From NCBI GenBank assembly GCA_026387965.1, contig JAPLKR010000116.1, forward strand, positions 1 to 47,504: a stretch of DNA of 47,504 bases, written 5' to 3'. A model generated the notes under the pieces. That model was not told the DNA's origin and did not search any database. It saw nothing but the letters and a program-made list of their open reading frames with translations. A program made the position numbers and the translations under genes. Source of the DNA: Fusobacteriota bacterium (lineage in GTDB: Bacteria > Fusobacteriota > Fusobacteriia > JAPLKR01). Below, piece after piece: positions 1 to 47,504 of the stretch (within the stretch, counting starts at the first letter, position 1; the number at the start of each line of letters is the position of its first letter).

Positions 1-30
1 ATACATATTGCAGTCGCTTAGCAACACTTT

Positions 31-140
31 GCTTGGTGCGCATAGCAGCGAGGGTACACCCAGTAACATTCCGAACCTGGTAGTTAAGCTCGTTTGCGCC
101 GATAATACTTCGTAAGAGGGAACATAGGTTCGTGCCAAGC
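31..140 (+). rRNA. rrf: 5S ribosomal RNA (3' end of an rRNA operon)
   Basis: Terminal helix GCTTGGTGCG...CGTGCCAAGC; conserved ACACC...ATTCCGAAC...GTTAAGC and GCCGAT motifs; followed by tRNAs. Confidence 0.95.
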
Positions 141-186
141 ACTTTTTTTAAAACTCAAATAAATACTAACTGTGCAACAGTCGATT

Positions 187-274
187 GCCTCGGTGGCGGA
201 ATAGGTAGACGCACAGGACTTAAAATCCTGAGGTATCTAATACCGTGCCGGTTCGATTCCGGCTCGAGGCACCA
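187..274 (+). tRNA. tRNA-Leu (TAA)
   Basis: Acceptor stem GCCTCGG/TCGAGGC, anticodon arm CAGGA-CT-TAA-AA-TCCTG, long variable arm, GTTCGATTC T-loop, encoded CCA. Confidence 0.97.
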
Positions 275-300
275 CTTTTTTAATACAGTTTTACACTTGA

Positions 301-376
301 CGCGGAGTAGAGCAGTTGGCAGCTCGTCGGGCTCATAACCCGAAGGTCATAGGTTCGAGTCCTATCTCCGCAACCA
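301..376 (+). tRNA. Initiator tRNA-fMet (CAT)
   Basis: C1:A72 mismatch, three consecutive G:C pairs in the anticodon stem (TCGGG-CT-CAT-AA-CCCGA), CCA end. Confidence 0.96.
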
Positions 377-389
377 AATTAAATCTATT

Positions 390-466
390 GCCGATATAGC
401 TCAGCTGGCTAGAGCATACGGTTCATACCCGTAGGGTCAGAAGTTCGAATCTTCTTATCGGCACCA
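390..466 (+). tRNA. tRNA with CAT anticodon, most likely elongator tRNA-Met
   Basis: Acceptor GCCGATA/TATCGGC, anticodon arm TACGG-TT-CAT-AC-CCGTA, CCA end; Met versus Ile2 call rests on the TTCATAC loop. Confidence 0.9.
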
Positions 467-477
467 ACATAATAATT

Positions 478-503
478 AAACTGAGTGATTAGCTCAGTTT
501 TTT
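478..503 (+). terminator. Rho-independent terminator of the rRNA/tRNA operon
   Basis: AAACTGAG-tgattag-CTCAGTTT hairpin running into a T tract. Confidence 0.8.
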
Positions 504-521
504 ATATTTTATCAAATTAAA

Positions 522-550
522 TTGACCATAGAGGTATTTAATGGTATAGT
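522..550 (+). promoter_or_regulatory. Sigma70-type promoter of the nucleotidase pseudogene
   Basis: TTGACC-17 bp-TATAGT with TGn extended -10. Confidence 0.6.
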
Positions 551-575
551 TTTTTCAACAGTGGTAAAATGGGGA

Positions 576-2248
576 ATGAATATAAAAAATATTTATAGCA
601 AATCAAAAGCAAAACTGGATACTTTGCAATATGTCATCTCGAGCGAAGCCGAGAGACCTATCTCTGTAAAATTCGAAATGTCTCTGCATTGACAACATTG
701 TCAATGTTTGTTTTGAAACGACTCTATAACTTCGCGATATGGCTACTTGTAGCATTTCTTGTTTCAACTTTATCGTTTGCGAAAGTTGTGACGATTGAGA
801 TACTCGCGCTAAATGATTTTCATGCGTATTTAGCTCAAGATTCAAGTCATCCTGGCCTCGATGTTATTGCTACTTACATTATCAAGAGCGACAAGCAAAT
901 CCAAATTCAGTACTACTTTTGAGTGCTGGAGACATGCATCAAGGAACTATGAAGTCAAATATGGTGTATGCTGCAAGTGTTGCAGCAGAGATGAAATATT
1001 TAATGTTTGATGCAATGGTTATCGGTAACCACGAGTTTGGGGCAGTCATATTTACAAGATAGAATTAAGCAGTCCAATTTCCCTTTTTTAGCTGGCAATA
1101 TCTATCAGCTATAACGAAATTACTTCAAAATACAAAGCCGTATACCCTTATTACAGTTAATGAAATTAGGGTTGGGGTGATAATGCTTGAAATGCTCTCT
1201 ACGCAAAGCCCCAGTATCTACTAGGCCTTACATTTGAAGAGCCGAATCCAATTGTTGCACAAACTGTCAAGGCACTACGCGAAGAAGGGACGCAAATTAT
1301 CGTTTTAGATGCCGATATTGCTAAACTATTCTGGTTTATCATCTCTGAATTCAATAACAGGAGAGAGAGCGGATGTAACTGCGGTTACTTCAAATATTAT
1401 TGATGTATCCATAACGAGTTATTCACATCAATTTGTAAATGGCTGGGTGAGAGGTACATCGATAGTTCAAGCAGATTGGGCAGGAAAGGTAATTGATTAA
1501 ATTATAGTAGAATACGATACCGATACTGAGAAAGTAGTTAATGTGAATAGTCGGGTAGTTAATCTCGTGGGTTCATAACTTCCTCAAGATCCGGCAGCAA
1601 TGACGATATATAACCAATATGTAAAAAAAATCACCCTACTGAAAATTAAGTGATCGGGTATTCAAAAAATAAACTTTACAATAGAGGCAGCCCTTTGACT
1701 CCAATCGGAGTATGTGCTTGTGATGTGTCTTGTATAGCAACAATTGTTGATGTATTTATTATTAATAGTGGAGGAGTTCGAACAGTAATTACTGCACGAC
1801 CTGTAAAGATGGGAGAGTTGTATCGAGCATTTCCATTTGATGATTTTATATGTACCACTATTATAAGCGGTGCACAGCTTATAAACTTAATCGAATATTG
1901 TGTTTAAGAAAATGTTAATGGCCGAATTTCTGGGTATTTTTCAGGCTTAAAAATTGTTTGCAATCCTATGTTTCTATCAGGTCAAAGAATTATTTCTATG
2001 ACTGATCTAAAAGAGAATCCGATCATTGACAGTAACAATACTCTGTTGGGACAATAGATTTTGTGACAACAGGAGGAGATGTTTTTTCAATATTTCTGAC
2101 ACTGCCAATAAAAAATACGGAAATTAACTTAAGAGATACGCGGGTAGCTCAAATGAAAAAACAACAAAGTAGTGATGAAGGAGAGAACAACCGTTTAACC
2201 GTTACTAATCAATATTTTAAGCCCTCTTGCTATAGAGAGATTAAATAA
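576..2248 (+). pseudogene. Secreted 5'-nucleotidase/metallophosphoesterase pseudogene
   Basis: Motifs spread over several frames: signal peptide, LALNDFH, LSAGDMHQG, MVIGNHEF, FPFLAGNI, INSGGVR, FPFDD, TGGD; many stops and frameshifts; repeat inserted at codon 7. Confidence 0.9.
594..728 (+). mobile_element. MITE-like repeat family A, copy 1 (inserted in the nucleotidase gene)
   Basis: TATAGCAAATCAAAA...TTTTGAAACGACTCTATA; aligns with 46225-46366, 37473-37609 and reverse complement of 8492-8629; TATA at both ends. Confidence 0.85.
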
Positions 2249-2263
2249 CATCATGTACGATTC

Positions 2264-2292
2264 TTGACCTAACAATCAAGATATGGTATGAT
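2264..2292 (+). promoter_or_regulatory. Sigma70-type promoter upstream of truA
   Basis: TTGACC-17 bp-TATGAT with TGn extended -10. Confidence 0.65.
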
Positions 2293-2335
2293 AAAAAGAG
2301 AATCGTGACCAAATGGTAGTGAAAGTTGGAATAAA

Positions 2336-3073
2336 ATGAAACGATATAAACTCATAATTGCATATAATGGCGCTAATTTTTTTGGTTCTCAAAAGCAAGA
2401 AGCATTAAGAACAGTTCAAAGTGAACTTGAACGTGTTCTTTTTGAAATTCTCTTTGTCAAAATATCAACTATTTTCTCTGGAAGAACGGATAAAGGTGTC
2501 CATGCATTAGCTCAAGTTGTTGTGTTTGATGCAATTATTCCTTTTGAAGATGAGAAGCTTTTTGTGATTATAAATCGAAAACTTCCATTAGATATTAGAG
2601 TGAAATCCTGCGAATGTATTGAAAATAGCTTCAATCCAAGGTTTTCTTCAAAAGTTAAAACATATCAATTTAAAATGAAAGAGATTTCAAATTACAGTGT
2701 GTTTGAATATGATTTTTACTATTTTGTAGAGAGTTCAATAGATGTGGAAAAGTTTAATAAAATTGTGAGTTCAGTTATTGGCACTCATGATTTCACTTCG
2801 TTTAAAAAAAGCGATTGTACGAATAATGAAGTGATTAAAACGATTTACATTGCAAGAATAATTAAGCATAGCTCAGAGTACCATTTTGAAATTAGTGGAA
2901 GTGGTTTCTTGAAAAATATGGTTAGAATTATTTTAGAAGAGAGTCTAAGAGAGTGCTATGGCAAAGAGTTAGAAGGACATATAAAAAGACGACTTTCTAA
3001 TCCAAATATACATGTGCACAAACATTTAGCTCCCGCTCAAGGACTTTATTTGAAGGAAGTATTTTATGAATAA
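2336..3073 (+). CDS. truA: tRNA pseudouridine(38-40) synthase
   Basis: IAYNG, SGRTDKGVHA catalytic motif, GTHDF, GFLKNMVR, APAQGLYL. Confidence 0.95.
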   Translation: MKRYKLIIAYNGANFFGSQKQEALRTVQSELERVLFEILFVKISTIFSGRTDKGVHALAQVVVFDAIIPFEDEKLFVIINRKLPLDIRVKSCECIENSFNPRFSSKVKTYQFKMKEISNYSVFEYDFYYFVESSIDVEKFNKIVSSVIGTHDFTSFKKSDCTNNEVIKTIYIARIIKHSSEYHFEISGSGFLKNMVRIILEESLRECYGKELEGHIKRRLSNPNIHVHKHLAPAQGLYLKEVFYE

Positions 3074-3496
3074 TTTAGTAGTAAAAAGAATCCTTCCCGA
3101 AATGAACAAATTGAATCCGAATCCTTCGGTGAGGGTGCTGTTGATGAGTGGGTGATTATGCCGCTGATGAGATATGGTAGAATTTATGGAGCCTTTATAG
3201 GGGGAGTATTAGTAGGTATTATAGAAATGATTATCTCGGAAAGTTATCAGGGGTATATTTTTAGTTTCGCCATTCGAAGCGCAGTTCGTAATCTTGGTTA
3301 TGGAGAGGAGCTGCTTCGTAAAGTAATTGATGATGTTAGAGAAGCAGGTGTTTTGAAAGAATTAATTTTAACATCCTCCGAGGATAATAGCTGTGCAAAT
3401 AAAATATATGAAAAATTAGGGTTTAAAAAAGGAGAAAAACTTTTAAATGAATATGGTTGGGGAATAGATAGAATTTCATGGTCAAAAAAATTATAA
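3066..3496 (+). pseudogene. GNAT acetyltransferase, apparently frameshifted near 3100 (ORF track gives only 3152-3496)
   Basis: RNLGYG acetyl-CoA motif and NxxAxxxYEKLGF; ATG at 3066 overlaps the truA end but is out of frame with the open stretch EQIESESFGEGAVDEW that leads into the ORF. Confidence 0.65.
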
Positions 3497-3574
3497 AAGT
3501 ATATAAAATGTTAGGTAGCACATTTAAATTATGATATAATAGGGTAGTAAATTTGTTAGAAAAGGAAAAGAAAA

Positions 3575-4342
3575 ATGAGCCTTTCGGTAGCCTTAATAAC
3601 CTATAACGAAGAGAAAAAATTAGCGAGAACTTTAGAAGCTGTAAAATCAATAGCAAATGAAATCATTATTGTAGACTCATTTAGTACGGATAATACGCTA
3701 GTCATTGCAAAAAGTTTTGGAGCGAAAGTGTATCAAGAGCGATGGCAAGGCTACGGAGCACAGAGAAATAGCTTAATTGAAAAATGCACATGTGATTGGA
3801 TCCTGATGATTGATGCAGATGAAGTACTTTCGCCAGAGTGTGTTGAAGATATAAAAATTCAAATTGAGCAGTCGATACATGAAGTGTTTGAAATAGTGTT
3901 TAAAACAGTGTATTTTGACCGAGAAATTAAGTATGGCGGTTGGAGTGGTAGTAAAAAAATAAGACTTCATAAAAAGGGAAGTGGAAAGTTTAATAGTAAT
4001 GTGGTTCACGAAGTGTTTGAAACGGAGAAACCACTTAGAACTCTTAAAGGGAACATATATCATTATACTTATCTTGATATAACGGCTTATTTAGAAAAAT
4101 TTAACCGTTATACCTCGGAAGCGGCGAAAGAGAGGCTCAGAAGAGGGAAAAAATCATCCATTCTAATCATACTTTTAAGAAGTAGCTATAAATTTTTTTA
4201 CCAGTATATTTTAAGGTTGGGTTTTTTAGATGGTGGAGAAGGATTGATACTTGCATATTTTTCAGCATCTTATGCATTTGCGACCTATACAAAACTTAGA
4301 GAATATAACAAAAAAGGAATAACTTATGAAGAGTTATGCTAG
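3575..4342 (+). CDS. GT2 glycosyltransferase (KdtX/WaaE-like LPS core beta-glucosyltransferase)
   Basis: ITYNEE, VDSFSTD, GYGAQRN, IDADE, VHE, GFLDG motifs. Confidence 0.9.
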   Translation: MSLSVALITYNEEKKLARTLEAVKSIANEIIIVDSFSTDNTLVIAKSFGAKVYQERWQGYGAQRNSLIEKCTCDWILMIDADEVLSPECVEDIKIQIEQSIHEVFEIVFKTVYFDREIKYGGWSGSKKIRLHKKGSGKFNSNVVHEVFETEKPLRTLKGNIYHYTYLDITAYLEKFNRYTSEAAKERLRRGKKSSILIILLRSSYKFFYQYILRLGFLDGGEGLILAYFSASYAFATYTKLREYNKKGITYEELC

Positions 4343-5078
4343 TGGTGATTGGATAGTTTACCCTTTTTCAAACGATTATAATTTGGATGATCTTTTAAAA
4401 TGTGTAGAGATGTTTGAAGGAAATGAAGTTCATGAGACAGTAATCAAAAAATACTGCATCGAGGTATTAAAATCGGATTACCGTAGTGTCGTAATAAAAT
4501 TTACATTTAATGGCAAAGCTTTAGTGGCTAAACGCCCCATTGAAAAACATAGCAGAGCATGGGCAAGATTTGTAACACAGTTTCGAGATTCGGAAGTGGT
4601 TGAAGCAAGCAAAAAACTTGAGAGGGTGAAAAGAGTCGGATTAATTGGCAATCAAGCTATTGCTGCATTTGAAAAACGCATTAAAAATAGAGTGGCCGAT
4701 TCATGGCAAGTGTATACATATCTTGAAGGTTGCGTGCCCCCTATAGAAGTGTTTGAAAAAGTAAAAGAGATACTGGTAAAGATTCATCAGCAAGGATACC
4801 TCCATGGAGATTCACAACTTCAAAATTTTTTATATACTCTAGACCAACAAATTGCGGTTATTGATGTAAAGTTAAAACACAATCGATTAGGAAATTACGG
4901 ACGTTCAATGGAGTATGAATATTTGTGTCGCAGTAATTTCTGTTTTAAACCATATTTTGTAAAAGAACGCAAATGGTTTTCGTATAAATTATATATATTT
5001 TTCAAATTTTTACAACTGAGATTTAGAGATGTTAAAAAGATTCGAGAATGGTTTGGTTATAAAAAAAATCAGGCATAA
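4326..5078 (+). CDS. LPS core sugar kinase (WaaP/WaaY/InaA-like fold)
   Basis: VAK lysine, HGDSQLQNF catalytic loop, VID metal motif; LPS context. Confidence 0.75.
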   Translation: MKSYASGDWIVYPFSNDYNLDDLLKCVEMFEGNEVHETVIKKYCIEVLKSDYRSVVIKFTFNGKALVAKRPIEKHSRAWARFVTQFRDSEVVEASKKLERVKRVGLIGNQAIAAFEKRIKNRVADSWQVYTYLEGCVPPIEVFEKVKEILVKIHQQGYLHGDSQLQNFLYTLDQQIAVIDVKLKHNRLGNYGRSMEYEYLCRSNFCFKPYFVKERKWFSYKLYIFFKFLQLRFRDVKKIREWFGYKKNQA

Positions 5079-5093
5079 CCATAAGGAGTGAAG

Positions 5094-6113
5094 ATGAAAA
5101 TATTGATTTCAAGAACGGATAAAATCGGAGATTTAGTGCTTTCAATTCCCTCTTTTAATGCAATTTATCAAATGTATCCGCATGCCGAGATATATTGCTT
5201 AGTGAGAAAATATAATGCCGATATTGTCAGAAATCTTCCTTATATTACGGATGTGATTGTTAAAGACGATTACGAAACTGAAGCCCTTTCTAAATTGATA
5301 CAAAATTTAAAATTAGATATTTTTGTTGCACTTTTTAGTGATACAGAGATAGCAAAGTTAGCTAAGGAATCTGGGGCAAAAAAACGCATAGGCCCTTATT
5401 CGAAGCTAAGTTCATTTTTTTCTTACAATTCGGGCCTTCGTCAAAAACGCTCCGAAAGTTCAAAAAATGAAGCAGAGTATAATTTAGATTTGATTAAAAG
5501 TATTGATGAAGAAAAATTCTCCAAAATCAAAACATTGGACTATCGCGTTCATATTGATAAAGAGTACCGAGAGAAGATAAAAATATGGTTGGAAAAAAGA
5601 GGAATAGACAAATATATCATTGTTCATCCGTTATCTGGAGGTTCAGCAAAAAATCTTTCGCTCAATCAATATGCCAACCTTATTAATAAGCTATCTAGAA
5701 TTTATGATGAGTATTCGATTATTGTGACGGGTTCAGGAGCTGAAGGTGAAGTGGTATATGATATGGTGGGAAGAATAAATCGAGATAATGTATTTGCATG
5801 GATTAGTTCAGAATCTATTCAATATCTCTCAGCGCTTCTTGATAAAAGTGAATTATTTATTGGATCTTCCACAGGGCCTACCCACATTGCGGGAAGTTTA
5901 GGAAAGAAAGTTGTTGGAATTTATCCTAAAATACAAGTTCAATCTAAAGTGCGGTGGGGAATTTATGGAAATCGTAAGGTATTGTATCTTGAACCAAAAG
6001 TAGAGTGCGGTGAAAAATATCATTGTAAAAAAAATTGTAAACATTATGATTGTTTTGAAACTTTACAAATCGGTGAGATACTCGCCAAAATAAATGGATT
6101 ATTAGGGGAATAA
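5094..6113 (+). CDS. GT9 heptosyltransferase-like glycosyltransferase
   Basis: RTDKIGDLVL, IVHP, STGPTHIA; ATG 5094 chosen from AAGGAG spacing. Confidence 0.9.
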   Translation: MKILISRTDKIGDLVLSIPSFNAIYQMYPHAEIYCLVRKYNADIVRNLPYITDVIVKDDYETEALSKLIQNLKLDIFVALFSDTEIAKLAKESGAKKRIGPYSKLSSFFSYNSGLRQKRSESSKNEAEYNLDLIKSIDEEKFSKIKTLDYRVHIDKEYREKIKIWLEKRGIDKYIIVHPLSGGSAKNLSLNQYANLINKLSRIYDEYSIIVTGSGAEGEVVYDMVGRINRDNVFAWISSESIQYLSALLDKSELFIGSSTGPTHIAGSLGKKVVGIYPKIQVQSKVRWGIYGNRKVLYLEPKVECGEKYHCKKNCKHYDCFETLQIGEILAKINGLLGE

Positions 6114-6115
6114 TT

Positions 6116-7228
6116 ATGAGGCATCTTAAAATTCTTGAAATGGCTGCACACTGTCAATTAAGAAGCGGAACGCCAATATTGATGGCACGGTTAGCATTGG
6201 GGTTAAAGAGAGCTGGCCATGATGTGAGCTGCCTTTTTAATGGAGACGTGTTTGTTGAAAAGTCAGATTTTGATTTTTTGCGCGAAGAGGGTATTAAAGT
6301 TAAGATTATTGAAGCAGATAGAGTTAGAGTAAATGGAAGTACAGCAAAAAGTATTATAAAACTTCGTAATTTTTTGAGGAAAAATAAATATGATATCGTG
6401 CACGCCCATGACAGTCAAGCTCTAGACAATCTCCTTCTTGCTTCAGTTGGACTAGATGTTACTATAGTGGTTTCACGTGGATTTATGAAAAAGCTTAATG
6501 GATACAATGCACTAAAATATAAATTGGGGAAAGTTAAAAAGATTTTTGTGGTTTCTAATGCTGTTAAAGAGCGCATGAAAGAGAGTGGTAAAATTCTTGA
6601 TGATAGTAAGTTTGTGATATTTCATGGAATGTTGGATACAAAATCGTTTGAACTAGAATCTAATTTAAGAGCAGAGTTGGGTATATCAACGAAGGAAAAA
6701 ATCATTGGCATTGTGACTAACGAGAGTGATATTAAGGGGTCAGATTTTTTACTCCAAGCGTATGAAAACGCTTGGAAATCAGGAGAACGTTATCGGTTAG
6801 TTCTTGCTGGAGTGACACCGGAATTTGTAAAAAAATATATTGCAGATGAAGCAATTTTGAGCTCTATCTCTGCTTTAGGTTTTCGAAAAGACATTCCCAA
6901 TATTTTAAAAGGATTAGATGTTTTTGTATTTACTTCTAGAGGAGAAGAAGCGCTTGGGTTAACCATCGCGGAGGCTCAAATGGCAGGAGTTCCTGTGATT
7001 GTTATGAATTCTGGAGGGAGTGCAGAAATTGTTTTAGATGGTAAGACAGGGTTTGTAATAGAAAAGGGCAATATTGCAGAGTTGCAAGAAAAAATCTCTT
7101 GGCTGTTATCTCATGAAAGCGAAAGAGTTGAAATGGGTATTGCGGCTAAACTTTATGCTGAAGAAGCTTTTAGTATGGAAGAGGCGGTTAAAAATGCGGA
7201 AAGAGTATATAACGGCTTGCTTAGATAA
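6116..7228 (+). CDS. GT4 glycosyltransferase
   Basis: DIVHAH, LGFRKD, EALGLTIAEA (EX7E), DGKTG. Confidence 0.9.
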   Translation: MRHLKILEMAAHCQLRSGTPILMARLALGLKRAGHDVSCLFNGDVFVEKSDFDFLREEGIKVKIIEADRVRVNGSTAKSIIKLRNFLRKNKYDIVHAHDSQALDNLLLASVGLDVTIVVSRGFMKKLNGYNALKYKLGKVKKIFVVSNAVKERMKESGKILDDSKFVIFHGMLDTKSFELESNLRAELGISTKEKIIGIVTNESDIKGSDFLLQAYENAWKSGERYRLVLAGVTPEFVKKYIADEAILSSISALGFRKDIPNILKGLDVFVFTSRGEEALGLTIAEAQMAGVPVIVMNSGGSAEIVLDGKTGFVIEKGNIAELQEKISWLLSHESERVEMGIAAKLYAEEAFSMEEAVKNAERVYNGLLR

Positions 7229-7281
7229 TAGTTTTAGCCTGGCTAAAATATGTTGAGTAAGAGAAAATTGGAGGTCATAGG

Positions 7282-8310
7282 ATGATTGAAATAGTGTGCA
7301 TAGTAGTTGTGGCTATCGTACTTTATGCAGTTTTTAATCAAAATGGATTTCCTGTTTTTTTATTTCATAAAATTGATGATCAGAGTGATACGAATGAGTT
7401 AGAGTTTGAAGCGATATTAAAACATTTACAAGAAAAGCAGTTTAAAACGGTGACAGCTCGTGAGATTGAGAACGGTGTAAAAATTGATAAAAAATGTATT
7501 ATGCTAACATTCGATGATGGGTATCTCAATAATTATCAAAAAGTATTTCCACTTATTAAAAAATATCAGACGAAGATAACACTTTTTATTAATTCTGATT
7601 ATATTTTAGAAAATGAGGAGGTGCGAGCGGCAGATACGATGCACTCTCATTATCCTTTTTTACTTTGGTCTGAAATTCAAGAGATGCAAGAGAGTGGGCT
7701 TGTTGACATACAGCTTCATACAGGAAAGCACTATTTTCATTTTGTATCAAGTGAGATTAAAGAGGTTTTCACGCACGAGGAGAATCTTCAGGATTTGAAA
7801 AATTATCAAGAGCTATATGGTCGTGAGGAAGCGTTAGAGGGGCTTCCCATTTTCAGAAAACGTGGGGCAACTTCTCAGCCTGGATTTATATTAGACTTAA
7901 ATAAGTTAGATGCACTTAAAACGAGAATTTCAAAGTATTCTGAGTTAAAGTTAGCGAATAAAGCATTGGATTTTTTAGAGTACGGTAGAATTGAAACGAT
8001 AAAAGAATTTAAAAAACGCATTGTGCAGACAGTTTCTGATAATCAGCTAGCCATTAACCACTATTTAGGTTACAATGCTAAAAATTTTGCTTGGCCATGG
8101 GGGCATTTCACAAAAAACAGTGTTGAAGTTATGGGAAGCATAGGAATTAAGGGGCTATACACTTGCATTAAGGGGCCAAATAGACGAAAAGTAGATTTAA
8201 GGTGCATAAGACGCGATAGTTTCAGACAAGCTTCTTTAAAGCGATTTAAATGGAAACTCTACCTGTGTAGAAATACGATACTCGGGAAAATTTATGAGTG
8301 GGTATCCTAG
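7282..8310 (+). CDS. Polysaccharide deacetylase (CE4/NodB) with N-terminal anchor
   Basis: FLFHK, LTFDDGY, QLHTGKH, AWPWG; hydrophobic N-terminus. Confidence 0.88.
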   Translation: MIEIVCIVVVAIVLYAVFNQNGFPVFLFHKIDDQSDTNELEFEAILKHLQEKQFKTVTAREIENGVKIDKKCIMLTFDDGYLNNYQKVFPLIKKYQTKITLFINSDYILENEEVRAADTMHSHYPFLLWSEIQEMQESGLVDIQLHTGKHYFHFVSSEIKEVFTHEENLQDLKNYQELYGREEALEGLPIFRKRGATSQPGFILDLNKLDALKTRISKYSELKLANKALDFLEYGRIETIKEFKKRIVQTVSDNQLAINHYLGYNAKNFAWPWGHFTKNSVEVMGSIGIKGLYTCIKGPNRRKVDLRCIRRDSFRQASLKRFKWKLYLCRNTILGKIYEWVS

Positions 8311-8491
8311 AAAATAAAATTCAATAACATTTTGAGGCGTACTAAAATCCGTAAAATCTAAATACTTGCGACAGATTCCACGGTTAAGAGATATATAGGA
8401 CACGGGTGAAAATGTGATAATTTTATGCAAAGGCAAGAATTAAACACGAATTCTCATGAAGAAATTGCTCAAAAAAGGTTGTTAAAGATTA

Positions 8492-8629
8492 TATAGCATT
8501 TTCAAAACAAACCTTGACTCATGTCATGTCGACCAAGGCGGAGACAACTATTCATTTAAAAGATAGATCTCTCAACTTGGCTCAAGATGACATACAAAAA
8601 ATATTCTGTTTTGTTTTTGATTTGCAATA
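8492..8629 (-). mobile_element. MITE-like repeat family A, copy 2
   Basis: Reverse complement closely matches 37473-37609 over its full length. Confidence 0.85.
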
Positions 8630-8665
8630 GGATAAGGAAATTCAATATAATAAGGGGTGAATTAG

Positions 8666-9709
8666 ATGATTATAGCGATAATCGTTTTAGTGATAATATT
8701 AGCCCTCCTTTGGTGGGCGCATGGTGAGGGAGTGCCTGTCTTTTTATACCACGAAGTCAGGAAAGATTCGGGTACACACCCGCTACTCTTAGAGAGTGAA
8801 ATGTCTTATTTGGCCTCTAAAAAGGCGAAAAGTTTCAACTTCACCACAGCAAAAAATTATATTGATATGCATGGGAAGTTGCCAAGAAATAGCGTGATTA
8901 TTACCCTTGATGATGGCTATGAGGACAACTATTCTAAAGCGTACCCTATATTTAAAAAACATAACATTTCAGCTACGATATTTGTTAATTCCGGATTCGT
9001 GGGTAAGAAGGCGGAATTTTTAACCTATGAACAGATGCGCGAGATGCACCCCCTCATCGATGTTCAAACCCACACAAGATACCACAACAAAAACTTTTCA
9101 AGTTTAAAATTGATTGGGGTGATTGGTATATTTGGTGAACTTAAGAATGGAGTAGATGATATTTATGGTATTTCACGAGAAGTGGGATTTCCAATACTTG
9201 AGTATGGGGGTGAGATAACACATAGAAAGTTAAGTATCTCGAGTGCGTTCTTCATCCAATTTAAAAAATATTTTGATGAAAATTTATCTGATTTAACAGA
9301 AAAAGAGATCCTTGAAAGAGGACAAGGTTTTGTTAATGAAAGAGCTGATGACATTTGTATTGAGAGTGATGAGATGTGGAAAAAGAGAGTTGCGGAAGCG
9401 TATTTATGCAATAGAAGAGATCTAGAAAAGGGAAGTGGACAACAAATAGAGCACTTAGCGTGGCCTTGGGGGTATTATAATAAAAAAACACATCAATGGT
9501 TAAAAGAGTCTGGAGTAGTTGGTTTTGCAACCTGTATACGTGGCACAAATTCTCGAAAACTCAATTTTGAATGGATTAGAAGAAATAGTATCCAAAATGC
9601 CAATATGAAGAAGTTTAAATTTCGTTATTTTATCTGTAAAAACCTCATATTGGGTTGGATTTATGAGAAGCTTTCTACAAAAAATGCGAAGTGGGAGATA
9701 AAAGAGTAG
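8666..9709 (+). CDS. Polysaccharide deacetylase (CE4/NodB), paralogue of 7282-8310
   Basis: FLYHE, ITLDDGY, QTHTRYH, AWPWG; shared C-terminal CxNxILGxIYE. Confidence 0.88.
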   Translation: MIIAIIVLVIILALLWWAHGEGVPVFLYHEVRKDSGTHPLLLESEMSYLASKKAKSFNFTTAKNYIDMHGKLPRNSVIITLDDGYEDNYSKAYPIFKKHNISATIFVNSGFVGKKAEFLTYEQMREMHPLIDVQTHTRYHNKNFSSLKLIGVIGIFGELKNGVDDIYGISREVGFPILEYGGEITHRKLSISSAFFIQFKKYFDENLSDLTEKEILERGQGFVNERADDICIESDEMWKKRVAEAYLCNRRDLEKGSGQQIEHLAWPWGYYNKKTHQWLKESGVVGFATCIRGTNSRKLNFEWIRRNSIQNANMKKFKFRYFICKNLILGWIYEKLSTKNAKWEIKE

Positions 9710-9848
9710 AAGAGGAAAATTCAATTCAATGGAAGAAGTTATTTTGCCACTGATTAAGCGGATTTTACAAATTATAAATTCAAAAGATTAACCTTGGACC
9801 CTATAGGCACGGGGTGTGAAGGAGATAAACAAGAAAGAAGGGTAGAGG

Positions 9849-11297
9849 ATGAAAGAGGAAATAGTGATGCGCGCGGAAGAGAGGAACAGTAAAATGATAT
9901 TTTCAAAATGGACTTGGTTATTTTTAATCATTTCATTTTTATGTCTCATTACCTTTTCTAGTGGGTTGAGTTTTGTTTTTTGCATCCCCTTGATTATAAG
10001 CGTTGCTATTAACTCTAAAGTTCATTGGTCAAATATATGTGAAGTGGTAGGTATTTTTGGCGCTTATCTTTTTGTCTTTTCTATTGCCATTGGTCAGCTA
10101 GGGTGGATATTTAAGGCTGAATGGTGTATGATGATGGCTTTGATTATTGGTGTGATTTTTTTCGGACGACAGCTGAATTGGGGCAATAGAAAGCTTACGC
10201 TATATTTTGTTTTTTTATGTGTAGTTATTAGCATCAGTACACTCTTAGCCCATTATAATGGGACAGGGAACTTTAAATATTTGTTTCAACTAAATATAAC
10301 TCTTTTTGTGCCTTGGATGATGATACAGTATATCAATTCTAAAATAAAATTTCGCTGGGCACTCTTTATAGTTTCAATTTCAGTTATTCTTTTTTTAGGA
10401 AGCGTATGGAAAGAGTTTTTAATTATGATGGTATCAAATCATAGTCACCATCTGTTTGAGCCTATTTCATATTTGTTAGGTATGAATTTGATTACCCTTG
10501 AGACAGCAACGTTTTCTACAATGATTTTTATCGTTTTCTTCTTACTTTTATGGCGAAGTAAAGATAAAAAAGTTCAACTTGGGTGGTCGATATGTACGCT
10601 ACTGGCTTTAGGAGTGATGGTGCTGTCAAGTGAGAGAATTACCTTTGTAAGTGGGCTTATTGGTGTGATATTGGTCTTGTTGTTTTACTTCGATTTACGA
10701 AAGACCTTAAAATTTATCGGAATAATAGTGGTGTGTCTGATAATACTGTTTGCATTTCATGGTAAAGTACATACACTTTCAAAATACACCAGTAGAATTT
10801 CAACAATCACTTCAATGAATAATTCTTCAAACGATGGGAGATTCGTCATGTGGCAAGCGGGTATATTGAGTGTTAAGGCACATCCGATTTATGGTGTCGG
10901 CTATTGGAATGTATATGATATGATTCGTAGTTATATTATTCGAAATCCAGATAATCCGATTATCAAAAAAAATACCTGGGCTTTTAATCAAGAAATACCT
11001 GGGAGACCTTGGATACATGTACATAACACGTATTTAGAGATGTTTGTCACCACGGGAATTTTTGGTATTTTATACTTCATCTTATTTTTAGGTATTGTAC
11101 CGGTATATCTCTATAAACTGTTTCGACGTGATGGAAAAAATCTTTTGCTAGTAGGATTAACACTTCTTTTTATCGCTTATTATATTGCTGGGTTAACAGA
11201 TGAGGTATTTATGGTGTGGCCTCTTTTAAAAGATAGTTATTTATTGCTGCTTTTTGCGGTGATGTATATAGACAGAGTAGGAAAAAGAGAGGAATAA
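9849..11297 (+). CDS. waaL: O-antigen ligase family (Wzy_C) membrane protein
   Basis: Many TM segments; SxxR, R..MW, HPIYGVG, HNTYLE motifs. Confidence 0.8.
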   Translation: MKEEIVMRAEERNSKMIFSKWTWLFLIISFLCLITFSSGLSFVFCIPLIISVAINSKVHWSNICEVVGIFGAYLFVFSIAIGQLGWIFKAEWCMMMALIIGVIFFGRQLNWGNRKLTLYFVFLCVVISISTLLAHYNGTGNFKYLFQLNITLFVPWMMIQYINSKIKFRWALFIVSISVILFLGSVWKEFLIMMVSNHSHHLFEPISYLLGMNLITLETATFSTMIFIVFFLLLWRSKDKKVQLGWSICTLLALGVMVLSSERITFVSGLIGVILVLLFYFDLRKTLKFIGIIVVCLIILFAFHGKVHTLSKYTSRISTITSMNNSSNDGRFVMWQAGILSVKAHPIYGVGYWNVYDMIRSYIIRNPDNPIIKKNTWAFNQEIPGRPWIHVHNTYLEMFVTTGIFGILYFILFLGIVPVYLYKLFRRDGKNLLLVGLTLLFIAYYIAGLTDEVFMVWPLLKDSYLLLLFAVMYIDRVGKREE

Positions 11298-11301
11298 TGA
11301 G

Positions 11302-12420
11302 ATGAAAAATCAGTATAAATCTTTTTTTCATAAATGGAAAGAGCAGAAAAAAGAGAGAAAACTTGAAAAACTATGCATGGAATATGATGTGAAAAAGGTT
11401 CAAGTGGATGTGGAGACAGTTTTAAAAAATATCAAGTCGATACTTTTTTTGCGTGATGACAATAAGATTGGTGATATGGTCATTAGCACCTATATGTACC
11501 ATGAGATTAAAAAGCAAGCACCTTATATTTGCATTGATGTATTAGCAGGAACGAATAGTTGCAAAGTGTTAGAGGGAAGCCCCGATGTGAATAACGTGCA
11601 TATCGTTGATTATAAAGATGAGACAGGTAAAGAGAGCTTGATAAAGGAGCTTAAAGCCAATAATTATGATATCGTTGTTGATTTTGCTGATGTGATGAGT
11701 ATGAGAACCCTTGAAATCATTTCTAAAATTGAAGCAAAGGTTAATGTGGGTTTTTGTCGAGGAGAGTATAAGCTTTTTGATGTATCTTTTACCGAAAAGG
11801 AGTTGGATGTACACATTACTGAGCGATATTCTCAGTTTATTGAGTATATTGGACTTTCTAAAAGTAATGTTATTGAATACCATTATTATGGTAAAGAGGT
11901 TTACGATTTAACACTTTTTGAAAAAGGTAAAAAGAGTATTGTTATAAACCTTTTTGGCGCAAGTAAACATAGAACTTTTTCGGGTAAGTCAGCGGTAAAT
12001 TTAATGAAGCTATTGTTAGAAAAAAACAATGTGAGCATCATTGTTTTAACGCCAAAAAAATATCAAGATTTTGTAGATAAAATTATCAGAAAAGTATCGA
12101 ACGGCGATGTTAAAGCCGTGCTTACTACGGAGATAACGGATGTTTTTGGAATTATTAAGAGAGCGGATGTAGTGATATCTCCAGATACTTCGATTGTTCA
12201 CATTGCCAATCTTTATAAAAAGCCATTAGTAGCATTATACCGCCAAAGTTGTGCAGCAAAGTGTTGGGGGCCGATTTATAAACACGATAAAATTTTAATA
12301 GCCCCAGGAAAAACAGATGATATTAATGCTATTTCGATGAGGGATGTGGTGTTTGCCACAGATGACTTCGAGATGCATGGTCGCGCAACAAACTTAGCTA
12401 CTACGAATAAAAGTATATAA
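11302..12420 (+). CDS. GT9 glycosyltransferase
   Basis: DNKIGDM, INLFGA, SPDTSIVHIA. Confidence 0.88.
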   Translation: MKNQYKSFFHKWKEQKKERKLEKLCMEYDVKKVQVDVETVLKNIKSILFLRDDNKIGDMVISTYMYHEIKKQAPYICIDVLAGTNSCKVLEGSPDVNNVHIVDYKDETGKESLIKELKANNYDIVVDFADVMSMRTLEIISKIEAKVNVGFCRGEYKLFDVSFTEKELDVHITERYSQFIEYIGLSKSNVIEYHYYGKEVYDLTLFEKGKKSIVINLFGASKHRTFSGKSAVNLMKLLLEKNNVSIIVLTPKKYQDFVDKIIRKVSNGDVKAVLTTEITDVFGIIKRADVVISPDTSIVHIANLYKKPLVALYRQSCAAKCWGPIYKHDKILIAPGKTDDINAISMRDVVFATDDFEMHGRATNLATTNKSI

Positions 12421-12644
12421 AAACATATATGAGCGATAGTTTGTAAATCAATAAAAAATGAATAACATCACTTGTATATCAAGAATATCTCAGGAAACTT
12501 CTGAAAAGAAATTGATTTGATAGAAGATTTAGTGATAATAATCGTGCTTTTAATAGAGAGAGATGTATCATCTTCAAAATATTGAAATGTCTATGATTCA
12601 TAGTGACTGCATGAGTGAAATGACTTGAAAGGAAGTATACCGAG

Positions 12645-13742
12645 ATGGGGAAACCTAAATTATTAAAAGCTGGGTATTGGAAAGAGCAATTATACCAGAA
12701 TTCTTTTAAGAAATTTGAAAGAAACAGAAATGAAATAGTTGAAACGCACTCGAGTGATATTTTAGTCGTTGTTGGTGGAGGACTTGGTGATACCATCATG
12801 CAGCTGCCTGTAGTCTTAGAGCTTATGAAGAATTATAAGCAGGGTAAAGTCTATGTGACTATGCAGCCGCGTTTTACCCCACATTATCATAAGATGGGAA
12901 TTGAGACACTTGATTATACGTTAAGTAATAATATGATAAAAAGAATTAAAGTAAATAAAGTTTTTTTGGAAAAAGTATATAAGAAAACATTTAAGTATGC
13001 GCTTCATTTGGGTGGGCATTCAGACTTTCTGAGAATTATTAATTTAGATAAATTTATTAGCGCTGAACGCTGGATTGGTTCAGGAGCTCCACTCATTGAT
13101 TTAAGTGAGGAGCTACAAAAGAAAACAGTGCAAATCGATGAAAAAAGTATATTAGGGGATTTTAGAAAGTATTTGTTTGAAGTATTTCAAGATGAAAAAT
13201 ACTTATCTGATTTTCAATTTACTATTGAGTGGCCAGAAAAGGAAGAAAACAGTCAAGAAAAATATGTTGTTATTGGGGTGGGGTCATCGGACAGAACTCA
13301 TATACTTGAAGTGAGTAAATTGAGCGAATTTTTGAATATTTTACTTGAGAGAGTTCCGAAGTATCAAGTCTTACTGCTTGGCGCGGGTGAAGAACAAGAA
13401 AAATATGCCGATAGAGTTCTTGAGGCGTTGCAGAATAAAAATGTTGTAAATCTCGTCAATAAGTCTTCACTTTTGAATACGTTTAGATTAATTAATGGAG
13501 CTGAATTTTTCATTGGAATGGATTCAGGACTTTATAACATTGCGGCTATTATCGGGAGGCCAACAATTGGATTTTTTTCACAAGAGTCTAAGTATGAGCA
13601 TAAAGAGCTGAGCAGTGTGCGAACTCTTATAGGCAATGAGGGAGAATCAGAAGAAAAATATGAGTATGGAATAACTCGCTTAAATAGTATTAGTTGTGAT
13701 CAATTTATTAAAAGCTGTAAAGAATTGAATATATTCAAATAA
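12645..13742 (+). CDS. Divergent GT9 glycosyltransferase
   Basis: GGGLGD, IGVGSS, NLVNK, GMDSGLYNIA. Confidence 0.8.
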   Translation: MGKPKLLKAGYWKEQLYQNSFKKFERNRNEIVETHSSDILVVVGGGLGDTIMQLPVVLELMKNYKQGKVYVTMQPRFTPHYHKMGIETLDYTLSNNMIKRIKVNKVFLEKVYKKTFKYALHLGGHSDFLRIINLDKFISAERWIGSGAPLIDLSEELQKKTVQIDEKSILGDFRKYLFEVFQDEKYLSDFQFTIEWPEKEENSQEKYVVIGVGSSDRTHILEVSKLSEFLNILLERVPKYQVLLLGAGEEQEKYADRVLEALQNKNVVNLVNKSSLLNTFRLINGAEFFIGMDSGLYNIAAIIGRPTIGFFSQESKYEHKELSSVRTLIGNEGESEEKYEYGITRLNSISCDQFIKSCKELNIFK

Positions 13743-13754
13743 AGGCGGCGAATT

Positions 13755-14813
13755 ATGTCGAGACCAAAGTGGTTAAAAAGCAGTTTCGTAAAAAACAAAT
13801 TATATGAACTATTTTTGATGGATTATTATATAAAAGCAAAGAATATTAAAAAAGCTGATTCGAATGCAATTTTGATTGTTTTAGGTGGAGGACTTGGAGA
13901 TACGTTAGTCCATTATCCCGCTGTAAAATATATAATCGCTCATTATACATGCGGTAAAGTTTTGGTTGCAACAGAAGATAAGTGGATAAGTCACTATGAG
14001 GTTCTTAACTTAAAAACAGTTTTCTATACCTATACCAATAATTTATTTAAAAGATTAAGTATAAATAGGAAATTTTTTAAAGAAGTAAATCGCTTTAAGC
14101 CACAGCGCGTGATCTATTTCCATGCTTACAAGCAGCTTCATAAGTTTATTGGATGTGAAAGTGCGATTGCAGGAGGGTATATTTCAAAAAATGAGATAGA
14201 TAAAAAAACGCGATATTTCAAGCAAGATAAACTGGTGCTGGATTTGATGTATGAATACCTTTTTGAGCTTTTTAATCGAAAGAATATTGTTATTGATTTT
14301 TCGATACATTGGCCTTATAGGAATAAAGAATATTCTAATATTATTTGTTTTGGAGTGGGAGCGGCAGGTGCTCATAAAATGATGGAAGTAGAAAAGAGTG
14401 TTGAGATTATAAAGTATCTTAGCAAACACTTTCCCGATAAAATTATTATATTAATGGGTTCAGGTGAAAGGCAAGAAAGATATGCTAATCGAATTCTTGA
14501 GATGATAGATAATGATAGCGTGAAGTCGACCATAAATGCGTTTTCAATTGTTGAAAGTTTTACAGTTATCAACAGTTGTTACATTTATTTTGGGCCAGAC
14601 TCGGCACTCTATAATGCGGCGGCATTATTTGGCAGACCGACGGTGGTATTTTTTCCTTATGAAAAACAGCCTTTTGAGCATGCACTTCCTAATGTCGCAC
14701 ATGTTAAAGGCGATGGGAATATTACTCACGAGAAGTTTGAATTCGGCACAAAACTATTAAATAGTATTACGATAGAAGATATTGAAAATAAGTTGATAGA
14801 ATTGAAATTGTAG
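13755..14813 (+). CDS. Divergent GT9 glycosyltransferase, paralogue of 12645-13742
   Basis: GGGLGD, FGVGA, GPDSALYNAA; similar N- and C-termini to the upstream gene. Confidence 0.8.
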   Translation: MSRPKWLKSSFVKNKLYELFLMDYYIKAKNIKKADSNAILIVLGGGLGDTLVHYPAVKYIIAHYTCGKVLVATEDKWISHYEVLNLKTVFYTYTNNLFKRLSINRKFFKEVNRFKPQRVIYFHAYKQLHKFIGCESAIAGGYISKNEIDKKTRYFKQDKLVLDLMYEYLFELFNRKNIVIDFSIHWPYRNKEYSNIICFGVGAAGAHKMMEVEKSVEIIKYLSKHFPDKIIILMGSGERQERYANRILEMIDNDSVKSTINAFSIVESFTVINSCYIYFGPDSALYNAAALFGRPTVVFFPYEKQPFEHALPNVAHVKGDGNITHEKFEFGTKLLNSITIEDIENKLIELKL

Positions 14814-14843
14814 TTGAAGAAAAAGTATGTAAATGAGGAATAA

Positions 14844-16028
14844 ATGGAAAATAAGAAAAAAGTGATTTTCTCAAGCGGCAGTCTTAGAATGGGCGGGCTA
14901 GAACGTGTATTGATAGAGGTGTTGCAAAATATTGATAAAAAGAGTATGCAAATTCAATTGGTTATTAATGATAATGCAGGAGATGAAAATATTTTTAAAA
15001 AAGATATCCCTAGCGAGATACCTATTCATTTTTTGATTGACCAAGAGTATTTTGAATTCGGAGAAAAACTGAAGTATAGTAAAAAAAATTTTTTTGATAA
15101 AATAAAATATAATAGTTATCTCTCTGAAAGTCGAAATAAAAGTGAAAGAGCTTTTTTAAAGTATATGAAAGATCATCAAGAAGTAGAAGTAATAGTGGAT
15201 TTTGATGGTGGTCTTTCAAGGTATATAGAAAAAATAAATGGTGTTAAAAAGATATTGTGGCTTCATAACTCGCCTTCTAAACTTTTGAAAAAATCTTCAA
15301 AAATCAGACGATTTGGAAAAAGACTGAAAAAGTATGATAGGATAGTTGCAATATGCGACGATATGAAAAATGAAGTTATTGAATTATTTCCACATTTAAA
15401 GGAGAGAGTCATCCGCATATACAATCCATTTAATTTTGAAAGAATCAGAAAATTAGCCGAGGATGATAGTTCTTTGAACACTGAAGAAAAAGGCTTAATA
15501 GAACACGAGTATTGTTTGGCTGTATCACGACTAGATACGGTTCAAAAGGATTACGACACGTTGCTTAAAGCGTTTTCTGAATTTAAGAAAAATTCAAAGA
15601 GTCATTTGAAACTTTATATCTGTGGAGATGGCCCATCAAGAGCTGAAATCGAAAAGATGATAGAAGAGTTGAAATTAGCGCAAGAAGTAATTTTGTTAGG
15701 TCAACAGAAAAATCCTTATATATGGATGAAACAGTGTCAGTTTTTTGTACACTCCTCAAAATATGAGGGGTTACCGACAGTATTAATTGAGGCGATGGTT
15801 CTTGGAAAAACCGTTATATCTTCGAATTGCCCGACAGGACCAAGAGAAATACTGGATAATGGAAATATGGGGTATTTATTTGATGTAGGCGGAATTGAAG
15901 TATTGGCGCGCATATTTTTTGAACTCGAAAATGGAAAACATTCATCAGATGAAATTTTGAAGTATATCAATAAATTTTCCACAAGATATATTATGCTAGA
16001 ATATCAAGAGTTAGTAAAACGCATATAA
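14844..16028 (+). CDS. GT4 glycosyltransferase
   Basis: GGLERV, IYNP, RL..QK, EGLPTVLIEA, CPTGPREIL. Confidence 0.92.
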   Translation: MENKKKVIFSSGSLRMGGLERVLIEVLQNIDKKSMQIQLVINDNAGDENIFKKDIPSEIPIHFLIDQEYFEFGEKLKYSKKNFFDKIKYNSYLSESRNKSERAFLKYMKDHQEVEVIVDFDGGLSRYIEKINGVKKILWLHNSPSKLLKKSSKIRRFGKRLKKYDRIVAICDDMKNEVIELFPHLKERVIRIYNPFNFERIRKLAEDDSSLNTEEKGLIEHEYCLAVSRLDTVQKDYDTLLKAFSEFKKNSKSHLKLYICGDGPSRAEIEKMIEELKLAQEVILLGQQKNPYIWMKQCQFFVHSSKYEGLPTVLIEAMVLGKTVISSNCPTGPREILDNGNMGYLFDVGGIEVLARIFFELENGKHSSDEILKYINKFSTRYIMLEYQELVKRI

Positions 16029-16116
16029 TATTTAATTTAAATTTGATCAAGCAATTTAAACATAATAGATATCTTTTAAAGTTGTACTTAAAGATTGTAA
16101 TGAGTAAGTTGGAGGC

Positions 16117-17205
16117 ATGAGTTTGAAGACGAGTGAGATAAAAAGATGGGTTAAATATTTCAAAGTGAAACAAAGAAGTAATAAGTATGAAAACAAAAGT
16201 AGCAATAGAGTTTTATTAACGATGACAGATGGTTTAGGCGACCTGGTTTCGAGATGGACTTTAATGGAGAAAATTATTAAAGTAGAACAGAAGCAAGGCA
16301 ATGAAGTATATATATTAATTAAAGAACGAGTCGGAGAAATCTATAGTTTTTTTGATACCAACAATACTGTAGTTCTATTTGATAGAATAGAAAATGAAAA
16401 AAATAGCAACAAATTGGTTGAAGAGTTAAATGAGTTGAATTCACTTGGGTTTAATAAGATTTATTATTTGGAATTTGGTGGAAACAATAGGTTTTTAAGA
16501 CTTATTCAGGCTAAAGAAAAAATTGCTTTTTTTAATTATTCACACAAACAGATGAATATTGGTATTACAAGGTTAGTAAATGTTTTTCCTAAAAAAAACA
16601 TTTACTTTGATGTTCAAAATTATTATTATGAATTATTTAAAGAGTGTATAAGTATTGAAGAGTTAAGCGCTCCGCTCTTTAAATCCGCCAATATAGAGTT
16701 GAATGATAAGCTTAAAATTTCAATTGGTGTAGGTGCAAATTATATTGGTAGAATGGCTAGTCCAGAAAAACTTTTGAAAATTATCGAGAAAATTTATGTG
16801 ACATATCCAAACATTGAAATCACTCTAATTGGGAAAGGTCAGTTTGAACAGGACTATGCAAAGAGAATTATGAATAATATTGACAAAAATATTAATATTG
16901 AAGATAGAGTTAGCTTATTAGATACTAAAAGTATTATAGGCACATTATTGACAACTGATATATATATTGGATATGATTCTGGAATATATAATTTGGCATT
17001 TAGATTAGGAGTTTTCTGTATTTGTTTGGCGGGAGGAATGCATGATAGGTATGAACACGATACCATTTCAAAACGTGTAATAGTAATAAAAGGTAAAGAT
17101 AAAGTTAGTCACAAGAAAAATCCATATCATCCATTTCATGCACTATTAGAGGAAGTTGATGAATCATTGATAGTTGAAGCTATAAATATGTTGTTAAGAG
17201 AGTAG
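16117..17205 (+). CDS. Divergent GT9 glycosyltransferase
   Basis: DGLGD, IGVGA, GYDSGIYNLA. Confidence 0.75.
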   Translation: MSLKTSEIKRWVKYFKVKQRSNKYENKSSNRVLLTMTDGLGDLVSRWTLMEKIIKVEQKQGNEVYILIKERVGEIYSFFDTNNTVVLFDRIENEKNSNKLVEELNELNSLGFNKIYYLEFGGNNRFLRLIQAKEKIAFFNYSHKQMNIGITRLVNVFPKKNIYFDVQNYYYELFKECISIEELSAPLFKSANIELNDKLKISIGVGANYIGRMASPEKLLKIIEKIYVTYPNIEITLIGKGQFEQDYAKRIMNNIDKNINIEDRVSLLDTKSIIGTLLTTDIYIGYDSGIYNLAFRLGVFCICLAGGMHDRYEHDTISKRVIVIKGKDKVSHKKNPYHPFHALLEEVDESLIVEAINMLLRE

Positions 17206-17224
17206 TGAAGTTTTGGGAGGATAG

Positions 17225-18634
17225 ATGAAAGGAAAATTTCGTGAAATATTAAGGGATAAACTAATAATATCCTTTGTTTTATTAGCTCTAATTTTTGGGG
17301 TAGTTTGGATTTTTCTTGTACCTCCTTTACAAGCTGCAGATGAAGATACGCATTTTTATAGTGCGGTGGCAATAGCTCACGGGGAGTTTGTTCCTGAAAA
17401 GATTAACAATTTATTTGTTTCGAAAATTCCTAAAGGAGTTGGGAATCTTGAGAATGCTTATTTTCCTATGGAAGGAAACATCGAACTGAAAACAAAGGAT
17501 GTCAGTGTTACAAATGAAGAATTAAGCGAGACACAAAGAGTGAATATAAATTTCAGAACAATAACAGCAATACCAATTGATTATGTTCCACAATCGTTAG
17601 GTATATTTGTTGCTTCACTTTTTACTCAATCAGCTTGGATATGGTCGATTTTTGGACGATTATTTGATTTAGGGGTATTTATTATTGTTGGAACAATCGC
17701 TTTGAGGCGAACCCCCATACTAAAACGAACCCTGTTTTTGATTTTATTGATGCCGATGACATTAGCACAAGCAGCTTCATGTTCTTATGATGTTACTGTT
17801 ATAAGCTGTTCAGTGTTAGCATTTTCGTATCTTTCTTCATTTTTAAATGGGAAAAAAATAGCGAAAAAGGATTATTATCTATTTTCTATCTTAGGAATAT
17901 TCCTTTTGAATTTAAAAATAATATATTTTCCATTTCTTTTGATTCCGCTTTTTTTATCAAAAAAAGTTATTGGTACTTTTAAAGCTAGAGTAATTTATTT
18001 ATTAATTTTAGTGTTTCCAGCTTATATTGTTCAAAAAATGTGGACAAAGATTATTGAAAGTGTTCCAAATAAAATATTAACCACAGGAAAAGTTACTAAT
18101 TACATTATTAATGTGGTCACAGTTCCAAGTTCCCCCTATACACAACATGAGCGCTTGATATACTTAATACTTCATCCTGAAGCGTTTATTTCAATAGTGT
18201 TTTATACTATAAGACATGAATTTAGCTATTATATTGTTGGATTTGTGGGCAATTTAGGATTTATGGATACGCCTTTATGTATTACAGAAGTTAAGATATT
18301 TTTGATTATATTATTGGTTGTAGCTGTTAGTGAACAAAATATTCTTGGAAAAAAAGTGTGGATTTTATTTATGGCAGCAGTAGTGTCAATTTTTTTATTA
18401 TTTTGGGGATTTGCATCAATATTTGTCGCAAATCTTACCATAAAAGATATTTTTTTTGAAGGGATACAAGGAAGATATTTTATTCCAATTGCACCATTTT
18501 TATTTGCACCATTAAGTTTAATAAAGTATAAGTTGCCAATAAGTTCTAAAAAATCGGATTATTTTTGTATAATTATTTCTTTATTAATGTTGCTCTATGC
18601 TACAGCAGTTATAATTGAAAGATTTTACATCTAA
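17225..18634 (+). CDS. DUF2142-type polytopic membrane protein (putative GT-C glycosyltransferase)
   Basis: PPLQAADEDTHF after TM1, YVPQSLG, SCSYD, GIQGRYFIP. Confidence 0.8.
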   Translation: MKGKFREILRDKLIISFVLLALIFGVVWIFLVPPLQAADEDTHFYSAVAIAHGEFVPEKINNLFVSKIPKGVGNLENAYFPMEGNIELKTKDVSVTNEELSETQRVNINFRTITAIPIDYVPQSLGIFVASLFTQSAWIWSIFGRLFDLGVFIIVGTIALRRTPILKRTLFLILLMPMTLAQAASCSYDVTVISCSVLAFSYLSSFLNGKKIAKKDYYLFSILGIFLLNLKIIYFPFLLIPLFLSKKVIGTFKARVIYLLILVFPAYIVQKMWTKIIESVPNKILTTGKVTNYIINVVTVPSSPYTQHERLIYLILHPEAFISIVFYTIRHEFSYYIVGFVGNLGFMDTPLCITEVKIFLIILLVVAVSEQNILGKKVWILFMAAVVSIFLLFWGFASIFVANLTIKDIFFEGIQGRYFIPIAPFLFAPLSLIKYKLPISSKKSDYFCIIISLLMLLYATAVIIERFYI

Positions 18635-18662
18635 AATCAAACTATATTGTGGACAAATTTTC

Positions 18663-18691
18663 TTGATTAAAGTTCGTCAAAGTGGTATAAT
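18663..18691 (+). promoter_or_regulatory. Internal sigma70-type promoter
   Basis: TTGATT-17 bp-TATAAT with TGn extension. Confidence 0.65.
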
Positions 18692-18764
18692 GAATTGTTT
18701 TAGAATCATTAATATTACGGATATGGGAGGTTCGCTTAGAAGTATTGGCGAACAGTTGAAGAAA

Positions 18765-19463
18765 ATGAAAAAAATATTGGTAATTATACCTGCATTCAAT
18801 GAAGAAAATGGTATTATTGGTATAGTTAAGGAAGTGGAGAGTCTTGGGTTTGATTATGTTGTAATTAATGATCATTCAAAGGATCAAACTTTAGATATTC
18901 TGAAAAGAAATAAAATAGAATATCTTAACAATCCTATCAATCTTGGTATTGGTGGAACGATACAGACGGGGTACATTTATGCTTTTGAAAAAGGGTATGA
19001 GTATGCTGTTCAAATAGATGGTGATGGTCAACACAAACCAGAATATATTGTTGAAATGTTAAATTATATGAAAGAGAGTCAGTGTGATATGGTCATTGGC
19101 TCTCGTTTTATTACAAAAGAGGGGTTTCAATCTACCTACCTACGCAGGAAGGGGATCAAGTATCTCTCTTTTCTTATTAGAATTCTTACCAAGCGTCATA
19201 TTACTGACCCTACAAGTGGATTTAGACTAGTTAATCGCAAAATTATGGAGTGTTTTATGCACGACTATCCAAGAGATTATCCAGAGCCCGAAACGGCTGT
19301 GGCTGTACTAAAAAAAGGGTATAAGATTGGGGATATTCCCGTGGTGATGCTAGAGCGTGAGTATGGAAAATCTTCCATTAATTTTCAAAGAAGTGTCTAT
19401 TATTTTGTAAAGGTGAGCTTAGCAATACTGTTTGCGGCTTGGAGTTATCGTGAGGAGGAGTAG
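18765..19463 (+). CDS. GT2 DPM1-like polyprenyl-phosphate sugar synthase
   Basis: IIPAFNEE, INDHSKD, NLGIGG, DGDGQH, IGSRF, DPTSGFR; start moved downstream of the promoter. Confidence 0.88.
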   Translation: MKKILVIIPAFNEENGIIGIVKEVESLGFDYVVINDHSKDQTLDILKRNKIEYLNNPINLGIGGTIQTGYIYAFEKGYEYAVQIDGDGQHKPEYIVEMLNYMKESQCDMVIGSRFITKEGFQSTYLRRKGIKYLSFLIRILTKRHITDPTSGFRLVNRKIMECFMHDYPRDYPEPETAVAVLKKGYKIGDIPVVMLEREYGKSSINFQRSVYYFVKVSLAILFAAWSYREEE

Positions 19464-19466
19464 AGA

Positions 19467-19835
19467 ATGACCGTGCATTTAAGAATGATATTGATTATTT
19501 TAACCATCATTGCGGCTTGGATTTTTAGTGTTAATGTAAAGCATAAGAAATTAGAACTCAAATATACTTTGATGTGGTTTGGAGAATTTGTGATTCTCGT
19601 GATTGTTCTGATATTTCCTGAAATATTTCAATATTGTGGGTATATTTTAGGGATTAGAACGGTGATGAATACTGTGTACTTCTTAGGTTTTTTAATGCTT
19701 TTTGTTATTGCCTTTATTGCTACGGTTGCGCTTTCAAGAAATAGTGTACGGGTAAAACTTTTGGCCCAAAAAGTGACGCTACTTGAAAAAGAGATTCGAG
19801 AGGTAAAGCAAGGTAAAAGTAAGGGGTGTGAGTAG
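19467..19835 (+). CDS. DUF2304-type small membrane protein
   Basis: Three TM helices, LMW, FP, LGI, C-terminal coiled coil; directly follows a DPM1-like GT2. Confidence 0.8.
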   Translation: MTVHLRMILIILTIIAAWIFSVNVKHKKLELKYTLMWFGEFVILVIVLIFPEIFQYCGYILGIRTVMNTVYFLGFLMLFVIAFIATVALSRNSVRVKLLAQKVTLLEKEIREVKQGKSKGCE

Positions 19836-19843
19836 GAGGAGTT

Positions 19844-20629
19844 TTGTTGAAGCATTGTTTTGTTATCATAGCTTATAAGGATTCACCCTATTTAGAGAGG
19901 TGTATACTTTCTCTCATAAATCAAAAATACAAAAGTGAGATTGTTATCACGACGTCAACGCCAAGTCGATATATTGAGAATTTATCTTCAAAATATCATT
20001 TGCCACTCTTTGTAAGAGAGGGCGTTCCTAACATTCAAGATGATTGGAATTTTGGATTCTCTATGGCTCAATGTGATTTTGTGACACTAGCACATCAAGA
20101 TGATGTATATCTAGAAGATTTCAGTCGGCGTATCAACGAGCGAATAACTCAAAAAAGCATTCTTTTATTTACGGACTACCAAGAGGTTAAGGGTGAAGTC
20201 ATTTTAGAAAATGCGCTTAATCTTAAAATCAAAAAATGGATGCTGCTTGGATTTAGAGTAAAACTATTTTCAAAAAACAAAATTTTTAGAAGGTGGATTT
20301 TAGCGTTTGGGTCTCCTATTTGTTGCCCTTCTGTGACGTATAATCTGAACCTGTTGGGAAGAGAGATATTTACTTCACAGTACAAGTGTAATTTAGATTG
20401 GGACACATGGGTGAAGTGTTCGAAATTAAAAGGAAATTATGAGTATATTCCAAAGACTTTGATGTATCATCAGATTCATGAGGAATCAGAGACGAGCCAT
20501 CTGATAAAAGAAAATATACGGCAGAGTGAGGACTATGAAATGTTCAAAAAGTTTTGGCCGAAGTTTATTGCTCGAAAACTTGTTAAAGTGTATGCAAAAA
20601 GTCTGGAGAGTAATGAAGTAGAGTTGTAG
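19844..20629 (+). CDS. GT2 glycosyltransferase
   Basis: AYKDSPYL, DWNF, AHQDD, CCPSV, LDW; TTG start behind GGAG. Confidence 0.88.
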   Translation: MLKHCFVIIAYKDSPYLERCILSLINQKYKSEIVITTSTPSRYIENLSSKYHLPLFVREGVPNIQDDWNFGFSMAQCDFVTLAHQDDVYLEDFSRRINERITQKSILLFTDYQEVKGEVILENALNLKIKKWMLLGFRVKLFSKNKIFRRWILAFGSPICCPSVTYNLNLLGREIFTSQYKCNLDWDTWVKCSKLKGNYEYIPKTLMYHQIHEESETSHLIKENIRQSEDYEMFKKFWPKFIARKLVKVYAKSLESNEVEL

Positions 20630-20656
20630 GGTTTAGATATCAATTGTAATGGGTGT

Positions 20657-20754
20657 AGATTCTGCTACTTCGAGCAGAATGACAGAATGAGGAAATTCAA
20701 TTTTGAGGTGAAGTGATAAAAAGAGGAGATTTCTCCATTTCAGTCGAAATGACA
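20657..20754 (+). repeat. Two tandem AGAT-hairpin-ATGAC palindromic units
   Basis: AGATTCTGC-tacttcga-GCAGAATGACA (20657-20684) and AGATTTCTCCATTTCAGTCGAAATGACA (20727-20754); the second recurs inverted at 44344-44371. Confidence 0.75.
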
Positions 20755-20797
20755 GAAGGAATAAATTTGATGTAATATTACAGATAAAGAGGATAGA

Positions 20798-21616
20798 ATG
20801 AAAAATAATCAAACAAATCATGTAGGTTTTTTCAAAAGCATGTATTCAAATAGAAAAGTAATCAAAAAGCTTGCGAAGGACGATTTTAAAAAGCGTTATG
20901 CAGGCTCTATTTTTGGTGTGGCATGGGGATATATCCTACCACTGGTATATATATTGGTGATGTGGTTTGTATTTACATTTGGGTTTAGAACGGGCAATGT
21001 TACAGGGTCAAACGTACCTTATATATTATGGCTCACAGCGGGGATGATACCGTGGTTTTATTTTACTGAGGCGTGGAATACCGCGACTAACAGTATCGCA
21101 GAGTATAGCTTTTTGGTAAAAAGAGTGGTCTTTCAAGTGGAGACTTTGCCACTCATTAAAATCATATCGGCACTTTATGTGCACGTCTTTTTTATTCTAT
21201 TTACTTTTGTGATTATGTTGGTAACGCGTGTGCCATTTTCGATTTACAATATTCAGATTATCTATTATCTTATTATGATGTGGATTCTTTTAGTTGGAGT
21301 TGCGTGGTTTAGTGCAGCGGTGACGCCATTTTTTAGAGATTTTACCAGTATTGTAGGTGTGTGTGTGCAGGTAGGATTTTGGTTTACGCCGATATTTTGG
21401 AATATTTCGATCGTACCAGTCAAGATAAGAACCGTGTTAGAGTTAAATCCTGTGTTTTATTTTGTACAAGGGTATAGAGATAGTTTTTTTGGTCATGTAT
21501 GGTTTTGGCAGCATAGTATTCTTACCATTTGGTACTGGGTCATCTCGCTAATCATTCTTTTTGTAGGTGGGTGGGTTTTTAAGAAGTTGCGGCCGCATTT
21601 TGCGGATGTACTGTAG
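20798..21616 (+). CDS. wzm: Glycan ABC exporter permease
   Basis: DFKKRYAGS, TPIFW, LNP, YRD, FADVL C-terminus. Confidence 0.93.
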   Translation: MKNNQTNHVGFFKSMYSNRKVIKKLAKDDFKKRYAGSIFGVAWGYILPLVYILVMWFVFTFGFRTGNVTGSNVPYILWLTAGMIPWFYFTEAWNTATNSIAEYSFLVKRVVFQVETLPLIKIISALYVHVFFILFTFVIMLVTRVPFSIYNIQIIYYLIMMWILLVGVAWFSAAVTPFFRDFTSIVGVCVQVGFWFTPIFWNISIVPVKIRTVLELNPVFYFVQGYRDSFFGHVWFWQHSILTIWYWVISLIILFVGGWVFKKLRPHFADVL

Positions 21617-21698
21617 AGAGTTTTAATCACTGATTGCACGAATTTGCGCGAAAAAATAGTGAGTTCTACCAAAGGGAAAATGGTGGATGAAATCATAT

Positions 21699-21820
21699 GT
21701 GTCTGATGAAAATCTGTTAAAAGCTAAGGTGAAAACAGTAGATTTAAGTCGACTTTTGGTCAGTGTCAAAAAGAAATGTTGGTTTATTCTTAATGGTATT
21801 TTCAGATTTTAGATAGGAAT
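21699..21820. repeat. Inverted-repeat element family B
   Basis: GTCTGATGAAAATCTG...CAGATTTTAGATAGG; interior aligns with 22642-22730. Confidence 0.75.
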
Positions 21821-21886
21821 GAAAAAATGTGTAAGGAATGGGTCCTGCAACTTCGTGTAGGGTTACATTTTATTTAGGAGTGGAAA

Positions 21887-22285
21887 ATGGAATTAAAAGA
21901 TATACGTTGGAGACAACGGTTTGATAATTTTGAGCGTTCTTATGTGTTATTAAAGGAATATTTGGAGATTCATGCGCCCTCCAAGATAGAACGTGCCGGT
22001 GGCGTTCAATATTTTGAGATATGTTTTGAACTTTCTTGGAAGATGTTAAAAGATTATCTTGAGTTTCAGGGGTTGATTGTAAACTCACCTAGGGAAGCGA
22101 TTAAGCAATCGTTTCAAAATGGAATTATTCAACAGGGAGATATTTGGTTAAAGGCGTTAGAGGATAGAAATTTAACGACGCATACGTATGATGAGACTAA
22201 AGCAAGTCAGTTAGATGATAAAATTCATGGAGAATATTTTCAAATACTCAAGACGTTATATGAATTTTTTAAGGAGAAAAGGTAG
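21887..22285 (+). CDS. HEPN-domain protein (HI0074-like nucleotidyltransferase substrate-binding subunit), putative toxin
   Basis: RWRQRF, FEICFELSWK, SPRE, RNLTTHTY (R-X4-H). Confidence 0.9.
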   Translation: MELKDIRWRQRFDNFERSYVLLKEYLEIHAPSKIERAGGVQYFEICFELSWKMLKDYLEFQGLIVNSPREAIKQSFQNGIIQQGDIWLKALEDRNLTTHTYDETKASQLDDKIHGEYFQILKTLYEFFKEKR

Positions 22286-22581
22286 TGTTTGGGCTAGAAG
22301 CAGAGGATATAGAGACAATAAAAAAAGTGCTGTATAAATTTCCGGAGGTAGAAAAGGCTTTTGTGTTTGGCAGTCGAGCACTTGGAAACTATAAAAAAGG
22401 TTCGGATGTTGATATTGCATTGATTGCTAAAGATGATATAGCGGAAAGTGTGACGAGAATTTCTTATAAATTAAATGAGGAGTCTTATTTGCCTTATTAT
22501 TTTGATATTGTGGAATACAGAGCTATTGAAAATACAGAGTTAAAGCAACATATAGATGAGCATGGTATAAGAATTATTTGA
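22285..22581 (+). CDS. Minimal nucleotidyltransferase (MNT), putative antitoxin
   Basis: FGSRALGNYKKGSDVDIA (GS-X10-DXD); overlaps the HEPN stop by 1 nt. Confidence 0.9.
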   Translation: MFGLEAEDIETIKKVLYKFPEVEKAFVFGSRALGNYKKGSDVDIALIAKDDIAESVTRISYKLNEESYLPYYFDIVEYRAIENTELKQHIDEHGIRII

Positions 22582-22641
22582 GATTGACAAGATTGACGCT
22601 GATCCATAGAGGGCGCGAATAAAAGAGTCAGCGCGGTATTT

Positions 22642-22934
22642 GAACCTGACTAAAATCTGTTAAGAGCAAAGAAGAGAAAAGTAGCTTTAAGTCGTCTTTG
22701 GTCACCGTAAAAAAGGGCGTTGGATTATTCTATAGCAAATTTCCAATTACTTTGTACTATAGTCATCCCGCATTTATTTGCGAAGTAAAGCGAAGTCACA
22801 GGATCCATTCATTTGAATTCTGCAACGCTACTAAAAGCAATAGATTCTGCAATTTCATGCAGAATGATTTATGAGTTCACTCCTTTTGCCAATCTGCTAT
22901 AAACGGTAAGAGTATTCAGATTTTAAACAGGCTC
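22642..22934. repeat. Family B element containing a nested insertion
   Basis: GAACCTGACTAAAATCTG...CAGATTTTAAACAGGCTC terminal inverted repeats. Confidence 0.8.
22731..22901. mobile_element. TATAG-ended MITE-like element (family A architecture) nested in family B
   Basis: TATAGCAAATTTCCAA...TTGCCAATCTGCTATA; internal GTCATCC..GGATCC and AGATTCTGC..GCAGAATGA palindromes; absent from the sister copy at 21699-21820. Confidence 0.75.
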
Positions 22935-22995
22935 GAAAAAAGATTTGAACCGTGTCTACGCCGTAGCGAAATAATGAAATTTGAAAGGAAGTAGT

Positions 22996-24264
22996 ATGAG
23001 TGATATAGCCATAAAGGTTGAAAACCTCACTAAAATATATAAGCTGTATAATCAGCCCATCGACCGTCTCAAGGAGGTTATTGATCCACGCAGAAAGAAG
23101 TATCATAAGGACTTTCATGCCCTTAACGATGTGAGTTTTGAGATTAAAAAGGGTGAAACTGTGGGAATTATTGGGAAAAATGGTGCAGGAAAAAGTACAC
23201 TTCTTAAAATTCTAACAGGGGTGTTGACACCGACACGTGGAGATCTTGAAATTAATGGTAGAATATCTTCGCTTTTGGAGCTGGGTGCGGGGTTTAATCC
23301 TGAATATACGGGACTAAAAAATATCTATTTACAAGGGACGATTTTTGGTTATTCTGAAGAGGAAATGAAGCAAAAACTGGGTTCTATTTTAGAGTTTGCG
23401 GATATTGGTGAGTTTATTCATCAACCTTATAAGATGTATTCGTCAGGGATGGCTGCACGAGTGGCTTTTGCTACGGCAATTCATGTTGAGCCAGAGATAC
23501 TGATTGTAGATGAGGCATTGAGTGTTGGAGATGTTGCTTTTCAAAATAAGTGTATTCGAAAAATGGTATCGATGATGGGAACAGGAGTAACAGTTCTTTT
23601 TGTTAGTCATGATATTCAAGCAATAAAAAAGTTTTGTACAAAAGCGATATGGCTTAGAGATGGACAAAAAATTATGGATGGAGTTACAGAAGATGTAACT
23701 AATGCCTATATGTCTTATTCTTCGTATGGATTAGAAACACAATTTAATAAAGATACCGAGAATGTACCTGAAAAAAAATACTATCAAATGGAGTTTAAGT
23801 CAAAATTTGGTACAGGAGAGGCAGAGTATCTGTTTGTTTCTTTTTTTGATGAAAGTTATAACGAAACAAAAGTCTTAGTTCAAGGAAATAAATATTGTTT
23901 TAAAGCTTTAGTTAAAGTGAGCGAGAGAGATATTTGTGATATCGCAAGCGGACTAACATTTATCGATAGACTTAATAATAATATTTTGACTTTGAATTCA
24001 TATATGTACCACAATCCACTTGATAGAGCAATAAAACAAAGTTGTTTTGAAATTAATTTTGAATTTATGATGCCGAAAATAGCGCCAGGGGAATATGTGA
24101 TAGATGTGGCATTAGCAGAGGGGACTCAAATAGTTCATCAACAACTATGTTGGATTAATTCAGCCTTAATTATAAATGTTATTTCTAATGATAGTATTGA
24201 GGCTGGAAGCTTTTATACCATACCATTTGAACAAGTAAAAATAAATTACAAACTGGAGGTTTAA
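22996..24264 (+). CDS. wzt: Glycan ABC exporter ATPase with C-terminal Wzt_C domain
   Basis: GKNGAGKST, YSSGM, DEALSVGD, VSH; ~170 aa C-terminal extension with PGEY. Confidence 0.93.
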   Translation: MSDIAIKVENLTKIYKLYNQPIDRLKEVIDPRRKKYHKDFHALNDVSFEIKKGETVGIIGKNGAGKSTLLKILTGVLTPTRGDLEINGRISSLLELGAGFNPEYTGLKNIYLQGTIFGYSEEEMKQKLGSILEFADIGEFIHQPYKMYSSGMAARVAFATAIHVEPEILIVDEALSVGDVAFQNKCIRKMVSMMGTGVTVLFVSHDIQAIKKFCTKAIWLRDGQKIMDGVTEDVTNAYMSYSSYGLETQFNKDTENVPEKKYYQMEFKSKFGTGEAEYLFVSFFDESYNETKVLVQGNKYCFKALVKVSERDICDIASGLTFIDRLNNNILTLNSYMYHNPLDRAIKQSCFEINFEFMMPKIAPGEYVIDVALAEGTQIVHQQLCWINSALIINVISNDSIEAGSFYTIPFEQVKINYKLEV

Positions 24265-24272
24265 AGATAAAA

Positions 24273-25076
24273 ATGGCACATAACGAACAAAGAGAGTTTT
24301 GTATGCAAGTAAAAAAAAATTTTCCTCAATATTTTAAAAATTCTACGGTACTTGATATTGGGTCTTTAGATATTAATGGAAGTAATCAAGCATTATTTGA
24401 AACTTGTGTTTATTTTGGAGTAGATATTGGCGATGGAAGAAATGTGGATATTATTTCAAAAGGTCATGAGTTAGCATTGGAAGGCGCTACGTTTGATGTG
24501 ATTATTTCTACTGAATGTTTCGAACATGATATGTATTATAAAGAAACGTTAAATAATATTTATAGAATGCTGAAGCCAGGAGGGTTGTTGATTTTTACGT
24601 GTGCAACAACAGGTAGACCAGAGCATGGGACTAAAAGAACAGAGACTGTTCAAGATGCACCATTACTTTCTAATTTTTCAGAGTGGAGTGATTATTACAA
24701 AAATCTTACTGAAGCTGATATTCGAGAGGTAATGGATTGTGAGAAGTTATTTAGTGAATTTTTGTTTGATACTAATATAAAATCATTTGATTTATATTTT
24801 TGTGGTATTAAAAATAGCGTAGTAGAAAACATTGCTCAAAATAATGGCATTATTCCAAATGAAGTACTTTTTGAAAAGATTCGTAAAAGAAGCCATGAAT
24901 ATAATAAAATTCGAGAACAAGAAAATGAGTTGGGTGAAAAAATTCTAGAAATCCAAAAAAAAGCAGAAGAGAATCGTATTAAATCCCAAGAGCTTACCAA
25001 CATCTATAATAGCAAGAGTTGGAAGGTGTCGCAGTTCATGCTGAATGTGGCGAGAAAGCTGAAAGTGGTGAAGTAG
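24273..25076 (+). CDS. Class I SAM methyltransferase with coiled-coil tail
   Basis: VLDIGS, FDVIISTECFEH, LKPGG; charged heptad region then NSKSWK. Confidence 0.85.
   Translation: MAHNEQREFCMQVKKNFPQYFKNSTVLDIGSLDINGSNQALFETCVYFGVDIGDGRNVDIISKGHELALEGATFDVIISTECFEHDMYYKETLNNIYRMLKPGGLLIFTCATTGRPEHGTKRTETVQDAPLLSNFSEWSDYYKNLTEADIREVMDCEKLFSEFLFDTNIKSFDLYFCGIKNSVVENIAQNNGIIPNEVLFEKIRKRSHEYNKIREQENELGEKILEIQKKAEENRIKSQELTNIYNSKSWKVSQFMLNVARKLKVVK
24999..25076 (+). repeat. 78-bp direct repeat, copy 1 (3' end of the methyltransferase)
   Basis: 73/78 identical to 26700-26777. Confidence 0.95.
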
Positions 25077-25085
25077 GGGGGGCAG

Positions 25086-25511
25086 TTGAGGAAATTGAAA
25101 AAGAAGAGAGTAAAAAAAGGAAATATAATATCAGGGGAAAATTCAATTGCTATTATTGGCGGAGATATTATAGGTGATGATTACGATATTGAAGTATCTA
25201 ATAATTCACTACTACAAGTTGGGGGTAATATTATTGGTAGAGTAACAATGCCCTCATGTGAAGTCAAAGAAAATTCTCACCTTATTGTGAAGAATGATTT
25301 TAAGTATGAAACACATTTAGAAGCAATATATAAGGATGAAAGTTTTCGCAATTTGCCAGCTCCGATTCAAGCTAAAATTATTAGAGAATTGATGAGACCA
25401 AGTGGGGATAAGATGGAAACCATAAGTACGATTCTATCAACATTAAATAATAGTGCGGAATTGACTAATAATGTGTTTGAATTATTAAGACGCATTGGAG
25501 TGATAAAGTAG
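25086..25511 (+). CDS. Hypothetical protein with three short beta-type repeats
   Basis: 141-aa ORF behind a G-rich RBS; no family recognised; start uncertain. Confidence 0.6.
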   Translation: MRKLKKKRVKKGNIISGENSIAIIGGDIIGDDYDIEVSNNSLLQVGGNIIGRVTMPSCEVKENSHLIVKNDFKYETHLEAIYKDESFRNLPAPIQAKIIRELMRPSGDKMETISTILSTLNNSAELTNNVFELLRRIGVIK

Positions 25512-25676
25512 ATTATATGTGTTACCAAAAACATATTACTACATTATTCTATATAGGAGATATTTGACATCATGTTTGAGTTCTTATATCAACACTTAGA
25601 TTTAATTAAAATTGTAATCAAAAATTAAAATTATAAATCGAGATATTAGTTAATAATTATATTGGAAGGAAGAGTA

Positions 25677-26777
25677 ATGGATAATAATAGAGAATCTGAT
25701 TTTATACTTCTCAATCGAGGCGATGATCTCAGTTTGAAATATAGAGAAAGTGCTGATTGTGTTTTAAAAATTCCATTTGAGTTTCCAATGTTAAATACTA
25801 AATATAGTATTGCTGTAGTAATTCATATTTTCTATGTAGATTTAATTGTTGAAATTCAAGACTATCTTAATAACATTCTATTTGATTTTGATATATATAT
25901 TTCAACGGACACATTACAAAAAAAGATATATATTGAAAATCAATTTATGAAATTCAATAAAAGAGTTGAGGTCAGAGTATTTCCAAATCGAGGAAGAGAT
26001 ATTGCGCCATTTGTTGTAGGATTTCGAGATGTCATTGAGCAATATAAATATATATTGCACATACATACGAAAAAATCTTTAACACATCCACAAGCTTCTG
26101 AGTGGAGAAAATATTTGTTTGATAGATTATTAGGGAGCCCAGAAATTATAAGAAGTATTTTTTTATTATTAGAACATAAAGAAATCGGTATGGTATTTCC
26201 AGATCACTATCCTTTTCTTAAGCCGTTCATTAGCTGGGGCGGTAATTATGATTTGTCAAAAGAGGAACTTAAGAGGGTTAATTTTAATCTTTCATTGAGT
26301 AATAGAGTTGAATTTCCTTCTGGATCAATGTTTTGGGCTAAAACAGAAGCATTAAAAGAATTGTTTAAACAAAATTACGAGTGGGATAGTTTTCCGGGGG
26401 AGCAAGGACAGATTAATGGGACATTAGCTCATTCTATTGAAAGAACTTTTTTGTATTATGTTGAACTATCACAAAGAAAATGGATAAAAGTAGATATTGA
26501 TTGTGGAAGAGTTGTTAATTCAATAGAAGATTGTAGTGAAATAATCCAAGGATTACCAAGTATATTAAGTTATCATCCTGAACAGTTTGAAAAATTAGTC
26601 AACGATTTATGTATAAAACAATCTAATCGATTGATTAACTTAATGCAAGAAGTTGAAATTATTTCTAATGAGCGAGATTATAATAAAGAAATTATTGAAA
26701 ACATCTATAATAGCAAGAGTTGGAAGTTGTCGCAGTTCATGCTGAATGTGGCGAAAAAGCTGAGAGTGGTGGAGTAA
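25677..26777 (+). CDS. Rhamnan synthesis F (RgpF-like) protein
   Basis: HIFY, NRGRDIAPF, HIHTKKS, FPSGSMFW, GTLAHSIER. Confidence 0.88.
   Translation: MDNNRESDFILLNRGDDLSLKYRESADCVLKIPFEFPMLNTKYSIAVVIHIFYVDLIVEIQDYLNNILFDFDIYISTDTLQKKIYIENQFMKFNKRVEVRVFPNRGRDIAPFVVGFRDVIEQYKYILHIHTKKSLTHPQASEWRKYLFDRLLGSPEIIRSIFLLLEHKEIGMVFPDHYPFLKPFISWGGNYDLSKEELKRVNFNLSLSNRVEFPSGSMFWAKTEALKELFKQNYEWDSFPGEQGQINGTLAHSIERTFLYYVELSQRKWIKVDIDCGRVVNSIEDCSEIIQGLPSILSYHPEQFEKLVNDLCIKQSNRLINLMQEVEIISNERDYNKEIIENIYNSKSWKLSQFMLNVAKKLRVVE
26700..26777 (+). repeat. 78-bp direct repeat, copy 2 (3' end of the RgpF-like gene)
   Basis: 73/78 identical to 24999-25076. Confidence 0.95.
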
Positions 26778-26805
26778 TATTTTATCCTAAAAAAGAGGAG
26801 TAAGA

Positions 26806-28098
26806 ATGAATTTAGATGTATTTAATCAAGGATTTAAAGTATTCCGCGAAGAGGGGTTAAAAGCTCTTATTCAAAAAGCAAAGATTTTTTGCATTAACAA
26901 ACGAAATGAAAATAGTAGTAAAGAAAAAACAGCTTCAGATTTAATAAACAATCGTTTTAGAAATATTCAAAAAATACCAAGTTTTTTTTGTCCAACAAAC
27001 GATGGAAAGAGAATTAATTTAGTAACAGATAGTATAGAAAGCCATAGTTTATTAGGAGGTGTTGCAACAGCAATAATATTTGCAACCATGCTCTCGAAGC
27101 AATGGCAAGTGCCACTCAGAGTGATAACTCGGACAACCCCTCCCAATGCTCGAAACTTCAAGAAAATATTATCGTTGCTCAGTATTGATATCCCGAATAA
27201 TATTGAGTTTTATTCGGATTATGATCGCGATTTTTTTGGAGATAAAGTAAATAAACTAGATGTCCACGAAGAAGATATTTTTATTGCAACTTCATGGTGG
27301 AGTGCTGAAGCGATACGTAAAACGACTATCAAAAAAGAGTTTATTTATATCATACAGGAAGTTGAACAATTTTTTTATGATTATGGTGATGAACATTTGT
27401 TGTGCTCACAGTTAATGAAAGAAAAAGATATTATTTTTATTGTAAATTCAAAATGGTTATATGATTATTTTACTATGAATGAAAAAAATATTGCAGAAAA
27501 TGGAGTCTATTTTCATCCTTCTTTTTCAAATTCCTTATTTACCCCAATATTTGAAAAAAGAAAAGAAAAATATCAGTTGTTTTTTTATGCAAGGCCAAAC
27601 AATTCCAGAAATTTATTTTATTATGGAGTAAATGTAATCAATAGGGCAATCAATGAAGGAATAATAGATATAAGTGAATGGGATATTAATTTTGTAGGTC
27701 AAGGAGTTCCAGAGTTTACTTTTGATAATGGATATAAATGTAATATTATAGGACAGTTAGAATGGAAAGAGTATGCTAAGTTTTTAGAGTCTATTGATTT
27801 AGCTATTTCCTTAATGTATACACCACACCCAAGTTATCCTCCATTTGATGTTTTGATGGCAGGAGGTGTTGTATTGACGAACCGTTTTATGAATAAACAG
27901 GAAATTGACTGGTCTAAAAATGTGATATTATCAGAATTAAACGAAGAAGATATGATGAAAAATATTAAAATTTCTGTTGAGATGGCAAAAAATTCTCAAA
28001 TTAGAAAGAGTAATTTTGAGGAATCTCAAATTCCTCAAAATTGGACATTATCGTTTGTTGAGTCAATAAAATACTGTGAGGACAGATTAAATGTATAA
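26806..28098 (+). CDS. WsaF-like GT-B rhamnosyltransferase
   Basis: GGVATA, IATSWWSA, YIIQEVE, FYARP, SLMYTPHPSYPP. Confidence 0.75.
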   Translation: MNLDVFNQGFKVFREEGLKALIQKAKIFCINKRNENSSKEKTASDLINNRFRNIQKIPSFFCPTNDGKRINLVTDSIESHSLLGGVATAIIFATMLSKQWQVPLRVITRTTPPNARNFKKILSLLSIDIPNNIEFYSDYDRDFFGDKVNKLDVHEEDIFIATSWWSAEAIRKTTIKKEFIYIIQEVEQFFYDYGDEHLLCSQLMKEKDIIFIVNSKWLYDYFTMNEKNIAENGVYFHPSFSNSLFTPIFEKRKEKYQLFFYARPNNSRNLFYYGVNVINRAINEGIIDISEWDINFVGQGVPEFTFDNGYKCNIIGQLEWKEYAKFLESIDLAISLMYTPHPSYPPFDVLMAGGVVLTNRFMNKQEIDWSKNVILSELNEEDMMKNIKISVEMAKNSQIRKSNFEESQIPQNWTLSFVESIKYCEDRLNV

Positions 28099-29290
28099 TA
28101 TTATTAAAAAAAAATATAGTTTGATTAATTCAATTCCTTGGGAAATGTCGTTTGAAGAACGCTTAAATTTTTTGATGAAATTTTCAAAACAGTATAAATT
28201 AATGGTACATATTTATGAAAAAGCAGATACCTCTACATTTCGATATCGTTGTTATAATATTTATCAACTATTATTAAAAAGTGAGACGTGGAGATCAATA
28301 TATTTTTTTGACAATGAAGTTAACAAGATATTGGCATATCTTGATATCATTGATGTAGTAACAATTGTAAGAGCAAGATTTTCACTTAATATTCTAGAGT
28401 TAATAGGAAGAGTAAAAGCGAAAAAAATACCTCTTGTATTTGATGTAGATGACTTAGTTTTTGATCTCAAAAAATTACCATTGCTTACAAATACTTTGAA
28501 TGTTCGACTTAAAAATCATGTAGAGTATGATTTTTGGTTTGCGTACATAGGGAGAATTTCGTTAGTAGGAGAATATGCAGATTATTGTACAACGACCAAT
28601 GAATTTTTAGCAGAACGGTTAATGAAAAAATATAATAAACCGACGCACATTATTCCTAATGGGTTAAATCATGAGCAAATTCAAATTTCACAAGAGTGCC
28701 TTAGTTATAAAAAGAATGATAAAACAAATCAGAACTTCTGCATTGGGTATTTCAGTGGAACACCATCGCATATAAATGATTTTTTATCAGTTTCAGATGA
28801 AATAGAAATGCTCTTGAATGAATTTGAAAATATCACACTAAAAATTGTTGGTTTTATGGAGATTCCGGAAAAATTATTATATCTAGTTAAGTCAAAAAAA
28901 ATTATTCAAGAACCTCTTCAAAATTTTATTGATTTACAAAAAAAAATAGCAGAAGTTGATGTAAATATTGTCCCACTTGTCAACAATGAATTTACGAATT
29001 GTAAATCGGAATTAAAATACTTTGAGGCCGCCATCGTTCATACAATAACGTGTGCTTCTCCGACTTATATGTTTGTAAATAATATTACGCAAAGTGAAAC
29101 GGGTTTTATTTGTAAGCCAGGTGAATGGTATGAAACAATAAAGAAAATCTATTCTTTGAGTTTTTCTGAAAGAAAGGAAATTGCTGAAAATTCATACCAA
29201 TACTGTTTAAAAAAATATTCCGGCTCAGATGTTATTAAAAATATTGAAAAAGTTTATGATGAGATAGTAATGGAGGGGAATGAAGAATAA
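28091..29290 (+). CDS. GT-B (GT4-like) glycosyltransferase
   Basis: RYRC, FDVDDLVF, GYFSGTPSH, KSELKYFEA. Confidence 0.85.
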   Translation: MYNIIKKKYSLINSIPWEMSFEERLNFLMKFSKQYKLMVHIYEKADTSTFRYRCYNIYQLLLKSETWRSIYFFDNEVNKILAYLDIIDVVTIVRARFSLNILELIGRVKAKKIPLVFDVDDLVFDLKKLPLLTNTLNVRLKNHVEYDFWFAYIGRISLVGEYADYCTTTNEFLAERLMKKYNKPTHIIPNGLNHEQIQISQECLSYKKNDKTNQNFCIGYFSGTPSHINDFLSVSDEIEMLLNEFENITLKIVGFMEIPEKLLYLVKSKKIIQEPLQNFIDLQKKIAEVDVNIVPLVNNEFTNCKSELKYFEAAIVHTITCASPTYMFVNNITQSETGFICKPGEWYETIKKIYSLSFSERKEIAENSYQYCLKKYSGSDVIKNIEKVYDEIVMEGNEE

Positions 29291-30233
29291 ATATGCTCAT
29301 TATGCGGCCAAAGACTTGATTATATTACAAATAGAGCAATTGATAAAAACCTACTTTAGTTTTTTTTGGAAACGAAAAACTGGTGTTAATTATCAAGCAA
29401 TCTACTCTTCGGAGCCTAAGAAGAGTAATTTGTGTTTGTTTTCAGCTTTTTCACATGGCAATATTGCTGAATACGGATATTATTATCTGAGTGAGATAAT
29501 GAAACTTGAAATGGACGTTGTGTATATTTCGGCCTCTAAAATTTCCGATATCGATAGAAATAAACTTATCAAAATTGGTATTATTCAAATTATTGAAAAA
29601 GAAAATATTATGCCAGATTTTTCTGCATGGAAAATTGGATTAGAATTAAATGACTATGGGATGAATTGCGATAGTGTATTGCTGGCTAATGACAGCGTTT
29701 TCGGCCCACTTTTTAATCTCAAAGATTGTGTAAATGAGATGCAAGCAAGAAAAAGTGACTTTTGGGGCATGACAGATTCCTTTTCCTTAAAATACCACCT
29801 TCAAAGTTATTTTTTATGGTTTAACCAATCGGTTATTTCAAGTATTGCATGGGAGAGTTTTTGGAAAAAATTAAAAACATATACAGATAAAAAAGTTGTG
29901 ATATATCGCTATGAAACACGATTTACCCAATATTTCTTGAAAAGAGGATTTACTTCTGATTCTTTTATAAAATATACTGATTTTGAAGAAGAAATATTGC
30001 GTGTTGATAAAAAATATAAAAATTGTAACTACTTAATTTATATGTGGAAAGAGTTGATTGAAGAAAAAAAATTTCCTTTTTTGAAGAGAAGTATTGTAGA
30101 ATATGAAAAAATTCGGACAATGTTATTTCACGAAATAAATCATGATTGGAAAAGTGCACTAATGAATTCAACATCCTATCCCATCGACTATATTTTAAAG
30201 TATTTGAAAAATGCGGATAAAGACAGGAGATAA
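29280..30233 (+). CDS. Rhamnan synthesis F-related protein (RgpF N-terminal-type domain)
   Basis: DFSAWK, LANDSVFGPL, DFWGMT, HLQSYFL, FPFLK. Confidence 0.85.
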   Translation: MKNKYAHYAAKDLIILQIEQLIKTYFSFFWKRKTGVNYQAIYSSEPKKSNLCLFSAFSHGNIAEYGYYYLSEIMKLEMDVVYISASKISDIDRNKLIKIGIIQIIEKENIMPDFSAWKIGLELNDYGMNCDSVLLANDSVFGPLFNLKDCVNEMQARKSDFWGMTDSFSLKYHLQSYFLWFNQSVISSIAWESFWKKLKTYTDKKVVIYRYETRFTQYFLKRGFTSDSFIKYTDFEEEILRVDKKYKNCNYLIYMWKELIEEKKFPFLKRSIVEYEKIRTMLFHEINHDWKSALMNSTSYPIDYILKYLKNADKDRR

Positions 30234-30234
30234 A

Positions 30235-31260
30235 ATGTCAAATTTATATGTGGATAATATAGGGCATTTACCTACGATAAGAATAAAAAAAAAATTTGAT
30301 AATATAATATCAATTCCCTTTATTATTAAAAAAGAAAATATATTTCATATTTCTGTTGTCGCAGGAATTATTCACATTTATTATCCAGAGCTTTGTGATG
30401 AAATTATGAAGTATCTTCAATATATTCCATGTATAGCAGATATCTATATTTCAACAGATACGCTTGAAAAAAGAGAGAAAATAGCAGAAGCTTTTAAAAG
30501 TTACACAAATGGAAAAGTGGAGATCAGAATAGCTCAAAATGTAGGTCGCGATGTTGCCCCTATGTTCGTCCTATTTAAAGATGTATTTAAAAATTATAAC
30601 TATTTTTTTCATATTCATACCAAAAAATCCCCTCAACAGTCTGTTTTAGAAGGATGGCGTGAGTATCTTTTTTCATCACTTCTCGGAAGTAAACAAATTA
30701 TTGAAAACAATCTTTTTTTGCTACAAAATGAAATTGGCGTAATTTTTCCTGATCACTATTCCATAGTAAAGCGAATTATTTATTGGCATAAAGGCGATTA
30801 CTTCAAGTTTCAAGAATTAATGAAGCGTTGTGGAATAGATGTAGATTATAATAATCCATTAGAGTTTCCTTCAAGTACAATGTTCTGGGCTAGAACGGAT
30901 ATTTTTAAGCCACTGTTAGAGCTAAATCTAACGTGGGATGATTTTAATAAAGAAGAAGGGCAAATATCAGGGACTTTAGCACACTCCATTGAACGTACAG
31001 TTCTCTATCTATGCGAGTTGAAATATAAGTGGGTTAAAATTAAAAGAGAAGAAAATCAAGCTGAAACGAAAGCGTATGGTGTTCAGGAGATCAATGAGCA
31101 CTTAGAGAGAAATTTTTACTCTTTACTTGAGAAAAGACCAGAATTAATGGCGTTAGAATTAGAAAAACTCATAAAAAATTGTAGAAGAGTAAAAATGGCA
31201 GTTAATCTCTATCACTTAACTCTTTTAAAAATCAAAAGAAGATTTAAAAGAAAAATTTAG
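30235..31260 (+). CDS. Rhamnan synthesis F (RgpF-like) protein
   Basis: HIYY, NVGRDVAP, HIHTKKS, FPSSTMFW, GTLAHSIER; ATG 30235 behind AGGAGA. Confidence 0.88.
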   Translation: MSNLYVDNIGHLPTIRIKKKFDNIISIPFIIKKENIFHISVVAGIIHIYYPELCDEIMKYLQYIPCIADIYISTDTLEKREKIAEAFKSYTNGKVEIRIAQNVGRDVAPMFVLFKDVFKNYNYFFHIHTKKSPQQSVLEGWREYLFSSLLGSKQIIENNLFLLQNEIGVIFPDHYSIVKRIIYWHKGDYFKFQELMKRCGIDVDYNNPLEFPSSTMFWARTDIFKPLLELNLTWDDFNKEEGQISGTLAHSIERTVLYLCELKYKWVKIKREENQAETKAYGVQEINEHLERNFYSLLEKRPELMALELEKLIKNCRRVKMAVNLYHLTLLKIKRRFKRKI

Positions 31261-31299
31261 TTGCTGAGTAGATGGCAAAAATATTCTCAAGCTCTCGAT

Positions 31300-31710
31300 G
31301 ATCTCAGTGGTGAAAGTGTTTTATTAGTGGAAATTCGCATTAAATGTTTAGGGTTTGGATACAAACGGTATGTGTTTGTAGGAACGAAAAGAGAGTGAAA
31401 ATCCATTTTCTGTGTATTTGGTGTATTCTGTGGCAAAATGCTTTCCATTTTGCGTGTAAGGAATGGATACTGCAACTAGACAGATTTAAAATTAAGTTGC
31501 CCCATAGTTTGTATCGACTGCTTAGTGGAGCGTGCAAAGTTTTTACCTCACTATCGCCCCCTATTTTCAGGGAGGATATTAGATTTGCGTCAGAATTTAG
31601 TCTGCGTCGAGAAGAACCTGATTTTACTCTTAACGGTAAGGTGTTTCAGATTTACATCAGGCTCGAAAAAAAGGTATAACTGTGTCTACATAATAGCCGT
31701 GGCAGAAAAT
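31300..31710 (+). repeat. Mosaic repeat block upstream of rhuM-fic (direct-repeat core 31479-31586, family B right end at 31647)
   Basis: 31479-31540 is 56/62 identical to 33018-33079; 31302-31337 resembles 32881-32915. Confidence 0.85.
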
Positions 31711-31729
31711 TGATAAGGAAGGAGGGAAG

Positions 31730-32716
31730 ATGAAAGAGATTCAAATATATCAAAATGAAAATGGTATGGTGGAATAAGATGTAAATTTTGAAAAGGAAAC
31801 GGTATGGCTGACTCAAAGGCAAATGGGAATTCTTTTTAATCGAGATTATAAAACCATTTCTAAACATATCATAAAGATATACTCTGAAGGCGAATTAAAC
31901 AGAGAGGGAACTGTCTCAAAATTTGCGACAGTTCAAAATGAGGGTGACAGAGAGATTCGTCGTGAAATTGAGCACTATAATTTAGATGTGATTATCTCTG
32001 TTGGGTATCGAGTGAATTCAAAAGAGGGGACCAAATTTAGAATTTGGGCGACCAATGTTTTAAAAGAGTATCTTGTTCAAGGATACGTGATCAACCAAAA
32101 GTGCTTGAAAATGGAAAAGCAAAAAGTTGAAGAGCTGTATAAAACCATTCAACTGCTTGAAAGAACAGTAAGAAATCAAGCGGAAGAGTTGAGTGAAGCA
32201 CAAGAGTTAATAAAAATTGTCTCAGAATATAGTTATGCTTTATCACTTTTAGATGATTATGATCATCAGAGTGTTAAGATGGGAAGAACAACAGAATCTA
32301 CTTCATATCATTTAACGTATGCTGAGTCTATAAAACTGATTAACTCTATGAAAACAGAATTCTCATCTTCCCTTTTTGGCAATGAAAAAGATGAGTCATT
32401 TAAAGGAAGCTTGGGCGCACTATATCAAACGGCTTTTGGTGAAGAAGTATACAAGAGTGTGGAGGAAAAAGCAGTCCACCTGCCCTATTTTGTTGTGAAA
32501 AATCACTCATTTAGTGATGGAAATAAGCGAATAGCAGCGGCTCTTTTTACCTATTTTATGTATAAAAATGGAATATTGTATACACGAGAAGGCAAGAAGC
32601 GTATTGGCGATAACACACTTGTGGCAATGACACTCATGATAGCCGAGAGTAAATCTGAAGAGAAAGATATCATTACAAAAGTCCTAGTAAATTTAATTAA
32701 TGAAGATAATGAATAG
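31730..32716 (+). pseudogene. RhuM-Fic/Doc fusion with an in-frame TAA at codon 16
   Basis: ATG 31730 behind GGAGG reads MKEIQIYQNENGMVE*DVNFEKETVWLTQRQM in frame with the 31823 ORF; YNLDVIISVGYRVNS, FRIWA (RhuM) and HSFSDGNKR (Fic). Confidence 0.85.
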
Positions 32717-32879
32717 GGATGTAAATAGAATTACAATTATGAGACAGTTTGTTGCACAATTATTTCAAGTTCGGTGTAGATACAATAATGTCATTGTTTG
32801 AAAGTGAGAATATTTGCCACGGGATAAGGATGAATAAAAGTTGAATGGGTAGTAGGGTATGAAATAATATTGCTCAGCG

Positions 32880-33260
32880 TTCTCAGTGGTGCAAGGCTTT
32901 ATTCGTGGAGATTCGAAATTTATTTGTGCCAATTCGTGTCATATATTTAGGATTATCAGATTTTAGTCAGGTTGAAGATGCGTATTTAAGTATGGATAGT
33001 GCAACTACATGGATAATGACAGATTTAGAATTAAGTTGTCACATAGTTTGTGTCGACTGCTTAGTGGAGAGTGCAGAGTCTCTACCCCCTCTAACTTCCC
33101 CAATTCTCAGGAGAGGATATCAGATTTAAGTCGTCTTATAGTCCTTATCGATAAGTGTATGAGCAATGGATTCAGCGACTTCGTGCAAAATGTCCGAGTA
33201 GAGTGATTTCAATGTTATTTATTCCGTGGTGAATATTCTTTTATTTGCCTCAATTTGTGG
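32880..33260 (+). repeat. Mosaic repeat block downstream of rhuM-fic
   Basis: Direct repeat of parts of 31300-31600; family B motif CAGATTTTAGTCAGG at 32957. Confidence 0.85.
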
Positions 33261-33374
33261 CCAATAGGTCTTGATTTTGATATTTTTCTTGAAATTTAGC
33301 CTAATTCTTGTTATAGTGTAAGTAGTTATAATGTGTATGCGTGATAATGATAATCCTATGAGGAGAATGAGATA

Positions 33375-35171
33375 ATGGAAATAGTTAAAGAGAATAGAAA
33401 TCCGCTGAGATTTGTAAGTCCCAAGTGGTATTCACGCCAATTTAAAACCCTAATAAAGAGCCGTTCATATCAGTATTTCAAACCTTATTTGTGGCTATCA
33501 ATTATTAGTGTACTATTAATGACAGTGTATTCGGTGGCAAGTGGAGCCCCAACGTTAGTCATGAAGGAGCTCTTTAATGGTGTATTGGTTGGAAAAAATG
33601 TTAAGATGCTTATATGGGTAGTTGTTCTTATCATCGTTTCAACAGTGGTAAAAGATATAGCGAATTACTGCGGAAGTGTCATGCAGTCGTATATTTCAAC
33701 GCGTATTGCATATGACCTTAGAAAAGACCTTTACAATCATATGATAGATCTTCCAATGAGTTATTTTAAGAAGAATCAAACGGGAGATTTGATGTCAAGG
33801 TATACGACGGCAATTCCTGCATATCAAGGGTTTTTAGGAACAGCATTTTCGTTTATCAGTAAAATTATTCAGCTAATTGCTTATTTTGGAATTGCCATCT
33901 ATACCTCGTGGCAGTTGACAATATCTCTTATAATCCTTCTTCCAGTTATCTATGTGACGATGAAATACCTTGGAAAAAGATTATACAAGACAGGAAAAAA
34001 AATTCAGGAAGCGGCAGGAAGTATCAACAATTTTGTACAAGAGATGGTAAGTGGTGTGCAAGTGGTAAAAAGTTTTGCGGCCGAGGATTTTGAAAGAGAG
34101 AACTACGAGTATCAAAATCATCTAAATTTTGCAGTGAATTATAAAAACTCAAAGATTAATGCAAGAGTATCGCCTATTACAGATTCGGTAAACTCTATCG
34201 CGATTGTAGTACTGCTTCTTCTCGGAGGGTATTTTATTATACGTGGATGGATACAGAGTGGGAATTTTATCCAATTGGTTGTGGCACTTGGTCTTACGGC
34301 AACACCGATTAGATATATTTCTCAACAATATGGTGCACTTTTTACCAATATGGCTGGAGTAGAGAGGGTATTTGAGGTATTGGATGTAAAAAATGAGATT
34401 ACAGATAAAGAAGATGCAAAAATTCTTGAAAATCCAAAAGGAAAAGTAGAGATAAAAAATGCCTTTTTTAAATATGAACCGAATCAAGAGTGGATCATTA
34501 ATGATATCACCATTACGGCTAATCCGGGCGAGACAGTAGCACTAGTAGGAAAAAGTGGTGGGGGAAAATCAACACTGGTTAACCTACTTCCAAGATTTTA
34601 TGATATTGAAAAAGGGTCAATATGTGTGGATGGTGTAGATATTCGTGATTATACTCAAAAAAGTCTTCGTCAAAACATAGGGCTTGTTCCCCAAGATACA
34701 TTCCTATTCAGTGGTAGTATTCGTTCAAATATTGCTTATGGACTCGGAGATATACCTACGGAAAAGATTATTGAAGCGGCTAAAAATGCCAATGCTTGGG
34801 AGTTTATTGAAGGGCTGCCTGATGGGTTAGATACTGTGGTGGGTGAGCGTGGGACACGACTTTCTGGTGGACAAAAGCAGAGAATCTCTATTGCAAGGGC
34901 ACTACTTAAAAATCCTAAAATACTCATTTTAGATGAGGCCACCTCAGCACTCGATACTGAATCAGAGAAATTGGTACAAGATGCACTAGATAGATTGATG
35001 CAGTCACGAACGACTTTTGTAATCGCGCATAGACTTTCTACGATTATAGATGCAGATAAAATTGCTGTGATAAAAGGGGGAATACTCTTAGAGATGGGAA
35101 CACATAAGGAGTTATTGGCCAATAAAGGATACTATAAAGAGCTTTACGATCGTCAATTTAGAGACGAATAA
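33375..35171 (+). CDS. msbA: MsbA-like ABC half-transporter (probable lipid A-core flippase)
   Basis: Fused TMD and NBD; GKSGGGKST, LSGGQKQR, DEATSALD, IAHRLST; LPS context. Confidence 0.75.
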   Translation: MEIVKENRNPLRFVSPKWYSRQFKTLIKSRSYQYFKPYLWLSIISVLLMTVYSVASGAPTLVMKELFNGVLVGKNVKMLIWVVVLIIVSTVVKDIANYCGSVMQSYISTRIAYDLRKDLYNHMIDLPMSYFKKNQTGDLMSRYTTAIPAYQGFLGTAFSFISKIIQLIAYFGIAIYTSWQLTISLIILLPVIYVTMKYLGKRLYKTGKKIQEAAGSINNFVQEMVSGVQVVKSFAAEDFERENYEYQNHLNFAVNYKNSKINARVSPITDSVNSIAIVVLLLLGGYFIIRGWIQSGNFIQLVVALGLTATPIRYISQQYGALFTNMAGVERVFEVLDVKNEITDKEDAKILENPKGKVEIKNAFFKYEPNQEWIINDITITANPGETVALVGKSGGGKSTLVNLLPRFYDIEKGSICVDGVDIRDYTQKSLRQNIGLVPQDTFLFSGSIRSNIAYGLGDIPTEKIIEAAKNANAWEFIEGLPDGLDTVVGERGTRLSGGQKQRISIARALLKNPKILILDEATSALDTESEKLVQDALDRLMQSRTTFVIAHRLSTIIDADKIAVIKGGILLEMGTHKELLANKGYYKELYDRQFRDE

Positions 35172-35179
35172 TAGCTAAT

Positions 35180-35215
35180 AAAAAAGCATTGGGAGATTTT
35201 TCTCAATGCTTTTTT
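35180..35215 (+). terminator. Rho-independent terminator
   Basis: AAAAAAGCATTGGGA-loop-TCTCAATGCTTTTTT. Confidence 0.85.
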
Positions 35216-35514
35216 GAGATAATAAAGGATGTTTGAGGCACAGAGAAAAATACCGGCTAGGGCTGAAAAAATTAACACTGATCAGCAGAAAGAAGATGAG
35301 TTTAGCCATGACTGAATGTAGTGTTAGTGACGGTGTGGAAGTGCAAGACTTAACATGCGGGCATAGCAGAAAAAAAATGGATTAAAGATAGCGTATTTTA
35401 GTAAAAAAACTACGAGAATCAAATTAGAACTGAATAAGCAGCGTCATAGGTTTCATATGTTGCTATTCGTGATCAACGTAATCCTTTTTATCTACCCCTA
35501 TTTTAGGCGGAGTA

Positions 35515-35645
35515 AAGCGGGTTTAAGTCATCCTTTAGTCTGTGCCGAGCAAGAAAGTTTTGCTATTAATGGCATGATGTTTCAGATTTTAGACAGGGTC
35601 AAAAAAAGCTTTAAACCGTGCCTACGCAGTAGGCGTGGCGAGAAT
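35515..35645 (+). repeat. Family B right part plus conserved downstream extension
   Basis: TTTAAGTC..TTTAGTC..CAGATTTTAGACAGGGTC-AAAAAA..AACCGTGCCTACG, matching 22917-22975 and 31581-31710. Confidence 0.75.
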
Positions 35646-35665
35646 ATAAAGTATTAGGAGAAAAA

Positions 35666-36238
35666 ATGGCAGAATTTAAGAAAATAGAGACAGAAATAGA
35701 AGGACTCGTTGTGATAGAGCCACAAGTGTTTGGAGATGAACGTGGGTTTTTTATTGAAAGTTATAATAAAAGAGAGTTTGAGAAAATTGGAATTGATTTA
35801 GAATTTATTCAAGATAACCACTCAAAGTCAAAAAAAGGGGTACTGCGAGGGCTCCATTTTCAAACCGAATGTGGGCAAGATAAGTTGGTGCGCGTTATTC
35901 ATGGAAGCGTCTATGATGTGGCGGTTGACTTGCGCGAGGGAAGTTCAACTTATGGAAAATGGTATGGACTCATCCTTTCTGCTGAAAATAAAAAGATGTT
36001 TTTAGTACCCAAAGGATTTGCCCATGGATTTTTGACGCTTGATGATGACACAGAGTTTCAATATAAAGTGACAGATTACTATTCTCCTGAGTTTGATAGT
36101 GGAATGAGGTGGAATGATGAAGATCTCAAGATTGCTTGGCCACTTACTGAATATGGGCTAACGCCAGAAAATTTATCACTCTCTTCAAAAGACAGAGCGC
36201 AAAAATCCTTCAAAGAGAGTAAACCATTGAAGATATAA
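35666..36238 (+). CDS. rmlC: dTDP-4-dehydrorhamnose 3,5-epimerase
   Basis: DERGFF, QDNHS, GVLRGLHFQ, DVAVDLR, GFAHGF. Confidence 0.96.
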   Translation: MAEFKKIETEIEGLVVIEPQVFGDERGFFIESYNKREFEKIGIDLEFIQDNHSKSKKGVLRGLHFQTECGQDKLVRVIHGSVYDVAVDLREGSSTYGKWYGLILSAENKKMFLVPKGFAHGFLTLDDDTEFQYKVTDYYSPEFDSGMRWNDEDLKIAWPLTEYGLTPENLSLSSKDRAQKSFKESKPLKI

Positions 36239-36246
36239 ATAAGTTT

Positions 36247-36482
36247 GAGCCTGATTAAGATCACTATTTTTCCTCTCTTTGAAGAGAGGGTTGGGCGAGT
36301 TGTGTTTATAGCTTTATTAATTTCAAGGTAAAACACCACTCACCCTACACCTTCTCGCCAGCGAGAAGGAAATATCGACAGTTTAAATCGATCTATTTAC
36401 TAGATATTAAACAGGTTCTTAGAAAGCGTCATAATGAAGATATTTAAGAAGGTTCAGGTTTTAACAGATTTTTGTCAGGCTC
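36247..36482. repeat. Family B-type inverted repeats (36247-36418) around a CCTCTC/GAGAGG hairpin core, plus a second right end at 36465-36482
   Basis: GAGCCTGATTAAGATC...GATATTAAACAGGTTC; internal CCTCTCTT-tg-AAGAGAGG and CCTTCTCGC-ca-GCGAGAAGG hairpins. Confidence 0.7.
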
Positions 36483-36516
36483 AGAAAATGTTTTGATCTG
36501 TGTCGAAAGGAATAGA

Positions 36517-37368
36517 ATGAAGATATTAATTACAGGGGCGAATGGCCAGCTTGGAACAGATTTACAAAAAATATTAACGGCACAAAAGTATGAATTTGTT
36601 GCAACCGATAGTGCAGAGCTCAATATTCTAGATGAAGTTCGCGTACGAGAGTTTGTTAAAGGGAATTTGTTTACCCATATCATCAACTGTGCGGCATATA
36701 ATAATGTGGATAAGGCTGAAAGTGAAGTGGAATTATGCAGAATGCTGAACACAGAGGCACCAAAACTTTTAGCAAAAATATCTCGTGAGATAGGGGCAGT
36801 TTGTGTAACTTACTCGTCGGATTTTGTTTTTGATGGTAAGAAAAAGTCACCCTATTTTGAAGAGGACGTTGCTAATCCACTCTCTGCTTATGGTCATTCT
36901 AAACTGGAGGGAGAGCGTGCAGTCTTATCAGTGAATAAAAAATGTTTCGTGATTCGCACTTCTTGGGTATTTGGAATGGGAAACAACAATTTTAATAAGC
37001 AGGTGATAGGTTGGAGTCAGGGAAAATCAGAGCTTTCCATAGTGGAGGATCAAGTTTCGTCACCAACATACGCATATGATTTAGCCGATTTCACCTTGAA
37101 ACTATTAAACAGTAAAGAGTATGGCTTATACCATTTTTCAAATTCTGGAGAGTGTAGTAAAAGAGAGCAAGCTGAGTATGTGCTTAAAAAAATGGGGTGG
37201 CAAGGCGAGGTTAAAGGAGCGAAAACGTCAGATTTTAGTTTGCCTGCAAAACGTGCACACTATTCTAAACTGGATAGCAGTAAATTTGAAAGCGTGGTAG
37301 GTGAAAAAATCCCTACATGGCAAAACGGCATCGATCGCTTCCTTGAAGAGTACAAAAAATCAAATTAG
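36517..37368 (+). CDS. rmlD: dTDP-4-dehydrorhamnose reductase
   Basis: GANGQLG, NCAAY, SSDFVFDG, YGHSK, DQVSSPT. Confidence 0.96.
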   Translation: MKILITGANGQLGTDLQKILTAQKYEFVATDSAELNILDEVRVREFVKGNLFTHIINCAAYNNVDKAESEVELCRMLNTEAPKLLAKISREIGAVCVTYSSDFVFDGKKKSPYFEEDVANPLSAYGHSKLEGERAVLSVNKKCFVIRTSWVFGMGNNNFNKQVIGWSQGKSELSIVEDQVSSPTYAYDLADFTLKLLNSKEYGLYHFSNSGECSKREQAEYVLKKMGWQGEVKGAKTSDFSLPAKRAHYSKLDSSKFESVVGEKIPTWQNGIDRFLEEYKKSN

Positions 37369-37472
37369 TTAGCCACTAACGAACATGGTAAAGAGATATT
37401 TTCAGGACAATATTGAGTAGTATGAGTATAATTTTGGCGTATATAGGAGATGATTTATGGTATAACCATGTC

Positions 37473-37609
37473 TATTGCAAATCATAAAAATACTGGATAT
37501 TTTTTGTATGGCATCTTGAGCCAAGTCGGGAGATCTATCTTTTAAATGAGTAGATGTCTCCGCCTTGGTCGACATGATATGACTCAAGATTTGTTTTAAA
37601 AATGCTATA
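37473..37609 (+). mobile_element. MITE-like repeat family A, copy 3
   Basis: TATTGCAAATC...TTGTTTTAAAAATGCTATA; near match to reverse complement of 8492-8629. Confidence 0.85.
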
Positions 37610-37652
37610 CGTAGTGGTCGTGGCAAATTTAATTATTCATTGGAGGAATGAA

Positions 37653-38849
37653 ATGAGATATTTAGTAACAGGTGCAGCTGGGTTTATCGGTGCAAATTAT
37701 CTGAAATATATTTTAAAAATGCATTCTAATTGTGAGGTGATAGTTCTTGATAAGCTAACCTATGCAGGGAATTTACTGACCATTCAAGAGGAATTGAAAG
37801 ATTCAAGAGTAAAATTTATTAAAGGTGATATTCAAAATAAAGAGTTGGTAGAGAATATTTTCATGCGACATGATATTGACTATGTGGTGAATTTTGCTGC
37901 AGAATCGCACGTGGATCGAAGTATTGAAAATCCTCAAATATTTTTGGAAACGAACATTTTAGGAACACAAAATTTACTGGATATGGCGAAAAAATTCTGG
38001 TCAATTGGAAAAGATGAAAAGGGATATCCGATTTTCAAGCAGGGTAAGAAATATTTGCAAGTTTCAACCGATGAAGTCTACGGAAGTCTAGAAAAAGACT
38101 GGGCAGTTGCTCAAGAGTTGATACTTAACGAGAGTGTCAGAAAAGTGATTAGTGGAAGAAAAACTCTGCCTACAGGGTATGGAGAGAGCTTTTTTACAGA
38201 AAACACCCCACTTTCACCAAGAAGCCCCTACTCTGCATCGAAAACGGCCGCCGATATGTTGGTAAAGGCGTACGAAGATACTTACCATATGCCAATCAGC
38301 ATTACCCGTTGTTCGAATAATTATGGGCCGTATCATTTTCCAGAAAAATTGATCCCACTTATGATTAAAAATGTGTTGGAAGGGAAAAAGCTTCCAGTGT
38401 ATGGAAAAGGAGATAATGTAAGAGATTGGCTCTATGTAAAGGACCATTGCAAAGGGATTGACTTAGTGCTTCACAAAGGCAGACTAGGGGAGGTCTATAA
38501 TATCGGAGGATTTAACGAAGAGCAAAATATTGAAATTGTAAAGCTTGTCATCTCAACCATTGCACGTATTATGAGAGACGAGCCACGCCATCAAAAAGTG
38601 TTAAAAACCGAGCTCTCCAATATTTCGGAGGGGCTTATCACATACGTTCAAGATAGATTAGGCCACGATGCGCGTTATGCCATTGATCCCACCAAAATTG
38701 TAACAGAGCTTGGTTGGTATCCTGAGACCCCATTTGTTGAGGGGATAGAGCAGACCATTCGATGGTATTTAGAAAATCAAGAGTGGGTAAATTCTGTGAC
38801 CAGTGGTGAGTATCAAAAATACTATGAGCAAATGTACCAAGGAAGCTAG
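37653..38849 (+). CDS. rmlB: dTDP-glucose 4,6-dehydratase
   Basis: TGAAGFIG, DKLTYAGN, AAESHVDRSI, STDEVYG, YSASK, RCSNNYGP. Confidence 0.96.
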   Translation: MRYLVTGAAGFIGANYLKYILKMHSNCEVIVLDKLTYAGNLLTIQEELKDSRVKFIKGDIQNKELVENIFMRHDIDYVVNFAAESHVDRSIENPQIFLETNILGTQNLLDMAKKFWSIGKDEKGYPIFKQGKKYLQVSTDEVYGSLEKDWAVAQELILNESVRKVISGRKTLPTGYGESFFTENTPLSPRSPYSASKTAADMLVKAYEDTYHMPISITRCSNNYGPYHFPEKLIPLMIKNVLEGKKLPVYGKGDNVRDWLYVKDHCKGIDLVLHKGRLGEVYNIGGFNEEQNIEIVKLVISTIARIMRDEPRHQKVLKTELSNISEGLITYVQDRLGHDARYAIDPTKIVTELGWYPETPFVEGIEQTIRWYLENQEWVNSVTSGEYQKYYEQMYQGS

Positions 38850-38881
38850 TTGAAAATAATATTAATGTTAAAAAAAATTGT

Positions 38882-38975
38882 GAGCATGATAAAAATCTGT
38901 AAGAGTTTGCTGAAAAAATAAAAAAAAGTACTTAATATTTTGCCGTGAGATGTTTAACCGATTTTAGTCAGGCTC
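38882..38975. repeat. Family B element (short complete copy)
   Basis: GAGCATGATAAAAATCTGT...ACCGATTTTAGTCAGGCTC. Confidence 0.75.
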
Positions 38976-38986
38976 GAAAATAATCA

Positions 38987-39020
38987 TAAAATCTCTCGCT
39001 TACATGAGAGATTTTTTTAT
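38987..39020 (+). terminator. Probable terminator after rmlB
   Basis: AAAATCTCTC-gcttacat-GAGAGATTTTTTT. Confidence 0.7.
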
Positions 39021-39078
39021 CGTAAAATACAAGTTTTGTGGTATAATAGAATTAAATATTACCATACTGGAGTAACAG

Positions 39079-40167
39079 ATGAAAGTATTAATAATACAGT
39101 TGAAAAGGATTGGGGATGTGCTGCTATCTACGCCGCTTGCCAATTCGATAAAAGAGAATTTTCCAGACTCCGAAATTGATTTTATCACTTCACCTGGAGA
39201 AACTGGGGTTGTTGAGGGAAATCCTAATATTTCAGAGATTATTGTGCTGACGAGTGAAGAACGAAAAAGCAAATTTAAATTTTTGAAAAAGATGCTGTAT
39301 ATCAGAAAGAAGAAGTATGATGTTGTCTTTAATGTGAATGGAAAATTAGAGGGAATGCTCATCACTTTTTTTTCTAGAGCCAAAAAGCGCGTTGGATGGG
39401 ATAAAAAAGGGTGGAAAATTGTGAATACCCTCTCAGTGGACAGCGAAAAATTTAGAAAAAAAACGGGAACGGCGGCCCAAACCATTGAGGACCGTTTAGC
39501 GATGTTGACAGCTACTTTTGGGGATATTAAGTTAGATAGTGAATTTCATATATGGCTCACCGATAAGGAGCTGGCAGATACCAAAGCACTCATGGAGAAA
39601 AGTGGCGTGGATTTTACCAAACCCATCGTTCCCCTAGGCATCACCAGTCGTCGTTGGTACCGTGTGTGGGAGTTTGAGAAGTTTGTGGCGATGTCACACT
39701 ATTTAATTGAAAAGTATGACGCTCAAATTATTCCCTTTTATGCTCCAAATGAAAAGGCATATATAGATGGCTATATTGAGGCGATGAAAAGTGAAAGCGT
39801 AAAGCGTGTTGAGACGAAAAATGTTCGAGAACTTGCCGCCATGATGCAACTATCAACTATTTATTTCGGAAATGAAAATGGCCCTCGTCATGTCGCTCAA
39901 GCGGTAGGCACACCAAGCTATGTGGTATTTAGAGATAATATATCCACACATTGGTTTTTACCAACAGACCATCCAATGCATAGAATTGTGACATATCAAA
40001 CGGCTTATAAACTAACAGATGAAGAGTTTCATGCTCTATTTACCCTCACTAAAGAGGAACTTTTTGCCAAATATGAGATATCGCTCGAATTTGTAAAGTC
40101 CGATTTTGACGAAATGGTTAAGGCGTTAGGAATATTAGAAAATAGGGAAGATAGGGGGGGAAATTGA
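39079..40167 (+). CDS. GT9 heptosyltransferase-like glycosyltransferase
   Basis: KRIGDVLL, NPNI, GNENGPRHVA; TGGTATAAT extended -10 upstream. Confidence 0.9.
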   Translation: MKVLIIQLKRIGDVLLSTPLANSIKENFPDSEIDFITSPGETGVVEGNPNISEIIVLTSEERKSKFKFLKKMLYIRKKKYDVVFNVNGKLEGMLITFFSRAKKRVGWDKKGWKIVNTLSVDSEKFRKKTGTAAQTIEDRLAMLTATFGDIKLDSEFHIWLTDKELADTKALMEKSGVDFTKPIVPLGITSRRWYRVWEFEKFVAMSHYLIEKYDAQIIPFYAPNEKAYIDGYIEAMKSESVKRVETKNVRELAAMMQLSTIYFGNENGPRHVAQAVGTPSYVVFRDNISTHWFLPTDHPMHRIVTYQTAYKLTDEEFHALFTLTKEELFAKYEISLEFVKSDFDEMVKALGILENREDRGGN

Positions 40168-40535
40168 ACAGTTCAATGATTGTTGAGAGGTTAAAAGAGT
40201 TTTCACCGGAAGTTATTTATATATTTGGATCAGTTGCTAAAGGAGAAGAGCGAAAAGGTAGCGATATTGATATCGCCTTCTATTCAAATTGTGAACAAAC
40301 AGCGTTGGGGATTTATACCGCGGCTCAAGAGTTGGCAATAAAATTAAATAGAGATGTGGATTTAGTGGATCTGAGGCGTGTTGGATCAGTGCTTCAAAAG
40401 GAAATTGTTGAACATGGAAAGGTTATTTTTGAAAAGTCAGCCAGTTTTCGCAGTGAAATGGAATTGAAAATCATTAAAAATTATGTTAAATTTTGTGAAG
40501 AGCGAAAATCCTTAATAGAAAATTTTGAGGTGTAA
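40164..40535 (+). CDS. mntA: MntA-like minimal nucleotidyltransferase antitoxin
   Basis: FGSVAKGEERKGSDIDIA (GS-X10-DXD), VDLVDL; start could be ATG 40176. Confidence 0.85.
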   Translation: MNSSMIVERLKEFSPEVIYIFGSVAKGEERKGSDIDIAFYSNCEQTALGIYTAAQELAIKLNRDVDLVDLRRVGSVLQKEIVEHGKVIFEKSASFRSEMELKIIKNYVKFCEERKSLIENFEV

Positions 40536-40536
40536 A

Positions 40537-40941
40537 ATGAGAGATGATATTATCATCAATAAGATAGAGATTATCAAAAGAAGCATTCAAAGAGTGGAAG
40601 AGGAGTATCAAAACACCCCTCAAAACCTTGAAAATTTTACGAAACAAGATGCGATTATTCTAAATGTACAAAGGGTGTGTGAAGCCTGTATTGCTATGGC
40701 TTTTCACTGTATAAAGGTGAATAAATGGGAGTTGCCTCAGGAGAGTCGTGAGGGTTTTAAAATTTTAGAAATTCACGGGGCGATTACCTCTGAGCTCTCA
40801 CTGTCACTACAAAAAATGGTGGAATTTAGAAATATTGCTGTTCATAATTATCAAAAATTAGACCGAAGTATTATTCAATACGTGATAGAGTGCACACTTT
40901 ACGACGCCTTGAAATTTTCCTATGTACTTCTTGAGAGATAA
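40537..40941 (+). CDS. hepT: HepT-like (DUF86) HEPN ribonuclease toxin
   Basis: QDAIILNVQR, FRNIAVHNY (R-X4-H-X-Y). Confidence 0.85.
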   Translation: MRDDIIINKIEIIKRSIQRVEEEYQNTPQNLENFTKQDAIILNVQRVCEACIAMAFHCIKVNKWELPQESREGFKILEIHGAITSELSLSLQKMVEFRNIAVHNYQKLDRSIIQYVIECTLYDALKFSYVLLER

Positions 40942-41086
40942 CAAGTTCGGGTTTTATTTGTTCTGGTAATTGTTAAAGAGCGTTTATTTAAATTCACTGT
41001 TCACCTTCGTTTCTAAAAAAAGGAAATAAGGAGATCCAGTTATTTACAATCAAAATATTTTAAAGATATTAAAGTAGGTTCTTATC

Positions 41087-41104
41087 CAGATTTTAGTCAG
41101 GCTT
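41087..41104 (+). repeat. Family B right end
   Basis: CAGATTTTAGTCAGGCTT. Confidence 0.7.
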
Positions 41105-41166
41105 AAAAAGGGTATATAAGGCGTTTTTAAGTAATTTAAAGCGATAAATTAGGGGAGAGAAAAATT

Positions 41167-41790
41167 ATGATTATTTACATCGATAATGTACTGCTGCAAA
41201 CAAAACTGCATAAAGTGGATACCTTAGAGAAAATTATTAAAAGCATAGAGAAACTCGTCATGAATAATGGGCGCGTAGTCACTGAAATATTAGTAGATGG
41301 AAAAAAGATACTGTTTGACTACGATGCGAAAGCACACAATATCCGAGAGCAGATTAGGTATCTAGAGTTTTATACTTCGGCACCAGAAGTGGTCCTGTTG
41401 GAAAATATTCAACATCTCAATGAACATCTAGATCAAGGTAAAGCCTCTTTTGAGCGCGCTTTATATTTTTTTAAAGAAGGCCTGCCCAAACGTGCATTTA
41501 AAATTATCTTGGCTGAACTGGATCGAATTGAGATGATAGTAGATACACTTGAAGCGGTATCAGCACTTTCGAAAACCATTCAAAAGTCGCCAGATTTTCA
41601 CCATATGGTTCATGAATTCAATCAAGCGATTGAAAGACTTCTCTATTTTTTACAATTAGAAGAAATGGAAAATTTAGTATATACCATACAAGTTGATTTA
41701 CTCAGTGTGGCAACGCTCATTTACGAGCAAATTGATTGTATGTATTATTCGGTACTAGATGATTTTCTTGATGAAAAGAGAGGTCAATAA
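41167..41790 (+). CDS. Hypothetical protein
   Basis: 207-aa ORF behind GGGGAG; stop overlaps the next start (TAATG); no family recognised. Confidence 0.8.
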   Translation: MIIYIDNVLLQTKLHKVDTLEKIIKSIEKLVMNNGRVVTEILVDGKKILFDYDAKAHNIREQIRYLEFYTSAPEVVLLENIQHLNEHLDQGKASFERALYFFKEGLPKRAFKIILAELDRIEMIVDTLEAVSALSKTIQKSPDFHHMVHEFNQAIERLLYFLQLEEMENLVYTIQVDLLSVATLIYEQIDCMYYSVLDDFLDEKRGQ

Positions 41791-44249
41791 TGATATCAAA
41801 AAGGGTGCTAATTGTGATGATTACCACCTTTATTTTATTTGAAGCAGGGTTTTCTCAAGACGTTCGGGCATCAAGGCTTCCAGTTGTAGGCGATGGCAAA
41901 ATTAGAGTGAAAGCGGTAGTGCATAGCGAAAATACGCCGAGTTATTGCATAGAACTCTCACATAATACGTACAGAGTTACGATAGTTGTGGCAAAAAATG
42001 ATATTGGCCGTGCAAGTGTGGTTGTAAATGGAAAAGAGGTTGCTCTAAAAATGATCCAGGGAAGTAGTCGTGATTATTATTATGGCGATATTACGGTCGC
42101 TTCTTCTAGTTTTAACTATTATTTTAAGCTATATGAGCGGGGAATAATTCTTTATGTAGGTAAAACGCTTTCAAGTAGCCCAGATATAGAGCCTTTCTCA
42201 AACTCTCAAGATATTTCATCACTGAATAAAAATACATGGGCAAAAAATAGAATTTTTTACTATATTTTACTGGATAGATTTAGAAATGGAAACACTCAAA
42301 ATGATGGTGAAGTTGAAAGCTGGACGGGTAACTACTCGCTTCAAGGAAAGAACTCAAGATATGGCGGTGACTTAATTGGAGTTTATGAAAAAAGCCATTA
42401 TTTAAAGGAGTTAGGGATAGATGCAGTGGAAATCTCTTCTCCATTTTATCAAGAGGGGTCGATAAGTGGAAATACCTTGGATTTTCGGCATATTTCGCCA
42501 GAATATGGTGTGAGTAGCGAAAGTGGGGACGCTCTAACATTTGATTATAAAATCTTAGTAAAATCAGAAAGAGTGAAAAAAGGGATTAACCCAAATAGTT
42601 TAAAAGATGAGTTTAATACAGTGAATACCTACACAACAGGTAGTTCAACAATTTTTTTCCCCAAAGTAAGTAATCTTTTAAGGGGGAAAAGTTCAAGTGA
42701 GTCACTGAATTTACTTATTAGCAGTAGTGCAGTCAACGGGTATGGCGAAAGCTTAAGTCCGTCTTCATGGGGAGATACAAATTCCGACAGACTCTTTTTT
42801 GCAACACTAAAAAAATTACACGAAGAGGGCATTAGTGTCATTTTGAATCTAAACCTTTCTTCTGTTTCAAACCAATTCTTTGCGTATCAAGAAGCGCTTA
42901 AAGAGGGGCCTCAAAGTCCGTATGCGAAATGGTTTTATTTTACTGATTGGAAAAAATGTACTGCTTATAGTGAAAAAAATGAAGATATTTGGAATCCCTA
43001 TATCCAATATTTTGGAAACTCTTCAGTAGGTGTGAAATATAGTAAGGGGGCAAAGTACCGTCGAAGGTGGATAGCACAAAGCGAGGGTAAAAATGCTCAA
43101 GAAGTTCATGAAATAGACGCATGGAACTTAGAAAATGTAGAGTCTCAAAAAGGCGAATTAAGTGACGCTACCGTGAGATTAAATACGTCAAGTAGTGAGG
43201 TAGCAGAGTATTTAATCAATGCCTGTTTAAAATGGGCTAAAGGAAGTGGTACTACTTATCAAGTGGATGGGTTTTCTCTAGATTTCCCCTCTCAATTAAA
43301 TTCTGAATTTCTGAAAAATTTTATTTCTCAAATGTTAGCGGTCCAGCCAGATATGTATTTTGTAGCAGGAATTGATCGAACGCCTAATAAAATAAGCGTG
43401 ATGTACCATCGAGACTTTGATATTCCAGATATGCTCAATGAATATGTCAACGAAAATACCCTCTCATCTACAGATCTCGCACATCAAATGGAAATAAAAA
43501 ATATTATGGAGTCGGCGAGTCGAAAAGAGAGCGATCTATACCCAATAGATTCTATCTATACTGCACGGAGTTTTAGCATGACCATTAACCCAGAAATAGG
43601 ATTTGGAGAGAGTGTCGAAGAATTCATGAAAATATCGCCCACAGAACTTAGTCCAATAGATAGTTTAGCACGCTACAAATTATACCTTGCTCTCTCGATA
43701 CTTCATAGTGGTAACAGTGAACTACTATATGGTTCAGAATGGGGTGAGTTTGGTGGAATGGACAATGGAAGCATTAAGCCAATGCTTTGGAATGATATAG
43801 AGGGAAGAGAAGTGGAAACGGACAATCTCTCTAAATACTCAAGTCAAAGTGTGGGGGGGAATAAGAATGCACTGCAATTTCCAGGAGATGTGGAAGTGGA
43901 TTTAGTCAATCAAACAATTGGTTATACCCCACAAAGCAGCAGTGAAATTTACGTATTTATTAAAAAAATATTGGCCATTCACCATAAATATGAGGCGCTC
44001 TTTTCTGAGGGAAGTGTAAAGTATATATCGCTTGGAGACCCAAATATTTACATCTATCAAATTAAAAGTAAAAAAGCAACACTTCTTATTGTAGGCAATA
44101 GAGGTAGCGCAAAACCCATCGCTCTAGAACTGGAAAAAAATGGTCTATATAAATCTGAACTTAATTTGAAAAGTTATGAAATTAAAGAGGGGAAACTCAA
44201 TTTAGAACTTGCGAAAAATGGAATAGATGTACTCTATAAGGTATATTAA
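41790..44249 (+). CDS. Secreted GH13 alpha-amylase/neopullulanase-like protein with degenerate active site
   Basis: Signal peptide; FYYILLDRFRNGN, YGGDLIG, YLKELGID, VDGF, LYGSE, PMLW. Confidence 0.8.
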   Translation: MISKRVLIVMITTFILFEAGFSQDVRASRLPVVGDGKIRVKAVVHSENTPSYCIELSHNTYRVTIVVAKNDIGRASVVVNGKEVALKMIQGSSRDYYYGDITVASSSFNYYFKLYERGIILYVGKTLSSSPDIEPFSNSQDISSLNKNTWAKNRIFYYILLDRFRNGNTQNDGEVESWTGNYSLQGKNSRYGGDLIGVYEKSHYLKELGIDAVEISSPFYQEGSISGNTLDFRHISPEYGVSSESGDALTFDYKILVKSERVKKGINPNSLKDEFNTVNTYTTGSSTIFFPKVSNLLRGKSSSESLNLLISSSAVNGYGESLSPSSWGDTNSDRLFFATLKKLHEEGISVILNLNLSSVSNQFFAYQEALKEGPQSPYAKWFYFTDWKKCTAYSEKNEDIWNPYIQYFGNSSVGVKYSKGAKYRRRWIAQSEGKNAQEVHEIDAWNLENVESQKGELSDATVRLNTSSSEVAEYLINACLKWAKGSGTTYQVDGFSLDFPSQLNSEFLKNFISQMLAVQPDMYFVAGIDRTPNKISVMYHRDFDIPDMLNEYVNENTLSSTDLAHQMEIKNIMESASRKESDLYPIDSIYTARSFSMTINPEIGFGESVEEFMKISPTELSPIDSLARYKLYLALSILHSGNSELLYGSEWGEFGGMDNGSIKPMLWNDIEGREVETDNLSKYSSQSVGGNKNALQFPGDVEVDLVNQTIGYTPQSSSEIYVFIKKILAIHHKYEALFSEGSVKYISLGDPNIYIYQIKSKKATLLIVGNRGSAKPIALELEKNGLYKSELNLKSYEIKEGKLNLELAKNGIDVLYKVY

Positions 44250-44399
44250 GGTAGAAACTTAGCTATCGCGAGTATATGACTGGGGTAAATTTGGAACGCA
44301 GATGATACGAAAAGGATGAATGCCCATTGGTTTTACAAATGTCCTGTCATTTCGACTGAAATGAAGAAATCAACTCTTTTAAGGGAGAGTATCAGTATT

Positions 44400-44548
44400 T
44401 ATAGCTGTTTTCTTAAATATGAGAAATGAATGCTTCGCTTGTCATTTTGGTCATAGTACCGGAATCTATTTTTAACGTTTGTAGATACCGGAATTAGCAG
44501 CCGGTATGACAAATTCAAGAATTCTACACGTTTTAGCAATCCTCTATA
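44400..44548. mobile_element. TATAG-ended MITE-like element (family A architecture, divergent sequence)
   Basis: TATAGC...CTCTATA ends enclosing GTCAT..CCGGAATCTA and TAGATACCGG..CCGGTATGAC. Confidence 0.6.
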
Positions 44549-44898
44549 AATAAGTAAAGAGGTGCAAACGCAGTTAAAAATGGGTTGTTATAAATCTTCC
44601 CCAAGAATATAAAAATCACAGAGTATTTCTAAATAATCGGATGTTTCAGACCCATCTTATTAATAGTATGTAATAAAATGAAAATAAGTAAGGGAAATAG
44701 CACCACATCTCTATTCGAAAAAATCTGATAAAATAATATGAATCACGCTTAGTATTTCGAATGACACAAAAATCACAAAGTTAATAAAATCAAAGCTAAA
44801 GTGAACATAATGTGATCGCAAAAACACAATTATGAACTTTATGTAAAGTTAATGAGAAATTTGTGAGAAAAAAATAATATAAAAAATTAAAAAATAGA

Positions 44899-44927
44899 TT
44901 GACATTTTTAATTTTTTTCTTTACACT
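44899..44927 (+). promoter_or_regulatory. Sigma70-type promoter of pilin 1
   Basis: TTGACA-17 bp-TACACT with A-rich upstream element. Confidence 0.65.
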
Positions 44928-44962
44928 GAATATATAAACAAGGAAATGAAGGAGGAAAAAAA

Positions 44963-45463
44963 ATGGAAAAAAGAAGAAATGGATTTACGTTGATAGAACT
45001 GTTGGTGGTTATCGCTATTATTGCAATATTAGCGGCGGTTATTTTTCCAATTATGGGGAAACAAATTAAAAAAGCAAAAGATGCAAAAACTGTTGCAGCG
45101 ATGGGTGCTATTCGAAGTAATATGACCACAGCAACAGCAGATTTAGATGGAAATGCTCCTGCAGTTTCTGGAGATGCAACAACAGGTCCTGTATATGCGT
45201 TTGTTTATGGCGGAACTGTATATGGAGGTAATACTTCATCTACTGTTAGCGGAGTGGATTCGAAAACTCAAAATTTATTTAAAGCCGGCGGGGTATCAAC
45301 AGGTGTGTCATTGATTTTAAGTGCATATCAAGGTTCTATTGTTGCAGGAACACCGAGTACTGTAACATTTACATATTCACTTGGGACCACTGAAGGAGAT
45401 TCAGCTATTGATTTTGATGCTTCTCAAACAAACTCTGCTGGAAAAGCATGGAGTGATCTATAA
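44963..45463 (+). CDS. Type IV pilin 1
   Basis: Class III signal KRRNG^FTLIELLVVIAIIAILAA with Glu5; AGGAGG RBS. Confidence 0.9.
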   Translation: MEKRRNGFTLIELLVVIAIIAILAAVIFPIMGKQIKKAKDAKTVAAMGAIRSNMTTATADLDGNAPAVSGDATTGPVYAFVYGGTVYGGNTSSTVSGVDSKTQNLFKAGGVSTGVSLILSAYQGSIVAGTPSTVTFTYSLGTTEGDSAIDFDASQTNSAGKAWSDL

Positions 45464-45473
45464 TCTAGTTTTT

Positions 45474-45499
45474 AAAAGCACGGGAAACCGTGCTTTTTT
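45474..45499 (+). terminator. Rho-independent terminator
   Basis: AAAAGCACGG-gaaa-CCGTGCTTTTTT. Confidence 0.9.
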
Positions 45500-45639
45500 C
45501 TTGCTCTCCAAATAAATTAGGGGGAGTCGGAGAGGGTATATCTTTTTATGTAAAGCAGCGGAAATCAGTTTTAAAAATATTCAGAAGAATTTGACCTGTG
45601 AGTTGAACGCCAATCATACGAAAATCATGTAAATTTTTA

Positions 45640-45668
45640 TTGACAAAAAGCCTTCAAAAAGATACAAT
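45640..45668 (+). promoter_or_regulatory. Sigma70-type promoter of pilin 2
   Basis: TTGACA-17 bp-TACAAT. Confidence 0.65.
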
Positions 45669-45696
45669 TAAAGAAAATATATGTGAAGAGGGATCT

Positions 45697-46161
45697 ATGA
45701 AGAGAAAAGGGTTTACGGTAATTGAGCTTATTGTAATTATATTGATTATTGTTGTTATCGCAGCGATAGTTTATCCGATATTGAAACACCAAGTAAGAAA
45801 AGCAAAGGATGCAAAAGCGGTAATCGCTATTGGAGCCATTCGTACCAATATTATTCAAGCTACAGCTGATTTACAAGGGTATGCGCCAAGTGTCTCAGGA
45901 GGATCAACTGGCACACTGTATTCACTCGTAAATGGGGGCAATGTGTATGCAAGTGGAAGCTCAGCGATTGTTAAAGCTATTGACCCAAATTCGGCAGAAC
46001 TTTTCAGTAATTTTTCCAGCACAGGGACACAAGCAGAGGTTGTGGCAGGTACCCCTACACAAGTTAAAGTAACATATACTATTATTACGCCAAATAGCGC
46101 CACGATCACATTTGATGCCAATCAAAAAAATAGCAGTAAAAACTATTGGAATGCACTATAA
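45697..46161 (+). CDS. Type IV pilin 2
   Basis: MKRKG^FTVIELIV; start is ATG 45697 behind GAGG, not the TTG of the -35 box. Confidence 0.9.
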   Translation: MKRKGFTVIELIVIILIIVVIAAIVYPILKHQVRKAKDAKAVIAIGAIRTNIIQATADLQGYAPSVSGGSTGTLYSLVNGGNVYASGSSAIVKAIDPNSAELFSNFSSTGTQAEVVAGTPTQVKVTYTIITPNSATITFDANQKNSSKNYWNAL

Positions 46162-46171
46162 ATACAGTAGC

Positions 46172-46203
46172 AAGGAGCCTTTGAAAAAAGAGCTCCTTTT
46201 TTT
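46172..46203 (+). terminator. Rho-independent terminator
   Basis: AAGGAGC...GCTCCTTTTTTT. Confidence 0.8.
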
Positions 46204-46224
46204 AATCTACGAACTGTGATAATC

Positions 46225-46366
46225 TATAGCAAATCAAAAATAAACCTGGAGACATTGCAATATGTCACCCTGAGCGAAGTCGAGAGATCTATCCCTGTAA
46301 AATTCGAGATGTCTCCACGTTGGTCGACATGACATCATTGTCAAGGTTTGTTTTGAAACTACACTA
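46225..46366 (+). mobile_element. MITE-like repeat family A, copy 4
   Basis: Closest to 594-728, which lacks ~10 nt of the second hairpin. Confidence 0.85.
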
Positions 46367-46576
46367 GCATACCAAAGTGACGTGAAAACAAATTCTGAAT
46401 TGCACTATTTAACAACACTTTTCAGATATAGCCTAAATTCTTAAAAATTTGATAGTCATATAGTAGAGGTTATAAAATCAATGAGATATGGTAGGGTGAT
46501 TTATAAATAAAATAAAACTTTACTTTATGAATGCTATCCTATAAAATAGTAGCAAGAGAGAAATTGAGGGGGAATT

Positions 46577-47071
46577 ATGAAAAAAGCAAAAGGATTTACA
46601 CTCGTAGAACTTTTGGTTGTAATCGCCATAATCGGGATACTTGCCATAGTAGTATTTCCACTAATGGCATCAAAAATTAAAACAGCAAAAGATGGAAAAG
46701 CCTATGCAGCCATGAGTGCAATGCGTTCTGTACTGAGTGCAGGAATTGGCGAGCTTAATGGGAATCCACCCGCAGCAAGCTATTCTAATATGCAAGCAAT
46801 AGTAAATGGTGGAACGTTGGTTTCAAATTCTTCAGACCTTCTACAAGCGAGTGTTTCGGGCGTTGATGATAAGACACGTCAACTGATTAGTATTTCAAGC
46901 GGTACGTCAACAGGGTACATTGAGTGTGGAATATTTAAATCTACTACAGGAACATTTATACGTGCGCCATTTACGTATCAAGTGAATAATAGTGGCTCTA
47001 ACTATGAAGACGGGCAGCTTGAATTTTCAAGTGGTACAAATAGTTTTAATCAAAATTGGGATAATTATTAA
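46577..47071 (+). CDS. Type IV pilin 3
   Basis: MKKAKG^FTLVELLVVIAIIGILA; AKDxK motif shared with pilins 1 and 2. Confidence 0.9.
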   Translation: MKKAKGFTLVELLVVIAIIGILAIVVFPLMASKIKTAKDGKAYAAMSAMRSVLSAGIGELNGNPPAASYSNMQAIVNGGTLVSNSSDLLQASVSGVDDKTRQLISISSGTSTGYIECGIFKSTTGTFIRAPFTYQVNNSGSNYEDGQLEFSSGTNSFNQNWDNY

Positions 47072-47078
47072 GAATTAG

Positions 47079-47103
47079 AAGAGTGCGTGTGCACTTTTTT
47101 TTT
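47079..47103 (+). terminator. Rho-independent terminator
   Basis: AAGAGTGC-gtgt-GCACTTTT followed by a long T tract. Confidence 0.8.
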
Positions 47104-47147
47104 ATTTAAATTTGAGTAAAATAGATGTGAATATTCTAAGATAGTAA

Positions 47148-47303
47148 TGTTGAAACTTATGTTGAAAAAGGGATAATTAAAATACTTTTCCACAATTATC
47201 AAGAAATTATATAGAAAAATATTGTGACCTCTGACGATTATTGCGAGTTAGATTTAGTTAATATAATTTTATTTTGTGGAAAACAGTGTTGAAAAGTGGA
47301 GAA
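47148..47303. promoter_or_regulatory. Cluster of DnaA-box-like 9-mers
   Basis: TTTTCCACA 47186-47194 and TGTGGAAAA 47275-47283 fit TTWTNCACA; near matches at 47148, 47160, 47287, 47295. Confidence 0.5.
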
Positions 47304-47373
47304 CTTAAAAACGGACCATTTTAATTGGAGAGAAAAGCCATAAAAAGTAATGAATTTTTTTCCAAAAAAGATG

Positions 47374-47504
47374 TTGACGGTTAAAAAAAAGTATGGTATG
47401 ATAACTCTTGTCCCTTGTAAAAAGGACAAGCACATTGGGAAAAGAATAGAGAAACAACCAAATCGTTTTAAAACGTGTAATGCGTTTTAAAATAGCAGAC
47501 GAAT
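47374..47504 (+). promoter_or_regulatory. Strong promoter and leader, probably of an rRNA operon beyond the window
   Basis: TTGACG-17 bp-TATGAT with TGn and T/A-rich UP element; CTTGTCC...GGACAAG hairpin; boxA-like CACATTGGGAAA; no RBS-led ORF seen. Confidence 0.55.

Follow-up and report, generated by a model that had tools for sequence, protein, structure and literature searches.

Inverted-repeat arms in the intercistronic spacers of a Fusobacteriota LPS locus and their link to a GxxExxY gene

The 23S rRNA intervening sequences consist of a small ORF bracketed by inverted arms within a transcribed, conserved unit. The repeat described here, from the LPS/O-antigen locus of an uncultured freshwater Fusobacteriota lineage, resembles them in having an ORF tightly bracketed by inverted arms and gene-less copies with the same arms, but its host site is an LPS-operon intercistronic spacer and not an rRNA gene. 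The arms are one unique sequence of 18–20 nt, with no run of tandem 7–9-mers. The Correia elements (CREE) of Neisseria are short, end in terminal inverted repeats, encode no transposase and lie in intergenic regions, often near start codons. Likened by features and not by sequence, CREE and MITEs share with our element a transposase-free, intergenic inverted-repeat structure that is likely to be co-transcribed as a long hairpin. Unlike them, the present element numbers only ~24 arms, shows a flanking duplication at one of five sites, yielded no cognate IS and exists in a gene-bearing version with a nuclease-fold gene.

Intergenic mosaics of short modules are represented by the NIMEs of Neisseria (dRS3/RS) and the BIMEs of Escherichia coli, in which REP sequences are joined to other motifs. 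As in these, a small kit of modules recurs here in varied combinations, near surface-structure genes and in association with gene gain and loss; however, the modules differ, the host genome has no match to the RAYT family (PF01797), and the ~24 arms are far from the hundreds of copies typical of REP/REPIN sequences.

Two further systems invite comparison. Integron arrays, whose attC sites carry the paired core sites RYYYAAC and GTTRRRY, are likewise co-directional and place imperfect palindromes between small accessory genes (here HEPN/MNT and Fic), whereas the present locus lacks IntI, has core housekeeping glycan genes between its repeats and has observed junctions that share no single crossover site. 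JUMPStart/ops sequences, associated with RfaH, are also conserved non-coding sequences in the leaders of long glycan operons. In contrast, the ops core, of consensus GGCGGTAG, has no match in the window, our motif is found facing either way and also behind stop codons, and the only NusG-family gene of the host genome (PF02357, contig C13) has no specialized paralogue.

Distribution and anatomy of the motif

The window is the whole 47,504 nt stretch of DNA that was analysed. Its host genome (G000) is a MAG of 141 contigs that is 95.5 % complete, and a partner gene may therefore be absent from the assembly. The motif CAGATTTTAGTCAGGCTC has 10 matches with up to three mismatches in the window, against 0.04 expected, and none of 100 shuffles reached 10. 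The original prediction had placed eight copies of the motif upstream of start codons. Seven of these are among the 10 matches, and the eighth, at 21803, has five mismatches, as that prediction allowed; the distances to the next start codon that it gave (84, 79, 83, 418, 83, 52, 121 and 80 nt) are exact, and an SD-like sequence lies just 5′ of each of the eight start codons.

The host genome holds 22 copies at the same threshold, 10 of them in the window, a stretch that makes up 2.65 % of the assembly (binomial P=8e-11). An nhmmer profile search of the genome added two copies, giving ~24 arms. Together, the host genome and L017, a related, syntenic metagenome contig (RmlD 88 % identical at the amino-acid and ~82 % at the nucleotide level), gave 30 motif hits against one for a reversed-motif control. 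Twelve of the 22 copies, distributed over three contigs (10 in the window, the others on C83 and C71), have nucleotide-sugar or glycan genes as neighbours, and two weaker copies with four mismatches lie beside a heptose epimerase gene on contig C98. Among 40 other members of the class, one had a single match with two mismatches, and across 185,579 species genomes the motif had 19 single hits, all in unrelated taxa. The motif is lineage-restricted and enriched in glycan loci, and this clustering could mark function rather than tolerance.

The motif forms the right arm of an element bounded by inverted repeats (TGAGCC…GGCTCA). The inverted partner that had been proposed upstream of it exists at 22642 and 38882, and is degenerate at 21699 and 36247. 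Four arm pairs spanning 94–293 bp and several solo arms were found in the window (Table 1), and the GAGCC/GGCTC words point outward in all four of these pairs and in all three pairs of L017. Elements range from 94 to 444 bp, and 13 of 29 copies have TG...CA termini. The inner ends of the arms read CTGTTAAGAG and, compared by eye, do not form the RYYYAAC/GTTRRRY pair of attC sites. Relative to transcription, solo arms face either way, and some copies follow stop codons. Elements A and B are direct duplicates of each other.

Table 1. Repeat arms, second hairpins and accessory genes in the window
Feature	Position	Strand	Details
Solo left arm	7235..7252	-	3 mismatches; 6 nt past GT4 stop, 30 nt before next start
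Element A	21699..21820	+	122 bp; degenerate left arm 21699–21716, right arm 21803–21820 (5 mismatches)
Ext variant	21841..21864	+	3′ end 22 nt before HEPN start codon
HEPN-type (NTase_sub_bind) and MNT nucleotidyltransferase pair	21887..22581	+	between wzm and wzt, flanked by elements A and B
Element B	22642..22934	+	293 bp; left arm 22642–22659, right arm 22917–22934; other repeat modules nested inside
Ext, shortened 3′ half	22948..22968	+	27 nt before wzt start codon 22996
Solo right arm C	31647..31664	+	3 mismatches
Ext hairpin C	31678..31703	+	3′ end is left junction of strain-variable rhuM-fic block
rhuM-fic block	31704..33288	+	absent from strain in run X3, joint 31703->33289
Solo right arm E	35583..35600	+	2 mismatches
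Ext hairpin E	35614..35640	+	10-pair stem; L017 homology resumes at 3′ end, 35634
Gene-less arm pair, rmlC–rmlD	36247..36482	+	left arm 36247–36264 (4 mismatches), right arm 36465–36482 (1 mismatch)
Arm pair 3′ of rmlB	38882..38975	+	94 bp
MNT and HepT (HEPN) toxin–antitoxin pair	40145..41075	+	absent from L017
Solo right arm H	41087..41104	+	80 nt before start codon 41167

L017 carries eight arms in 20.8 kb. These have 0, 0, 0, 0, 1, 2, 2 and 3 mismatches to the motif, compared with 1–5 in the window arms, a pattern of decay. The pair 3′ of rmlB is kept in L017, where it contains a 150 nt nested insert; in the window it is followed by a terminator-like hairpin (38988–39015) and a promoter-like sequence, TGTGGTATAAT. 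Arm H has an orthologous arm in L017, 79 nt from the start codon, and its leader is not homologous to the composite unit described below.

Leader spacing and the second hairpin

Several arms belong to a composite unit in which the arm is followed by an A-run and then by a small second hairpin, here termed ext. The shared extension reported for the copies at 22917, 31647 and 35583 proved real, with a mutual leader similarity of z=4.5–5.9; similarity to these three was weaker for the copy at 21803 (z=2.0–3.3) and nil for that at 41087 (z=0.5–1.8). In the seven G000 copies that were read, the 3′ end of ext lies 22–27 nt before the ATG, where the distances of four copies (23–27 nt) were scripted and those of the copies at 31678, 22948 and 21841 were counted by hand. 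These copies include ones before sbcD and a methyltransferase gene, outside the glycan loci.

The original prediction rested on a near-fixed distance between motif and start codon, as expected of a portable gene leader. Five of the eight distances fall within one 6 nt window (P=0.00025 under a uniform 24–200 nt null). However, when the four paralogous copies were collapsed to one lineage, the coincidence that was left over had P=0.49. The distances are not fixed genome-wide: gene-facing copies outside the window lie 102, 39, 47, 47, 42 and 140 nt from the start codon, none of the six at 79–84 nt, and co-directional spacers are short (median 26 nt over 1141 gene pairs). The spacing is constant because four of the five copies are paralogous composite units and the operons are compact. 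As read from the sequence, it represents copied DNA and tight gene packing and not an evident dedicated leader function. What survives of the leader idea is that one repeated unit lies within the 5′ leaders of several genes with no relation to one another; a leader that keeps its spacing is not supported. A more general caution follows, in that constant repeat-to-start spacing can come about without any regulatory leader where composite repeats are paralogous and operons compact.

The ext hairpin deserves separate consideration. In the covariation analysis its stem was 86 % paired, with three pairs showing compensatory changes, and the score of 0.198, compared with 0.062 for shuffled alignments, was equalled by none of 500 shuffles. 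Given this covariation and its place just before the RBS, ext may have a function of its own. Predicted folds of the leader RNAs were ordinary (z=+1.5 to −2.2 against shuffles), and the ext stem was missing from the minimum-energy fold of copy C. The invariant G.U pairs of ext are not evidence of selection on RNA, because the repeated word CCGTGG pairs with itself by wobble. Between strains, a T>C difference at 21858 converts a G.U pair of ext, in a stem read by eye, to G-C. In L017, six of the seven ext copies that were read lie inside repeat arrays, far from any RBS, and a strict ext pattern lists six of those seven. Rfam 15 matched only 5S rRNA and three tRNAs at gathering thresholds, and a search of positions 20600–41300 with E up to 5 gave only chance-level hits.

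The GxxExxY cassette and accessory genes

At the rmlC–rmlD site of L017, two 20 nt arms (9521–9540 and 9947–9966) that are 100 % complementary bracket an intact GxxExxY ORF of the PD-(D/E)XK type (PF13366, 1e-39; TIGR04256, 8.5e-40). The cassette reads arm, 24 nt leader, 124-aa GxxExxY gene, arm, with the gene in the direction of the operon. The site is orthologous to that of the window, where the arms enclose a 196 nt gene-less interior, and tblastn found no GxxExxY remnants in the gene-less copies. The arm sequence of the L017 cassette recurs at this orthologous site and at ~20 other G000 sites. By hand count, the orthologous arms of the two species are identical at 82 of 90 bases, against an identity of 0.27–0.67 at four-fold sites of the flanking genes. 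This excess points to constraint or homogenization rather than plain junk, although the adjacent leaders are likewise conserved.

The L017 cassette is the only case in which motif-type arms bracket a GxxExxY gene. The sole GxxExxY gene of G000 has different arms; it lies on contig C71 between the genes for glucose-1-phosphate cytidylyltransferase and CDP-glucose 4,6-dehydratase, and a 42 nt inverted pair brackets it, made up of ATTCGTGG-type words that recur as a module of the window mosaic. Of the eight Fusobacteriia GxxExxY genes that were examined, among them those of L017 and G000, six lie between inverted arms 20 nt or more in length and 73–100 % complementary. In each of two genomes of another genus, GATTTTAGTCAGCGTCAAAA occurs once next to a GxxExxY gene, and one of the two proteins shares 66 % identity with that of L017. 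Almost no literature on this family was found under either of its names, GxxExxY or PDDEXK_3. These results tie an inverted-repeat element to an orphan family.

The content of the LPS locus varies between strains and sister species. Capture of genes at the motif had been suggested, and HEPN/MNT, Fic and GxxExxY genes are indeed gained or lost beside the repeats, but recombination at the motif itself is not supported: the strain and species junctions lie either past the second hairpin or 11 nt 5′ of the motif. The rhuM-fic block contains a further right arm (32957–32974) and duplicated repeat modules, and in a gene within it (31730–32716) codon 16 is an in-frame TAA. The MNT/HepT pair stops 11 nt before the arm and lies between short, imperfectly matching direct repeats of the 3′ end of GT9. 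The repeat duplicates that flank accessory genes are 74–88 % identical over 50–180 nt.

Origin of the elements

The anatomy of the element, the paralogy of its copies, the orthologous gene-bearing cassette and the presence/absence differences between strains and species were observed directly. As to their origin, the sequence comparisons make it, in our judgement, somewhat more probable than an even bet that the motif forms the end of a small selfish cassette of hairpin type, specific to this lineage, as its terminal inverted-repeat arm (TGAGCCTGACTAAAATCTG ... CAGATTTTAGTCAGGCTCA). The copies in the LPS/O-antigen locus would be gene-less hairpins and solo arms, derived from the gene-bearing cassette and nested with other short modules into an intergenic mosaic. 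The cassette may be mobile now or may have been so formerly, and could have spread within the locus by recombination between repeat copies. By analogy with the 23S rRNA intervening sequences, the arm stem, if transcribed, may be excised, with RNase III as the candidate enzyme. The composite unit would end just 5′ of the SD sequence because the elements sit in originally minimal intercistronic spacers, and HEPN and rhuM would have acquired their leaders as accessory cassettes that either landed immediately after a resident copy or had a duplicate of it at their flank. The O-antigen/LPS spacers of this lineage would be landing sites for small selfish genes. Should the GxxExxY nuclease move the cassette, the latter would count as a mobile element of a new kind; otherwise, the repeats form an ordinary MITE-like mosaic.

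We weighed several other explanations. A cis-acting RNA leader, in which ext, with or without the arm stem, processes, stabilizes or controls translation of the polycistronic glycan mRNA and the distance to the RBS is under selection, is unlikely, although the pairing and covariation of ext above all 500 shuffles, its position before the ATG even outside glycan loci, the strengthened pair at 21858 and the conservation of arms at orthologous sites all fit it. Against these stand folds no more stable than shuffles, the fold of copy C, G.U pairs accounted for by the CCGTGG direct repeat, the placement of most L017 ext copies far from an RBS, arms in both orientations and the lack of an Rfam match. 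There is only a slim chance that the arms belong to an ordinary IS-derived MITE moved in trans by a transposase, with the GxxExxY gene of L017 simply carried along, as happens in mobile insertion cassettes. Terminal inverted repeats, the TG...CA ends, the small element size and 26 rve-type transposase hits in G000 would suit such an origin, as would the 11 nt direct repeat flanking the rmlB–GT9 site (10/11 matching in L017, 7/8 in the window; repeats of at least 10 nt arose in 4 of 2000 random flank pairs). This is the only one of five independent sites with a flanking repeat beyond chance; the other four have none, and only ~24 arms exist. Ends shared with a resident IS had been named as evidence against the leader idea, but rve-type IS copies in G000 end in TATACCGCCCCA.../...GGGGCGATATA or otherwise, with the motif not among their ends, and in the 2 kb around 15 rve genes only chance-level hits with five mismatches were found.

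It is very doubtful that the arm pair or ext is an att-like capture site for toxin–antitoxin pairs, Fic and GxxExxY genes in an integrase-less or Xer-dependent cassette system. Such a system would explain why the rhuM-fic block, missing from another strain, begins precisely where ext ends on its 3′ side (31703/31704), why HEPN-MNT sits between two complete elements, why homology to L017 ahead of rmlC picks up again at the 3′ terminus of ext, and why the variable genes are all of kinds seen in integron arrays. Yet no integron integrase, resolvase or serine invertase was found in G000; its two tyrosine recombinases, on other contigs, match XerD/XerC best, score 105 bits on the integron integrase model TIGR02249 (cut-off 265), and one of the two genes is interrupted by a stop. 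Junctions vary from case to case, the second toxin–antitoxin pair (40145–41075) is bounded by a short target duplication and not by arms, and the flanking duplicates fit homologous recombination. We consider improbable, though a touch less so, a broader scheme in which arm pairs and ext would be the junction sites of an integrase-less glycan-operon system: small selfish genes would enter just 5′ of a resident RBS, the GxxExxY nuclease would recognize the arms and mobilize the genes, and the transcribed arm stem would allow the host to excise the insert from the operon mRNA, as in rRNA intervening sequences. If true, this would be a class of mobile element not described before, and a widespread orphan protein family would acquire a function. 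Invertons, with arms as recombinase sites around promoter-bearing segments that phase-vary glycan genes, are extremely unlikely: arm pairs do flank segments of 60–440 bp ahead of wzt, rmlD and GT9, and the locus is one for surface glycans, but no strand change occurs among the joints listed for four runs (contigs only), no serine invertase was found, element B contains no strong promoter, solo arms are common, and one interior carries a gene co-directional with the operon.

Anatomy and genomic distribution of the repeat

The 18-nt motif forms the right-hand member of a pair of inverted arms whose outer ends read (T)GAGCC...GGCTC(A/G), in which TTT precedes the left arm and a run of A residues follows the right arm. 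The shared extension and the inverted upstream partner described in the original prediction were both present, and a genome-wide scan recovered 22 copies with no more than three mismatches in the assembly (1.79 Mb in 141 contigs, 34% G+C, completeness 95.5%). Ten of these copies lie in the window, against 0.04 expected, although the window makes up 2.65% of the assembly (P = 8e-11). A reversed-sequence control gave one match, compared with 30 for the motif, in the assembly and the related-species metagenome contig L017 together. Copies outside the window were likewise intergenic, and both arm types were found beside genes, so the repeat does not have a single orientation to transcription. When 185,579 species genomes were scanned, the 18-mer gave only 19 single matches, which is chance level.

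All genes between approximately 3.5 and 41 kb of the window lie on the + strand and have roles in LPS core and O-antigen synthesis: GT9, GT2 and GT4 transferases, an O-antigen ligase, wzm/wzt, the rhamnan genes RgpF and WsaF, an MsbA-like ABC exporter, and rmlC, rmlD and rmlB. Matches to RgpF (rhamnan synthesis) are spread across separate ORFs at 25662-26777, 29280-30233 and 30211-31260, one ORF aligning with the N-terminal part (half) of the profile and the other two with its C-terminal half. A methyltransferase gene and an RgpF-like gene encode identical last 25 residues, and the corresponding 77 nt of DNA (24999-25075 and 26700-26776) are 95% identical; therefore, the 3' end of a gene has been duplicated.

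Locations of repeat features in the window and on other contigs (C) of the assembly
Feature	Location	Context
Arm pairs (left/right)	window 21699/21803, 22642/22917, 36247/36465, 38882/38958	span 94-293 bp
Solo left arms	window 7235 and, weakly, 8334	a few bases 3' of stop codons
Solo right arms	window 31647, 32957, 35583, 41087	
Left-type arms outside the window	C5, C26, C41, C62, C71	8-48 nt past a stop codon
Right-type arms outside the window	C2, C32, C83, C88, C98	ahead of a start codon
Extension module outside the window	C83, C46, C47	before galE, sbcD and a methyltransferase gene, respectively
GAGCGAAG-type repeat family	window 591-730, 8489-8630, 37472-37609, 46222-46366; also 20719-20755, 44344-44380	

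A candidate long element on C47 (12315 to 15382) was rejected, as it consisted of two four-mismatch matches within coding sequence. On C98 (13632-14267), a gene for a 161-aa membrane protein with no NCBIfam match lies between heptose epimerase and pilT-like genes, flanked by two direct right-arm-like copies, 47 and 42 nt before the respective starts. The window also carries a second, unrelated intergenic repeat family of GTCATC..GAGCGAAG..GAGATCT-type palindromes, in which the 124-nt arms at 8492-8615 and 37486-37609 show 90% complementarity; one such copy is nested within the L017 arm pair after rmlB.

Spacing between the repeat and start codons

All eight predicted distances from the motif to the next start codon were correct, with a Shine-Dalgarno (SD)-like sequence ahead of every start, and five of the eight fall within one 6-nt window (P = 0.00025 under a uniform null). 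Three copies (22917, 31647 and 35583) and, to a lesser degree, the one at 21803 show homology that extends well past the motif, covering about 25-170 nt upstream and the full stretch to the ribosome-binding site (leader similarity z = 4.5-5.9 among the three, 2.0-3.3 for 21803), and the leader at 41087 has no homology to the others. These copies share a composite unit of arm, A-run and a second small hairpin module, here termed ext, which comprises AACCGTG, a small variable palindrome and CCGTGGC. Seven copies of ext were found in the assembly, four of them in the window, and in all seven the ATG lies 22-27 nt past the end of ext (23-27 nt as scripted for four copies; those at 31678, 22948 and 21841 were counted by hand). 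For right arms lacking ext, namely those on C32 and C88, the two on C98 and that of rmlD in each species, the start lies 39-53 nt away.

The median spacer between co-directional genes is 26 nt (1141 gene pairs in the assembly). Genes are thus so tightly packed that any insert sparing the SD sequence must end about 15-30 nt before the start. Once the four paralogues were collapsed to one lineage, the leftover agreement with 41087 was unremarkable (P = 0.49), and none of the six gene-facing copies beyond the window lies at 79-84 nt. The proposal that the motif is a dedicated gene leader at constant spacing is therefore not upheld, as a paralogous unit in compact operons suffices to explain the pattern.

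Inverted arms around GxxExxY genes

No relative of the assembly nearer than class level was present among the genomes compared, and a metagenome scan with RmlD as query returned one close relative, L017. Its RmlD is 88% identical to that of the window, its genes share about 82% nucleotide identity, and the two are syntenic from the ABC exporter onward. Across its 20.8 kb, L017 has eight arms, of which four are perfect. In its rmlC-rmlD spacer, a 20-nt arm pair with 100% complementarity encloses an intact 124-aa ORF encoding a GxxExxY protein, a small PD-(D/E)XK-type family (PF13366 at 1e-39, TIGR04256 at 8.5e-40), in the order arm, 24-nt leader with SD sequence, ORF, 8 nt, arm. At the same site in the window, the same arms enclose 196 nt of unrelated, gene-less repeat DNA, and tblastn detected no GxxExxY remnants inside the gene-less copies. 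Further orthologous arms are found in the rmlB-GT9 spacer and upstream of a 207-aa gene.

The single GxxExxY gene of the assembly lies on C71 in another glycan locus, between the genes for glucose-1-phosphate cytidylyltransferase and CDP-glucose 4,6-dehydratase. It is enclosed by a 42-nt inverted pair of ATTCGTGG-type words, which also occur as mosaic modules in the window and L017. The arm downstream of the gene terminates in CGTGGC, 24 nt ahead of the next ATG, the same junction as that of ext. The arm-GxxExxY association was tested within this class, where the family occurs in five of 81 members, the present assembly included. Bracketing inverted arms of at least 20 nt with 73-100% complementarity surround six of the eight GxxExxY genes examined (those of L017 and the assembly counted), although the weakest of the six do not exceed the background pairs of that analysis. 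The sequence GATTTTAGTCAGCGTCAAAA occurs once in each of two genomes of one other genus, at distances of 0.2 and 1.5 kb, respectively, from a GxxExxY gene; these genomes are kin, and therefore count as one observation. One GxxExxY protein from that genus is 66% identical to the L017 protein.

On balance, we somewhat favour a reading in which the motif represents one arm of a small hairpin cassette that, when complete, carries a GxxExxY gene. The copies in this LPS locus would be decaying and gene-less, nested among other modules, and the constant spacing would follow incidentally from duplication of a composite unit and from the compactness of the operons. Such copies would spread through recombination between repeats, and the arm stem may be excised from RNA in the manner of an intervening sequence (IVS).

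Gene variation at the repeats and alternative mechanisms

The original prediction had also raised the possibility of a site of gene capture or exchange. Genes do vary beside the repeats, both between strains and between species, but their junctions do not fall at the motif. In a contig from sequencing run X3, which belongs to a different study from the likely source sample, position 31703 is joined to 33289 with nine other letters between (depth 6.4, side 132). This strain lacks rhuM-fic and has arm and ext directly ahead of the ABC gene promoter, the same arrangement as in L017. In the window, modules from upstream recur as direct duplicates flanking the rhuM-fic block (177 nt at 74% and 69 nt at 88%); the gene itself (31730-32716) has an in-frame TAA at codon 16, its RhuM and Fic domains being otherwise intact. 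HEPN-MNT (21887-22581), also found in runs X1, X2 and X3, interrupts wzm/wzt between the arm-pair elements at 21699-21820 and 22642-22934, which are mutual duplicates (88 nt at 78%). The MNT/HepT pair at 40145-41075 is missing from L017; a short, imperfect duplicate of the 3' end of GT9 marks its boundaries, and the pair stops 11 nt short of the arm. In L017, two Fic genes with no counterpart at that position in the window lie in the interval from the ABC exporter to rmlC, and a MazF/PemK-type toxin gene is found on the opposite strand, set in 3 kb of repeats ahead of the ABC gene. All of the variable genes are small modules of selfish or defence type, and they are located in mosaic DNA.

It is possible that a transposase acting in trans moves the element, given the many rve-type transposase genes in the assembly, but the ends of these elements are unrelated to the motif. 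Resident insertion sequences were likewise rejected as its source, as DDE_Tnp_1 and rve transposases exist but have ends unlike it. A target-site duplication above chance was seen at one of five sites. A site-specific cassette mechanism is also possible, but no integron integrase or resolvase was found in the assembly, which has two Xer-like tyrosine recombinases, and the junctions of the variable genes fall elsewhere than at the motif. A likeness between the inner end of the arm and a dif-like site or XerD arm was rejected, as it was inconsistent among copies. The assembly yielded no RAYT and no IS110 family member beyond one sub-threshold match, and blastn found no DNA similar to the 22642-22934 element in plasmid records or to the 31647 arm in phage records. 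Searches of the literature on miniature inverted-repeat intergenic elements in Fusobacterium found nothing related.

A function of ext in RNA is a further possibility. Pairing in the ext stem reaches 86%, three of its pairs are compensatory, and its covariation score (0.198, against 0.062 in shuffles) exceeded all 500 shuffles. However, the two invariant G.U pairs stem from wobble self-pairing of the direct repeat CCGTGG, and are therefore no sign of strand-specific RNA selection; predicted leader folds are ordinary, with weak z-scores. No Rfam family matched at gathering thresholds or with the E-value limit relaxed to 5, the ops core consensus was not found in the window, and the assembly encodes a single NusG with no specialised paralogue. 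Assignment of motif or ext to a sigma-70 or sigma-54 promoter, judged by eye, was rejected as spacings were unfit and a scan gave no consistent site. An argument for constraint is that the five orthologous arms are identical between the window and L017 at 82 of 90 bases (hand count), with 0.27-0.48 identity at four-fold sites of the flanking genes other than rmlB. Leaders, a terminator and a promoter beside the arms are similarly conserved between species, so the arms do not stand out from other intergenic DNA that can be aligned.

The rve domain gave 26 matches across many contigs, from at least two IS families and often with stop codons or at contig ends, and one of the two Xer-like recombinase genes (C57:5792-6298) is broken by an in-frame TAA. 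L017 begins with about 3 kb of mosaic repeats (1-3190), including a tandem duplication of roughly 1.73 kb. Four-fold sites of rmlB (window 37602-38849, L017 10950-12197) are 0.67 identical, above its neighbours, which suggests that rmlB was exchanged between the two lineages more recently. Contigs from X2 cover 21.6-23.6 and 35.1-41.4 kb of the window at 90-99% identity and almost nothing of about 23580-35070. In the X2 strain, another O-antigen segment has probably been swapped in, from the conserved portion of wzt to where the ABC exporter gene ends.
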